A stretch of 63,910 nt of DNA, counting the filler, from Lenisia limosa (taxonomy: Eukaryota; Protista; Breviatea), in the NCBI GenBank assembly GCA_001655205.1. It is 12 parts of 12 records of this genome, joined end to end, with 100 filler letters (N's around TTAATTAATTAA, not from the genome) between each part and the next. Parts side by side here need not be neighbours in the genome. Positions count along the whole stretch, not along the records: positions 1 to 19,642 come from LPNZ01001185.1; positions 19,743 to 31,819 come from LPNZ01011285.1; positions 31,920 to 40,254 come from LPNZ01006984.1; positions 40,355 to 45,678 come from LPNZ01007189.1; positions 45,779 to 48,379 come from LPNZ01005268.1; positions 48,480 to 51,451 come from LPNZ01007720.1; positions 51,552 to 54,320 come from LPNZ01004248.1; positions 54,421 to 56,174 come from LPNZ01007036.1; 4 more parts are not named here. One strand, 5' to 3'. Under the pieces are notes generated by a model. That model ran no database searches and was not told the origin of the DNA. It saw only the letters and a list, made by a program, of their open reading frames with translations. Within the stretch, counting starts at the first letter, position 1. The number at the start of each line of letters is the position of its first letter. A program made the translations under genes and the position numbers. Of this stretch, positions 1 through 63,910 are shown one piece after another.

Positions 1-1860
1 CCAGCGCCATATACCTTAAGTTCACCGGTGATATTCCAAGCTAAGGTTGTTAGCTTCAAGGAATCCAAGATCGCCTACCGCCACAAGCCCAAGGCCGTCC
101 AGCATATGACCTTAGTCGGTACCATCTGGTGAGAGGGGAGTATCAGTTTATGGAAAATTGTGATTTTTGCTTGTGACTTATAATCCGTGTTTTTCCTCTA
201 ATATATCTGCTCCAGCGGCGTACCGGACACAACGATTTCTTTACAACTAAAGGCAAATAAGAAGAGGTACCCAAAGGTGAAGCATTTTGACGTGAAGGAG
301 GGGACGTTTATTTTGCCAATAATTAAAAACAGAAACAAGGCATCAAAAATGGAGCTATCTAAAGGACTGACAAGAGACATTAAGAAAGCTTACCAAAGGA
401 AAAAGGAGGGAGGATCTTATCTTAACATGGGAGAACGGCCAACTTGAATGGGAAAAGATTTGATACAATCATGGCGCGGCACAGCAAACTGCTGAAGCTG
501 TCAAGAACGGGGCACTTCCGCCACGGTGCGACGACTGATATGATGAGGAGAAATTATTGGTTGTCATTGCATGTCAATATACCATTGAAACTTAACAGAC
601 CTGAAGGTTACAGGAAGATAAACCCTTAAAGGGAAGGGGGGAAGAAGGAAGGCTCCATATTGAGAGGGAATTGGTCCAGGATTGAAGTTATAAAGCAATG
701 AGGAAAAGGAGGGTAGGTAGGACGCGGCATCTGGTAATAGGGGTCAGTAATGAGCTGAGACGTTTTAGTCGGAGGGTGGAAGAAGGCTTAGAAGGCCAGC
801 CTTTCTTTCAATATAATATGGATGTTATTAGATGCAGCTTTTTGAGCATATCTCTTTTTTTTAATGTATACTTCTCGGTAGATTGAAAGAACGCATGACC
901 TGCAATTGCCTGGCACGTGGAGGCACGTCCAACTCCGTAAACATATTCAATAACACTCTTCTTGATGACCTTGGTTTCATAATAGTAAGCAAATAAGAGT
1001 ACAAAAAAAAGCAAAACGAAAATAAAAAGGGGAAAATTCCATCATTTTAATGATGGAATTTCTTACATTAGTCACATAGTTTAATTGAACTCTTTGAATC
1101 AAAAACATTCTTCATTAAGGTGGTGGTTCCATGTTGGGTATCTTATTAAATACGCTATACTTCCATTATTCATCCCAGAAATCGACAGTTGAGCCAGTTT
1201 AATGGTAAATATGCATGCCAAGAGTTTACCTGGTTGGGGTTGAAGAGCATAACGAAGATCCGCCAATGCTTGACGGGAGATGTTTAGAGTACAACACTGT
1301 CAAATAATAAGAGACTTAGAGGGGAGGAGAGAGGCTTGAGAAACCGTTGAGAAGAGAAGAGAAAAAACCACAAGTCACTTCTGAACACTCTCAGATTCTC
1401 TATTTTATGCTTCTGGCTCATCACTGGATTAAACTAGATAAGAGGAAATCTCGAGTTGTTCAGAGCTGGCGCCAACACGCCAATTCCTTTTGCTCAGAGA
1501 ATTCTCGATTTTGTTTCTCTTTTTCTAGTTTTGCATGATGATTAGTGAATACAGGCATATTTAAGAGTATAAAAGGTATTCAGGAAGTGATTAGTGTTGT
1601 CATTGTCCTTTTCCGTTGAGTAACTCGTGTCACCCCCTCAAGTGAGTGGTCAAATTATGTTCAATCCCCTACAAAAATAGACTGACACCTCCACCTTAAG
1701 CCACAATTTCAACAAAATGGACCCAAAAAAACACTTTATTTCATTCCAAAACCCCTTTGAACAAATAACCTGACTTAACCTTTTTGAAGAATAGAAAAGA
1801 AACCGTATAATAAGGCATAAATTCAGTAAAATACTTCATTTTTTCAAGATCGCCTTTGCT

Positions 1861-4800
1861 ATGGAAACTGGAACATCATACTGGCATCTTCTTGGCTCTG
1901 CTTCGACTTTTTTTGATAATATGTTTTATAATTTTGGGTCTTCACAACTGGTGGGATCAAGATATGACAACCATGACAGTGAGGGGTGGGATCAAGATAT
2001 GACAAGTTGGTTTTTTATTGGCAAAATAATGCAGTTATTTATTGTTAAAATAATCTTAACTCACATCAGAATTTTTACTTTACCCATCAAGGTTTCCTGT
2101 TGGGGTCTGTGAAATGCAAGGAAAACGAAATCATATGGAAGACGCACTTACAATAAAGGGCTCTTTTCTTGGAGATACAAAATCTGATTACTTCGCCATT
2201 TATGATGGACATGGTGGAACTGAAGTTGCAAAATTTTTATCAACTGCATTACATGCTCTTTTAGCAGATCGACTTCATGCTGGAAACACACCTGAGCTTG
2301 CATTAGAATCAGTTTGCTTTTGATACTTTTATTCCTTTTTTACGTTAATAAGTCATCCTAGCATGGTATTGAAAGACTACTATAGATGGATTGAAGGGGT
2401 TGAATTTTCTGAAATATTTGTTCACTTTGTGGGTATCAATTTTTTGAAAAACAATTAATTTCGGATGCAAAAAATAATAATACCTGACTCAGGGGGTTGT
2501 TCCTATTTGATATGAGAAGGTGGGGACCGAAAGCCTCAAGATTAGAGGTTCTGAGATATTCTTAATGCGGGAGTCCAATTAAATTTTTGCAATATAGTTT
2601 TTAAGATTTGGGGCCTGGGGTGGACAAATGTATAATTGTGAGTTTAATCGTTTCCGTGAGAATATTAGCTGAATTCCTTTATAAGGCACAGTAATGTCTC
2701 TGTTTTACACCACTTTGTGAAATCATCATCTAAATTAGAATATAGCACTTTCTATGGGTGATTTTAGACTTGAAAACTATACGATTTGACTAATATTTCA
2801 GGAAAAGTCAATACTAAAGTATTAAAGTTGTCCAATTCTCTTGGAGTTGACTCAGAAAAGTGCATATTTCTTCATTTAAAAATGTATTTAGGCGATGGAA
2901 GGGGGAAGAAGAAGCCTTAGGATGAGGAGGTAGGATTTTGGCTCAGAGAATTTGAGGTTTATGGTCTTCATACAAATTCTCAGACAAATTAGCGATATTC
3001 TTTGAGTGTAATGAAGATTATACTAATAATAGCGAAGAGAGGGTTCATAAAGGTTCAGGAAGCTCAAACTCACAAATATTTTTACTGGATGCAGTCTTTC
3101 TTAAGTTTTTTGGGCTTGGTAGATGTATAATTACTTGCCTAAGATGAAGTAAGCTCTTTGAATCAGATATTCTCTTGAAATTATCAACACATTGGGCGTC
3201 TGCTCTAAGCCAAAAACCTGTGCGCCCGCTACCCTTTCAGTCCCCACCTCCTCGGTTTGACATTTTGGGTTTCGCTTTTAGACCTTTTTAGGTTCTAAAC
3301 ATGATATTTGAGGAATTTAAATAATTAGTAACAACACACAACCAACACAACTGCCGCATTGTCTATTTGTTTCAGTTTTGGCCTAATGCCTCGGATAATC
3401 ACATTTCAGGTCATTTAAAACCATTTTTAGAATATTACATATCAGTGCTGTTTTCTACAAAAAAACTGCCTCATACATCAGAGGAAGCACTTATTTTTAT
3501 ACATTATATTGAGTATAGTGGACCTTTTTTTTATATAGATTGAAACCTGTTTGCAACCAGTCAATTTATATATACAAATTTAAAGGTTCATATAACTACT
3601 TAGAAGTTGTATTATATACATATATTATAACTAAGATTCTTCCTAAGTGCGTACTGAGATGATACAATGAAAGCGGGAGTATGGGTGATTTTAAATTTGA
3701 AAACTATACGACCAATATTTCAGGAAAAGTTAATACCAAGAAAACGACAAAATATTAATTTTCCAATTCTCTTCAAGTTGACTCAGACAAGTGCATATTT
3801 CTTGCAATGTTCCATGGAATTGCGGGCAAAATTCCAAAAAACATTGTTTTCGCAGTTTCAGCAGACTCCCGCTTCAAGTGCGTACTCTGATGTATAACGT
3901 ACTCCGATGTATTTCCCCAAAAAAACTACCCGCTGAATTAAGAGTCATTTTGATTACTTTCCACACTTTTTTTATTTTTGGCGAAATCGAAAAAGGACTG
4001 AACCACCTTAAATGGCAAATTTCTGATTAACTGTCCTTAATGGTGAAGATAGGTATTAATATTTCTTGTTGTTATCAACCCTTGTGTGTTGTTAGCTCAC
4101 AGAGTTGATTTGGGTTTTGTTTTTGTTTCATAAATTTTCCAATTTTACTCCCCACCCCCCCTCCCCTAGGATATGAGCGGAAATGGCTCCTTTAGTCGAA
4201 CAGAGCTGATTTCATCAAACTTATCGACGATAGGAGGGTAGGATTGTGGTTCTGAGTTGGTTTACTATCCAGAGCGATCCATCTCCGGGCAGTGCTGCCT
4301 TCCGCAACGCCGTGTCTGATCATCCCACTTGCCTTGTACCTCCCAGCTAACCATGGCCTTGTGTCCATCGTGTCTGTTCGAGCGTATGTGGCTGATGCTT
4401 ACTACATAACAAGTTCACCAGCATTAGCATCATCACATCATCAGAATCTTCATCATTTTATTAAATATTATAATATTTGACAATATGGTCGTTTTGAAAA
4501 TATATGACGCATTTCCTGAAAAATTAGACGGTTCCCAAAATCTGTGGGGCATATGGTGGAGTGGTTTTAAAAAAACAATACTATTTAAGGATGTTCAGAG
4601 GACGAAGAAGGCTTGATGACGAGGATTAGGTATGGGTGGACTCTAGCTTACAATGCAGCATTTGGTCGCTGATAGGTTTGTTTCGGTATCAGTTCTTAAG
4701 AGCCTAATGAAGACTAGGTTTCTTGGTATATTCTTGAACAGTGTTATCATGCAAATACAGTGTAATGAACACCAAACAAAATACACATCTCACCTTCCTC

Positions 4801-6417
4801 CTTAAAGCGTCCGTTAGAATGATGTCTGGAGCTTTAAAGAACCACATATCTCCGGTCCTTAATTAAGTCATTAAAGTGGGCCAAAAGCAAAGGTGCTTTT
4901 TTGGATTTTCCTCAATATTAGCAATTCTAATAATAAAAAAAAAAAACACAATTTTCAGAGGGTCCTATAGTTTCTCTCTCAAAAAGACCGCTGAGAAGGG
5001 AAAAGGGAGGGACATACTGGCTTCGTTATATTATTCTTGCTGAGCTGTTGACGGAGGGGAACGCAGCAGGGTGGAATAGCGAGATAATGTTTCTGTGATT
5101 GAAATATCACATTAACTTCAAGGTGACCTGGGGGGTCCGTGCTGACTATGGGCCAGTTGGATGCTTTCCCTCTTGGCTTCTTCTTGATACCTTCGTTGCT
5201 TAGATACATTTGTAATAAAAAGCGCTCTCTTCCTGAAAGGGGCGAGTTGTGTATCGTCTAGATCTTTGGAAAGTTGATGCCACAGCTGTGTTCTACTGGC
5301 TCTTCGCCTTCAGCTTGCTGTGTGCAGATTTTTCTCTTCTATCCAGTAGTTGATTCCATATTTCTTCTTCTTCTTCAAGCATGTTTCGTCAGTAATGAAG
5401 TCCCAATGGCCCTGCATGTAGATCTCATGTTTCAATTACCAAAATTCTCTAATCCACAGCTGTTAATTTCTGTTAAAATGTCGGGCTTTTTATCTCGAGC
5501 CTAGTTACGCTATTTTACAATACGATTCGACCATTTTAAGGGTTTTGGGGGTCTGGCTTTCTGTTTCTGAAGTCATTCGAAATTTTAAAGAGCCATCGTC
5601 CCAGGGAAAGAGAACTCAAAATCATGCGTCATCGCTCTACCTCTCGATTGATGAGAACTAGCTTTTGCTTTTCACACATCGTATCTTTAAATAAACACTA
5701 CCCGTCACCCAAGTAGCTGAATGTTGCTTTTATAAAAAGCCTAACTCTTTTAGGCGACTCTTCTCACATGTATGGTATTAAAAAATAAAAAAATGGGGTT
5801 TTCTTGCGGTTCAACAGCAGTTGAAATATTGTTTTTATTTGGCATCTCTTTTAATGATTGATGATAATATGTACTTTTCGAATACAGGGGATGCTCGCTC
5901 AGTAATATCAAGGCAAAAAAAGGCATTCAGGTATGTTTCAATCCAAAACTGTTATCATGACTTCCTCTTTTTCTTTTTTTAGATGCTCATATGATCATAA
6001 GCCAACAAATATTGAGGAAGAACAAAGAATAAAAGTTGTTTTTAAGTTCTTACCTTTGATGCTGGGCGGATTTGTCACCGAGGAAGGAAGAGTGAATGGT
6101 ATTCTTGCAGTTTCAAGGTCAATTGGGGACTTCATGCTTTCCCCTTATGTATGTCCTGAACCCTATATTAATACAATGGTGAAAACAAACGACGATGAAT
6201 TTGTTATAATTGCATGTGATGGTTTGTCTTTTTCTTAATTGAAAGGAGTTTGGGATGTCATGAGCGATCAACAAGCAGTCGATATTGTTCATTCTGTTGA
6301 TGATCCTGCATTAGTTTATTCTGTTATTGACACTTGGCTGCTTTAAAATTGAGGGATATTGCCTATTCATATGGTTCTATGGATAATATTACTGCAATGG
6401 TAATTAAGTTTAAATAG
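1861..6417 (+). CDS. Protein phosphatase 2C (PPM family), multi-exon; 5' end uncertain
   Basis: Spliced translation contains EMQGKRNHMED, FAIYDGHGG, CGSTA, NTGDAR, DHKP, RVNGILAVSRSIGD, IACDGVWDV and GSMDNIT, all diagnostic PP2C motifs in order. Stop TAG at 6415-6417. Introns 2312-5753 (approximate model), 5931-5982 and 6222-6245 are GT-AG; three others are GT-TG. Confidence 0.9.
4067..4169 (+). repeat. Acceptor-associated repeat (family B) copy
   Basis: TTGTTATCAACCCTTGTGTGTTGTTAGCTCACAGAGTTGATTTGGG...GTTTCATAAATTTTCCAATTTTACTCCC...CTAG; same consensus as the other copies. Confidence 0.8.
5450..5660. repeat. Partial copy of the ~1 kb foldback element
   Basis: ATCTCGAGCCTAGTTACGCTATTTT...AGGGTTTTGGGGGTCTGGCTTTCTGTTTCTGAAGTCATT matches 11430-11530. 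Confidence 0.75.
5820..5841 (+). other. Predicted 22-nt non-canonical GT...TG intron in PP2C
   Basis: GTTGAAATATTGTTTTTATTTG. Removal joins GSTA to ASLLMIDDNMYFSNTGD, with 13 residues between GSTA and N as in the PP2C consensus. Retention causes a frameshift and stop. Confidence 0.7.
6035..6058 (+). other. Predicted 24-nt GT...TG intron in PP2C
   Basis: GTTGTTTTTAAGTTCTTACCTTTG. Removal gives RI-KML-GGFV, matching the RI-xxx-GG consensus. Retention is in frame (8 extra residues), so this is the weakest of the three. Confidence 0.55.
6314..6336 (+). other. Predicted 23-nt GT...TG intron in PP2C
   Basis: GTTTATTCTGTTATTGACACTTG. Removal gives DP-AL-AA-LK-LRDIA. The downstream frame has TGA at 6328-6330 and there is no AG between it and the exon, so I found no GT-AG solution in frame. 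Confidence 0.75.
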
Positions 6418-7967
6418 ACTTGTTCAAGCTTTCGTTGGGTGGTATCTGTAAGCGTGTCTTTGGGGTTTATGGTATTCATACCTTGTTATTTTTGAAGTTT
6501 TTAGGCCTCATAGCGCGTTAGTACTCAATTTTGGTTAACAATTTCAATTTTTTTTATTATTATTATTTTCCTTATCTTTTCATTTATATTCTCGAAAGTG
6601 AAAGCCTTAGTAAGCAGTATGTAATTATATATAGTACATGTATGTATAATACATAGCAGCAAATTTTTTGCGCCGTTTTTGTTTTGTTCCACTATTTCGG
6701 GTTTCTTTTTAAAAAAAGGGGGAGCAAACAACTCCAAATACACTCAGAATGGTGCCCACATCGCTTTTAAATAATACTTAGTCAAACCTCAAATCTAAAC
6801 AATCATGTAATTTTGACTATAATGTTCCGATTTCCATCACCATGTGCGAAGTGGACTTCAGATTGGTACAAAGTACTGTTATTCATACACAATCCCATCT
6901 CAACAAGATTACTACCCAAAGCACACTTCCAAGGTTTCAGTTAGCCTGAGTTATGACTTATTTGGAATCCAATTTTAAAATCTTCCCCTGGTAAACCCAA
7001 TTGAACATCTTCGGCAACAAAGTGGCGGCACTCCTGTAAGGAAAACATGACCAATATTCCAACTTTCTGGACCAAACGAAAGCATGAAAAGCCGAATGGA
7101 ACACTTCCAGTGGATGGGCTACGCAAATTAATTGAATCGATGCCTGCTCAATGTACAGCCGTTATTAAAGCGGAGGGGGGTCCTGCTGGGTACTAATTGT
7201 TGTGTATATCTGGTAAATGCGCTGGTGGTTCCCAATATTCCACTTTTTGGTAATTGATGGTGTATAACTAAGAAAAAATCTCAAACATCAAAACACAGTT
7301 GACGAGTATATTTCTGAGAGGATTTGGAGTTTTTTGCTACATTTGTGAACAACACGACTTAGCTGCAAAAGTGTGGTTAACATCGCTTTTCGCGATATGC
7401 ACTTGTATTTAAGTGAAACTCCCTTTTTACAGAAAACCTTTAAACCCATTGTCAGCGCTACTCCCTCTGCCCACAATTGTCGCTAGTACGCGTAATACCA
7501 GTGCTTGGAAGCGTGCAGCTACCACCCCCAAGTCCATTGCCTTTCGTCTTCTGATGGTTAAGACTCCCCTTGACAAAAAGAAGCCGGAAGATGTCGATTC
7601 CGGCATTGATCTTTACGTACATCCCAATCCCTAAAAGATCAGGTTTTTTCTTAGGACATATTTACGAGTATTAGTGTGTTATAAACCCTCTTGATTCTTT
7701 CTGGCCATATGACATTTATAATGATGTAATCATAAAAGAGGTTATCCTGCTTCCAAGAGAAGTGGTACAATGATGAATGCGATTCATGAAGCTTGGGTAG
7801 AAGAAGGAAATAGTGATAATTAAAGGTAGAAATAGAGGGGGAGTAGTATAAAGTGAACTAGTTTTTGAGATCTCAGTGAAAATCTGGATCAAACTGTCCT
7901 GACGTGGTGACAAGCCTCTTGATTAATAAAGGTAAGTATTCTAAGACAATCTAACAGAAACGTGCAC

Positions 7968-8141
7968 TAAATCTGGAGCTTTGATCATCCTAAGGATCAC
8001 CAAGTTTTTTTTGCTTGAAGTCTATCGCCTGGGCTCTTTGATCTTAAAATGCTTATCAGGGATAAATAAATGAAACTTGGATCACAATATGAGCCCAACA
8101 ATTGGATGGGTCCTCTCTCTCTTCCTCTCTGCTTCTCTTCT
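7968..8141 (+). repeat. ~170-bp dispersed repeat, copy 1 (inverted copy at 15979-16146)
   Basis: TAAATCTGGAGCTTTGATCATCCTAAGGATCACCAAG...CTCTGCTTCTCTTCTA matches the reverse complement of 15979-16146. Confidence 0.8.
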
Positions 8142-8476
8142 AATGTTTAACAACAGCTTTNNNNNNNNNNNNNNNNNNNNNNNNNNNNNNNNNATGAATT
8201 GGACTCCCGCTTTAAGAACGCGTCGAGAAGGCAGCCGAGTTCGCTCCTTCTCTGCAGCAGCAGCAACCTCCTGCTCCCACCTCCTCGAGTAGCGACTTCG
8301 CCTTGGCCCTGATCAAGGGATTAAGGGTTCGCCTACATTGCTCACATCCTCGAACAACGACTTCACATTGACCCTCTTCAAGGTTAAAGATTCGCCTACA
8401 TTGTCAGATAAATACCAGGAGATGATGTTTCAAGCATTGTACCCGATGCAAATCAATATTGCCGAAATAATTTTAC

Positions 8477-8778
8477 CTTTCAGAACAACTCTGAGCTCTG
8501 TGAGGTCTTTGGGGAACTGTAGTCCTTGGACACCTCATCCTCCAGGCCCCTCATGACATTTTCTTTCAACACAATTACACCATTTTTATTGATGCCTTCT
8601 TTGCATCTTTGAAGGAAGCCGATAAAGTCCTGTACAGTAAACACAGATTTAACAAACCTCATCATGAAGGTAAATGGCTACCCACTGAACCCAAATGCAA
8701 TCGTACACGCTCTCTTCAGGGGTATAATCTTGTAGGCCACTGCAATAAATCCCCAGAATGCGACTTGCAGGCAATGAC
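8477..8778 (-). pseudogene. NTMT1/Tae1-like N-terminal protein methyltransferase, C-terminal exons; frameshifted or mis-assembled
   Basis: YCSGLQDYTPEESVYDCIWVQWVAIYLHDE|DFIGFLQRCKEGINKNGVIVLKEN matches the NTMT1 family (GLQdFtP..YD.IW.QW..hL.D.d...FL..C...L...G.iv.KEN). There is a 28-nt GT-AG intron at 8630-8657 and a 1-nt frameshift after DYS. Confidence 0.7.
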
Positions 8779-8832
8779 CTAGAGTGAGTTAAAAAGGCAA
8801 TATCACAGATTATATTCATTAAAAAAAAATTC

Positions 8833-8948
8833 CCACTTAATTTTGCGTTCTCTTACTTCGCCCTTCTTTCCACTTAATTTTGCGTTCTCTTACTTCGCCC
8901 TTCTTTCCACTTATTTTTGCGTTCTCTTACTTCGCCCTACTTTCCACT
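8833..8948. repeat. Tandem repeat, ~37-bp unit x3
   Basis: CCACTTAATTTTGCGTTCTCTTACTTCGCCCTTCTTT repeated. Confidence 0.85.
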
Positions 8949-9169
8949 TCGTACTGATACGAGAAAGGAAGACAGAAAAAGTTATGGGCCTTCGTGGTTT
9001 ATATATCATATCATATGTAATACTGAAAAGAGTAAGAACCCCCCCCCCCCNNNNNNNNNNNNNNNNNNNNNNNNNNNNNNNNNNNNNNNNNNNNNNNNNN
9101 NNNNNNNNNNNNNNNNNNNNNNNNNNNNNNNNNNNNNNNNNNNNNNNNNCACTATAAATAAGAGCTTCC

Positions 9170-10140
9170 TAAGGAAAGTATGTTTCTCAGATGATTAATG
9201 TGGATTACCATTAAATTTTTCAAGAAATGCTGAACCAAACTCATCCACACAGGACTATTAACGACATCGTCCCCGAAATTGAGTCTCTCCACATCCAGCA
9301 GGTTCTCTCTACTATCTTTCGTGCCATCGGTCAGGCCCGGTGACGCCAACATCTCTGCCATCGGTGCACTTATCGAGGAAGGCTTTGCCTCCCAGGCCGA
9401 TCGACGCCGCACTCCCTTTACAGCAACCACGCCTCACACCCACATCCCGCAGCACTTGCCACTCAAACCCCATCGGGTTGATCACAAAAATAAAAGAAGA
9501 CGGGTCGATTAAGAACCACATCATTCTAGATGGGAGCTAACAGTTCGAAGCTTCATTGATAAAATAAGGAGCAGCCTCAATAAAGGTTGGTGACTGTTCG
9601 GAGGCGATCTTTCAGACACTTTCTATCTCATAACCATTGCATACAATGAGAAGCATATTTGCCATTTCAAGAAAATGCCTATGGGTTTTAGGAATTCATC
9701 AGCTCAGTTTAACCTCCTATCCCAAGCAATTAAGACCATCTGGCACCATAGAATAATGTCAGGATGGCTCTTCAACCAGCAGGACTACGACAGCAATATC
9801 AAGAAACTCTCTGATTTAGAAGAAGCAGTAATCAAACAATTGGTTAAAAACCATCACAACTTGTTGTTCATCTACATGTACCTAGACGACGCTGCAGCCA
9901 CAATCACCATTGCACGTTACTGCCTGTTAACACTAATCTGCATCTTCAACAACTACACGATTCAATACGCACCAAAAAAGCTGCATCTCCCAGTCACACG
10001 CTCTACTCACATGGTATCACCCTAGCTAGATACCATGAAAATGACCGCCAAATCTTTCCTCCGTACTATAAATGACACCCTCACTAAGGGAACAGCAACA
10101 AGGAAGGAAGGACAATCCATCATTGAAAGTTAGTTTGGGC
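9170..10140 (+). mobile_element. Decayed reverse transcriptase, DIRS/Ngaro (tyrosine-recombinase retroelement)-like
   Basis: Across stops and frameshifts: PIGLITKIKEDGSIKNHIILD, GDLSDTFYLITI, KKMPMGFRNSSAQFN, YMYLDD, then LDTMKMTA. This is RT motif order; the LDT..M.A tail resembles DIRS-class RTs. Confidence 0.75.
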
Positions 10141-10889
10141 AGGTACTTTACTACAGACCTTTTACCTCTTGAGTCCAGGCCACCCAACGCTACCACGAAC
10201 CTCAGCAAAGAGTCTATAGAGGGTCGATGTATGGGTATTTATCAATCTAGACCCCAACTGGGCTGGAATGGTAATGATCCACAATCCAAAGAAGATAAGA
10301 CCAAGAAGTAGCACATTTCACTATGTGAAGCAAAATCGATAGATTTTGAAAGCTGTTCAAAAACCTGATAAAGTATGTTGATGACTCTGACCTTATTAAT
10401 ACTCTATTACGTTACTTTCTGGTTAAAAAATGACTTGCTGTTCGCCTAAATTCCTGATCTTCTGAATGATCTCCTTTCCTCTTCTGGTTGCTCCCTACTC
10501 CCGCTCTGCCTGTGTTATGATCATTTAGAGCATTTGAAGAACTTTACCAATGCATCCAAGAAGTTTTTGCACCTCGCTGCTTCATTTATTGATCTGGTCC
10601 TGATCCCTGAACCGATCTTCATCCCCTGGTCCTCTGTTTCTCTTGCTGCGCATTTTGAGGCTCTCTGATGATTTCTTCCTTTTTTAATTCCATTCCCCTA
10701 TGCCAACTATTCTCCTTTCCTTTTTTGGTGACCTGTAAATATATTTTCTTTCTAAAGTGACCCAAATGGGAAAGATACAATCACAAGGAAGTCATCATAT
10801 TTTCCTGTGGATTGTCTCATTTTTTTTATCATATTCATTAGTGATTTAATGGGAAATGGCCAAAAATCACCAGATCAGATGATATGTAT

Positions 10890-11910
10890 ATATCATATGC
10901 TTCCGAAACTAAACCCGATTTTTTATAACTTTTGAAACAGTTGCCCTCTTACAACGTGAATGAACATCATCAAAAACCATTGGAAATATGAAATAATAAC
11001 CAAATGTATAATTTTACACAAACTCCAGGACATTTAGCACTCTGGGCCGGGCGCCCGGGAAAATTTTTTTCAAAAATTAGGACTAAATCTTACTACTGTT
11101 GTCATTTTGCGATGTTCTTATATTTGGAATTAAGTTTGAGGAAGTTTCATAACTTCTGCGATATTATTTTGATCTGGGACCTTGTTTAATTGGGAAAACA
11201 GGGTTAAACAAGTCGAAAAAACGGTCGTTTCTCATCAAATAGCGCTGTAAAACTTCGAATGACTTTAAAAACAGAAAGACAGACCCCCAAAACCCTCAAA
11301 ATGGTCGAATCGGATTTTGAAATAGCGTAAGTAGGCTCAAGATAATAAGCCTGACATTGTCACTGAAATTAGCAACTGTGGAACACTCGAGACTTTTGGT
11401 AATGTCAATCAAAAAGACAGGATTTATATCTCGAGCCTACTAACGCTATTTTAAAATCCGATTTGACCATTTTCAGGGTTTTGGGGGTCTGTCTTTCTGT
11501 TTCTGACGTCATTAGAAGTTTTAAAGGGCTGTACGATGAGAAATGACCGTTTTTTCGACTTTTTCAGCCCTGTTTTCCCAATTAGGCAAGTATCAAACTT
11601 TCTGGAACATTTAGGTCCCAAATCAAATCAAAAAAATATCGCAAAAATTATGCGACTTCCGCAAACTTAATTCCAAATCTAAGAACATCGCAAAATGACA
11701 ACAGTAGCAAGATTTAGTCCTGTTTTGAAGAAAATATGCCCGGGCGCCCGGCCCGGAGTGCCAAATTTCCTGGAATTTGTGTGAAATTTTACATTTGGTT
11801 ATTATTTCATATTTCCAATGGTTTTTAATGATGTTCACGTTGTAAGAGAGCAACTGTTCAAAAAGTTAAAATCGGGTAAAATCGGGTTTAGTGTCGGAAA
11901 CATATATGCA
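10890..11910. mobile_element. ~1 kb palindromic foldback element
   Basis: The left arm (AAACCCGATTTTTATAACTTTTGAAACAGTTG...GGCCGGGCGCCCGGG...) is the reverse complement of the right arm almost to the centre (~11390). Partial copies lie at 5450-5660 and 12023-12150. Confidence 0.85.
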
Positions 11911-12429
11911 TGAACGGCTAAACCCTATAAAACCCTATAAATCCCGATATTTTTATAAACTTTNNNNNNNNNNNNNNNNNNNNNNNNNNNNNNNNNNNNN
12001 NNNNNNNNNNNNNNNNNNNNNNAATTTGGAATTAAGTTTGTGGAAGTTTCATAACTTTTGCGATTGGTCGAATAAGATTTTAAAATGGCTTTAGTAGGCT
12101 CCAGATATGAAGCCTGACATTTTGACTGAAATTACCAAACTTCCTCGCAGCAGTCCAAGTACTACTTGATGTCGGACTTGTATCTGTTTTCACCGAAGTC
12201 TTGCTTACGGCGGATTCCAGAAGGTCCTTTTTGACACGCTTGAGGCGCCTTCTCAACGTAACTAAGGTATGAGATTTCACTAGAGTGGTACATGTCTATT
12301 ATCCGCTGCCCTTTTATGATAATGAAATGAGTATTGGGAAAAAGCATGACACTTGAGATGGACTTAAATTAATATAAATACATCGTAAGAGACTGACATT
12401 GATAGTGAGACGAAAGGGGGGGGGGGCAT

Positions 12430-13510
12430 AATTATTTGAGCCGTGTTGGGCTGGGGTGATTGCGGGTTTGGCCCTCGGGGTCAGTGATGCCTTCTCGGCT
12501 GAGAATTAGCGAGGGCTTTGGATGCCGAAAGGATGTACGCTAAGTGTAGCGTGGAGGCTATCTTTAGGAGGCAGTAGAGGTCTCTGATCCATTCATCAAT
12601 AACAAGCTTGTCCTTGACGCCAAATCTAGCATCGCCGCGGTTCCACCTGACAATCAATTAAAAGTATAATGTTATCACGGAGAGGGAAATGCCTTTTTTG
12701 AAAGCCGCATTGAAGTTGAAGAGGTATGCATCAATCTTTTATTGGGGGAGGCTTGCGTTCATTGATATAGTGTCAAGGAGAACACCAAGACAATGGATGT
12801 CCTTGTGGGGGCGACAACCTTACACCGATGCTGAACTCTCTCCAGGTGATGAGAAGAGTGGCGAGTATGTACTTGGCCATGAGTTCGGTCTTTGCGGCAC
12901 TGAAAACATTGGCGAAGTAAATGAAGATGACGCAATCGTGAGACCAAGACTGGAGGTTGGATTGGAGTGCTTGCCGTTAGTGTTGAGAAATGCCGTGATG
13001 CTTGAGATCGTAGTCACCATTTAGGATGTGACCGTTCATGATACGGAGCTTGACTATCACACAATTTGAATATCACACAATTTGACATGAACGTTTATAT
13101 AACAACGACATTTCAATGACACATACGTACACGATAATTCAACATACTGTATATTGATATGAGAAAAATATAATACCGACATACTTCTTTTTGTTGGAAG
13201 AGATGGGCGCCAGAACCGGGGAGGCCGCGAAGAAGGGCTGGCCTCGAGAGAGTAGTCAACGGAGGGTGCGGTATCGATCTTGTTAGCTGCTTGTGAAACG
13301 AAACCTTCCTTGATGAGGCAGAGATGTTGGCGTCACCGAGGGTGGGGGCCTGGTTGAGGGCGCGAAAGATTGTCGACAAGACCTGTTGGATATGGAGGGA
13401 CTCGAAGAATGTCGTTGATAGTCCTGTGTGGATGAGTTTGGTTTACCCGGTTTCTTGAAAAAAATTAAGGATCATCCACACTAATCATCTGAGAAACATA
13501 TCTTCCTTAA
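12430..13510 (-). mobile_element. Second decayed copy of the same RT element, internally deleted
   Basis: 13110-13510 is the reverse complement of a diverged 9170-9480. It then reads RIMNGHILNGDYD...VIFIYFANVFSAAKTELMAKYILATLL...KVVAPTR...LDTISMNASLP, homologous to copy 1, with YLDD decayed to YFAN. Confidence 0.7.
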
Positions 13511-15978
13511 AAGGAAAGTTCTTGTTTTTATTTAAATAAACAGATTGATTAACTTATCAGCCTTATTCATGCCTTTTAATCAAATATGTGGTATCTTATA
13601 GTAACATACCTCAGGATAAGAAAGAACACGTCAATCAAGAACACGTTTGACCTTGGCCACCCGGAGTTCCCTTGTCTTGTGGTAAGGATGTAATTATATC
13701 ATTTTCTATGACATCGTGTTATCAGTTTACAATGTACCTTGTGTTAAATGCTACCTATAACACTTTTGAAACCTAATATTGTTTTAGATGGTACCAAAAG
13801 ACTGTGATCCGAATGTGAAAGTACAGCCGCTTGACTGGGATAGCCTTCAGGAGGCATCAGCTGTGGGGGGCATCTGAATGTTTGTTACCGCTTTATTTTT
13901 GGTAACAACTATTGGTGCACAATTTGGGGGATGAAATTTGTGTTGCATTGTAGCTATTGCAGCTCGCCAGGCTCTGCGAATCAGCACGAACCTTGATGAC
14001 CCCCATCTCTAACGTCGACTTCACGACTACAAAGTCCTTGCCATTAGCTATGAGGTATGTAACCATGTGACTTTTGTAGTATTTGACATTAAATGAAACA
14101 TCATACTTGTTCCAGGACCGTACAGAATTCGAGAATTGTATAGAATTCCTTCTAAAAATGCGTTCTCCTGGAGGACAGTATACTGGATATATCAATCTAA
14201 CCTAGTCATGTTTCTGTTTTTGTTTTCGGGGGTGTTGTTTGTCTAGAGGCTCAAATATATATGTGTGTTTTTATGATATTTAGTAGTTTCCCTTTGTATT
14301 CCGAAGACTTACTTAAAGAAAGTTTCATGCGTGTCTTTACTACTCTGTAACAGAAACTGACTCATCGATAAGAAAATTTGTACATTAGAAACGTTTTTAG
14401 ATACAACAATGAAAACAACGACCAGGAAGTAAAACACAAATTTAGTCATACACAGACGGCGGGAAAAAGTAACCACGGTCTCTGACAAGTCCTTAGCTAC
14501 AATATCAGAATCTGAAAATGGACCTGTAAAAATAATAACCCAGCGAACATATCAATGACACAGTGGTAATTGAAAGTTGAAAGGATAGAAATTTTAAATG
14601 AAAAGCTTGAATAACTGTCATCTGTTGTTAGGCTTTCCATGACAAGTATAAACAACATACCTTATCAGCCATAAGTTTACTGGGAGTAAGAGTAAATAAA
14701 ATACTGTGCAAATGTACATTCATCAGCACATCAGACCATCAGACAACACAAGTCAGCAATGTTCTAGAACATTCTTGATTAGTCTTGATTACTTTCCCCC
14801 TTTTTGATGCATTTTCTTTCAGTAGCAGATACCCCCCCTGGTTTCAATCATTGATATTGGGGGGGTTTACCAGAATATTATTCTTGGCATAAGAAAAATG
14901 GCACCAACCCTTGGTGTGGCACCGCACGCCCGCACGCATTAGCCCAATAAAAAAAAACCGCAACAAAAGAAAGACAAAAAAGTACTTGCACAACAGCACA
15001 ACCATGTTGTATTGTATTTAAAAATAGTATAATAATAATATAATGTATCATATCGATATATATATATCTGATTTTTTATGTATTGCGAACATATCCTCTG
15101 AATATCAATCATATTTTTCTAGTCGTATATATATCATATTTTTTTATTTAGTATTACAAAATAATGATGTCAAAGCTCTGGACATCATTCTAAATTCACC
15201 TGATACATCAAAACTCCCGAACAGTTTGAGTTTTCTATAAAATCACTTTAATAAACCATATTTTCCCACTATTTTTCTATAATAATTTCAATTTCAATCA
15301 CGTGATCGAACACCAATTTAAATATTATCGACTCAAACTCAAATTACGTTTAGGCACTTAGGTTGACACAACAGCCCAAAACCGTTATCAAACGCAACAT
15401 TCAAGGAATAAATGGCAATTATTCTGGAAATTTGACCTTGTAGAAAGTGCTATTTTGAGCATTTCTCTCTCAAAATTCACTATTACACAGCCAAAGCAGG
15501 GGAATTTCTAACCAATTGATACAGGCAAACAAGGGGGGAGTAATGTCAAAAATAAGCAAAAGTTGACCAAACCTCTTGATTTGTCTAAGGTAAAAATTAA
15601 AGGTTTACTTTCTGTTCCAATTCCGGTTTTTACGTAGAACCGGAACGATGTGGCAACTACTTATTAGAGCTTCACTTTCAGTCTAAAAAATTCGATATAT
15701 TTCCAATAAATATCGACAAATATCGATAATTCACACGTCTTTTAGAGCCAAAAGTGAAGCTCTACTTAATAACATATATACTTCCTTTTACTTTCCCATT
15801 TATATTACAGGTAGTATGAAATATATATCGATATAATAGACATAGGTTGGTGTATATAATCGCAAACATGAATAAAAACCGCCAACAAGCCAAAAATCGA
15901 CATAAATCGCTTTAAAAACACCATTTTTAGTGTTAAATTCGGCATTTTTGAGCACAAGACTATCAATATAACATCAAA

Positions 15979-16146
15979 TAGAAGAGAAGCAGAGAGGAAG
16001 AGAGAGAGGACTTATCCAACTGTTGGGCTCATATTGTGATCCAAGCTTCATTTCTATTGAGCATTTTAAGATCAAAGAGCCCAGGTTAAGGACTTCAGGA
16101 AAAAAAAACTTGGTGATCCCAAGGATGATCAAAGCTCCGGATTTAA
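15979..16146 (-). repeat. ~170-bp dispersed repeat, copy 2
   Basis: Reverse complement of 7968-8141. Confidence 0.8.
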
Positions 16147-17006
16147 TGTTAAACAAAAATGCGCACCCCTCGAAGTAAGTGTGGGGAAGCATTGATTGGT
16201 ATGACATTTAATGCCGGCCGTAGTAATTGGTCATCTTTCCATGTAGTTAAGTGGACTGCTGGTGGAAATTGCAGTTACCAGTCTTGCGGATCTTGTCGAA
16301 AAACTCTGCCTTGTACAGGTTGTATTGTTTAGCAATTACCCTTTAAGAAATACAATTTACAGACCACGATATTAAGCCGGCTTCTGTCCCCATATGTGCT
16401 CGTTGTGGTAAGGTATGTGGCTGGTTGTTAATAGTTATCATTTTGTGGAATTTCATTTTCCTCTTCTTTGTACATTGTTTTTAATATGCACACAATCTGC
16501 CTGATCGTATGTACATCTTAGATACCAATAGTCACTTTGACCAGGATAAGGAGGCCTGTCCAATATCAGTGCGATGCTATTCTTCAAGCGGATTGGCAAT
16601 TTACATCAAGTATTTCTTGGCAACCTAACAAACTAGTATATGATTATTACTGCTGTGGTACTCTATGTCCTATCTCAATGGATGAGTGGGGGCCATTCGG
16701 CCAGAAAGAATGACGGCGATGTGTATTGGATTCTTCGATAGAGAGATCGGAGACGGATGTGTAACGTCCATTGAGAAGGTCTGGGCGCGACACAGCAAGG
16801 ACCTTTGTTCCATGTCAAAGGTCTCGTTCCAAGTAAGTGGCTTAATCTTTAATGAGAGTAAACTGTGTTTCTTTGAAACTGCCACTCCCTGCATACTTCT
16901 TTGTTTGGAATGTTCCGTTTGTTTGTTATATTTGATCTCTGATGTTGGGAATTTTTCCTATCCTCCTCCACCCACCCTGATAGAAGAAGAAAGGTGAGGT
17001 TATGAT

Positions 17007-17440
17007 ATGAAACATGATCAGAAAGAGATCGAGAAAACTCCCACCACAGTTTTGCCTCCCCTTTCTCTTGCTGATCCTATTACTAAGAAGTCGCCTCCTT
17101 CGGTTGTGAGGGGTCGCTCAGCCGGAAATATCGCCGTCGGGTCTTCCGTTGGGAAAGATCTCCGCGCCCAGAACCTCAACTTCCGTCAACGACTTCACCT
17201 TACCGCTCTTCCTCCCAAGTATGATGGAGAATTTTGTTTTTGAAGTGTTTTTTAACATGTTACCATTTTTTTTAATTGTTATCACCTTGAAGGACAAAAG
17301 ACACCCTTCTGCTTGTCTCTCCGGTATTCTTGTCAAGACCGCTGCTCTTGGCAACATTTGCAAGCCCGCTGATGAGACCACATCCGAGAGCATAATGCAT
17401 CATATTATCAAGACTGGATACTACCCACTGCTACCAAGGT
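17007..17440 (+). CDS. Exon-like ORFs of an unknown protein
   Basis: Coding-like stretches (TTVLPPLSLADPITKKSPP...; LVKTAALGNICKPADE...) end at GTATG donors. No family recognised. Confidence 0.3.
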
Positions 17441-17631
17441 ATGTTCAAGCATATTAGCAGTGTGGTGGGGGTGTGTGGTACTGTGAAAGCTATTCTCTTG
17501 TTTTGTTTTGCTAAACTTATGTGAAAATGTAAGTTTTTTAAACAATTCTGCATTTACCCCCCAGATCCCCACCTCACCGGCACTCACAAGAAGAACGGCA
17601 AGAGGTTGACTCTTTGCCGGCTCCACAAGTG

Positions 17632-19022
17632 TCACCAGAAGGAGCAGTCTCTTCTTCTCCCCGTCTCAGTCCGTGTCGAGGGATTCAATGATGAAAAGTC
17701 ACTTATACTAAAGTTATGTCCCCACTTCCGCATTCCTCTGGTGTCGTGCTCCATTTTCTCCTCCAGAATGGCTGCACCAACAGCCTCAATAGCCTCAGCG
17801 CTGTGGAGGTGGAAGACATCGCCTCCAAATGCGGAGACAATGCCACCAGACACAAAAAAGCGTCAGCCTAGGCGCCTAAACTCCATCATATTAAGACTTG
17901 TCTTTACAATTTTCATTATATCAACAAAAACAAAACAAAAAAAATGTTGAGGGTTGGCACAACTGGGTGGTGCACCCCCAGAAAAATGAAAATATTATTC
18001 CCTGCTTTTCTGCCATGCAACATATTATTGAACCTTGTCATTGTTAATAATGTGCACATAAGTACGCTATATATTTTTTTTTGTGGCTTTTCAATGTACA
18101 GTACCACCTAAACGTCACTTTCTAGACAATTTTTTTCTTGACTTTCCCGATCAATTGTCGCAATTTTATGAACCGTATCGGATTGGGGAGCATTTTGATT
18201 TCACTCACTTGTTCATCAATGCATTTTACTCAAGAAGTTATTGATTTTGAAAGACTTGTATCACTTGAATTTATGTTTAAAAGACTACACTTTTCCTTAG
18301 TCACAACCAACACGGACAAGTGTGATAAGGACGTTGACAAAGCATTCCGGGTAAAAATTCTTTGTTATTTTTTTCAATTGTCAATTTCTCTGTCATTTAT
18401 GGTATTCCTTACACCACAGTAGATGTACCTTCTTTCCGACAATTCCAAAAAACTCAACAGTTAGGCAGCGGCAGACCATGAAGCGTTTCTCAGCAGGTGT
18501 CCAGACATGGTTGAAGTACATCAGATCCCTCGCGGTTCTGGTACAAATCCTGAACAGACACGGAGGTCTTTTCCATGTTAAATACCGTCAAAAGAGAGCT
18601 AACTTAAACATATTCATCAATGTACTATAGAAGGAGTTGAAAAGTTCGCTTGCGACACAAGCAGAGAACTCCAATTGAACAGGAGGAAGTTAAAACCTGA
18701 TTTCCCATTTCCAAACAAACAGCGTAAGAACAAGGATTATGTGTATCTTTCCTGAAGAAGCTGCAAGACGCTCACTAAGATATTCACGCATCTAGAAACT
18801 AAAATAGAGCAGTGTGTAGAAACTACAAGCCGTACCAGTTTCGGAGTCAATGTTGACAACCAGGAGGCCATATTCGCCAATAGTCCTCCAAACATCCTCA
18901 TTGTCAGGGCTGTAGAGGGCAGTGAAGGAATCATAGCAGACATCTTCTTGGAGGAGAGGGTTCTTCTTCATGATAAACTCCCTCATTGATAGTTTTCTTC
19001 CACTAAAATTCACTGTTTTCAT
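17632..19022 (-). CDS. Possible gene or pseudogene of unknown function
   Basis: Several protein-like segments (MREFIMKKNPLLQEDVCYDS...; GGDVFHLHSAEAIEAVGAAILEEKMEHD) with intervening stops. No family recognised. Confidence 0.25.
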
Positions 19023-19686
19023 TTTAAACTGTTGAAAATACTAAAAAAAAAAAAAAAAACTATTTTATGCTCTGGTCCTGTCTTCTCTCCCAAGAGGAGT
19101 ATTTTTCTGGCCCCTTTCCGCTAAAAATAATTCAAAATTGATATTATTTTTGTAAACAAAAGCAAGTTAGTCCTGTTAAAATCCAAGGCTTGTGCTTTCT
19201 TCCCCAGTTTCGTAACCACCTTAAGAGTTGTCAATCGCCTAACCGTATCCAAACAACACTAACAACTTGTATGAAGCTTTTCGCACCATAAGCAAGCCGA
19301 AAGATGCACAATTTGAAAAATCGTTCTTCTCTGATCTTGCCACATCCCCCCTTCTCCCCTTCTCAGCGGTCTTTGAGAAAGAGTAAAAATGAGAAGCTTG
19401 AGAAAAATTGTTAAATTGCAAATATCGAGAAAAATCCCAAAAATGTCTTTTCACTTTAACCCCGCATTAAGTCAATTACTTTTTAAAAAAAGGCGGGGAG
19501 GGGGGGTAGTAATATTACATTTCCTAAACTACTTGCACAATAAATGACATCTTCCACAGGCTACCATCAATCCATGAACAGCATTTATGCAAATTAGAAA
19601 AAAAGGGGGAAACCAAACAACGCAACTGAAAACCCCCCTTTCNNNNNNNNNNNNNNNNNNNNNNNNNNNNNNNNNNNNNNNNNNNN

Positions 19687-19698
19687 TTAATTAATTAA
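19687..19698. other. Artificial scaffold linker (first of 11)
   Basis: TTAATTAATTAA flanked by N runs (stops in all six frames). Also at 31864, 40299, 45723, 48424, 51496, 54365, 56219, 58616, 60570 and 62432. Confidence 0.95.
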
Positions 19699-19741
19699 NN
19701 NNNNNNNNNNNNNNNNNNNNNNNNNNNNNNNNNNNNNNNNN

Positions 19742-19860
19742 NGGGGGGGGGGGGGTAAAATTGAAAAATTATGAAACAAAAAAAGTCCAAACTCGGCTGA
19801 CAACACACGAGGGTTGATAACAACAAAGCAAACAAAGCCCAGGCCAGTCGTTTCTGCAGA
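19742..19860 (-). repeat. Family B repeat forming most of a minus-strand intron
   Basis: Reverse complement reads TGCAGAAACGACTGGCCTGGGCTTTGTTTGCTTTGTTGTTATCAACCCTCGTGTGTTGTCAGCC...TTTCATAATTTTTCAATTTTACCCCC. Confidence 0.85.
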
Positions 19861-19879
19861 ATGTACAAGAAAAGTGTGA

Positions 19880-20600
19880 ACCGTCAAATCCACCATGATG
19901 TTGCGTGAAGCCAGAAATGAGGACTTTGAGCCAATCTCACCAGTAGAAGTGGCCGACTTGAGGGCATGGAGGTATGTGGCCTTCAGGGCCCGGGGGTAGG
20001 TCATCATTGACAGACCGCCACTGAGCAGCGCGTGTTGCTGCAGGAAGCCCTCGTATTCGCTGACATTATCAATTGGTAAAATAGCAGTACAATGCAATAC
20101 ACATAATTGAATAGAATATGTAGTAAGATAAAAATTTACAGTTTGATACAATGAAGAACAAATAACAAGAATAAAATACAACATACTGCAATATAATACC
20201 CACTGTTCTAATTTCCAAAGGATAGCCCCCCCCCCACCTTTCTGCTAACAGAGGCGCGTCATGACAGGCCTTAGCAACATGGCCAATGATGGCAGGAGAT
20301 AGGCCTGGTGGTGAGAACAGGGAAAAAATTTAATTTGCAGAAAAGTCTCTATTGAAACTAGGATCATAGAGATCCTTTTTTAAAAAAAAGGGGGGAAATG
20401 GACACTGTGCACACTCCTTTGACTGGACATATGACCCCATTGCACCAACCTTGGGGGGTCCTCAACACGATGCTAGGGAGAAGAGCCCTGCACGCGGCCG
20501 CGGTAGAGGCGTATCTACCCTTGGTCACAGCCTGCGTCTTCGGAGAAAGAAGACCACTCTTCGTCAGGGATGCCATGGCCGTTGCTGGGAGGTCAAAATG
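19880..20600 (-). CDS. Multi-exon gene fragment, unknown function
   Basis: GC-rich exons (ASLTKSGLLSPKTQAV...; GLSPAIIGHVAKACHDAPLL; EYEGFLQQHALLSGGLSMMTYP...) bounded by GT/AG. Confidence 0.45.
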
Positions 20601-22689
20601 CTAGTGAAGGGGCTAGGGTAAAAAATAGTTGAAAAGTGAGCATAGATAGAATGAGGCTTCATTTCCAATTATACTATCATCCGAGTTTTATTTCGACCTA
20701 TCCGTTGCTTTGATATTTTGGTATTGCTAACTCTTTTAATGTTTGATAGCATCAACTAACTCTGTGCTATATTTTTGGTATCGAGAAGGAGGACTTGCCG
20801 AAGGATAATATCTCAAGAGACAAGCCAAAGGTAGCTGAAGCTGCTGATTTTGTCTTTAGCGATAGTCAATCATGGAAAGAGTTTTTCAAGAGAATGGAAA
20901 AGATGGTTGGAAAGCAACTTTTCCTTTAATCATTGTAGCTGCCATTTGATATTCATCAAGTGAACAGTGATGAAAAGCCTGGTTTGTCTTCTTCGTTAAT
21001 TCCTCTTAGTATTTAATCATTTCAAAAAAGAGGCGAGTCTATGAGGATTGTTCCTCTTTTGAACGCCTCAGAAGGCACGCGCAGTGTTTTCTCGAAAAAA
21101 ATAGGACGGTTCAGGAATTGAATTTTTTACAATTTTCAAGAAGAAATTTTATCAGTGAGTACTTTTTGAGGTTTTTTTTCTTTTATATTTTCCTACTGCT
21201 TTTTGAGTAAACTATTTGTAAAGATAATTTCACCCTGCCTTTAATTAGCATGGGTTATCTCTTGAGCTGTGTCACTGTTCTTCGGAACACAAAAGGTCTT
21301 ATCTTTACCCATTCCTCCTCCAAGTTTGACATCACCCTAAGCCAAAGGGCGATCTTTTCAGGCCAAGGCACAACAACAGTCACGCTGTCACCTGACCAAT
21401 CGCTTCCAAAGCCAGCACACGTTGCTTGGGAGTCATATCTTCCTTATGGTGGCATTTTAAACAATGCTAATTCTCTAACCTCTTCACTCTAAAAGAGAAT
21501 ATCTGGGAGCAGGATGAGTACTCGGACTGCATCCAGTTTGGCTTCGTAGCCAATCCATGTCATTAAGGGGTTTACCAAGGAGTATTGCCACTGTGCACAG
21601 AAAACCCCCATGCATCCACAGTGACGCAATTGTACTTGCAGAAGAGGACGGTTTGATCCCCCCAGAAATTATGTTGAAGGAGTGAGGTTTCCCCCCCTAA
21701 ATTGCTCAGAGAAGAACTGCAAATACGTCTGTTTTTTTGATAATGTGAATTGACAAAATATTGTTTGATTTAGATAGGTTAGCGCTACATTAACAACATG
21801 CCCCCCCCAGACTCTCTTGGTTACAAGATTCATATTGGCGCTTCGATATGACGATATATCAAATATGCGGTGGAAGCATGTATCTTTGAGAAGGTATGAG
21901 TTTAATGAGTTTTTTCTCATTTTTTTCTGGAGCTGACCAATTACTGTTTTACTTAACCACAGTATATTAACCCATATCCACTAGTGAAAAAATCATATGA
22001 CCGGCTTCGAGTCGAAATGATAAACGAAGATAATACGAAGTATCATTGAGACTTGTCGGTCAATTATCATTCGAGTGGTAAGCGGGAAAAAATTGCTCAT
22101 GACAATCATGTCTGTTCCACGTTCCATCCCCGTTTTCTCTTGTCGCATGTAGGGTTAGGAGTGTTTTAATAGGTTAACAAAATAGTTACATGGGGGACCA
22201 TCAAGGGGGGGACGAGTTTTGGCCAAAAAGGTACATGTATATAGTATATAAATACATTGTTTGGACGACCAGACTAGCTAGCATTTATGAAATAATGCAA
22301 AAAAAAAATAAAAAAAAAATAGCTCTGTCTTTTAAATATCCGAGAAACAAATGATGAAAGGTGGGAGAGTTGGGAGAAAAGACAATTACCCTCTCCCCCC
22401 TTAAGGCAATGTACTCTTAGGCAGTTGAAGTTTCCAGTTCATGACTGGATTAGTATGCAAGGTAAGATTGATAGAGAGATTGAGAAAGACAAAGAAAGAT
22501 GGAGAGATAGAAAGACAAAGAAAGACAGAGAGATAGAGAGGCAAAGGAAGAAATAAAGTGAAAAAAAAAAAAAGAAAGAGTTCCACATTGCTTANNNNNN
22601 NNNNNNNNNNNNNNNNNNNNNNNNNNNNNNNNNNNNNNNNNNNNNNNNNNNNNNNNNNNNNNNNNNNNNNNNNNNNNNNNNNNNNGGAG

Positions 22690-25600
22690 GAACAATGTTT
22701 TCAGTTCGGTCCGGCTCGGAGCAAGGTTCGAGGAAGGAGGCGAAGAAGTCACTTTCAGCCAGCCATTGACTGTAGATGGCTGAGGGGGGTGTGAGAAGAT
22801 GGGAGAGAATTAATCGAATTCAACATCCTTTTACAAACTCAACCATCCTTTTATAACCTCAGCATTCTTTTATAAACGAGAGCTCAGACCCGAGCCTTAA
22901 CAAAGCAACTCAGTTAAAACAGACTGGATGATATGATGATGATGGGTGGGGGGGAAAAAACATATGATATATCGATATAATACATATGTATAGGGCTGAG
23001 GTTTGTAATAATGAGAGAGAAGACTCAAGGTATGCCCCCCCTCCTCCCCCAATACAATGGAGTTGTAAAAGGCTGTGTGTACATGAGACAAACTCAGAAT
23101 ACGGGCCTGTAATGGACCAAATTCCAGTTCCGGCTGCAGGAGCTGACGTGTCTCCCTAATACGGTAAGTAAGCCGTTTCTCCCTCATATAGCAAGTAAGC
23201 CGTTTCACCCTAATATGGTAAGTTAGCTGTTTCACCCTAATATGTTAAGTTCGCTGTTTCTCCCAAAATTGGTAGAAGCCTAACAACCAATTTCTCTCCT
23301 CAGTGAAGCCCCCTCCCCCACCATTCCAGCGTAAAGATGATGGTCATCGCATCCCTCTTTGATCCACTCCAAAGCCGCTGTGAACGTCTCCACCAACTCC
23401 TCGCGAATGTCATCGTTTTCTGAAGGGTCAAAGAGCGAATGTCATCGTTTTCTGAAGGGCCAAGGAGTTGATAAGGGTCAAGGAGTTGATAAGGGTCCAT
23501 CCCGGTTGAAAAATGTAGAAAACCAAAGTACATTGAAGAAGTGCAGAGCGTACACACAACGGCAGAATAATCCCAAGTGAAAAAAGTTGTTATAAGTAAG
23601 AGTGATGTATCTTAAGGAAATACCGGAATTTATCTGAATATTGTGAATAGATCCGCATCTGGGTGGCTCAACTGAAGAGAAATATGATAACGTAACCGCC
23701 CCACCATCAATATCAGTCATGCTCTTGATAGCTGCAGCTACGAGCATCATTCTGCAGGCCAGCACAGGGTGGACAGAGTCGTTAGCAGCCTCTTGGCGGA
23801 ATAGGGCGACTAGGTTGGCCTGGCTCGCCATTTCAGCTCCAAATGCTGATGGGTGAGTGGTTGAATTGAAGGGCTGTAAGAGATGAGAGAGTGGTTGGAA
23901 TGAAGGGCTGTAAGAGATGAGAGAGTGGTTGGAATGAAGGGCTGTAAGATGGGGGCACATATTAATCTTGCTTCTGAGAAAAAACATAGAGTCGGCAAAA
24001 TACTTGAAAGCCAAGCAACTCTGCATACTATACATGATAGACAAAGGAAGATGATATATTTATCACAAAGATAGTCCTTTCTGATACTGGAAATGGTCCA
24101 TAAAACTTGTANNNNNNNNNNNNNNNNNNNNNNNNNNNNNNNNNNNNNNNNNNNNNNNNNNNNNNNNNNNNNNNNNNNNNNNNNNNNNNNNNNNNNNNNN
24201 NNNNNNNNNNNNNNNNNNNNNNNNNNNNNNNNNNNNNNNNNNNNNNNNNNNNNNNNNNNNNNNNNNNNNGGTCATGCGGTGGCGTCCACTGTCCGTCAGG
24301 AGCCCGGTCATGCACAGGGACCACCGGCAAGCTGTTGGGTTATGCGCTGCGGGATAGAGGAAATGCGCTGGTGTTCTTGTATAAAGTCTCTGTTGAAACT
24401 GGATCAGAGAGATGGTTTTTTTCGTTAGAAGAAGAAGACTAATGTGATAGTCCCGTGCTGTATGTATTCATCAAGACCCCCCCCCCCCNNNNNNNNNNNN
24501 NNNNNNNNNNNNNNNNNNNNNNNNNNNNNNNNNNNNNNNNNNNNNNNNNNNNNNNNNNNNNNCTGCCGCTGAGAGCTTGTTGTTGATTCGCGCTATTGGG
24601 TGAGAGTAAAACGAAAGAAATTTCTTGTACAAAGATTCTCCATTTCTAACTTTTAATATAATATTCATCTTTTCTTGTTCAAAAAAAGATGAAGAATATT
24701 GGCGTAAAGGTACTTATCACGAGCCGAATAATCAAACAAACAAACAAAAAAAAAAGCAATAACAAACAGTAAAATACAGTTGTTTGAATTAATAGACAGA
24801 GAGAGAAACAAACCCTGAGTGGCAAGATGGGGGAATATTGAGAAGTGGCTGACCCAAGAAAACAACGGCTTTTTTTTATTGGAGAATTCCTGTAAGAGGC
24901 CATTCACTTCGGTTCGAAAAAAGACTGAATTTCTTCGAAAATTATGGATATTTTACTTGTATTTTTCGAACCAAAGTGAAGACTTAGTCATACTCACCCA
25001 GAGTGGACTCGGCTGACGCCAAAAACGCTTCCTCAGGCTTCATCAGGAAGGATACCTGAAACATGAAGGGGGAGGGTTGATTACGAGGGGGTGTGGTATA
25101 AGGGTGGACAAAGAAAATTCGATGACGTAGAATGAAGGAGGGAGTAATGGCACTAATGAAAAATACAAATACAACTAACGATTAAACAATCCTGGGTTAT
25201 CATAAACTATCTCAATGAGTTGAGTATGATATGCAATTGGACAAAACAAGCATCGGAAGAAACTCTATCCACCGCCAACCTGCGAAGGGCTGAAAGGAAG
25301 GGGAGCCTTGTCCATAGTGGTCTTGGCAGTGTATTTGTTGTCGTTGAAGCCGACACATGTGGTGTACATTCCAATAAACTCATTGCTCAATTCCTACAAG
25401 AGTTATGCCAGCTTTTCACGAAACAAGGGGGAGGGGGAGTTTTGAAGTTGCAGTTAAAATATGTTCATTTGATAAGTGAGGTTTGCGTATGAAAAATAAG
25501 GATACTTTCACTGAAACATATTAATCCATTGTTTTTGAAAGGATGACATGTCCCACTGGTCATAGCTGTCATAACAAACCTGGATAGGCGTCTTGTTGGA

Positions 25601-27400
25601 GGCAATTACGTCTTTGATCATTTTCAGGCAATTTTCATCAACAATCTTCCCAAGAGAGGCATCTGAATGGTCAAGACAGCAGGCGTTATCACTATTTTAG
25701 TTTTGTACTTGTGGGTTATAGTTTTGACNNNNNNNNNNNNNNNNNNNNNNNNNNNNNNNNNNNNNNNNNNNNNNNNNNNNNNNNNNNNNNNNNNNNNNNN
25801 NNNNNNNNNNNNNNNNNNNNNNACCTGGGGAGTAAGGCAACATATAGGCAGTGTGATGTTACTCATAAACAGAGCGAGGAGTTATTCACTTAGGGTTCAT
25901 GGAACCTGGATTTAAGGTGACATATTAATAACAGAATGAAAAAAAAAAAAAAAGCAAAGATATTACAATGTTGTGAAACGCAGAACTGTGCTGTGATATC
26001 CCCTCCCCCTACCAATAACAGTTGCTGCACCGCAGAGGGTTTAGACGTCAATGCGGCCACAGCCTCCTGAAACACAAATAGCGCGTTGGATGTGGCGTTG
26101 AGCGCGAGGATGTCAGGCAACACCGCGCCTGAAGGGGGGGGGGGGGGNNNNNNNNNNNNNNNNNNNNNNNNNNNNNNNNNNNNNNNNNNNNNNNNNNNNN
26201 NNNNNNNNNNNNNNNNNNNNNNNNNNNNNNNNNNNNNNNNNNNNNNNNNNNNNNNNNNNNNNNNNNNNNNNNNNNNNNNNNNNNNNNNNNNNNNNNNNNA
26301 TCTTGGCAGAATAGCGCCAGAAGCTTACATGTGGTTGTGAGTGATGAAAGAAGGGCAGTGAGCGAGGCAGCAACGAAGGACTGAAGGACGGCCTGAGGAA
26401 TGTCCCTAAAACTGTCAACACTCACCCAAGAGCTCATTAGAACTGTGAGGTATATCCAAAAACTATTAACGAATGTCAACCCTCAGCCCACAATTTTGCC
26501 ATTTCCGGGGGGTTCTTCAAAGATATAATTGCGTAATCAAGGCACGCGGCAGGGTTGGCGGCCAGAGCAAATGTGCATGTTGAGGTGGGGCCTACGTGGG
26601 TTAAAAATCAGCCTGGAGCTGGCTTAATACGAATTTCAAAGCAACAACTTAATTATACAATAATGCCCGACAAAATCATGCAGATGGGATGGCATTTTAT
26701 TGGGGGGAGGGGGAGGGGGATGAACTTTCTGCTCCGTACATACCATCTACAGTCACGCCAAAAATCTGATTAATCCGCGGTCTGAGAGGAGAGTCGCTTC
26801 CATCACCTGCGTGGTGAGCTACTATTATATGTATGATGCAGAGGTTAAAGCTGGCTAAATCAGTACACAGCATACAGCATCACGCTTAGATAGTTGTTGT
26901 AAGAGAAGATATAAAAGAGAGACGTTGAGCCTGTTTACGAAAATTAATCCAATTCTGTGCTTGATCTTTGACAATACCCCTTGTAATCAGAACCAATCAT
27001 CATTTCAGACTACCACAACAGAACAAACCTATCAATATGATTAATTCCAGAATTTGTTCATATTATTTTCAAACACCTTAAGAGTTTGTTCAGCCCAGAG
27101 ATTCTCCAACCATCCTCCATTAGTTAACATCTCCATCACCAACATCCGATTCATTCCCCTTATACCAGTGGTGATCGCTGAAGTCAATTGTGTTCGTAGG
27201 GTGAACCAAGCTTGAATTATCATAAAGAAAAAAATCATGATGGGATTATCAGAAAAAAAAGCAAAGAAGAAAAAACAACAACCCTCCAACTTTCAGAAAT
27301 AAGAAGCGGATCTGAAGACGAGGACTGCAGTGAGACCACTGGATCAAGCCTCATTGCCTCTGAATTAGTGGATTCTGATTTGGAACCAAAAGAGGCAACA
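22690..27400 (-). CDS. Large multi-exon helical-repeat-like protein, unknown function
   Basis: More than 10 AG/GT-bounded open exons on the minus strand (e.g. FRDIPQAVLQSFVAASLTALL, GAVLPDILALNATSNALFVFQEAV, ENDDIREELVETFTAALEWIKEG). No family recognised; may be more than one gene. Confidence 0.45.
23856..23950. repeat. Tandem repeat, 34-bp unit x~3
   Basis: GAGTGGTTGGAATGAAGGGCTGTAAGAGATGAGA repeated. Confidence 0.85.
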
Positions 27401-27801
27401 AAGAAGGTAAAGGCGGCCTATACCACAGCTTAGGAAAAATTTGCGGAAAGTTATAACTCAATATTCAACTTAACTACTGAATGAATGTATCTTTATTAAA
27501 TGGATTCGTAGCTGTTGCTGTTGCACCTAAGGCTTGCTCGCACGCGATTTGGTTTCAAATGTGAAAATGGATACAATAGACTCTATGAGGTTATATAATA
27601 TCACTTATTAATATATCTTGAAATATATAGACTATATTGATGACTCAAATTAAGAAAAGTCTTAAATTCCAGTCAAAGTTTTATCGATATTAAATTAGCT
27701 TCATTTGCGATGTTTGATTTTTGTTTTTTTTCCTGTTTCGTTGCTAATTAGTTGTTAATAATAGAGTTACTTTCCATTTATATATTTGGAAAGCTCTAAA
27801 G

Positions 27802-30800
27802 ATGTGGGAACCTGGAAACGTTTTTACTGTAGTCCAAAATGCAGACACTAGGGAATCAGCACAGAGCAAGGATGTGTTTAACAAATATATTTCAGGCCTC
27901 ACTATTGGTGACCAGTCCGTTTCTGATATTTTGAAGAGCTCTATTCCCGGCGATATTCAGATTCCCCTCGTTTTTGAGGATCTTCCAGATGTAAGAAGGC
28001 TACTGGGCTGAATAACTAACCATTATATTTCCTTTATTCCTCTAACCTTCCATCTCCCAGTCCCTTAAGGAGAGCCTTGAGAAGAACACACATGATACTA
28101 AGCATTTCTGGGAGACTATTCGTAAGAAACGGTTTTCTGACGTTTTGTTCTCCTCGTTGATGTACTTTCTGACCCTCCACTAGTGTCAGAACAGGCTGAA
28201 ACGGGCAAACCACCCCATATTGTACTCTCTTCTACATCAAGCCCTGTTCCCATGCGTTCTCTTGGAGTTTGTGGGAATTGAGAATGGGCTTGATCCTCTG
28301 TTTCTCCACCTCTCTTTTCACAGTCACTGTGAGTGGACAGGCAGTTTTAAGTAGACCTACAGCAAAATAACCATTTTCATTATTGTTTGTTGATCATGAG
28401 ATGACTATTCTCACAACCGTTATTCTGGGTACTAACGGTCTGATCTGACCCTCCAGGCTGACAACTTGAACCAGCTTGTCCATGTTTCTGGAATTGTTGT
28501 GTCCGTTTCGAAGCCAAGACCTAAGGTGGGGGCAGGGGTGGGTTTTGGATCATCGAATCTGGGTTACTTTATAACTCCAGTCAATTCTCGTTATTTTGTG
28601 AAACTCTAAACTTCTGGAATAGTCTTGGGTGAAAGGCAGGAGGGGGTCGGACACTTCTTAATTAGAAGAATTATGCAAACCTTTGGATATTTTGTCTCAA
28701 ATTCTAGGCCACAAACCTCTTCCTCAAATGCCGCTCCTGCAACGCTCAGGTGGGGGTGAAGATATATCGCAATTTGCTCAGGCTTTCATTAACCACTGAA
28801 CAATTCTAAATGCAGCTCTTACCACAAACCTGGTGAATATTACCGTTGTAATAGTGAAATTTTCTCTTCCATTGTTGAACCAGTTCTACTCTCCTTACCT
28901 CCTCAGATTGAAATGACCTGCCCTGCGGGTTTGGCTCAGATCCAGGTCCCAAGAAACTGCACGTCGTGGGTGGGGTCGTGGATATATTTGGGAAATAATA
29001 AATGATTGATGACACTGTGTATTATGTTGGGGGGGGGGGGTCCCCNNNNNNNNNNNNNNNNNNNNNNNNNNNNNNNNNNNNNNNNNNNNNNNNNNNNNNN
29101 NNNNNNNNNNNNNNNNNNNNTTAATCATATTCCATTGCGTGTCGTCATCTTGTTGATTTAACTTTTTCTGTTTGGGTTTTTAAGTTAAAGAACATCCATT
29201 CCTTCTCATGAAATCCTCATAATTCAAAGAATATACGCTCTTTGACTTATCTTTGTGACACTTTATTGTTTCAGTCTCAATAACATTAGTTTTTTATTTT
29301 ATTTGAAGGCCGCCTTTCACATCAACACAGAGTCCCCGAAGACAACCCCGGTCAAGACAAGAAGTGCCCCAATGACCCTTATGTCTACAGTCTCGATAAC
29401 TCGAGCTTCGTCAACTACCAGAGAGTAAGCTCACTGATTCTCAGTACGGGGCAATAAAATGGATTGTTCAAAAACATATTGGGATACAAAAAAGTATTTT
29501 TATATTGGCTGAAACACAAGAACGATCCTAAAGTTCTTTTCTTATCATCATATCAGAGTAGGGAACGAAACTGTATCTTTCATAAACATGTTGACAGTGT
29601 ACCAGCTTGCATACCAATAATCACAGTATAGCAACTGCATATCCTGACTTCTTTGATCAAACATCGAATGCCATCAACCAACAACATCTCTAACCGGAAC
29701 AGATCAAGCTCCAGGAGTTGCCCGAGGATGTGCCGACTGGAGAAGTCCCGCGCCACACCACGCTGTACGTTGACAGGACCCATGTCGAGGTGTTCAAGCC
29801 TGGTGGGTGGAGGAGTTTGCTGATAACAGGACCGTTTTCATTCGTTTTTACGGCTTTCTAACATTGTTTAGGAGAAAGGATTTCGACATTTGCTGTATTT
29901 GCCTCCAGTACCCCCCAGGCTGGAGGCTCGATTGCCGACTCTCCCCCCTACCTCCACGTCCTGGCTATCAAGGTGGCTTGGCTAATAATGAAGACTTGAT
30001 CTTTTGATCTTCATAATTACAAGATATTTTGCCCTTGGGGAGAGGGGGGGGGGGGNNNNNNNNNNNNNNNNNNNNNNNNNNNNNNNNNNNNNNNNNNNNN
30101 NNNNNNNNNNNNNNNNNNNNNNNNNNNNNNNNNNNNNNNNNNTCTCAGAGCGCCAACAAGGCCACTACAGAGAAATGGCGGCGCGAACGGATATCCAGGT
30201 GGGCGGCTGTAGTTCAGTAATAGGAAGGCTTAGAATCATGGAAATTTGGAAGTTGAATACACAAAACTCTTGAAATGAACAGATCAGGACTGTGCTATTG
30301 TACTTCTTTCAGCCTTGTGTTTTTTTGTAGGTAGTTATCCCTTTAGGAGCTTCTTGCCGCGAACGTTTGCCCCTCTATCACTGGAAACGAAGGTATGCAA
30401 TTAGCCAAAAAAACTCGTTTCTTTAAGAAATTGACACATCTTGCTTTGAGCAGTTCTGATGCTTCTATTCAGCGCCTTATCGGGGTTTGATCTTTCAAAT
30501 TATCGTGTGTTATTGTCGCGTTACTCAAATCTAAATTTGAGTAACTCGTCGTTTTATTTTTGATACCCTACCCCCATGTGCAAACTCTTGATTTATGAGT
30601 CTGACTGTTAAGATATTAAGAAGGCTATCCTCTGCCAGATGTTTGGCGGAACCAGCAAGAACCTTCATGGAGGCCTCAGGTGGGAGGGCAGTTTGCGTCT
30701 CTAAGGAAAACAAACATACGTAAATATATGTATGTACTGTGTACGTATTAGAGTCCAAGGTCTTATAAATAACCCCATAAGACGAGAAGGTTGTCCCAAT

Positions 30801-31777
30801 CTTTTCTAAATGGGTCGTCCGTTTTTAGCTGTAATGATGGTGAAATGCTGCAAAATGAGGCGGATATTCCAGATATATGGAAGCGACGAAGCATTCTTTG
30901 AATCTTCGGTTCACATACCGTATTCAAATCATATACATTAAAGTTAGATAGCCCAACACCCTTGATACTATAGGCTTCGAGGCGATATTAACATTCTGCT
31001 TGTCGGTGACCCTGGTACTGCCAAATCCCAGTTCCTGAAATACGTGGAGAAGGTGGGGGGTAGATTAGGGTTCATAAAATGCAAGTTTATCTGTAATAAT
31101 CTTCCAATCTATCTCGCTATTCTTTTAATGACTGGACCCCTCACATACGCTGGAGTGATGGGATTCGATGCTGCAGAAGCGACCGGCCTGAGCTTTGTTG
31201 TTATCAACCCTTGTGTGTTNNNNNNNNNNNNNNNNNNNNNNNNNNNNNNNNNNNNNNNNNNNNNNNNNNNNNNNNNNNNNNNNNNNNNNNNNNNNNNNNN
31301 NNNNNNNNNNNNNNNNNNNNNNNNNNNNNNNNNNNNNNNNNNNNNNNCCGTGGGGGGGGGGGGTATCTGCATATTTTACGCGGTACATAAAGCAGTCTCT
31401 TACCTTGACTTTCTTCTCATACTGCAGAATCTGGAGAGTTCTACCTTGAGGGAGGAGCAATGGTTCTTGCGGACGGCGGCGTGGTGTGTGTTGATGGTGG
31501 GAAGGGGGTCTGATTATCCTCTAAGTAGGGCTTCCCTACGGTCCCAAAAAAAGACGGATTTTCTCGAGAAATCCGATAAATATCAATATTTTACCGGGTT
31601 TTGGACCGTAGGTAACCTTTAAGCCCTATTCTAATGCACCCTTTTTCATAGATGCTAACTTTGATTTGGATTTTTTTTTTTGTTTCATAAATTATCCAAT
31701 TTCACCCCTCACCCTCAGAGTTTGATAAAATGCGTGAACAGGATCGAGTGGCTATCCATGAGGCTATGGAGCAGCAG
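27802..31777 (+). CDS. MCM5: DNA replication licensing factor MCM5, 3' partial
   Basis: Exons encode [83 protein letters not shown]|[20 protein letters not shown] (MCM5-type). All readable introns are GT-AG. Truncated at the scaffold end. Confidence 0.9.
31150..31219 (+). repeat. Family B repeat in an MCM5 intron (cut by a gap)
   Basis: GTGATGGGATTCGATGCTGCAGAAGCGACCGGCCTGAGCTTTGTTGTTATCAACCCTTGTGTGTT. Confidence 0.8.
31660..31718 (+). repeat. Degenerate family B 3' end forming an MCM5 acceptor
   Basis: TTGATTTGGATTTTT...GTTTCATAAATTATCCAATTTCACCCC...CAG followed by the exon (E)FDKMRE. Confidence 0.7.
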
Positions 31778-31919
31778 GTATGGGAGGAGGCTATGGAGCA
31801 GCAGGTATGGGAGGAGGCTNNNNNNNNNNNNNNNNNNNNNNNNNNNNNNNNNNNNNNNNNNNNTTAATTAATTAANNNNNNNNNNNNNNNNNNNNNNNNN
31901 NNNNNNNNNNNNNNNNNNN

Positions 31920-32065
31920 GGAGAGGGGGGCTGGGGGAGTGAAATTGGAAACTTTATAAAATAAACAGAGCCAAAATCAACTCTGGTGGCTAGAAACACA
32001 CGAGGGTTGATAATAACGAAACAAATGCCAGGTCAGTCGCTTCTACAGCACCGCATCACTCCAGC
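31920..32065 (-). repeat. Family B repeat, near full length
   Basis: Reverse complement matches the consensus from GGAGTGATGCGGTGCTGTAGAAGCGACTG to CCAATTTCACTCCCCC. Confidence 0.8.
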
Positions 32066-33074
32066 GGACGTGAAAATGGAAAACTGAACGAAACAGATAA
32101 ACCAGAAAAAAACCATCAAACATCGCCATCAACCCCCCCCCCCCNNNNNNNNNNNNNNNNNNNNNNNNNNNNNNNNNNNNNNNNNNNNNNNNNNNNNNNN
32201 NNNNNNNNNNNNNNNNNNNNNNNNNNNNNNNNNNNNNNNNNNNNNNNAAAACCATCAGTTGTGAAAAAGGATGTGGGGGAGGGAAATTGTGACGGTGATG
32301 AAGGGGGAAGGAGAGATACCTATGGTATATGTACATAAACTAATCGCGATAAGTCTTGACACGGATAATGAGATTTATCTTTAGTCAATCATGTAAGGAC
32401 TTATCACAGTCACTGTATATATATACTAAATTTCATTGAATTAGCTGAGTAATAGTGGCTGAACAGTGAAAGAGAAGAAACTCCAAAGCCAGTATATGGA
32501 AGGAGGGAAAATTAACAGTATCAAACAAAAGCCGTCCATATCACGTTGATGATCAAAAGCAATTTTTATTATTCTCAGAGCAGAATTCCCAAAACGATTA
32601 GAGCTATAGATACATGTAAATATATTTCCGCACCACCACGCTTTGAGGAAATTTTGGATTAGAGTATAACTAATCCCAATTTATTGTCTTATAATTCGGC
32701 TTACACAGCTTTCTACTTGCCTCCCCAAAAATTAAGAAATACTTCACCATATACAACCAAAGCTTTCCATTATGTTAATAAACGGTATTACCGATATGAA
32801 GGTAATACTTGTCGCAAAGATTAACTGAGAACTTTCAGTATCCACATTTCACCTACATATGAAACAACACATGTGATATAACATTGTATCTTAACCCCCC
32901 CCCCTCATTCATAAATCCCCCAATATCATTTCAATTAGCCTCATTTGGCACCTTCTCTGGTATCAAAGTCATCGAACTCGTTTCGTTCCACACACTACTC
33001 AAAAAAAACAGTTTATCTCAACTCTCTTAAAACATTTCCGAAAATGGTCCTTAGCTGGCTTAAACACCCTCAAA

Positions 33075-33231
33075 CCGGTGGAGCAAACGCGGGGGGAGGC
33101 ATCTGTTGCATCTGCTGGTGTTGTTGGATTTGGTGGAGCTGCGCTTGGACAGCGGGAGCTTGACGGGGGGCAATGGGCTGGTACGGCACTGTTCCGCCTC
33201 CAGTCACGGCATTATTGCCCTTCTTGGCCAT
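33075..33231 (-). CDS. Gln/Pro-rich first exon of an unknown gene
   Basis: MAKKGNNAVTGGGTVPYQPIAPRQAPAVQAQLHQIQQHQQMQQMPPPAFAPP followed by a GTTTG donor. Confidence 0.45.
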
Positions 33232-34019
33232 TGTTGGCTTAAACAAGCCTGGAAGAAGTGAAGAAGGAAAAAAGTTACTCTCCTTTTGAAGGAATCGTAT
33301 ATCAAAGCAGCTAGAATCAATAGTATGGCACAGTTCAATGTGATAACCGCCTACAAACTGCAAAACTGGGCTATATGACGCTGAGTGTAGGACTAATACG
33401 ACTTTCGCAATTTGTTTCTCTTAAATTGCACCAATTTTTGGCTTTCTACTGCCAAAAAACAACACTAAAAACCACAGCTTGAAAAAAGAGCTCAAATTTG
33501 AAAAGTTTGGATTTTATGCAAACGTACGTGGGGGAGTAGACAATCACATTAACAACTGAAAGGAATTGTGAGCAATGTTCGAGCTCTCTTACAAAACCAT
33601 AATCTCCATACACACACGTAAACTTGAAGCACACCCGGCTACTTGCCTTACACAGCTGGTGGGGGGGGGGGGCTTNNNNNNNNNNNNNNNNNNNNNNNNN
33701 NNNNNNNNNNNNNNNNNNNNNNNNNNNNNNNNNNNNNNNNNTGCGTGTTTCTCCAGTATATGTAATTTGTGTATGTGGCTTGTGGCAATATGATATATTA
33801 GTTCGCATATTAGTTAACATGTTAGTATAGGCAATATTTGAAGTGATATTCAGAGTTCCACACTGATGTTGGATTTTTGTAATATTAATTCACCAATATG
33901 TTGCCTCATAACTCCATAGGCGGGTATAGATTAGTAATGTAATATCTCATTGATTTCGGGCTTTTTTTCTTTTGTTTCATAAATGCCCCAATTTACCCCG
34001 AACATAATCCTGTTCAGGT

Positions 34020-35123
34020 AGAAAATGAGGGTGGTGGAGAGCCTCCTCGCAGTCAATGAGGCCTCACCCAATGGCAGGTACAACCTCAAAACGGTGCTGA
34101 AAGTGTTCTGGGAGGTGGGAGGGGGAGTTAAGCCGACTGTTTCAAATACAAAGCTTCTTTTTGCATTTTAAACAGCCTGAGATAAGAATGTTACTCTCTA
34201 GCTATGTGACCTTGGAATGCTTGTAACGATTATGTTGACCAATCTCATGACCTTCGTATTTCGGTCTGTTATGGGGGGAGCGTCTATATGTTAAGAAAGG
34301 AATGAAGAACTTTTGGGTGAGGGACTTGAATGATTTTTAGGGGGATTTGACTGTAGTCTATAAGCAAGTCTCCACTGGTAACCGATACGTAGTGAGGATT
34401 TATTGAGAAATTCAGCCTTTTTGTCGAAATGAAGTAAGCCCTATTTCTTACACTTCAGCTATTATGACAAAGGCACAAGTCTACCATCGTTTATGGTTGG
34501 TGTTCATAGCACATACTGTGCATACATCATATACATACAGTGACCAGGATAAGTCTTGACCGATTTGCTATGTGATTTCCCTGAAAAAAAATCGGTCAAG
34601 ACTCATCCCGGTCACTGTTTATGTATGTAATTGCAGTTTATACTTGAGCCTCCCTTTTGTTTCTAAATAAACGTAGTTATCAAATATTAAACCTGACTGA
34701 TTCATCTTCATTACTCTACCTTAGATTTTGACTGCTCTTGTTTTCCCCCTTACGTTCACAATTAGCCAAGCATTTAGCCGGTAGGATTGGGGTTTGCTTT
34801 TGACAAGTTCCTTCGGTACAAAATGTAAACATAAAATTGGGGAAATGTTTCTTTTTGGTTGAGTGTTCATGGTAAATTTGATTTAAAACGTTTATTCGGA
34901 GGTATGATATCAATACTCAAAGTTTTTTCGGAGAGGTAAATCAATACTAAACGTGTAGCCGAGAGGTAGCGCTGCAACACCTTGCCGAAGTCAAGTCCAG
35001 CATCACAATGCTCTACCTCACTATTCGTGACCATCTTCCTGGTAAGCTATTGTAATCCAATATCTCCTATAATCGTGATTGCGTGGACAGCTTCGGCCAT
35101 ATAAATTCTTGTTTTGTTTCCCA

Positions 35124-35161
<38 letters not shown>

Positions 35162-38100
35162 GCTGTTTGTCGAATAAAATATAGTTTACTATCTAATTAT
35201 ACATAATATATTATGTAATTTATATTTATCTAGTATATACATATATACTACCTAGATATGCTATATTATTTGTTTCAATAGAGGCATTACTGTAAAAACT
35301 ACATTGACAATTAAGAGAAGCACAACCGTGATTGGGCTGCGGAACACCTTTTTGCTACATTATTTGAGCTTTGTGATCAAATGAAAAGCTATCTTGTCAC
35401 AAGAGTTTGGGGGTTGTATTCTTGATGCACATTTTCTGTTATTAGTGAATAATACAATCTATGGTAAAGTATAAAATGACACAATCTACTTGCATTATCA
35501 TACAATATGATGGAAAATCCTTATTATTTGCGGATTCTAACAAACGAAAATTGTGTCTTGAGGATATCCGCAATAGCTTTCTACGAACACGATTATAAAT
35601 GAAACACATCATAAACCCACTCGTTGATAGCTATGATTTTGTCATCCTATTAACGATTGCAGACTCCAAAACGGCAGAGTAACTTGAAACAGTATTTTGT
35701 GATTCACGAGAAGATTTCGTCGTTACAAAGATTGTATGCTGGATGCAAAATGATTCACCCCTTATTTTATATTTCACATTTCTACATATTCTAGGGCAAC
35801 TCCTTTGCTTACACTTGAGGTGGCATGCTTGTGACCCAGGGCCGAACAAGGCTACTCCATGGGCTTCTTTAGCCGGACGTTGTCTCCAGTTTCAGTATAA
35901 TATCCTCAGGGTGGGTGCATAGCTTCACGCAGGTCCCACAAAGACCAGTAAAATATCGATATTTAATTTTGATTGAGGCTATTTTTTAAAAACAAGACAT
36001 AATATGCAATAAATACATAGGGATAAGCTTGTGTTGCAACTGATAGTTCAGGCGTTTGAAGGACTTCGTATTGTGAGGGAATACAGGACCCCCTTGGCAC
36101 TAAGGTAAATCGGATACGTCCATTGTGTTCCGTCCCTCACTCATGAGGAAGTGAGTTTTTATCATAACTCGTGTAAAAGAATGTTTCTGTGGAGCTTGAG
36201 ATAGATTTATTTAATATCACACTCGGTTATAATAACAAGATATCTTTTATGGAGACAACAGTTTTTTCTCTCCAGTTATGACAATTTATCCCTTTCTATC
36301 CAGTTCTGACGTTTTAGGTCTTTCCTCTACGTCATGACATTTATGTGAGCGGAACCCCAGTATTTAAAGAATGGGATATGGGTTGGGCTTCACTTCGGTC
36401 GAAAAAAGACTGAATTTCTGGATATCCTCGAACACTATCGATATTATACAGGTCTTTCTCGAACAGAAGTGAAGCCCTAGATATGAGTCGGGCTTCACCC
36501 CAGTCTGAAAAAGATCGCTGATATGAAGATATTTTTTAAAAGATCGAGAATTTAGTCTTGTTTTTGAATGGACGTGAAGACCCAAAAATAAGTGTAGACA
36601 AACCATATCAGTAGCTGCATATTCTGGCGGTTCTAAGTACTAAATTTGATACCAAGTAGCTGGTGAAATACTAAAAGAATATTTTTTTTTAGGATTAGGT
36701 GTTTTGGAGGTGATGATAGATGGACAAATTATTAGAGTAAGTTCCCCTTTCTATTTCTTTTTTAATATGGTTTCTGTTGCTTCGGAATCTTTCTTTTTTA
36801 CACTGATAGTCTTTATCGACACTTTCGTCGTTTANNNNNNNNNNNNNNNNNNNNNNNNNNNNNNNNNNNNNNNNNNNNNNNNNNNNNNNNNNNNNNNNNN
36901 NNNNNGTACTATGCTGGGCATTCCATGGCGACTTTTTTTGCCGTCATTATCCTGGCGCTTTTCAACGTTCAAACCGCTCTTGAGGTGATTTGTTTTGGTC
37001 GTGGTAATGTCATCAAAAAGAACGTTAATAGAATACACAAACCGTGGTAAATTTTGGACAGTTTTTGTGAAGAGAATTCTCATTTGTTGATCAAGACTTT
37101 AAGAACATGGTCTGTGAACAAGGCATTCGAAATTACACATTTTTGTTTTGAATATACCAGGGATAAGGGGAGCGTTCTTTGACATTCACGTCATATCATA
37201 TTCATTCTTTTCATATCCCTGCTAACCATCACATATATCCTCATTTTAAACCGACTATGATACCATTCATCACCCCTTCAATCATCAGTGTGTTTACCCC
37301 TTCAATTATCAGGATATTCCCAAAAAAACCCGATTCTCTCAATAAATCCTTGATAAATATCGATATTTAAACAGTCATTTTCGTAGAGAAGCCCTATCAA
37401 TATGTTTACTCCTTCAATCGTCAGTGTGTTCACCTCGAACAGGACCCCTTTGATGATATGGGTGCCGACGATGTGGACCTAGATCTGTTCCCTCAATTCG
37501 GGGCCTTTCTGTCTAAAGGCACTTTTGCTTTTGACGGACTTCTGGGCTCTCCTGACTTCATTGCCAAGTCATATCTACATGATGAGGTAAATTTTATCGG
37601 GTGTCTTGTGCATATGGCAAAAAATAACATTGTGTAATACCGATATCTCGGATAGAACCTTGTTTTATTTCTTATACATAGTATGGCATAGTATCTTGTT
37701 ATTATGAAGCTGTGTATTAAACTATCAATGAAATCATATTTATATGCAGGATGACAGAATCACAGCTCTTCTACCTTTGGCTACATTGTTGGCATTTATC
37801 TGTATAAGAAATATGGATACACTGACTGACCGCGATAAGTCCTGACACAATTGACTAAAGATAAAGCTTACTTACTATATGTGCCAGGACTTACCGCATT
37901 TAATAGAATACACATAACTAACACATTATTGAGTATTTAATGGAGCAGGTTGAGAACCATGATGAAGATGATACGACTGATGAGCCTCCAAAAGCTCCAA
38001 TCGACTCCTCAAGCGGCCCACTTTCTTCAATGGGCGAAGCTGCTGGTGACCAAAATGATGAACAGCAGTTTAAATCAGCAGTTCATTCCGAGATATCCCC

Positions 38101-39540
38101 ATTTGGCCAAACTGAACATCTGCAATCAACCGAAGCAAACCAGATTTCACCACCCCACGCTTCCCACTCCGCCCCGTCAACCCCTCTTGATCCTCTCAAA
38201 CGAAGACAACTCGGTACCCCGACGTATGCCTGGTTTTTATTATCTTATTTTCAAATACTATCACGAGAACGTAATAAACTTCTATCATTGCTGATGAAGA
38301 ATGATGAAATGTGATGTTGAGTTGAGTTTTTGGTTAATCTTCTAATTGTTTCAGATCTTCTAGGACCCCCAAACTAGATCCCATTTATGCAACTCCATCA
38401 AAGTTCACTACCACACTGTCTCAGGTGTGAACTGTTTTGTAGTATTATTATTATTGATACTAATAATTTTATATTAAAAAAATATTGTAACATTGGTATG
38501 GGACGCGGGAATACTGACTCAGCATAATATAGATCAACAGTTCTCATTTTGCTTCTTACTACATGTATCTGGCTAGTGCTTCACTTCGGTCCAAAACAAA
38601 TCGATAAATCTTCGATAAATGGGCTTTACTTCTGTACGAAATAAACCTGTGATACATTGATATTCATTGAGGATTGATCGAAATATTTAGCCTTTTTAGG
38701 GAACGAAAAGAAGCCCTAGTCTTTTCTTTACCCTCAAGGTGGACGGGTCAGACCGACGAGCCACAAAAGTACCGCCGTCTCGACTGAGTAAAACCGACTC
38801 CCAAATGCGACCTTCCAAAATGGGACACTCTCGTTTGGACTATCAATTAGGTATGTTTTGCGGATGTTGACGGATTCAGCTAGATGCATCCTTGTTTTTT
38901 TTTCCCACTCTATTACCGTGAAAGTTCTTCCCTGACAGCTCCAGAACCCTCCAGAACGTCTGTTTCAAGTCTTCAGCTGAATAGACCCGCTCGAACCAGT
39001 GCAGCAAGTGAGCAGGCTACTGACCTGGGCTTTGTTCCAATTCAACACCCCTCCCCCCATCTACTAACTTCTGTTGGTCGCTACCAGGCACGCACACCAG
39101 TCACCCCAGCCCGACCTAGTGTACTAAGCACGGATATCCGAACGCCAGATCCGAGATCGAAGGTCTGCGTGGTCTTCACCAGGGCGCATGGACTTGTGAT
39201 CCTTGTAGAATTTGGCAATCCCATAAATTTCTTCAAATTTCCATAAAATTCCATGTGTTTTGAGAGGATCACCCTCTTCCAATGCATGCATGCTTGTGGT
39301 GTACTTGAGACATAATCGATATTTTATTGTATATTATTGTATACAAATGTGTTCTCTCATTCCGTTTTCTCTTAATTAATTAGCTGAAGAATTCTAATAT
39401 TTATTGGTATTTGTTTGAGAAATAGTCATTTTTTTACACTTTCAGCCGAGCGGAGAATATCGAGTGACCCGACACAGCTCTTCAGGAAGTGACTTGGGTG
39501 TGGCCAGTCCTGGGCAGCCCTGGGGGCGACCTGGTGATGA
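34020..39540 (+). CDS. Bestrophin-like (UPF0187-type) membrane protein with a long Ser/Pro-rich C-terminal tail
   Basis: Exons REVALQHLAEVKSSITMLYL, AFEGLRIVREYRTPLALR and FFAVIILALFNVQTALE|DPFDDMGADDVDLD (phase-0 join gives the LEDPF..DD motif), then low-complexity S/P/T-rich exons. The 5' end is uncertain. Confidence 0.6.
34538..34617. mobile_element. Tc1/mariner-like MITE
   Basis: Terminal inverted repeat CAGTGACC(A/G)GGAT(A/G)AGTCTTGACCGATTT, preceded by TA. Confidence 0.75.
35124..35160. repeat. (TC)n microsatellite
   Basis: Direct observation. Confidence 0.9.
36383..36479. mobile_element. hAT-like MITE (~100 bp) with 8-bp target-site duplication
   Basis: TIR T(A/T)GGGCTTCACTTCGGT...GAAGTGAAGCCCTA flanked by GATATGGG / GATATGAG. 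Other copies near 15666, 24899, 31546, 36490, 38576, 42046, 43057, 51751, 52268, 55089 and 59343. Confidence 0.8.
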
Positions 39541-40419
39541 GCTTTGATGGCCTTAATTGGTTTTGTGTTTTATGGATCTAAGAATGTATTTTATGGAAGT
39601 GTGAAATTGGACATCTTTCATCTGGGCATTTTCAAAGATTAAGTGGATTGTTTTGTTTTCGCTATACAAATCAAACCCGATCTTTACATATTGAAACCAA
39701 CAAGACATCATGGGGCTTGTCTAAAAATGTGGTGGCTCTTTAAAAAACGTCTGTAGTTGCAAAATTATCCTTTTATTTTGGATACGGAGGCATATGAATA
39801 CTATTTACTTGGATCATATCTCCGACTGAAGGCTCATTTATTGTGCATCAAAAAAAAAGGGGGGGGAGGGGGTAGCAATAACACAATCTTCTCATCCAAT
39901 CTCTCCAACCGCAACCTGCTTTAAGGTAGGATAGATAAAACAAGTGATCTAATAATACCATATAATTAGTGTTGCCCGAACATTGATTCTCCAAAGTACA
40001 TGTTTATCCCATGAGTCTGCCAAGTTAACCAAAAGGAAAATTCGCCCACTATCATTTGGAAGAGAAATCAGAAATAAAAAGAGGATCAAAATGACATCTA
40101 GCCAATGCGTGGTAAAAGAAAACCATGCATAAAAACACTACACAAAGCACAACGACCCTGCCACTTAAGGCAAGGTTTAGAGCTCATCAAGGGCACGGAT
40201 AAGATCGCTGATCAGATCCTCTTCGTTCTCAAGACCGATGGAAATACGGACAAGNNNNNNNNNNNNNNNNNNNNNNNNNNNNNNNNNNNNNNNNNNNNTT
40301 AATTAATTAANNNNNNNNNNNNNNNNNNNNNNNNNNNNNNNNNNNNNNNNNNNNTATATACTATATTCTACCAATATAATTAATCACCCCTGTCTACCGG
40401 AATAGAATAAAGTAATAAA

Positions 40420-43400
40420 GATTCCGAGTCCCCCACCAGTGAGAGCAGCTAGGCGCGCTTCTCTCAAAGTCAGCTTGAGGTGCTTCTTGTGTAGGCCTGA
40501 TTTGGCACCAACAACACGCTGAAGGCGCATGAATGTCGCATATGAGGCTCTGAAGATGTTAATATTGAGCGTACTGTTTCTAAGAGATCTGTCCTAAGTT
40601 ATTTTGTGCTTGGGTGATAAAGCGTCCCATCTTACCCAAGACACATGGCAATGATGATGAAGATAAAATGCCGCAATACGTCGGACAATCCTGGGCTTGT
40701 TAGAGCTTTGGAGGTTTGATTGTGATTAGAAAAATTGTTTCGAATCAAAATACCCTTGTGACAACCCCCCCTCTCCATCATTCAAAAGAAATACCTCTCC
40801 CCACCAATACTCTCGGCCGCCTGGAGGGTTGAGACGAGGCCGAAGGCGACGGCAAGCCAGCGCGAGGGTGTGCGTGGAAGGCCGGATGACATGGCAGTCA
40901 GAAACACGTGGAGCAGTGCGGTTCCCTGGAAATAAGTCATTCATGTTTGAGTGTTTATTGTTAGCCCATGTGATATGTGATAGCTCCTTGTTCCCTGGCA
41001 AAAAAGTAATGAGAAATAAACTAAGTTTGTTTCTGGCCGAAGTCGTCCACACCATCACGCCTATAAAAGATTGAATTATAATAATAATTCACCCAATCAT
41101 TTACCTTAAAACTCTGTTTACCCCCCCCCCCCANNNNNNNNNNNNNNNNNNNNNNNNNNNNNNNNNNNNNNNNNNNNNNNNNNNNNNNNNNNNNNNNNNN
41201 NNNNNNNNNNNNNNNNNNNNNNNNNNAAAAAAAAGGCAAAACGGCTACAGATTAGGGCTACACCCGTGCCGGAGGGATGCTGGTCCGAGTATCGTCGGCT
41301 GATGTACGATACTAGAATCAGCAGAAGACCACATGCGAGAATGACTTGGGCGGTTGCTGTCATGACCCATGCCGCCGTAACACTCCACATCCCGGCTGCA
41401 ATCATTGTTGTCAGTGCTGCAGCTCGTATGTCGGAAGCCAGGCCGGCTCGGAGTACCAACGCTCCGATTGCCGCTTCTTCGAGGGCAAACGCGAGGGTTG
41501 ATGACGTGGCACTGGCCGGGAGTGGCGGTCGGATCGCGGGTGTAGTTGCCGACGGTATTACCGTCTTGTTAATCTTGTAATCTATGAAACTGGTAGTGTC
41601 CAGCGAAGACGCGCGTACGTGGCGTCTGCGCTCACGTAACGAGTTCCTTTGTTCCGAGCTCTGTTGTGAAGGCCACCCGGGTTGGGTCACCGGGCTTTTT
41701 AGGGGTGACAGCGACCGGATTGATGGGGATGGAGGCTCGTTTCGGCTCCGATAGGCGGACCTGGGGGACCGCGGGGTGAAGGCCTCCTTATTGGGTAGCG
41801 GCGTTACGGGGGTGGATTCGGACGTGGAGGAAACTGCGCCGGCTCCGGCCTTGAGCAGCTGGTCTATGGCCACCATGTGCGAAGTGTCTGGATGGTGACA
41901 AAAAATATTACGAAAAAATCAACAGATATTGAAATAGAAATGACGACAAAGCTATGGGGGCTTGTTTTGAGTTACTGCGGATAATGGGGTTAGGTGGTGG
42001 CCCATAAATGAGGATACAATTGATACTCTAACAAACCCATCATAACTAGGCAAAAAAGACCGGTAAAACATCGATATTCACCGAGGATTTATCGAGACAT
42101 TCAGTCTTTTTTGGGACAGTAGGGAAGCCCTAGAACCTTCCCCCATCAATGTCAATGAGTACAAACATAAAGAATTTCCGTCATTTAAGATTGACAAGGA
42201 TAACCTCAAGCAAACCCTTTCTGGACTTCCTGGGAGTCTTCTTCTCAGAGGTCGCGGAATAGAGTGCCCTGAGAAGATAGCCGCTTCCCATTCGTTTGAC
42301 CGAGTCCTAGGGAGTCAGTACCTTTTGGTGGTGGGAAATATCAAACAAGGGTATGTACTGTACATTACTCGTAGTGCATGTGTCTGTGAGGGAATATAAT
42401 TTATAGCGATGTGAAATACACAATATGGTTGTATCTAGCCAACACCATCACGCTTATTTTAGTATAATTAACTCACCCAATCATTTGCCTGTATTTATAA
42501 TGCTTGGGAAAGCTTTTGAAGTCATTAAAAAGACACTCTCACTGTCTGAGCACCAGAGCCGCGTTGCAACGCCACCACAACATTCGTGTGGTTTGCTTGG
42601 CGGAACCAAAGCATGGCTGTACGGGTAGCTGAAAAAGCAGTCAAGGCCATAGCCAGGAAAAGGGAGAAGCTCATGATGCCCTGGGCTAGGCTGTGGCTAT
42701 GGGTGTGAAAAAAACAAAGAAGGGGAAGTTAATAGCCCCACCACCCACAACAACAAAAACTCAATGAAATGGGCTGAAAGAGGATAAACGATTCAACTGA
42801 TTAGAACAATTGCTTCATTAGGAAAGAAGACACCCCCGCCAACTCGCTACTGGAAGCGGAATACCAAGCAGTGGCCGAGGAAAGAGCCGCTAACGCCAGG
42901 CCTCCAGACGAGAGCCACCTAGAGAGGTTCGACGACCAAGCCCGGACCAGCTGATTGGCCTGTGCGGGTGACGAGAACAGAATACCAATACAATCAAGGT
43001 AATAACTACTAGAAATGAGAAAATAAACTCACACCGAAAACAGACGGCTTATCACTTGGGCTTCACTTCGGTTCGGAAAAAATGGGGGAAATATCGATAG
43101 TTTTCGAGGATTTATCGAAGTCTATTTTTGAACTGAAGTGAAGCCCTACTATAACTATGACCGGATAACGATTTTTCTCTCCGAACCCAATATTAACACA
43201 TTTCATGATATCCCACATAAACATGAATGAGTCATTTTTACACTTCTAATCCCTTATTGCAACCATTTACCCGCCATACTTGTAAGAGGGAAACGAAGAG
43301 TAGCGTCAGAATGGCAGCGGCAGTTTGTTGGCTGAAGACAGCCGAGGCCACCATCACTGCCGTCATTGTTGACTACAAGGGTCATGTTGGGTGCTAGTTG

Positions 43401-45678
43401 TTATTGTTTTACAACTCTAATTTGTAAACAAACGCTCAATGGTTTTTTTTTTATCTGGGAATGATAATGGTGGCCCCCCTCGCCAACAGTTTGAATAGCA
43501 ACCCAATATCGCCGCCTTGCGAGCAGCACGAACGTGAGAAGGTGGAGGAGGTACGAGAAGTCGAGGAAAGCGCTTCGCCGGGTGACGGCCAATATAGCCA
43601 AGGGGATAACTGTACTGGTCAAGAGGGGAAATGTTATTATGATGTCAGTTGCTGTGAAAGGAAGCAAGGAAAGTATGTGTCGCTGTATTTGGATATAACA
43701 ACGGGGTGGTGGATTAACTAGTTTGCATTTTCGAAAAAAAACCCGTTATAATAAATCTCTCACATATAGCATTGAAAGTAAGCGACATTGCCGCACCCGC
43801 AGCTAGGGTCCACCATGAGGCTTGGAAACACTCCAATGAAGGCTCAGCCGTGAGCCAAAAGGACCCGTCCGACTGTTCGGTGCACTGCGGGAGTGAGTGA
43901 CACACACACACACACACACACACACANNNNNNNNNNNNNNNNNNNNNNNNNNNNNNNNNNNNNNNNNATTTTTGTGACTGAGAAAAAAACTTGACTGAGG
44001 CCCAAATTGAGGGATGAGGGTGATGTATGTGAGGGAAAAGAGGAAGAGGGAAGGGTGAAATGACCAATATCATTTCATACTAATTGTAAATACTATTTTA
44101 AAAACTCTTACACCACAACCCACATTGAAGATTTGTGCGGCGAGAAAACTGGAATAAGGTGCGGATGCCACCAGCAAGCACGCGCAAATTGACGCCACAC
44201 TTGCTCCAACAGTGGTTTGGAGATCAGCAGCGATTGATGGGTCAACCCAATCCGCCTCAGCATAGTTCATGAGCAGACGTCCAGCCGCCTCCATGGGTGC
44301 TTGGCTGATGCTGCTACCGAGGCGCGCCGTCATGCCGATTTTGGGCTGAATCATGAGGAACTTCAGGGTCTGAGTTGTAGCATGTTTATTTTTCAAGGAA
44401 TCACAGTGTGTATATCTTAATTCAAAAAAATAAAGGATGAAGAAGAGGATACAAACCAAAGACGACAAAGTCAACAACCTACCTCTGGAGAGGGCGGGAG
44501 TGCTTCAGTCGAGGCTGCTGGCGAGGCAAAGTGGATGATTTGCCATGTCAGGGTTGGAAGTTGTTCGTGTGGTGGTAAGGGGGTCTCGAAGATACGACTG
44601 CGTCCATTATTCAGGCAATATAATGAACTATATGCACATAATAGATCGGTCAAGGGATTAAAAAAGTGCAAGCTACAACAAATGAGAAAAGAAAAATCAT
44701 TGGACTGGTTCCCCCTACCCATGAATCCAGATGTAGAAGCGAACAGCCAAATGCATTGCTACCGCAATAAGCCCCAAAATGATAGGGTGCAAGAAAGCGA
44801 GCACACGTGCGGTCATAAAGTCGAGCTGGTGTGTGAGAAATGAGGGCTGGTAGCATAAGTCATAGGATTAAGTATTATTCTATTGGAGTCAAGAGCAAGA
44901 CAAGCAAAATGTCCTGTTTTGGGGACATTATTTTCAACAGCGTATTTCCAAAGAAAAAAAAAGACAGCAGAAAGCGTACTCCAAAATCGCAGGGAAGCAG
45001 TGAGTGGGGAAGGCGGACGAGAACCAGGTCCATAATGGGCGAGATGCCATGCCAAACTGCCTCTGGATGTACCACTGATACCACTGAACGTATTAGACTA
45101 TTCACGCTATTGCTCCCCCCCCCCCCCCCNNNNNNNNNNNNNNNNNNNNNNNNNNNNNNNNNNNNNNNNNNNNNNNNNNNNNNNNNNNNNNNNNNNNNNN
45201 NNNNNNNNNNNNNNAACGGCGTGGGAAACCTAAAAGGAGGAGTAAAAAATGGGACCTTTCTTATGAGACGCAAAACCTTTTTTAGAGAGATCACTGAAAA
45301 AGTTGGCGCCATGCGAGCGAAAATTGACAATTTATGAAACAATAAACTCAGTTGGCTTGATATTTGAGATCCTAAGCCTACCATTGCAAGGCCCAAAATG
45401 ACGGAAGCAGCCACGGCCACTGTGCGGCCGACAGCCACGTCAGCACATTCGGAACAGATCCCGTCGGTTCGGAAACAGCTGTTTGATCAGAGAAAGGGGG
45501 TGATCCGATATCTGGGAGAAAAGAGGAGTTTATATTTAATAACGGGGAGATGAAAAGCTAGTGATCCACTACCAATTATTAATATGCACAATTACAGGAC
45601 AACATAAAGGCCGCCCGCGCACTTATCAGCGCACTGTCTGCACGCGAATCCGTCATAATACGGGGCACATTGCCGGGA
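40420..45678 (-). CDS. Cys-rich extracellular plus multi-TM receptor/TRP-like membrane protein, partial
   Basis: QCAPYYDGFACRQCADKC and CSEC precede TM1. Later CTEQSDGSFWLTAEPSLECFQASWW resembles the C...dg...L...P...C...w loop of protist multi-TM proteins. Several hydrophobic exons and a long S/P-rich exon (41260-41876). Confidence 0.6.
43057..43147. mobile_element. hAT-like MITE copy
   Basis: TTGGGCTTCACTTCGGTTCG...GAACTGAAGTGAAGCCCTA. Confidence 0.75.
43899..43926. repeat. (CA)n microsatellite at a gap edge
   Basis: Direct observation. Confidence 0.9.
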
Positions 45679-46919
45679 NNNNNNNNNNNNNNNNNNNNNN
45701 NNNNNNNNNNNNNNNNNNNNNNTTAATTAATTAANNNNNNNNNNNNNNNNNNNNNNNNNNNNNNNNNNNNNNNNNNNNAAATATTATATACTAGATACTA
45801 TCTATATGATATATGATATATATATCATATGTATATATGTATATGCTCAAGATCCAAAATTATGTCGGAAATTCGAATTAATGTCTTTAATTATTTCGCC
45901 AAATCAGCTATTTCCCTTCAAAACAGTAATATATTTTTGAGATACACACTTTATTTGTTTATGAAGGTAAACAAAGGAAAAAAAAATTTTAGTGCCACGC
46001 TCGCGCAATTTTTTTTCAGTTTATGCTCGTATTTTCCTCATATGTCCTTTTTTACGAGTTAAATTGTTGTGAAGTTGACCGTAACAGAGAATCACAGAAA
46101 ATTGATTTCACAATAATTCGAATTAACGACATAGTTTACGAGCATATATATATATATATATCTGCTGCCCTTATGTACATATGATATGTACTATCATATA
46201 TCTCAAATCAAAATTGTTCCCTTATACTTGTAGATCTTCTGAGCTTGGTTATGAATAGCAACCGTCTCAATTAAGACTGTGTTCTGATATGGTGGTCTGA
46301 TAGATGTATTTTATTCGAGAAACCTGGGAAAGCAACCGTCGATCTTGGAGTAACATGAGATTTAATGAACACAGTCCCGCTTTCGTAATACATAAGAATC
46401 CTCCAAAAATAAGTATCATCGAGGAACACAAGGGGAGGGGGATTATTCTCTAATAATACGTACTTATTAAATTCAACAATTCAATATTCAACCCTACACT
46501 GATGATCCCATTCCATGTCTTCACTCTGAGTAGTTTGAATGCTTGTTTTATCAATGTTTCCAGATATTCCAGATTATGATTATTATGTTTTATTCAATAC
46601 ATTTTGATTTCCAGATTCCAAAATTCCATCCCTTTCCCCCTACAGTATGACAGAACGGAAAGTGTTTTGAGACGAGAGAGAGACCAACTAGTCTCAGCTA
46701 GCTAATAATAAATTAATTAGGATCAGTTGATGATTAAGAATACGGATTTTTTTAGTTTAAGGGCTGCGGATGGGTAGGGAGTGCGTGGAGCAGGGTGGAG
46801 TGCGGATTTAAAGGGGGGTGCGGATTTAGGGGGGTGCAATTTGAGGTGTGTGAGTTTAGGGTGTGGGGGGGTGGTAGTCAAAATTAGAAGGGTTCCCTGG
46901 TTGAAGATCTGAGAAGATC

Positions 46920-48345
46920 TCAGATGAACCTTTTGCCGCCACCTGGCACCTGGAGACATGGAGCCCCTGTTTGAATCAAACGTATAAATATATAGATTAT
47001 AGATATTAGTGAATTAGTGATTCTCCTCATAGTTTGCCAAGAATGATTAGTTTCCTGCCTTACTTGCTGTGCCTCCTCATTACAGGCTCCTACGCAGCAG
47101 GTAACACTATACATATTTTTTGATCTTTATTAACACCATTCTAGACAGTAAAGTCGGAGGTTACATTTTGAAGGGCGGTCGTTTAAATGCCTATAACATC
47201 GACCACAGTGGATTTGACTCTTTAATTGAGCCAAACACACAGTTTGGCTTTGAGGTTGACGGATCAGTTGCAATTGGTAAGACATTTGTTGCCCTTTGGT
47301 TCCTTTTCCCGCTTTAGCCTCAAATCAAGCCCATCTAACCTCAACTTACACTGTGTAGGCGTCTCTGCATTTGATGAGCTGAAGAACGTTTATACAGCGG
47401 TTGTTAGCAAAAACGGCATTTACTCCATCGGTATGTTCTGCATGACAACGATTAGCCCCTCTTTTTACATTTTAACTTGATTATTCAAGGAAAGATATGT
47501 GAAAAAAAAAGTAATATTCATGGGACCGGTTTAATTTCACATCTTACAGTCAACAAAAATACTGACAACATCTCCACCTTTGCTCTTCCTTCTGAAATCA
47601 GGGTACTCTCAGTGGAGAAAGACGTGGGGGGGGGGGGGGNNNNNNNNNNNNNNNNNNNNNNNNNNNNNNNNNNNNNNNNNNNNNNNNNNNNNNNNNNNNN
47701 NNNNNNNNNNNNNNNNNNNNNNNNNNNNNNNNNNNNNTTGCCAGATTTCTTGGAGTACCCTCGCAAACAGCGACACACTCATTATTAATCACCCATTAGC
47801 TTTTCCAAAGCCCGCCCCTCCTTGTGGTTCTTGCCATCAACTCCAGCACTAAGCGTTTCGTTGTCATGAAGTATCCCTATACCAGCGATGTGGAGATGAC
47901 CGCTGTGAGTCGGGTGAGATGCAAGGATAGCATCCTTTATACCTACACATTTGCTCTGTATTCTTCCCTCATACCGCAGGTTGGTATGACTTCGGTTGAT
48001 CTTGATGCGTCCTACGAATATTCTGCCCTGGGTGTTTCAGCCTTTGACCCGATTGAGCGCATCCTGTACGCAATAGTCGCCAAGAACGACCTATCACAGT
48101 GGCTCATCAGTGTCAACGTGGCATCAATGACCGAGAAGGCCTCCGTGGCCTTGAGCATGAGCCTGACGTCCATGGACTTCTGGGCTGGTCACCATCTCTA
48201 CGCTGTCGCTCTCCATTCGGATGTTGGGGGGGTTGTCTTCTCCGTCTTCATTTATGTACCAGAGGCTCTGGTTTGACGGTTTTAGCCAACACCACATTTC
48301 TCGCTGTATAAGCTTGTTGAAGGAGCGTTTGTCTTTGTACACCAG
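46920..48345 (+). CDS. Beta-rich repeat protein (possible beta-propeller), partial
   Basis: Multi-exon, with the internal repeat GVSAFDELKNVYTAVVSKN / GVSAFDPIERILYAIVAKN. Confidence 0.5.
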
Positions 48346-48599
48346 TGAGCGGGTGTGTCACATCACTATCTTGAAATTTNNNNNNNNNNNNNNNNNNNNN
48401 NNNNNNNNNNNNNNNNNNNNNNNTTAATTAATTAANNNNNNNNNNNNNNNNNNNNNNNNNNNNNNNNNNNNNNNNNNNNTCGCAATTCATCGATTGGGTC
48501 ATCGAAAAAAAAAATCCAGTAAATCACTCCGGTACCAAAAATACCGATAAAATATCGTTAGTCTTCAAGAATATCGAGAACTCAGTCAAAACCCCCTTC

Positions 48600-49844
48600 C
48601 CACCCAGGTCCGCTCTCGGCCACGTTTGAATAGCCTCAATGACTTTGGCAATGTCTTTGCCTGCCCGGGCCGGATTGGAGTCGCAGACCGTCAACAGCTG
48701 AATTGGCATAAATGCAGCGGCAAGTGTAGGGGGGGGGGGGNNNNNNNNNNNNNNNNNNNNNNNNNNNNNNNNNNNNNNNNNNNNNNNNNNNNNNNNNNNN
48801 NNNNNNNNNNNNNNNNNNNNNNNNNNNNNNNNNNNNNNNNNNNNNNNNNNNNNNNNNNNNNNNNNNNNNNNNNNNNNNNNNNNNNNNNNNNNNNNNNNNN
48901 NNNNNNNNNNNNNNNNNNNNNNNNNNNNNNNCTGAATCTGCCGAAGCCGTCACATTATCACGCTTACAAGAGACAATGAATTGTAGTATACCATAAATTT
49001 TGTCTAACAACTCTGTGCACACAGCAGTCTGTGTGCCTCCCCAGCATACAATAGCCAGACGAATACCTCCAACCCCCATACGTTGAATACAATAGCAAGG
49101 CTCGATTTTCTGAAGTCTGGTTTGGCCATATTAGCATAGCAGTAGTCCATGAGCCGGCCTTGGCGACTAACCGCAACCTAAAAGTGTATTAAAATCTGAA
49201 GGATTGGAAGGTATTATGAGTTTTAGGACATTTGAAGGATTCATACCTAATATGTGTATGATTACCATTCCCCCATACATTTTCCACACTGCTAACACAT
49301 GCTACGGCCAATTCACTGGCAGCCAGGAAAACCTGATAATGATCGGATTCAGTGAAGGGTTCTGGAAGATTAGAAACAACCACGAAATGTTTCCCAGCAT
49401 AAATTTGGGACCGAAAGTGAAGCGCTATTTCCCAGCATTAATTTTGGACATAGGGGATATTTTCGTTGAATAAAGCAAAAAACGGAGAATGACACGCTGG
49501 CTGGCTTCTCAATACCGTCCATTATTCCAGCTTTTGGCTTGCCTTTAATGACAATTCAGGATAATAAATGTGGTACACAGGCCCCATTATACTAAACGTA
49601 GTGTCCTTCAGACCAGCCTACTGTCCTTACACCCGTGCCGGAAATGGGCCTCCGCAGACTCCAACGCAGCCGGGGACAGAAGCTCAGTCACTGCATCAAG
49701 GACGCCGGCCTCGCGAACAACACTCAGGTATACTCTGGGGAAGGGGGTAAATTGTTCAGGAAATGGAGAGCCTATTCCAATGTGCTTTAATTTGTTTTGT
49801 TTTGTTTAGTTTTGTTTTGTTTTGTTTTGTTTTGTTTTGTTTTG

Positions 49845-49875
<31 letters not shown>

Positions 49876-51400
49876 GAAAGGAAATTCTCTGCAGCTCTCC
49901 CCATCATACTCGGAATCGAATAGGACAAGACACTGTAGCGACTTCAGAATTCGGGTCTGGGCTGACGGCTTCACGTCTGACACAAGTTAGTTATGATCGA
50001 GGGTATTACCATTAAGGGGTACCGAAGTGTCCAAGTGAGCATATCAAAAAAAAAAAAAAAAAAAAANNNNNNNNNNNNNNNNNNNNNNNNNNNNNNNNNN
50101 NNNNNNNNNNNNNNNNNNNNNNNNNNNNNNNNNNNNNNNNNNNNNNNNNNNNNNNNNNTATTGTATCGAGGATTTATCGAGAAGGTCAGCAAAATAAAGA
50201 TCTACCAACACCATCATACGCGGTAATGATGAGGCCAACGTGACGATCTCGTGGAAGGGTACAACGCTCACAACCGTTGCGACATATTCCATTGTCTTCA
50301 GCGCTTGCATCTAAGGAGTGAATGGAATTGTCTATTGAATAAAAAAAAAAAACCCCCAAGNNNNNNNNNNNNNNNNNNNNNNNNNNNNNNNNNNNNNNNN
50401 NNNNNNNNNNNNNNNNNNNNNNNNNNNNNNNNNNNNNNNNNNNNNNNNNNNNNNNNNNNNNNNNNNNNNNNNNNNNNNNNNNNNNNNNNNNTTTTATAAC
50501 GTTTTAGATACTTTATCTTTATGATCCAATTTTCAATAGAGACTTTATCTCTATGATCCCAGTTTCAATACTGCAAAAACGACACAATTCAAAAGAAGCA
50601 AAACCATGGCATACACGTACATACATAAGCCCAATTACCTGAGTGTCTGGAGAGAACTTATCCAAAGCGGACATGGCGGGCTATAAGGTGAATAAAAGCC
50701 CAGGAAAATCTAAAACACCAGCTACATGTATGTATCCTAGATTTCGTCAAAGAGGATTAGTGAATACTAGAAAAAGAGCAATTTCTACCCTAAAATCGAC
50801 TATGATGTCATGTTTTTAGGACTTCCTTAATTAAGGTCCGCAAAAGACCGGTAAAATATCGATATTTAAAGAGGATTTATCGAGAAATTCATTATTTTTT
50901 TCGGAATTACCAATAATATTAAATATAGGATTTCGAGGTGAGAATGGAATGTACCTTGAAACAACTTTAGTAAATATTGAGAAACATCACATCTTATTTC
51001 CCAACAGGGATGCCTCCAACCCCTCCAACATACCTGTAAGGGATGTAGGTGGTTCATGATGGCATAATTACGGCTGGAAACAGCGAAAAGGCGCAGGATA
51101 GCGTCTAATGCCATACCACGACCTTCAGGCGACTGGCACTGTTTTGTTATCATTTTGGTGACGTATCAATCAAATCGGATAATCATATTGATTAAAAACT
51201 TGTCATGCATATAATAGCCAGTACTTTAAAACCCCAGTTGTCTGAGCATGTTTGTTGGGACCAGAAAGATGGTGAACTATGCCTGAATAGGACCCCCATA
51301 CCTTGGAAAGAAACGAGATAATGGCGTCAACAGCGGGCAGGTTACGGACTTCTGTGTCGTCGTCTGACCCTGAAAATTGTCACAGTGGCTCAAATGGAAT
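48600..51400 (-). CDS. Multi-exon helical (ARM/HEAT-like) protein, partial
   Basis: AG/GT-bounded exons such as VYLSVVREAGVLDAVTELLSPAAL, SAQTRILKSLQCLVLFDSE and AILRLFAVSSRNYAIMNHLHPLQ. No specific family recognised. Confidence 0.45.
49790..49872. repeat. (TTTTG)n microsatellite
   Basis: Direct observation. Confidence 0.9.
51244..51291 (+). rRNA. 48-nt fragment of LSU (25S/28S) rRNA inside an intron; not a functional rRNA gene
   Basis: GAGCATGTTTGTTGGGACCAGAAAGATGGTGAACTATGCCTGAATAGG closely matches the conserved eukaryotic LSU segment, recalled from memory as ...GTTGGGACCCGAAAGATGGTGAACTATGCCTGAATAGG. The flanks are not rRNA. Confidence 0.75.
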
Positions 51401-51551
51401 ACCTTCGGGCGGATCCTACAAGGGCTTCATTTCGGGTCAGTATACATGACANNNNNNNNNNNNNNNNNNNNNNNNNNNNNNNNNNNNNNNNNNNNTTAAT
51501 TAATTAANNNNNNNNNNNNNNNNNNNNNNNNNNNNNNNNNNNNNNNNNNNN

Positions 51552-53510
51552 GAACCATCTATTCCTAGTCTCCCTGTTAACAGCACTAAGTAGCAAGACG
51601 CGGTGGCCGTCCTGCAGGATTTTGAACGCATTTGCACGGTAATTCGTGGCCTCCTCGATTGTCATGTTCTCGTAGGGATACTCGTTTTTGGCAGCTTTGC
51701 TTTGTGACGATCTATGATCGTGAGATGGAATTTCCCTCTTCAGACAATTACGGCTTCACTATGGTCCGAAAACGACAGTCAAAATATCGATAATTATGGG
51801 AAAGTTTTTTTTTGTACTGTAAAGAAGCCCTTGATATAATACTGTTCAGATTATACCCATCCTAGGTAATTGATTCAACCAATATACATTTCTCATCTTT
51901 ACCAATTTAACACCCCATCTGATATAAATAATACCGTCACCCCCCCCCCCCNNNNNNNNNNNNNNNNNNNNNNNNNNNNNNNNNNNNNNNNNNNNNNNNN
52001 NNNNNNNNNNNNNNNNNNNNNNNNNNNNNNNNNNNNNNNNNNNNNNNNNNNNNNNNNNNNNNNNNNNNNNNNNNNNNNNNNNAAACATTAGAAGCAAATC
52101 AAAACGCAAATATTTCGAAAAATGAATAAAGGTGAAAGAGTGCCATATTTCGAAATGTCTTGTACCATATTTTCGAACAATGAACACTAAAGGTGCAAGA
52201 GTGCCAATTGAGTGCATTTGTTCTTCTCCTACTGCGACATTATCCCTCCTTTATCTCCTCCCCCACCTAGGGCTTCACTTTGGCTCGAAAGACTAAATTT
52301 ATCGATAAATCCTCGAAAACTATCAATATTTGTCTGAATTTTTTCGAACCGAAGTGAGAGCACAATCCTCCCCCCTCACCCCTCCTTAAAGGACTTTCTC
52401 ACCTCTCCTTAAAGGACTTTCTCACCTCTCCTTAAAGGACTTTCTCACCCCTCCTTAAAGGACTTTCTCACCTCTCCTTAAAGGGCTTTCTCACCCCTCC
52501 TTAAAGGGCTTTCTCACCTCTCCTTAAAGGGCTTTCTCATGGAGCTTTCCTGCCCCCCNNNNNNNNNNNNNNNNNNNNNNNNNNNNNNNNNNNNNNNNNN
52601 NNNNNNNNNNNNNNNNNNNNNNNNNNNNNNNNNNNNNNNNTTTGAGGCTCGGCGGTAACCACTCAGTGCTGAGGTACTACGGGGAAGTCAGGTTGAGGAG
52701 GGGAGAGTAAAATGGGGAAATTAATGAAACAAAGATTAGCACATACAAGAATGCTGTGTACCTCCTCCACACCCATGAAATAATAGCGATGCAAAGGAAG
52801 CCTCCCCAACCTGCTGATGCGCATTTTGAACCTCCGAATGGTCGATATGGCCTCCCCAGATCCTGGAAAATAAAAGACCGAAAATCTGAAGGATTGGGTA
52901 TTTGTTGTTGGTTTTTTGTAAGACAAAAGTAAAAGGGGGGGATGGACAATGAAAAATCCTCCTATAAATCCTCGATAAATCCTCGATAAATCCACAAGAA
53001 ACTGACTATCACCCCCCCCCCCTTATAAGCCTCTTATTCAAACTATTCAAGCTCTACTACCCACCCGGTGAGTCTATTCAAGCTCTACTCCACCCACCCT
53101 GTGAGTCTATTCAAGCTCTACTCCACCCACCCGGTGAGTCTGTTTTTGAGGCTGTTCAAGGCGGCTTCCACAGCGTCTATCGCCTCAATCGCATCCACTG
53201 GGTTGACTAGGTGCAGCTTTTGGACCGAGTCTGAGGGGGGGGGGTAAAATTGGAAACTTTATGAAACAAAAAAGCCCATAATCAACTCTGTTGGCTAACA
53301 ACACACGAAGGTTGATAACAACAGAACAAACAAAGCCCAGGCTAGTTGCTTTTGCAGCACCGCATTCCCATCACTGAAGAGCAAAGTGAAGTGAAAACAA
53401 CACCTCTTCACAATGAGGTCAATGTAACTTCCCTAATCAGCTTCAAATACACCTCGCAAACTTTTGATGTCTTTTGAGAAGACTCCGACTTCGGCTGAAG
53501 TGGTCATGTG
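51552..53510 (-). CDS. Fragmentary gene with a PH-like C-terminal exon
   Basis: AFKILQDGHRVLLLSAVNRETRNRW resembles a PH-domain end. Upstream helical exon SVQKLHLVNPVDAIEAIDAVEAALNSLK. Confidence 0.35.
52381..52540. repeat. Minisatellite, 23-bp unit x7
   Basis: CTCCTTAAAGG(A/G)CTTTCTCACC(T/C) repeated. Confidence 0.9.
53231..53375 (-). repeat. Family B repeat, full length, ending at an AG acceptor
   Basis: Reverse complement GTGATGGGAATGCGGTGCTGCAAAAGCAAC...TTTCATAAAGTTTCCAATTTTACCCCCCCCCCTCAG followed by an open exon. Confidence 0.85.
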
Positions 53511-53813
53511 ACGTTAATGGTGGTGATGTTTAAGATGATGATGTTTATGGTGATGTTGATATGATAATGGTGGTNNNNNNNNNNNNNNNNNNNNNNNNNN
53601 NNNNNNNNNNNNNNNNNNNNNNNNNNNNNNNNNNNNNNNNNNNNNNNNNNNNNNNNNNNNNNNNNNNNNNNNNNNNNNNNNNNNNNNNNNNNNNNNNNNN
53701 NNNNNNNNGGGTGGGCTCCGGCTTCTCAATTGTGTAGGTTGCCCCCTTCTCCTAAAAGGGCATGTTTAAGGGCAAGAATAGAAAACTACTCAACCGATTT
53801 GCAATGTGATTTA

Positions 53814-53878
53814 CAGTGACCGGGATAAGTCTTGTCCGATTTTCCTTGCAAATCGGTCAAGACTTATCCCGGCCACTG
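53814..53878. mobile_element. Tc1/mariner-like MITE (65 bp) with TA on both sides
   Basis: TA-CAGTGACCGGGATAAGTCTTGTCCGATTT...AAATCGGTCAAGACTTATCCCGGCCACTG-TA. Degenerate copies near 32345 and 37825. Confidence 0.8.
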
Positions 53879-54420
53879 TACACATCTTAGAAGTTCGAAA
53901 AGTAAATTGTCACAATAGGGTATTTATGCCCTCGGTTGGCTCATCTATCGTCATGGTAGTGTGGACTTCACTTTATTGTCTGAAGGAGGCAGATTTATCG
54001 AGAAAATCAGTCAATATTATAGATGACAGACTTATATTGAACTTAAAACAGATAATAAAACGCAATCTGGCTCGGTCAAAGTACCAAGAGAACCTAAACT
54101 GAGCGTGAATTGATTTAGTGGTATAAAAGCACAATATTGAGAGATGCAATCAAATGTTAACATTGCATTACCTCCTATCATTACTTTGTCTCCATTCCAA
54201 TTACATTAGTTACACAATCCTTGCGTTACCTCATCATCGACCGGCGGTGGAAGCGATGAACTGCTGAGCCGAAGGGAAGCCGAACTGAGCCGCCCTGATC
54301 GCCGCCGACTGTGGGTGGGTNNNNNNNNNNNNNNNNNNNNNNNNNNNNNNNNNNNNNNNNNNNNTTAATTAATTAANNNNNNNNNNNNNNNNNNNNNNNN
54401 NNNNNNNNNNNNNNNNNNNN

Positions 54421-56174
54421 ACCCGGTGACATAGCCAGGCCAATTGAAGCTAAATAGTCAATAAAAAGTGAACTAAATGATATATATAGTGATACTCACT
54501 TATGATATATCAACAACGTGAACAATATACAAGCCATTAATATATGACATTCATTTTCTGCATACTGTATCTAATTCTGTTTATTTTGTACCAGATAATA
54601 TTTGTACAGTGCTAATAATAAATCTAGAAAATAGGGAGATCTATCCAAAGCTGACCAACCCCAACCGCTCACCAATTCCGCCAAGAGGCTTGGTTAGAGC
54701 CACGGCATTAGCAAGGGCATTGCCACCCAAGGTGTCAAAGACATAGTCGTATGTGGCCCTGTGGTGAGGGAAAAATGAACGGTGGAGGGGGGGGGGGGGT
54801 ANNNNNNNNNNNNNNNNNNNNNNNNNNNNNNNNNNNNNNNNNNNNNNNNNNNNNNNNNNNNNNNNNNNNNNNNNNNNNNNNNNNNNNNNNNNNNNNNNAA
54901 AACTACTGGAAAAGTGAGAAAAATCCCTACTCAAGTGTTTTCTTATAGGAAAAATAGGACAACGTTAAATGGTAATGGAATGTGTGATGGTGTAGCGTGG
55001 GTAAGGTGGGATTGCGTTATGATATCTTCAAATTATGATGCAGATAATAATCGCAATCACTACAGTGGATTCTATTTTGGTCAAAGACTTGGGCTTCACT
55101 TCGGTTCGAAAAAAGACTGAATTTCTCGACAAAATTTCGAAAACTATCGATATTTTACCGGTATTTTTCGAACCGAAGTGAAGCCCTACCTAAGACCCTC
55201 CACACAGACGCTTACTTAAGGAGGGGCCTGGTAACGGGTTGTGAGATTTCAGCCGCATCAACTGGGGTTGCTCCAAGCTAGGGAGGGGGGAGGGTAAATT
55301 GGAAAATTTATGAAATAAAAATCCAACTTTGTTGGCTGTCAGCACACGAGGGTTGATAACAACANNNNNNNNNNNNNNNNNNNNNNNNNNNNNNNNNNNN
55401 NNNNNNNNNNNNNNNNNNNNNNNNNNNNNNNNNNNNNNNNNNNNNNNNNNNNNNGGTTTTTAAGGACAATGAGAATAATGAGCAATACGTGTCAATTTTC
55501 CGTCTTAACAAGAGTAATTATAAATTTGTATCGCTTCCCCCATGGTCAAAAATGACCTGTAAAGTATCCCATTCTAGACTATATTCAGCCAACCGATTTG
55601 AGAAGGTCACCCTCGGTTTGAGGGTAGCGTGTCAGTCCATCCACATCAGCACCTTGGTCACTCAATATCCTGGGAACGGTGTGTAAAGACGGAAGATATA
55701 TGAAGTATAAAACCCCAAGATCAACTCTGTTGGCTAAACAGTTCCGAAACACACGAGGGTTGTGAAAGGGGAAAATATCAATTTCAAAAAACACCACAAA
55801 CACAAACACTTGAATAGATACCCCCTACTTGCAGAGAACAGTGCCCACTCCTCCGGCAGCACCAGTCACAAGCACCTTCTTGTTCTTCAGATCAGCGGTG
55901 TTGTTCTTCGTCATTATCTGGAATGTTATTCAGAAATTGGGATATCATTCATAATCAGGACTCACTGTGCTGATGATGATTACAGCTTAGACTCTCCTGA
56001 TTCATCTCCAATACTCCTAATTTACCTAATTCCTCTCCAATATTCAACCCACAAATAGAACTACTATAACAAACCATGATTGCCTGTGCTGCAGTAAATC
56101 CGGGAGCGCCGTGTTGCATACTTTGGTAAGGCGAGAGGGCGGACGGCAACGCAACGAGGTTCTGAGAATGGGCC
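54421..56174 (-). CDS. MDR-family NADPH:quinone oxidoreductase, YhdH/AcuI-like, partial
   Basis: Spliced: LPSALSPYQSMQHGAPGFTAAQAIM...KVLVTGAAGGVGTVLCK|ILSDQGADVDGL...KS|LGATPVD...YDYVFDTLGGNALANAVALTKPLGGI|ASIGLA. Splice phases are consistent. Confidence 0.8.
55089..55188. mobile_element. hAT-like MITE (100 bp)
   Basis: Near-perfect TIRs; flanks TCAAAGAC / CCTAAGAC (6 of 8 identical). Confidence 0.8.
55278..55345 (-). repeat. Family B repeat ending at an oxidoreductase acceptor
   Basis: Reverse complement ...TTTCATAAATTTTCCAATTTACCCTCCCCCCTCCCTAG followed by exon LGATPVD. Confidence 0.85.
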
Positions 56175-56274
56175 NNNNNNNNNNNNNNNNNNNNNNNNNN
56201 NNNNNNNNNNNNNNNNNNTTAATTAATTAANNNNNNNNNNNNNNNNNNNNNNNNNNNNNNNNNNNNNNNNNNNN

Positions 56275-56385
56275 GGGTAAAATTGACAAATTTTTGAAAC
56301 ACAAGGAAAAAAATCAACTCTGTTGACTGATAATACAAGAGGGTTGAAAATATAAAACAAACAAAGCCTGAAACACCGCATCCAA
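56275..56385 (-). repeat. Family B repeat in a helicase intron
   Basis: Matches the consensus on the minus strand; cut by the scaffold edge. Confidence 0.7.
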
Positions 56386-56459
56386 TCAGTCCAGTATGTA
56401 AAAGATATTTATTATTAATAAATAATAATAAAACAATAAAAATAAACTCTTTTGCCTTT

Positions 56460-57522
56460 CGAGGCTAATTTGGCTCGCCAAGAAAGAGCGGGAAGTTGGC
56501 GTTCAAAACGTGGCGAAGCAGCACCGTCAGTACGTGGTTCAATGGTGTGAAACATTTTGCAGAAATCATCAACCAAGAGGTTCGTCGTAAAACATAAATC
56601 AATACCCTTCCTAAGTTGTAATTCATTATATTAAATAACGTTTATATCTAGCGTTTCCTGCAATGATAATGCCAACATTTGTTTGTTTGTTTTTGTGTTA
56701 TTTCTCTGAGCAAGCAATCTGCATCACGCCAAACGGGGTCGCCCCGGCCCTGTCCCCAAATCCGTCGTCGACAGAAAACGCTCAGGGGAGATTTTGTTTC
56801 AGGCATTATATGGCGACGAGCTGATCATCAAGGTCTGTAAGCTTTAGTGGTACCTCTTAGATGTATCTTCCTCTTTACTTGTTCATAAGCGTTGCAGCAG
56901 AGCTGGGGAACGATAGTGACAAACATCGGACTTTTAGCACCCTTGTCAAGTGCTGACCTCAACAATGCCTCAAAGTACAAGAATGGGGCTATTTGGGTGT
57001 TCAATAATATATGACTTATAATTAGAGGACTCCGTCCAGAAATCCTCAAAAAAAAAAATCATTTTTAATCAATTCAGGTAATTTGTCCTTGTCTTGTTTA
57101 TTATTATCCAGGTTCCTCTTCAATTTGTTGTTACTCCGAATGATTCAGTTAAAAAGATAAACCGCAAACATGAAATATAAAAAACAAACAAAAAAAGAGG
57201 GGTGGGTGAATTGGTTAGATTTGACGTATTGGGGTGGGGACTTGTGTGATAAGTAGTACCCTCTTATAAACACCCACAATCCCACTCTTATTAACACTCT
57301 TTTCCATCCTATAAAACAGTATTTCTCATTCTTATAAACAGTGTTTTCCATTTTCCACCCATATAAAAAAAGTATTTCTCACCCTTGTAAACCGTGTTCT
57401 CCAGCCCGTTGAAAGGACGTCCAGACACAGTCTTCATGATACGCTCCTCAGGTTTGACGAGGGTCACAACTTCCTGGGAATGGTCAATATCACTTTTACT
57501 TTGGATGAAAAAACATAACATA

Positions 57523-57553
<31 letters not shown>

Positions 57554-58447
57554 CAAAACAAAACAAAACAAAACAAAACAAAACAAAAAAAAAAGTTATT
57601 TTAAATAGTGGGAGTTGGGTGAGTGAGTATGGCCATCGTGTCTTACATGGAGGCTTGAATCAGGTCTTACAATAAACGATAGAATGTTGGTATTTTTGGA
57701 GGGTTTGTCGAGAAATGTGGTCTTTATTTTGAGGCTGTAGGGAAGCCTTGAATATTGCCCTGTAAAAAAAGAAAATCATATGAAGCAGCTATCATATGAA
57801 AAGTGAATGTGAGTGGTAGCAAAAAATGCTTTAATATTATGCATGACAAACGTACATCATAGCCCCATGAATGAAGAGGAGTTAGCGAGGGATGCATTCG
57901 CCTTTGGTGGCATAGTGTAACGTAAGGCACGTTGTTGAGAACAAGTCGCTCGAAAAGACTCACACCCTAGGAGGTCAGAACTTAAATGCATCAGACTGGG
58001 TCATTATCTTCATATTGAGCATTTCCAACATTTTCTTCTAACCCCCCGCCTCCCTCCTCTTCCCCATTTCCTTCTCAGTATCCATCGGGTCAACAACAGT
58101 CTTCACTGGAAATTTTAGACTAAAGTAGAGTGAAAAAGCCCCACTTTCTTTAAAATATTCCCATGCTTCGATTCCAGCATTTAATCTTCAAGTTTTTTCT
58201 TCTGATGCTACCCCCATCCTCGCGTACCATTTTCTTCATATTCAAAATTCCGACTATTTTCTTCCAATTAAGCTGTCCTTCACATTACAGATCTTTTTCT
58301 TCATATTTTCCAAATTCCCACCATTTTCTTCTTCATTTCCAGCATGAAGTTATCAACGGAGGGTTGCAGTTGTTTGTGGTCACCGAGCATAGTGATGACA
58401 GGCGGGCGTTCCACTCTCATAGAGAACAGTGATCCAATTATCATCGG
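56460..58447 (-). CDS. SF1 helicase, Upf1/DNA2/NAM7 (ZNFX1-like) C-terminal lobe, partial
   Basis: VITMLGDHKQLQPSV (motif III) and GVSLFERLVLNNVPYVTLCHQRRMHPSL (SLFERL / QxRMHP). Confidence 0.8.
57528..57590. repeat. (CAAAA)n microsatellite
   Basis: Direct observation. Confidence 0.9.
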
Positions 58448-58535
58448 CTGTGGGGGTAAAATCGGAAAATTATGAAAAAAAAGCCCAAATAAACTCTGTT
58501 GGCTGACAACACACAAGGGTGAATAACAACAAAAC
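58448..58535 (-). repeat. Family B repeat ending at a helicase acceptor
   Basis: Reverse complement ...TTTTCATAATTTTCCGATTTTACCCCCACAG followed by PMIIG...GDHKQLQP. Confidence 0.85.
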
Positions 58536-58779
58536 AAGTAAAATCGGAAAATTTATGAAATAAAATACTAANNNNNNNNNNNNNNNNNNNNNNNNNNNNN
58601 NNNNNNNNNNNNNNNTTAATTAATTAANNNNNNNNNNNNNNNNNNNNNNNNNNNNNNNNNNNNNNNNNNNNAAAAAACTATGAAACAAAAAAAGCCCAAA
58701 TCAACTCTGTTGACTGAGGAGGGATAATCCCACATACATAATTACAATTTTATTTCGCAATGAGAAATAAAAAAATAAG

Positions 58780-60515
58780 GTTGTGTCTGGCTGAAGCCTT
58801 AGTATGCCCTTTCCCCCCACCGAACATGGAAATTTGCCCAGTAATTTGACTCAAAATTCTTATCCCCTCACAATTAGCCTTGGGCTTGTCTTTAGCAGGA
58901 AGAGAGGGGATGACAATGGACGGGTACTTCTTGACAAGGCGCTGATGCAACACGGTAAAGTCTCCATAGCGACGGAAGACGGAGAGTGATGCCTCGCGGA
59001 ACTCGGGGAGCCTGGTCTGTACGGGGGTAAAAGGGAGGACCGTGCAGTTGCTCGTGTGGGGTGGTTGCTGCTATCTACAGGCTTTGTCTCTCTCTTTTAT
59101 TCCTAAATCAAAACAGTTTTACCCCCACCTTTGTTGACACTTTCCATCTGGTATAGCCTCCCTCCTCCTCCACAACTTCAGGGGAATCGACCTGAACAGA
59201 AATCTCCTCTTCGGTCTCGTCTGAATTGTAAGCGAAAAACAATCAAAGTCAAGCAAAGGGGTGGTGGGAGAGAGAGGGAAATACACCGCGTTGGAAAGAT
59301 GGGGTCAACATGTACTGCAACACTTTTTACTACCCCCCCCCCTAGGCCTTCACTAAAGTTCTAAAATGACCAGTAAAATATCGATAGTTTTCAACGACTA
59401 TCGAGAAATCCAGTCATTTTTCGAACCGCAGTGAAGCCTTACCCTCCCCCCCAAACCTTTCTGAGTCTCACACTGCTCAAGTTCGATTTGTTTGGCCCTC
59501 TCTTCAGCCAAAAGATTCCTTTCCTAAAGAGGTGAAGAAGAAAGGGGTGCGACACCTATAATACTATTATGGAGATGACGACAAGGTATAAGTTACAATA
59601 TTATGAACGGGCGTTTTGTGAATTCCTCTCGTATATTGTCTGATTCTTTTCCGTATAAACCCAAAGTAGTATTCTTATTATTCTTAGATTTTTCTTAGAT
59701 TGATTTCTTGATGAAGCACGGGTATTACACTTCAACTAGCATAGTCTATTTTGGGGTAGGAGAACGACAAAGGTATAAGTTACAATATTATGACAACGCA
59801 ACGATTTACCACCCGATCAAAACTACACCGCTCTCTCTCTTCAAAAGAATACTCCTCTCCCCCACCTCCACAGAAAAGAGACATCTTCAACATTTTTGTT
59901 TCACAAAAAAACACACAGACATCTTCAAAAGATACTCTCCCTCCCCCACCTCCACAAGGGCAGAAATCGCTTCCTGCCACTCGGTACATGCCTCCGCGCT
60001 TTCAGCGAACACCACGTATTTGCGTGAGGCTGCAAAGATGGCAAAACCAAACTCTCTNNNNNNNNNNNNNNNNNNNNNNNNNNNNNNNNNNNNNNNNNNN
60101 NNNNNNNNNNNNNNNNGGTCGAGTAAATTGAAAAATTTATAAAACATAAAAGAACAAATGTAAACGATGATGATGATGGTCAGGGTCGATTATACAAAAG
60201 TAGTAATACATCTACATACAGCAATATCCCCCCATCCCCCACACAAATTGCATACTCGATAGTAATACTCCTACACTGACCCACCCAGCCCACAAATTCC
60301 ACAGATTCGGTGTGAGTGACGCTGTGCATAGGAATCACGCCCTGAGGCTTGGTGTCCTATATAGGGGTAAGAGTGACGCTGATGGTGATGAAACACAACA
60401 ACAAAAAAAAAGTTGTAGCTCCGACCCATCCCACGTCTTTGCTCTGGAAGTAGGTGATCAGATCGGGCTGCAGAACCATGAAGCGCTGTTTGACTGACTT
60501 CACGCGACCGCCCTG
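58780..60515 (-). CDS. PH-domain plus PX-domain protein (sorting-nexin-like), partial
   Basis: PH: QGGRVKSVKQRFMVLQPDLITYFQSKD|DTKPQGVIPM...FAIFAASRKYVVFAESAEACTEWQEAI. PX: YTRWKVSTK|TRLPEFREASLSVFRRYGDFTVLHQRLVKKYPSIVIPSLPAK. Confidence 0.85.
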
Positions 60516-60625
60516 GGGGGGGGGGNNNNNNNNNNNNNNNNNNNNNNNNNNNNNNNNNNNNNNNNNNNNTTAATTAATTAANNNNNNNNNNNNNNNNNNN
60601 NNNNNNNNNNNNNNNNNNNNNNNNN

Positions 60626-62350
60626 AGCTGGAGCAACTGCTTTGGTCAAGGACGCAGTGGGGGGAGGGGGACAGCTTTGGTTGTTTTGCTTTGAAACAGC
60701 TGCTTATGTTTGGTTAGTCAGACTGGTGATTCTTTTTTTCCCCAATAAAAGCTTAAGCTCAAGAATTGTTATTATGGTTCTACTTATTCATTCTTTTGAA
60801 ACGTAAGGGACAGGCTCTCCCACCACCTCTCACCAAGCACAGCAAGCACACCATCCCCCCGATCCCGAGATCGAAGAAGCGACCAAGTTGGACCTGGCAT
60901 CAGCTGACCGGTCTGGCCTAGTCCGCATCATCCTTGACGGCGAGAAGAGATTGGCGCGTGCGCAAGCCGACGTCAGAGTAGCAGTATCCGAGCGTAACGT
61001 TGCCGTCCATGCCTTTAGTCGCATGCAGGCCGACAGAAGCAATGCCGAGGCTATAGCGGCGGAGGCTATAGCCCGGGAGAGCCTGGCTGCCTCGTCGCTT
61101 TATATAAAGCGCGCCGGGGTTGTGGCTAATCTGTCCAGGGTTCTTCAAGGTTCGGGGAGGACTCGGATTTACTTCGGTTATGTATCTTATGCCAGTATAT
61201 AATCACACTGCTTTTTGAGATTGTTTTCTCAAAATGTGATTTATAAATGTTCTATTCAGCATGTGTGCTCAAAGGGCTTCCAAAAATGACTGCTGCTATG
61301 TTGTATTTTTACCTTTAATAATAGAGACAATTCATTCGATAAAGATGACTAATAATATTTAATACTATTTAATATTGGAAATAAGCGGATCTAGGGGTAC
61401 AACGACGCCTTCTTGCCAGCACACGTCTGGCGCAAGCCTCACGCAACGAACTTGGTGCGGCGCGCAACAGAGCCGCGGTATCCGAAGCGAAGCTGGCTGT
61501 TGTATCGTGGGGGGGAGTCACATTTTCAGTCGTTCATATATTATATGATATATAGTTTATAGGTTCCTCCCCCAAAACTTCTGGTTCCTCCCTCTCCCTA
61601 AAACTTCTTCGGCATTGGATAAATGTTTTGGTGTGTCTTATCCACCTTCGCCTTCCTAATGTTTCTTTAGAAACACCCTCGAGTCTTCACAGCGCGAATT
61701 GCTCATTTTACGGGCTGCTTCTAAGCCTGTAGGCTGGACGGTTATGTACTATTAAAAACCTTGATAATTGCAAAGAAAAAAGGCCTGAGTTCATTTGGAA
61801 TAGACCTCGCTTGTGCTAATGCTGGGATAATATACTTAAATACACACTCATTCTCTATACTGCTCCATATTTTAAATTGAATGTCAACTAAAGTCTTTCC
61901 GTTTCCGAATCGCCCTATTACTGATGCTTCTTCTCACCTCAAGTTTTTTTTTTTTTTTTTTNNNNNNNNNNNNNNNNNNNNNNNNNNNNNNNNNNNNNNN
62001 NNNNNNNNNNNNNNNNNNNNNNNNNNNNNNNNNNNNNNNNNNNNNNNNNNNNNNNNNNNNNNNNNNNNNNNNNNNNNNNNNNNNNNNNNNNNNNNNNNNN
62101 NNNNNNNNNNNNNNNNNTTTGGACCTGAAGTTCTGACAATGGTCAGAGAAAATGTGAAGCATGCCGTCTCGGAGGTGGCTCTGGGCGAACCGCGCAACGT
62201 CGTCATGGCGCTAGCGCAAGAGCTGGCCACTGCTCTCCTGTCGGAACAGCATTTACTGGCTCGGATCGCAGCTTCCGACCTCCGCTGCCAAGCGCTTGCT
62301 TCCGACAGGGCTGCCTGCTCCGTTGTGGACGAGTCGGCTCGCAAGGCTGA
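60626..62350 (+). CDS. Ala-rich coiled-coil protein, partial
   Basis: GC-rich exons with heptad-like A/E/R-rich sequence (LARAQADVRVAVSERN...; LAQELATALLSEQHLLARIAAS) ending at GTGGG donors. Confidence 0.5.
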
Positions 62351-62999
62351 TGTGGGGGGTGTATAATTAGGTTGATGTGGGGGGTGTNNNNNNNNNNNNN
62401 NNNNNNNNNNNNNNNNNNNNNNNNNNNNNNNTTAATTAATTAANNNNNNNNNNNNNNNNNNNNNNNNNNNNNNNNNNNNNNNNNNNNATTTGGAGCCAAA
62501 CAACTAAACATCTGGACTAGTAATACAGCAATATCATTAAAAATGGAAAATTGAAATACAAAAGAAAAAAAAGAAACAATAAAATTTCTTAAAAAAATAA
62601 AAAGGGGTGACCCGGGTTCCATTTAATATATGGGGGTGGTGGAGATTTTTGTATTATTCAATTTTTTTTTTNNNNNNNNNNNNNNNNNNNNNNNNNNNNN
62701 NNNNNNNNNNNNNNNNNNNNNNNNNNNNNNNNNNNNNNNNNNNNNNNNNNNNNNNNNNNNNNNNNNNNNNNNNNNNNNNNNNNNNNNNNNNNNNNCTCTG
62801 AAAACAATTATTTCCTCCTTATGACACAAGTCGACCAGGTATTGAAATGGTTCAAGAACAGATTTCAGATTTTCATTGAATTGCGATAAAATCACCTCGG
62901 TGAGTTAAAAAAGTTGCGACGAATGCATTAACATGAAAATACAAAGAGCTAAAACGGGAAAACAGAGGACGTCCTCCACAGATTCCTAGGCAATCATAT

Positions 63000-63355
63000 G
63001 GAGACTTTGGAGTTCGGCCTCGTCGAAGGGTCCCACAGCATCTTTATGGATAGACTGGGCATGTTTCTGGACCATGAGGAGGGTATAAGGGGGGCATGGT
63101 TCTGTGTCAATAGGGTGAGGGGGAGAAAAAGGGAAGAGTAATGAATGTGTACGATTAATGAGACAAGCGGATAAGTCATATCATTTTTAATGAGTAAATC
63201 TAAAGATTTGGTGAGAGCTGAGAGCATAGAGGCTTTTGCCGACCTTCAGTCTTTTGACCTTGTTCTCCCTCCTCGGATCATGCTTCAGAATTTCACTGAA
63301 TCGGAACAATGCTCTTCCGAGGGGCAAGAGGGGTTTGGTGTACGAGGATGCTGGA
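63000..63355 (-). CDS. Exon-like segments of an unknown gene
   Basis: CCAG acceptor after a C-rich tract, then the open frame SSYTKPLLPLGRALFRFSEILKHDP. Confidence 0.3.
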
Positions 63356-63910
63356 GGGGGAGTAAAACGAAGGAAATTTCGATNNNNNNNNNNNNNNNNN
63401 NNNNNNNNNNNNNNNNNNNNNNNNNNNNNNNNNNNNNNNNNNNNNNNNNNNNNNNNNNNNNNNNNNNNNNATATTGGCGTAAAGGTAATAATCACGAACC
63501 GAATAATCTTAACCTCCAAACAAAAAACAAAACGATAAACTGGAGGGGAGTCTGAGGATGCTGCATGGGGGTGGGAGGAAAGTAAAACACTGTTTTCAAT
63601 TCGGGGAGCAAAATTGAGAAACACAACCCTTAGATAACACAAAATATAACGCAGTTACTTGGGGTTTGACGTTAGCTATGGAGGTGGAATACGTTAGCTA
63701 GGGAGGTGGAATACTGTTTTTGATTGTATAGATAAAAGAGCTGCTCATCGGTTACCGGCGACAAGCTCATCTGTTACCGACGACAAACTCAAGACAGATG
63801 ACAAGCTTATCTGTGACACAATTGATAAGTTGTAGGTTTCCGATGAACCTGTCCCCCAGGATTTGAACGACTAATATGGACTTTTGTTTTGCTTTCAACT
63901 CTTGTGGGAT

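Follow-up and report, generated by a model that had tools for sequence, protein, structure and literature searches.

How a short repeat could come to lie before the 3' splice sites of unrelated genes, in the sense orientation of each host, is the question raised by the DNA described here, a window (the whole stretch analysed) of 63,910 nt from Lenisia limosa. The profile search of this window gave 16 matches at 15 loci, and no profile match at E<0.2 was obtained in 11 controls, of which one was the window in reverse and 10 were block-shuffled versions of it. The repeat is real, and its unit is non-coding and about 138 nt long. All 13 places listed by a first-pass annotation of the same DNA were recovered by the profile search, together with three pieces beyond that list (45357, 52733 and the tandem piece at 58565, all on the minus strand). 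Exact motif scans of metagenome, prokaryote-genome and viral collections gave 0 matches. The copies in the genome likely number in the thousands, as judged from the contigs of one public run (X1), which is possibly the window's own source and is therefore not independent of it; summed contig depth in X1 was excluded as a measure of copy number.

The loci are designated here as copies A to O. On the plus strand, copy A (4066..4148) is 5'-truncated, covers unit positions 58-138 and is followed 21 nt downstream by an AG at 4169; it is flanked by two plus-strand PP2C pieces, which are neighbouring pieces and not a host assignment. Copies C and D lie in MCM5 introns. Copy C (31148..31219) has an intact 5' end 95 nt downstream of the donor at 31053 and its 3' part in an assembly gap, and copy D (31663..31707), a 3' part only, stops 13 nt short of the end of its intron, 31497-31718. 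Pfam and MCM5 homology support MCM5 as the host at both copies: the exon immediately 3' of copy D (31719..31777, plus strand) was assigned by them, and Pfam MCM positions 128 and 129 join across the intron holding copy D. Copy F (33950..33998) is likewise a 3' part only, 21 nt from an AG at 34017, with a donor (33659) called across a gap.

The remaining copies are on the minus strand. Copy B (19753..19859), which served as bait for the run contigs, is 5'-truncated (unit positions 26-140), with its donor (19940) 81 nt before it and its C run reaching the scaffold edge. Copy E (31939..32068) is full length, its C-rich tract extending to the scaffold edge, and copy L (56275..56394), full length with an internal deletion, stops at such an edge. 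Copy G (45320..45357) is partial and mid-intron, with the donor 24 nt before and the acceptor 89 nt after it. Copy H (52707..52733) is a short 3' piece 30 nt from the acceptor at 52677, with a separate branch motif downstream of the copy; RNA contigs span the adjoining exon bins and skip the intron that holds it. Copy I (53242..53375) is near full length, with its last motif 13 nt from the acceptor at 53231. Copy J (55293..55364) has its 5' part in a gap and its acceptor (55278) 16 nt on, and copy K (55683..55762), diverged and 5'-truncated, leaves 13 nt to the end of its intron, 55828-55670. The 5'-truncated copy M (58455..58538) lies 8 nt from the acceptor at 58448 and is joined head-to-tail to the 3' end of a second copy (58538..58565, minus strand). 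Copy N (58673..58717) is 5'-truncated and has lost its 3' end at the scaffold edge; its host has a PX domain. Copy O (60125..60158) is a diverged 3' piece with its acceptor inside the next 59-nt gap and a weak PH match in its host. As for other hosts named earlier, an oxidoreductase match was seen by Pfam but is weak (E 0.09-0.11), and the helicase found no confirmation from Pfam or PDB. Word-index protein searches with single exons gave no homolog.

The earlier claim that orientation follows the host was borne out: wherever the host strand could be called, at 14 of 14 loci, the repeat was sense (binomial p=1.2e-4). Host strand was assigned by Pfam at 6 loci (2 of the families being weak), by RNA at 2 and by eye from reading frame and donor at 6, with the repeat visible during these calls, i.e. 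not blind.

Position was measured at the 9 loci in which both the last conserved motif and the intron end are visible, the acceptor being out of sight (in a gap or past a scaffold edge) in 6 of the 15. The respective distances were 21, 13, 21, 89, 30, 13, 16, 13 and 8 nt, that is 8-30 nt in 8 of the 9 loci and 10 nt or less in one, with copy G as the sole mid-intron exception. A tie of the repeat to the 3' splice site, as first proposed, is supported, but the repeat does not run directly into the AG. The spacer between the last conserved motif and the AG is C-rich and unlike from copy to copy, and may be counted inside or outside the repeat when its reach to the 3' splice site is measured. Because copies have no common sequence leading to the AG, the repeat is probably not the source of the AG. 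The description of the element as acceptor-donating appears doubtful: the final 8-30 nt before the AG vary, and 2 of the 8 near-acceptor copies have a separate branch motif at the host-typical distance. Use of the acceptor behind the repeat was confirmed at copy I by an RNA contig (run X2, record 7), a piece of which starts exactly at 53230 and represents the spliced exon 53130..53230 (minus strand), and at copy D by MCM5 homology. A branch site had been placed at GTTTCATAA, which lies at least 30 nt from the intron end, whereas in element-free MCM5 introns the motif lies 7-10 nt from it; the terminal TTTAC of the unit is the better candidate branch point. The YTNAY closest to the AG is the unit's terminal motif in 6 of the 8 near-acceptor copies, and the unit has its last AG at position 95 of 140 and none in the final 45 nt. 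The accompanying claim that MITEs show no such positional bias is weakened by the commoner MITE: in a control judged by eye only, about 3-4 of its 16 matches were no more than 30 nt from an apparent acceptor.

The two ends of the unit behave differently. The 3' end is intact in all 14 copies in which it is visible, and the 5' end in 4 of the 14 in which that end is visible (Fisher p=1.5e-4). Among the best-supported X1 matches listed, 243 contigs have only the final ~39 nt with unalignable sequence upstream, and 140 reach the 5' part; depth in X1 summed over the 5' half was not below that over the 3' half. The 5'-flank consensus of these 140 contigs has a sharp unit start after a T/C tract (agreement 0.53), and the 3'-flank consensus in X1 is blurred (agreement 0.35-0.38); acceptors and antisense donors are indistinguishable there. 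Among the X1 joints listed, 8 of 15 return head-to-tail to the 3' end of a copy, as at copy M within the window. Both flanks of the repeat are pyrimidine/C-rich. Pyrimidines make up 66% of the 5' flanks in the window, compared with 52% for the introns concerned (resampling p=0.0002); a YTNAY occurs within 20 nt in 9 of 13 of them versus 39% (p=0.03). The pyrimidine excess of the 5' flanks may partly be decayed element. CTAAC upstream of truncated copies was considered as a host branch point and set aside, as the element's own CCAAC may have been blended into it. No fixed target-site duplication was readable in the window flanks.

From these features we infer both how the repeat spread and the class to which it belongs. 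The reading that we prefer, with a confidence about evenly balanced between acceptance and doubt, is that of a non-autonomous target-primed retroelement, which inserts into the C-rich tract of acceptors already present and brings a branch-point motif of its own. Copying would proceed by target-primed reverse transcription with the enzyme of another element. The RNA template would probably be host intron RNA, because the T runs of the sense strand would halt RNA polymerase III. Priming may occur on the G-rich strand facing the C tract, and reverse transcription would often end early, leaving 5'-truncated copies, although the truncation could also be a deletion after insertion, with the 3' part retained through splicing. 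Insertion would fall mostly between the host branch point and the AG, or slightly upstream of the branch point. It may be tolerated because the unit closes with a branch-point-like motif and its final 45 nt are free of AG, so that the host AG would remain in use; the repeat is likely kept harmless by supplying this spare branch point. Targeting of (C)n alone predicts antisense copies at G-rich donors, but among 41 G/C tracts other than the repeat loci, many of them at donors, 0 were occupied, and an extra step is thus needed: antisense copies may have been lost, since each would introduce a cryptic donor and a cryptic acceptor, or priming may require the acceptor itself. As for an autonomous partner, no PLE or LINE protein was found in 71 Pfam-scanned frames of the window, and its single RT-like piece is weak (Pfam E 0.035) and, by its motifs, presumably LTR/DIRS-like. 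A rather improbable variant is that the element parasitizes the 3' splice site without any promoter: each intron holding the repeat would release, when spliced out, an RNA with a tail of repeat, C tract and AG, and this tail would pair with the corresponding strand at the acceptor of another gene and be reverse-transcribed there. If this were true, sense orientation and acceptor targeting would result from the mechanism itself and not from selection, and in thousands of host introns the element would have taken the place of the working branch point.

Strict sense orientation, anchoring at the 3' end with a variable 5' end, the tandems and the lack of duplications would also be accounted for, with no partner element, by DNA-level repair copying, in which breaks at fragile C/G tracts anneal to the C tract of another acceptor and the sequence upstream is copied, so that the commonest upstream sequence amplifies itself, always sense and 3'-anchored, with no RNA step. 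Local templated copying at splice sites does occur in the window, as several splice donors are spanned by short tandem duplications (31760-31819, 53043-53141 and 23147-23264). We nevertheless regard this explanation as rather unlikely: the sharp common 5' start fits a discrete unit better, many unrelated families and carried host intron would be expected, yet the 5' flanks are unrelated, and we know of no precedent for such copying at this copy number. A decayed DNA transposon of MITE or Helitron type, inserted widely and surviving only where splicing tolerates it, in sense and before an acceptor, is distinctly improbable. The reverse strand of the unit reads GT...AG from end to end, so that antisense copies would be purged; imperfect end pairing was found in 2 of 5 folded copies, and rolling-circle elements also form tandems. 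However, loss is one-sided (5'), and the true MITEs of this genome retain both ends and also occur near donors. The MITE class was rejected on a best end complement of 4 nt between the consensus ends, with no TIR and no readable duplication. The mark of Helitrons is a 3' terminal CTRR right behind a hairpin; that class was rejected since CTRR stands at unit positions 5, 38 and 43 and is not terminal, and the hairpin is about 40 nt from the end. A tRNA- or 7SL-derived SINE was likewise rejected (ARAGORN and Rfam without match, no B box, several runs of four or more T), and an open frame across the 5' half of the unit and a tRNA-like head were dropped, indels being present between copies.

The first-pass annotation had also suggested an introner-like element and an intron-encoded RNA family, and neither fared well. 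That a true introner created the host introns, the 5' parts being lengthened or replaced later, is very unlikely. It would agree with the placement at the intron end, the built-in branch motif and one X1 tandem joint at which a copy begins with GT. By the published criterion, given in the available text of PMC9860276, introner similarity should begin no more than about 10 intronic nt from the 5' splice site and extend to roughly 10 nt from the 3' one; in all 9 loci with a visible donor, however, the element starts 24-291 nt inside the intron, after unrelated sequence, and its similarity never reaches the donor. The X1 5'-flank consensus is moreover a T/C tract and not exon. Among the 80 best-scoring related MCM loci, 7 have an intron in the region and 73 are intronless; in this mostly intronless comparison set the intron position of copy D was unmatched, in favour of an introner, and that of copy C was matched by one locus (L059), a weak sign of age against it. 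As 9 of the 10 introns of L059 are phase 0 at AG/G sites, parallel gain is possible. A functional intron-encoded RNA or splicing signal, snoRNA-like or structured, is more doubtful still, to the point of being barely credible: a central hairpin is possible in some copies and the region near the 5' end contains a box C-like motif (one mismatch), but the Rfam search gave no match, the sense strand has no box D or H box, folding z-scores range from -2.4 to +0.6, the consensus fold reaches -0.36 kcal/mol and shows two-sided change in 1 of 10 pairs, and the 5' end is missing in 10 of 14 copies.

Among known systems, the target-primed retroelement reading finds its closest counterparts in Penelope-like elements. 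Non-autonomous Chlamys elements (e.g. MRC1) are 5'-truncated and occur in head-to-tail arrays, and (C)n is the target of many Chlamys, as described in the accessible text of PMC8557442; the repeat is alike in its frequent 5' truncation and its head-to-tail copies, and in duplications that are not discernible and the absence of a hammerhead motif. Its C-rich tract on both sides may correspond to Chlamys insertion at (C)n or (CA)n, although the 41 other G/C tracts are empty. Unlike in Chlamys, no autonomous partner with RT and GIY-YIG and a common 3' end was seen in the window, and acceptor confinement, strict sense orientation and a built-in branch motif do not appear in the available Chlamys descriptions (PMC8557442). 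Non-LTR retrozymes, according to the accessible portion of bioRxiv 10.64898/2026.07.22.740005, are also short, tandem-forming, non-autonomous PLE derivatives, but carry hammerheads and are reported to be excluded from introns. Like introners, the repeat is short and non-autonomous, occurs in many unrelated genes and carries a splicing signal; introners, in the excerpts available (PMC9860276, PMC12130899), create the intron and fill it from one boundary to the other, whereas the repeat is its 3' part only and would be dropped by an introner pipeline as a secondary insertion. Stwintrons, in the descriptions at hand, are whole introns excised in a second splicing step, and the repeat, which sits inside a splicing element of another intron, is likened to them by placement alone. 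In human and mouse introns all transposon classes are depleted near exons, most on the acceptor side, and the sense bias of human SINEs close to exons stems from the cryptic acceptors that antisense Alus carry (PMC3088655, available sections); splicing selection shapes orientation near exons there, as it may for the repeat, which in contrast is concentrated in the acceptor zone. In a full-text literature search, with most subscription journals outside its scope, no description of such an element was found.

The stretch between branch point and AG normally tolerates insertions least, according to the accessible part of PMC3088655. It is unusual for a repeat family to be concentrated where transposons are normally excluded. 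The thousands of copies that are likely there would mean that a mobile element finds safe sites in splice signals, since it carries a replacement for the signal. Reverse transcription of intron RNA and its re-entry into the genome has long been discussed as a step in intron spread, and if the template is spliced-out intron RNA, the repeat would be a natural and testable case of it. Through such a family, branch points could also be exchanged on a large scale while no intron is gained, cases of a kind that introner pipelines discard by design.

The repeat is real, abundant and biased in both strand and position. A profile made from the window copies matched 16 pieces at 15 loci, which included all 13 copies listed in the first-pass annotation, with extra pieces at 45357 (-) and 52733 (-) and a tandem one at 58565 (-); the profile search gave no matches in controls, namely the window reversed and 10 versions of it shuffled in blocks. 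The repeat unit is ~138 nt long, and copies were 77-95% identical to a consensus built from eight of them. X1, a probable DNA sequencing run, contains the window sequence and is possibly what the window was built from; X2 is a poly(A) RNA run from the same study. Summed X1 contig depth, which is not equivalent to copy number, was 335,000-351,000 on copy I (53242-53375, -) vs 19-26 on unique flanks. A 158-nt stretch around copy B (19753-19859, -) was matched by 5,061 X1 contigs (854 extending past its ends and 1,271 matching partially); by themselves these contig counts point to at least about a thousand loci, and thousands are likely.

Sense orientation to the host gene, as claimed in the first-pass annotation, was obtained at 14/14 loci with a callable host strand (p=1.2e-4). 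Host strand was taken from Pfam at six loci (MCM5 twice, PX and, weakly, dehydrogenase twice and PH), from RNA at two, and from reading frame and donors by eye at six, where the calls were made with knowledge of the repeat. Copy A (4066-4148, +) is flanked by two + strand PP2C pieces (Pfam), PP2C being an unproven host. These AT-rich pieces (2060-2320 and 5906-6235) have very short introns, some seemingly without AG, unlike the other window genes; they could belong to a gene that was captured or has decayed.

The window consists of 12 scaffolds with linkers between them, and its source is a eukaryote rich in introns, whose exons are short, donors G-rich and acceptors often C-rich. The unit was said earlier to end at the 3' splice site. 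At the nine loci with both points visible, the distance from the unit's last motif to the intron end was 21, 13, 21, 89, 30, 13, 16, 13 and 8 nt; proximity is thus upheld at 8/9 (8-30 nt), but a spacer to the AG remains, varying from copy to copy, and one copy lies 89 nt off. Uniform placement in the intron was modestly rejected (combined p=0.018, seven loci with measurable upstream spacer). An X2 contig holds the spliced piece 53130-53230 adjoining copy I, and therefore the acceptor behind this copy is 53231. In MCM5, profile positions 128 and 129 (Pfam) adjoin across the intron (31497-31718) of copy D (31663-31707, +), and the 128-nt gap at copy C (31148-31219, +; donor 31053) barely fits the unit remainder and the missing exon, so that by arithmetic little spacer lies behind it. 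Among the best-supported X1 matches listed, the 3'-flank consensus has CAG-like letters after a run of C (agreement 0.35-0.38; 361, 115 and 78 contigs), which weakly supports the acceptor position across copies. Copy G (45320-45357, -) lies mid-intron; the end stretch of its intron (45230-45320, -) faintly resembles a second, much older copy and, if this is true, the intron is no exception.

At 9/9 loci with a visible donor the unit starts 24-291 nt downstream of it, and the sequence between the two is unrelated among copies. Introners, by the criterion in the available part of PMC9860276, show similarity near both intron boundaries, whereas that of the repeat is absent near the donor. The earlier term 'introner-like' is therefore not retained; judged by sequence similarity, the repeat is not the maker of its introns and not an introner. 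A separate branch motif lies 6 and 10 nt from the intron end in copies D and H (52707-52733, -), respectively. In a comparison aimed at intron age, only 7/80 related MCM loci have an intron in the region, with copy C's position common to one and copy D's to none; three element-free MCM5 introns coincide in position with introns at two other loci, doubtfully in one case. In the MCM5 gene of L059, one of these related loci, 9/10 introns are phase 0 at AG/G sites, which suggests that introns invaded this organism recently.

Of the ends that can be seen, 14/14 are intact at the 3' side of the unit and 4/14 at the 5' side (p=1.5e-4). Among the best-supported X1 matches listed, 243 contigs retain no more than the final ~39 nt, and 140 extend to the 5' part; the consensus of contigs with this part has a sharp unit start with a T/C tract ahead. 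Head-to-tail joints, in which the end of one copy runs into the complete or truncated start of the next, recur in X1, and one lies in the window. The 5' flanks in the window are 66% pyrimidine, a value that decayed element may inflate, vs 52% in the remainder of these introns (p=0.0002); 9/13 contain YTNAY within 20 nt vs 39% (p=0.03). YTNAY ends 7-10 nt from the intron end in 8/9 element-free MCM5 introns; in 6/8 near-acceptor copies the nearest one is the unit's own last motif (8-21 nt), and GTTTCATAA, put forward in the first-pass annotation, is at least 30 nt from the intron end in most of them. The last AG of the unit is at position 95 of 140, with none beyond; read on the reverse strand, the whole unit spans GT...AG.

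Target-primed reverse transcription is recognised by 3' ends that are fixed and 5' ends that are ragged, together with tandems and a simple-repeat target. We give about even chances to a non-autonomous retroelement, which would prime at the C-rich tract of pre-existing acceptors, would probably have its RNA made within host intron transcripts, and would be tolerated because the unit restores a branch motif upstream of the host AG. Among the 43 G-tract sites whose downstream sequence can be seen, a reversed element end follows two, which are copies A and B's own C tracts, and 0/41 of the others in the window. The G-rich donors are empty, and therefore the retroelement model needs one more step: antisense copies would be purged, or priming would depend on the acceptor itself. 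No autonomous partner was found among 71 frames of the window scanned with Pfam.

Repair-templated DNA copying is appreciably less probable, and is favoured by local copying in the window, as shown by short tandem duplications (22-84 nt units) spanning an exon end and its donor at 31760-31819, 53043-53141 and 23147-23264; similar ones were seen by eye at about 59860-59950, 62330-62387 and 63669-63714. At 53043-53141 splicing in an RNA contig occurs at the donor closest to the exon. Such duplication is possibly a general route of intron growth here. A DNA transposon that has decayed and been filtered through splicing ranks a little lower; true inverted ends were not found in the unit. A true introner, with similarity expected at the donor as well, is very improbable, and a functional RNA slightly more so. 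The unit has neither a conserved fold nor any match to Rfam, a tRNA, a B box, a box D, an H box or a hammerhead.

Other elements were observed in the window. The commoner MITE has a copy (24900-24985) that by eye occupies most of an apparent ~110-nt minus-strand intron, about 10-15 nt from each splice site. The loci 9594-10025 (+) and 12484-13020 (-) include a weak reverse-transcriptase match (Pfam, E 0.035) and text that resembles a tyrosine recombinase in its motifs; with two related stretches (9234-9509 and 13116-13442), these are possibly decayed DIRS/Ngaro-type elements. Nested long inverted repeats at 10961-11837 (arms of 195 and 115 nt) form a foldback-like element, to which the piece 5453-5596 is related.

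By features, the closest working likeness of the repeat is to non-autonomous Chlamys Penelope-like elements (PMC8557442, in the part available), of which it is at most a candidate member, their defining trait being a link to an autonomous element; both have 5' truncation, head-to-tail copies and duplications that cannot be read, both lack a hammerhead, and both may prefer (C)n. Mammalian transposons are depleted near exons, most strongly near acceptors (PMC3088655, in the part available), the reverse of what this repeat shows. The literature searched, with most subscription journals outside its scope, gave no description of an acceptor-lodged element of this sort. The boldest reading, about as probable as repair-templated copying, is a promoterless parasite, which would spread by passing from the tails of excised introns to further acceptors.

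Follow-up and report, generated by a model that had tools for sequence, protein, structure and literature searches.

A transcribed, intact PP2C (PPM-type) gene of Lenisia limosa very probably contains three ultra-short spliceosomal introns that combine a GT donor with a TG acceptor. The three segments are located on the plus strand at 5820–5841 (22 nt, GTTGAAATATTGTTTTTATTTG), 6035–6058 (24 nt, GTTGTTTTTAAGTTCTTACCTTTG) and 6314–6336 (23 nt, GTTTATTCTGTTATTGACACTTG) of the window, by which we mean the whole 63,910-nt stretch of DNA that was analysed (GenBank assembly GCA_001655205.1). As in U2-type introns, they are present in genomic DNA and precisely missing from mature polyadenylated RNA, which indicates that this organism removes ultra-short introns without a 3′ AG. 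Few signals in the splicing of nuclear pre-mRNA are as constant as the AG at the 3′ terminus. The exceptions known to us are the minor spliceosome, alternative sites of rare occurrence, and a few lineages whose introns are derived from mobile elements or defined by structure.

Excision of the Three Segments from Polyadenylated RNA

Evidence of excision was provided by a contig from the polyA RNA-seq data of the same study (2724 nt, depth 130.5), which matches the window over approximately 457 nt with 0 mismatches and was placed on 5754–5928 and 5981–6355. This contig lacks exactly 22 nt at 5820, 24 nt at 6035 and 23 nt at 6314 (130.5 of 130.5 depth in each case). Two canonical GT..AG introns, at 5931–5982 (52 nt) and 6222–6245 (24 nt), are missing from it as well. 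RNA depth was 0 across 4710–5735 of the long intron that lies upstream, save for a trace (0.37) at 4881–5051, which identifies the contig as mature mRNA and not DNA carry-over. In the region 5793–6480, 35% of the sampled 31-mers of the gene were present in the RNA run, versus the near-complete share expected of an unspliced transcript; the share of words located wholly in exons up to 6355 was estimated at about 37%, and the observed value is therefore consistent with splicing of the transcript and with a contig that stops at 6355. The contig was recovered at 80% likeness and none was recovered at 90%, probably because the gaps of 22–24 nt were counted against likeness. No isoform retaining a segment was found among the assembled RNA contigs, from which rare variants get dropped; this evidence is an assembled Logan contig from one RNA library and one gene, in which minor retained isoforms are invisible.

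A preliminary description of this DNA had placed the segments at exactly these positions, with GTT..TTG ends and in phase 0, and had proposed that splicing removes them as tiny introns, each with a TG acceptor. The RNA contig reproduces the same three excisions base for base. The neighbouring 24-nt GT-AG intron mentioned there was also found, at 6222–6245, and is spliced in the same contig.

Boundaries and Sequence Features of the Introns

All three segments start with GTT, end with TTG and interrupt the reading frame in phase 0. Based on the registers worked out from the sequence, the slack of their boundaries is at most 1 base: the register of 6035–6058 is unique, and for both 5820–5841 and 6314–6336 the sole alternative is a shift of +1 (TT..GG). 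Thus, every segment can be read as GT..TG, two of them alternatively as TT..GG, and none as ending in AG. For 6314–6336, the preliminary description had found no in-frame canonical solution. The donor hexamers are GTTGAA, GTTGTT and GTTTAT, all with the terminal GT of U2-type introns, and the 3′ ends are TTTG, TTTG and CTTG, without the terminal AG, itself a defining mark of that type, in any permitted register; in short form, the donors are GTTG or GTTT and the acceptors YTTG|R. Base-composition arithmetic gave a chance of about 3e-4 per segment for a GTT start combined with a TTG end, and about 1e-10 or less for all three. Downstream of the TG junctions, the next AG is located 17–46 nt into conserved coding sequence, with none within 16 nt.

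With lengths of 22, 23, 24 and 24 nt, the three TG introns and the canonical intron at 6222–6245 (four introns, one gene) belong to the ultra-short class (30 nt or less, narrow range). In this one gene, TG is the 3′ end of three of the four introns of 22–24 nt and of three of the five short introns under 60 nt. Inspection of the four sequences revealed a putative branch A at intron position 17–18 in a YTNAY context in every case; the candidate contexts are TTTAT, CTTAC and TTGAC in the TG introns and CTTAAT in the canonical 24-nt intron, and the junction lies only 4–7 nt past the candidate A. None of the three segments contains the 5′ /RTATCCTT motif or the TCCTTAAC branch motif of U12-type (minor) introns.

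Gene Structure

All parts of the PP2C gene are on the plus strand. In the PP2C domain, the N-terminal half comes from an exon at 2070–2311 (..RFPVGVCEMQGKRNHMEDA..YDGHGGTEVAKF..PELALES), whose 3′ end is fixed by the loose end of the RNA contig, mapping to 2282–2311 with 0 mismatches. The predicted start of this exon, 2070, follows an AG at 2068–2069 and the last in-frame stop codon at 2057–2059. The exon is supported by PDB PP2C matches to its translation and by 81 tblastn hits from homologues in 2000–2200. It is followed by a long intron of 3442 nt at 2312–5753 (GTTTGC..CCTAACTCTTTTAG, GT..AG), across which the RNA contig joins 2311 to 5754. This intron is full of dispersed repeats, and DNA depth reaches approximately 130,000 at 4026–4196. 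Another transcribed piece was observed inside it.

The next exon, 5754–5819 (ATLLTCMVLKNKKMGFSCGSTA), is supported by the RNA match, which begins at 5754 behind ttttAG, and by the reading frame. After the 22-nt intron comes the exon 5842–5930 (ASLLMIDDNMYFSNTGDARSVISRQKKAF..; PF00481, positions 107–132, RNA contig), and then the canonical 52-nt intron 5931–5982 (GTATGT..TTTTTTTAG, phase 2), for which the RNA joint of 5928 to 5981 corresponds to GT..AG when the cut is moved by +2. The exon 5983–6034 (..CSYDHKPTNIEEEQRIK; PF00481, RNA contig) precedes the 24-nt TG intron, and the exon 6059–6221 (MLGGFVTEEGRVNGILAVSRSIGDF..FVIIACD-G; PF00481 E = 6.9e-21, RNA contig) follows it. The canonical 24-nt intron 6222–6245 (GTTTGTCTTTTTCTTAATTGAAAG, phase 1) appears in the RNA contig as an omission of 24 nt at 6221, which is the same event left-normalised. 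The exon 6246–6313 (G-VWDVMSDQQAVDIVHSVDDPAL) is again supported by PF00481 and the RNA contig. The last coding exon, 6337–6417 (AALKLRDIAYSYGSMDNITAMVIKFK), ends with a TAG stop codon and is covered by RNA up to 6355; for the remainder, the prediction relies on the reading frame and on homology with the C-terminus of PP2C.

Removal of the three segments together with 5931–5982 and 6222–6245 gives an open frame of 480 nt from an ATG at 5793 to the stop codon. The gene had been described as intact, and its full domain and its transcription bear this out; that gene model was incomplete and the start is not at 5793, because the N-terminal half of the domain is encoded 3.4 kb upstream (2070–2311). 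The RNA contig reaches 2265 nt upstream of 5754, and further exons may therefore be located beyond the start of the scaffold. No other loose end of the RNA mapped within the window.

Protein Product

The spliced product contains a complete PP2C catalytic domain, which aligned to homologues with an E-value of approximately 1e-71 over its full length. At all three TG junctions, including RIK|MLGG (6035–6058) and DPAL|AALKLRD (6314–6336), the alignment with 10 homologues is free of gaps, so the earlier observation that removal of the segments restores PP2C spacing was well founded. Membership of the PP2C/PPM family is indicated by the PF00481 match (E = 6.9e-21 for one exon pair) together with the metal-binding Asp motifs MED, DGHGG, ACDG and DN, and the PDB matches include PPM1A, PPM1B and HAB1. 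The motifs MED, DGHGG, GSTA, GDxR, DHKP, RVNG.LAVSR..GD, ACDGVWD and GSxDN are all intact.

Retention of the 22-nt segment would shift the frame into stop codons, and retention of the 23-nt segment would likewise lead to a stop codon. The 24-nt segment is in frame and contains no stop codon; residues 2–79 of the query that includes its 8 codons (78 residues) are spanned by about 68–74 residues in most homologues listed. Judged from frame and alignment, the enzyme looks active only if all three segments are removed.

Among named sequences, the PP2C homologues closest to it are from Archamoebae, dictyostelids, Stygiella, Diphylleia and Anaeramoeba. LRR-PP2C proteins of protists (Pelomyxa schiedti KAH3732712.1, Acytostelium XP_012755745.1, Anaeramoeba KAJ5077449.1) are 38–47% identical over approximately 250 residues, with all motifs conserved. 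Unlike for these genes, no LRR exons were found for the gene described here in the 2 kb upstream within the window, and tblastn with the LRR parts of the homologues found none in window positions 1–2100.

Alternative Explanations

We considered four other ways in which the segments could be missing from RNA. The first is excision outside the spliceosome, either by an endonuclease and a ligase (XBP1/HAC1 by IRE1, tRNA bulge-helix-bulge) or in the manner of euglenid-like nonconventional introns. The size of 22–24 nt resembles the 26-nt XBP1 intron and the 3′ AG is missing, but we consider this explanation very unlikely. Introns of the IRE1, tRNA-endonuclease and euglenid nonconventional types have a defined RNA structure, whereas the three segments and their flanks fold no better than shuffled sequences (z = -0.09, +0.41 and +1.89). 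There are no CNG|CNG loop motifs at the cut sites and all three segments start with GT; moreover, length, T-richness, donor type and the A at position 17–18 are shared with the canonical 24-nt GT..AG intron.

Slightly less probable still is programmed DNA elimination, in which the RNA would derive from a shortened somatic copy (ciliate IES-like elimination, or chromatin diminution, which has been reported in dicyemids and nematodes) and the DNA assembly would represent the germline. The segments are short, AT-rich and near the smallest IESs in size, two of the three have TTG near both ends, and the genome is rich in repeats. However, the DNA run carries the segments at 41.4x, with flanks at 38–44, and a form without them has depth 0. 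No library type is recorded for this run; its coverage of about 40x across introns, repeats and intergenic sequence alike is that of genomic DNA. Over 4354–8160 and 8194–8599, all three segments included, an ENA metaSPAdes contig assembled independently shows 100% identity to the window. In addition, the segments lack the TA ends of ciliate-type IESs, direct repeats at their true boundaries are only 0–1 nt, and the RNA in question also lacks canonical GT..AG introns that match them in size and donor type. Across 250 codons, neither TAA nor TAG occurs in frame, and Gln is encoded five times, always by CAA or CAG; thus, nothing points to the code of many ciliates in which TAA and TAG specify Gln.

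Even less probable is an artefact, with reverse transcriptase template switching, misassembly of the RNA contig or an error in the DNA assembly mimicking deletions. Non-canonical "introns" in RNA-seq data are often reverse transcription products between short direct repeats, and the RNA was seen here as a Logan contig rather than as raw reads. However, the junction homology, at 0–1 nt, can support neither template switching nor a jump in a k = 31 graph, and the contig has depth 130 with no competing retained contig. Three separate events would each have to restore both the frame and the spacing of homologues exactly, and all three would begin with GTT and end with TTG. Two assemblies agree fully in the DNA sequence, with a depth of approximately 37–41x over the segments, and no alternative base with a share of at least 10% was found among the DNA contigs at 5840, 6057 and 6335, all four variable positions being located elsewhere. 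Sequencing error, previously judged unlikely, is thereby excluded.

It is equally improbable that the allele or copy which is expressed carries AG acceptors at all three sites and that the assembled DNA is a silent allele or paralogue with T: the acceptor bases of the transcribed copy are not directly visible in RNA from which the introns are missing, but this RNA matches the locus without mismatch, the depth is that of a single copy, no alternative letter was seen at the three positions, and three coincident A/T differences confined to acceptors would be required.

A Possible Mechanism of 3′ Splice Site Choice

Considering that the canonical 24-nt intron at 6222–6245 has the same size and GTT donor as the TG introns and is removed from the same transcript, the three segments are best regarded as spliceosomal. 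In introns this short, the 3′ end may be fixed by the distance from the 5′ splice site and the branch point rather than by scanning for AG. The conserved terminal G could still pair with the 5′ G in the second catalytic step, and position -2 could be U as well as A, as U might still pair with the branch adenosine. We tentatively suggest, as a possibility somewhat short of an even chance, that these introns represent a genome-wide class of 22–24 nt in which a constant spacing from donor and branch point determines the 3′ end, with U free to occur at -2. If so, recognition of the 3′ splice site in the second step would be changed (U2AF35, Slu7/Prp18/Prp22, Prp8, or the base triple of 5′ splice site, branch point and 3′ splice site), and annotation limited to GT-AG would systematically break genes here and possibly in other genomes with tiny introns.

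Comparison with Known Introns

Ultra-short introns are approximately 25 nt long in Paramecium and Nyctotherus and 15–16 nt in Stentor. Published annotations of tiny introns come, in our assessment, from pipelines that normally assume canonical ends. Spliceosomal introns of similar size are known from mikrocytids (16–17 nt; PMC10245619) and from myxobolid myxozoans (median 22–27 nt), and those of Dicyema japonicum are also ultra-short (PMC13644364; PMC4986447; PMC6543705). The PP2C introns resemble those of ultra-short-intron lineages in their length of 22–24 nt, narrow range, T-richness, weak 5′ consensus past GT and putative branch A near the 3′ end. As in Thelohanellus kitauei, in which most introns are 20–25 bp and the mean is 240 bp, tiny introns are mixed with long ones (PMC4986447). 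In contrast, the 3′ end is AG wherever the cited studies describe splice sites (PMC13644364), and here it is TG in three of the four introns of 22–24 nt; donor position +3 is T, versus "GTa" in myxozoans and Dicyema (PMC13644364). Intron size and repeat content are similar to those of myxobolid myxozoans and dicyemids (PMC13644364, PMC4986447, PMC6736024), but the spectrum of PP2C homologues differs.

Human TG dinucleotides function as alternative 3′ splice sites and have been verified in 36 genes (Szafranski et al. 2007, PMC2374985). Similar to these sites, the introns described here are GT..TG, otherwise look like U2-type introns, and keep the terminal G with only position -2 changed. Apart from that paper on alternative sites, our literature search found no report bearing on tiny introns with TG acceptors and none of constitutive GT-TG ultra-short introns. 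Unlike the human sites, TG is the sole acceptor in the assembled mRNA here, and splicing to the following AG would remove conserved residues.

Fritillaria and Oikopleura are lineages rich in non-canonical introns. Such introns, including those of Amoebophrya and euglenids, break the donor rule, or have terminal or direct repeats of mobile elements, or depend on secondary structure. Amoebophrya (PMC7789003) and the nonconventional introns of euglenids (PMC11170887) represent further examples. The PP2C introns are like them in that introns breaking the GT-AG rule are efficiently removed, and unlike them in that the donor is GT, repeats and structure are absent, and only acceptor position -2 deviates.

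The Entamoeba-type 5′ splice signal is GUUUGU, and Entamoeba introns are longer and end with AG. The donors observed here (GTTTGT, GTTTGC, GTTGxx and GTTTAT) recall this type, and Archamoebae are among the closest named PP2C homologues; Entamoeba-type splice signals are dealt with, at least in part, in a preprint (bioRxiv 10.1101/2022.06.08.495308). The PP2C gene of Pelomyxa schiedti contains 11 introns of 40–105 nt, all GT-AG and mostly with GTA or GTG donors, and a metagenomic relative has GT-AG introns of 35–40 nt in its PP2C gene. Neither has an intron at exactly any of the three TG positions, although some are located within 2–7 nt or a few codons, and this comparison neither supports nor speaks against an ancient origin.

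Implications and Other Features of the Window

In one conserved enzyme gene, both the reading frame and the active site depend on three TG acceptors, each of which is seen to be used in an abundant mRNA. Should this prove general for the organism, it would offer a natural system for the study of 3′ splice site choice near the physical minimum of intron length and would suggest a simple, testable ruler model. It would also warn that gene prediction restricted to GT-AG frameshifts or truncates genes, including those of the animals and protists in which ultra-short introns have lately come to light, whose published intron statistics rest on annotations restricted in this way.

Scans of the window for tRNAs and Rfam families gave no hits. 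Of the longer ORFs outside the PP2C gene, 20 were searched against Pfam without a significant match, and these ORFs thus provided no second conserved gene in which to check for more TG introns. The window also contains an ORF resembling RT, for which a word-indexed protein search returned only two unnamed proteins.

Transcript Evidence for Three GT..TG Introns in a PP2C Gene

The PP2C (PPM-type) phosphatase gene on the + strand is interrupted in phase 0 at 5820–5841 (22 nt, GTTGAAATATTGTTTTTATTTG), 6035–6058 (24 nt, GTTGTTTTTAAGTTCTTACCTTTG), and 6314–6336 (23 nt, GTTTATTCTGTTATTGACACTTG), and each of these segments starts with GTT and ends with TTG, exactly as claimed in the preliminary description, which was based on sequence alone. 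They share a transcript with two canonical introns, one at 5931–5982 (52 nt, phase 2, GTATGT..TTTAG) and the other at 6222–6245 (24 nt, phase 1, GTTTGT..GAAAG). That the three segments are tiny GT..TG introns is strongly supported.

Contigs from two public runs of one study were aligned to 3000–8100 at 80% likeness: X1, a DNA-like run in which all words were present, and X2, a polyA "metatranscriptomic" RNA-seq run containing 35% of the sampled words of the gene. At 90% likeness no RNA contig aligned, likely because gaps count against likeness. One RNA contig (2,724 nt, word depth 130.5) covers 5754–5928 and 5981–6355 with no other letters; it omits 22 nt at 5820, 24 nt at 6035, 24 nt at 6221, and 23 nt at 6314, and skips 52 nt at 5928/5981, which was reported as GT..AG. 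At every one of these events the X1 DNA depth was 0 for the shortened form versus 41.4 for the full form. The earlier proposal that the three segments are removed as tiny introns with TG acceptors is therefore upheld in this assembled contig of one library, which drops exactly 22, 24, and 23 nt, as the X1 DNA never does. RNA depth over 4710–5735, within a long intron of the same gene, was 0 except for a trace (0.37) at 4881–5051, indicating that the contig represents processed mRNA and not DNA carry-over.

A contig of a separate ENA metaSPAdes assembly (NODE_4028, coverage 36.9) is 100% identical to 4354–8160 and 8194–8599, the three segments included, and no alternative letters at the three acceptor positions were listed among the DNA contigs. 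Taken together, these two matching assemblies and the lack of variant letters exclude sequencing or assembly error at the acceptors; three A-to-T errors had already been thought unlikely.

Boundaries of the Segments and Alternative Explanations

Based on the flanking bases, the 24-nt segment has a single possible register (GT..TG), and the sole alternative for the 22- and 23-nt segments lies one base rightward (TT..GG). No permitted register of the three segments gives an AG end, and the next AGs 3' of the TG junctions lie unused, 17–46 nt into conserved coding sequence. The true boundaries carry direct repeats of only 0–1 nt, too short for reverse transcriptase template switching, a k=31 assembly jump, or pointers of the IES type.

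If the assembled DNA were a silent allele differing from the expressed copy at the acceptors, three coincident acceptor polymorphisms would be needed, and the DNA contigs show none. Structure-guided excision (IRE1-type, bulge-helix-bulge, or euglenid-like) has no support, as the segments with their flanks fold no better than shuffled sequences (z = -0.09, +0.41, and +1.89). Elimination of the segments from DNA, with RNA copied from the shortened form, is contradicted by their full DNA depth and the lack of any shorter DNA form, and TA ends and pointer repeats are absent. Moreover, the 250 codons contain no in-frame TAA or TAG and every Gln codon is CAA or CAG, giving no sign of the TAA/TAG=Gln code of many ciliates; as far as is visible, the gene uses the standard code. 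U12-type motifs are absent from the segments.

Possible Mechanism of Acceptor Choice

The most economical reading is that these are ultra-short spliceosomal introns with a distance-placed acceptor. The GT..TG segments are T-rich and belong to the size class of the 24-nt GT..AG intron, and an unusual GTT donor is common to all of these and to the long intron (GTTTGC). All four introns of 22–24 nt have an A at intron position 17–18 in a YTNAY context (TTTAT, CTTAC, TTGAC, CTTAAT), and the junction follows 4–7 nt after it. It is possible that the acceptor is placed by distance, with the terminal G of the intron retained and position -2 allowed to be U in place of A. Published spliceosome structures show pairing between the 3' G and the 5' G, and between the -2 base and the branch adenosine, which may offer a structural rationale for a kept G and a variable -2 position. 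Constitutive use of TG acceptors is implied by the contigs, for one gene in one RNA library. We suggest only tentatively that GT..TG introns are general across the genome; no second conserved spliced gene was found within the window for further TG introns.

Structure of the PP2C Gene

Removal of all five introns leaves an open 480-nt frame from ATG at 5793 to TAG at 6415–6417, and the exon pieces give matches to PF00481 (PP2C; E = 6.9e-21 for 5984–6220). The RNA-supported exon begins at 5754, immediately after ttttAG, and 30 loose upstream letters of the 2,724-nt RNA contig correspond to 2282–2311 with zero mismatches. The translation of the exon ending at 2311 (..RFPVGVCEMQGKRNHMEDA..YDGHGGTEVAKF..) corresponds to the N-terminal half of the PP2C domain. 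Thus, a 3,442-nt intron (2312–5753, GTTTGC..CCTAACTCTTTTAG), across which the RNA contig joins 2311 to 5754, splits the domain, and intron sizes in this gene are 22–64 nt alongside one of 3.4 kb. The PP2C domain described previously is indeed intact once the introns are removed, but the extent assigned to the gene was too small, as its N-terminal half ends at 2311.

The joined product (~250 residues) has a complete set of PP2C signature motifs and matches protist LRR-PP2C proteins with E values of ~1e-71 to 1e-47 and identities of 38–47%. The nearest named homologs, all of LRR+PP2C architecture, come from Archamoebae, dictyostelids, a jakobid, Diphylleia, and Anaeramoeba. A MAFFT alignment of the product with ten LRR-PP2C homologs places the junctions GSTA|ASLLMI, QRIK|MLGGFV, and DPAL|AALKLRD all in gap-free columns. 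Keeping the 22- or 23-nt segment shifts the frame into stop codons, and keeping the 24-nt segment adds eight residues (VVFKFLPL) within a conserved loop; most homologs among the matches listed span 78 query residues, this insert included, with only ~68–74 residues of their own.

The same RNA contig reaches 2,265 nt upstream of 5754; this stretch may be a long 5' UTR or a merged neighboring transcript, or it may hold exons that precede the scaffold start. On the + strand, 1–2069 contains no detectable LRR exon or conserved exon of any other kind. A 21-nt sequence, GGTGGGATCAAGATATGACAA, is present twice, 35 nt apart (1950–1970 and 1985–2005). Straight after its second copy, a putative 64-nt intron (2006–2069, GTTGGT..CTTAACTCACATCAG) would link an ORF from ATG 1861 in frame to the PP2C exon.

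Comparison with Relatives and Known Ultra-Short Introns

The homologous gene of Pelomyxa schiedti contains 11 introns of 40–105 nt, all GT-AG. In L003/L004 (34% GC), a metagenomic relative whose 52-aa ORF fragment P0070 shows 65% identity, the introns are GT-AG and 35–40 nt long; only the first donor is GTT-type (GTTGGG), and the other four start with GTA. Neither relative shows the tiny size and TG ends of the present introns. A few codons at most separate some of their introns from those described here, but none coincides exactly with the three TG positions, providing no evidence for descent from ancestral AG introns there. Environmental LRR-PP2C relatives have uniformly short GT-AG introns, of 35–40 nt in L003 (3790–4560 of this ENA metagenome contig) and probably ~53–64 nt in another contig (L006), the latter sizes being estimates from tblastn gaps and the GT-AG ends there putative. 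Prokaryote-style gene calling breaks such genes into many small overlapping ORFs.

Ultra-short introns have recently been described in myxobolid myxozoans and Dicyema, whose intron size and repeat content are similar to those of the present window (PMC13644364, PMC4986447, PMC6736024, PMC6543705), and the splice-signal descriptions name AG acceptors alone (PMC13644364). In human, TG serves as an alternative acceptor (PMC2374985), and this was the only related work found in literature outside subscription journals, which yielded no account of constitutive TG acceptors in ultra-short introns. Ultra-short introns themselves are already known; what appears to be new here is a non-AG acceptor in probable spliceosomal introns of this class. 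Standard gene predictors behind tiny-intron genome annotations normally assume canonical ends.

Repeats and Other Elements

The window is gene-poor and repeat-rich: it contains a 95-nt repeat in very high copy number, several hairpin elements, and a possible DIRS-like element, and the long intron (2312–5753) is dense with dispersed repeats. The ~95-nt element (..TTGATTTGGGTTTTGTTTTTGTTTCATAAATTTTCCAATTTTACTCCCCACCCCCCCTCCCC.., 4066–4160, bins 4026–4196) reaches a depth of ~130,000 when DNA contigs are summed, versus ~40 for single-copy sequence, and hundreds of contigs terminate at its boundaries; it is a dispersed repeat of very high copy number and resembles a SINE or MITE. A second RNA contig (526 nt, low depth) lies on 4170–4236 and 4272–4372 with zero mismatches, its remainder falling outside the window, a layout that indicates a canonical 35-nt GT..AG intron (4238–4272, + strand) inside the 3.4-kb PP2C intron.

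At 9170–13509, inverted terminal repeats (9170–9267 and 13409–13509, 86–97% complementary) surround ~4.2 kb with an RT-like ORF (9594–10022, MPMGFRN..YLDD; weak RVT_1 match, E = 0.035). This element may be a DIRS-like retroelement, and the same ENA assembly has a 69%-identical copy on a different contig (L007). A near-perfect hairpin element (11181–11590) has 195-nt arms, 85% complementary, with 20 nt between them, and is enclosed by nested inverted repeats at 10923–11871 (also listed as 10961–11837); they resemble elements of the foldback or MITE type. One hairpin arm family occurs again at 5453–5596, just 5' of the PP2C exons. At 8830–8949, a 37-nt unit is tandemly repeated in three copies (93–100% identity) beside an assembly gap (N run, 9051–9149).
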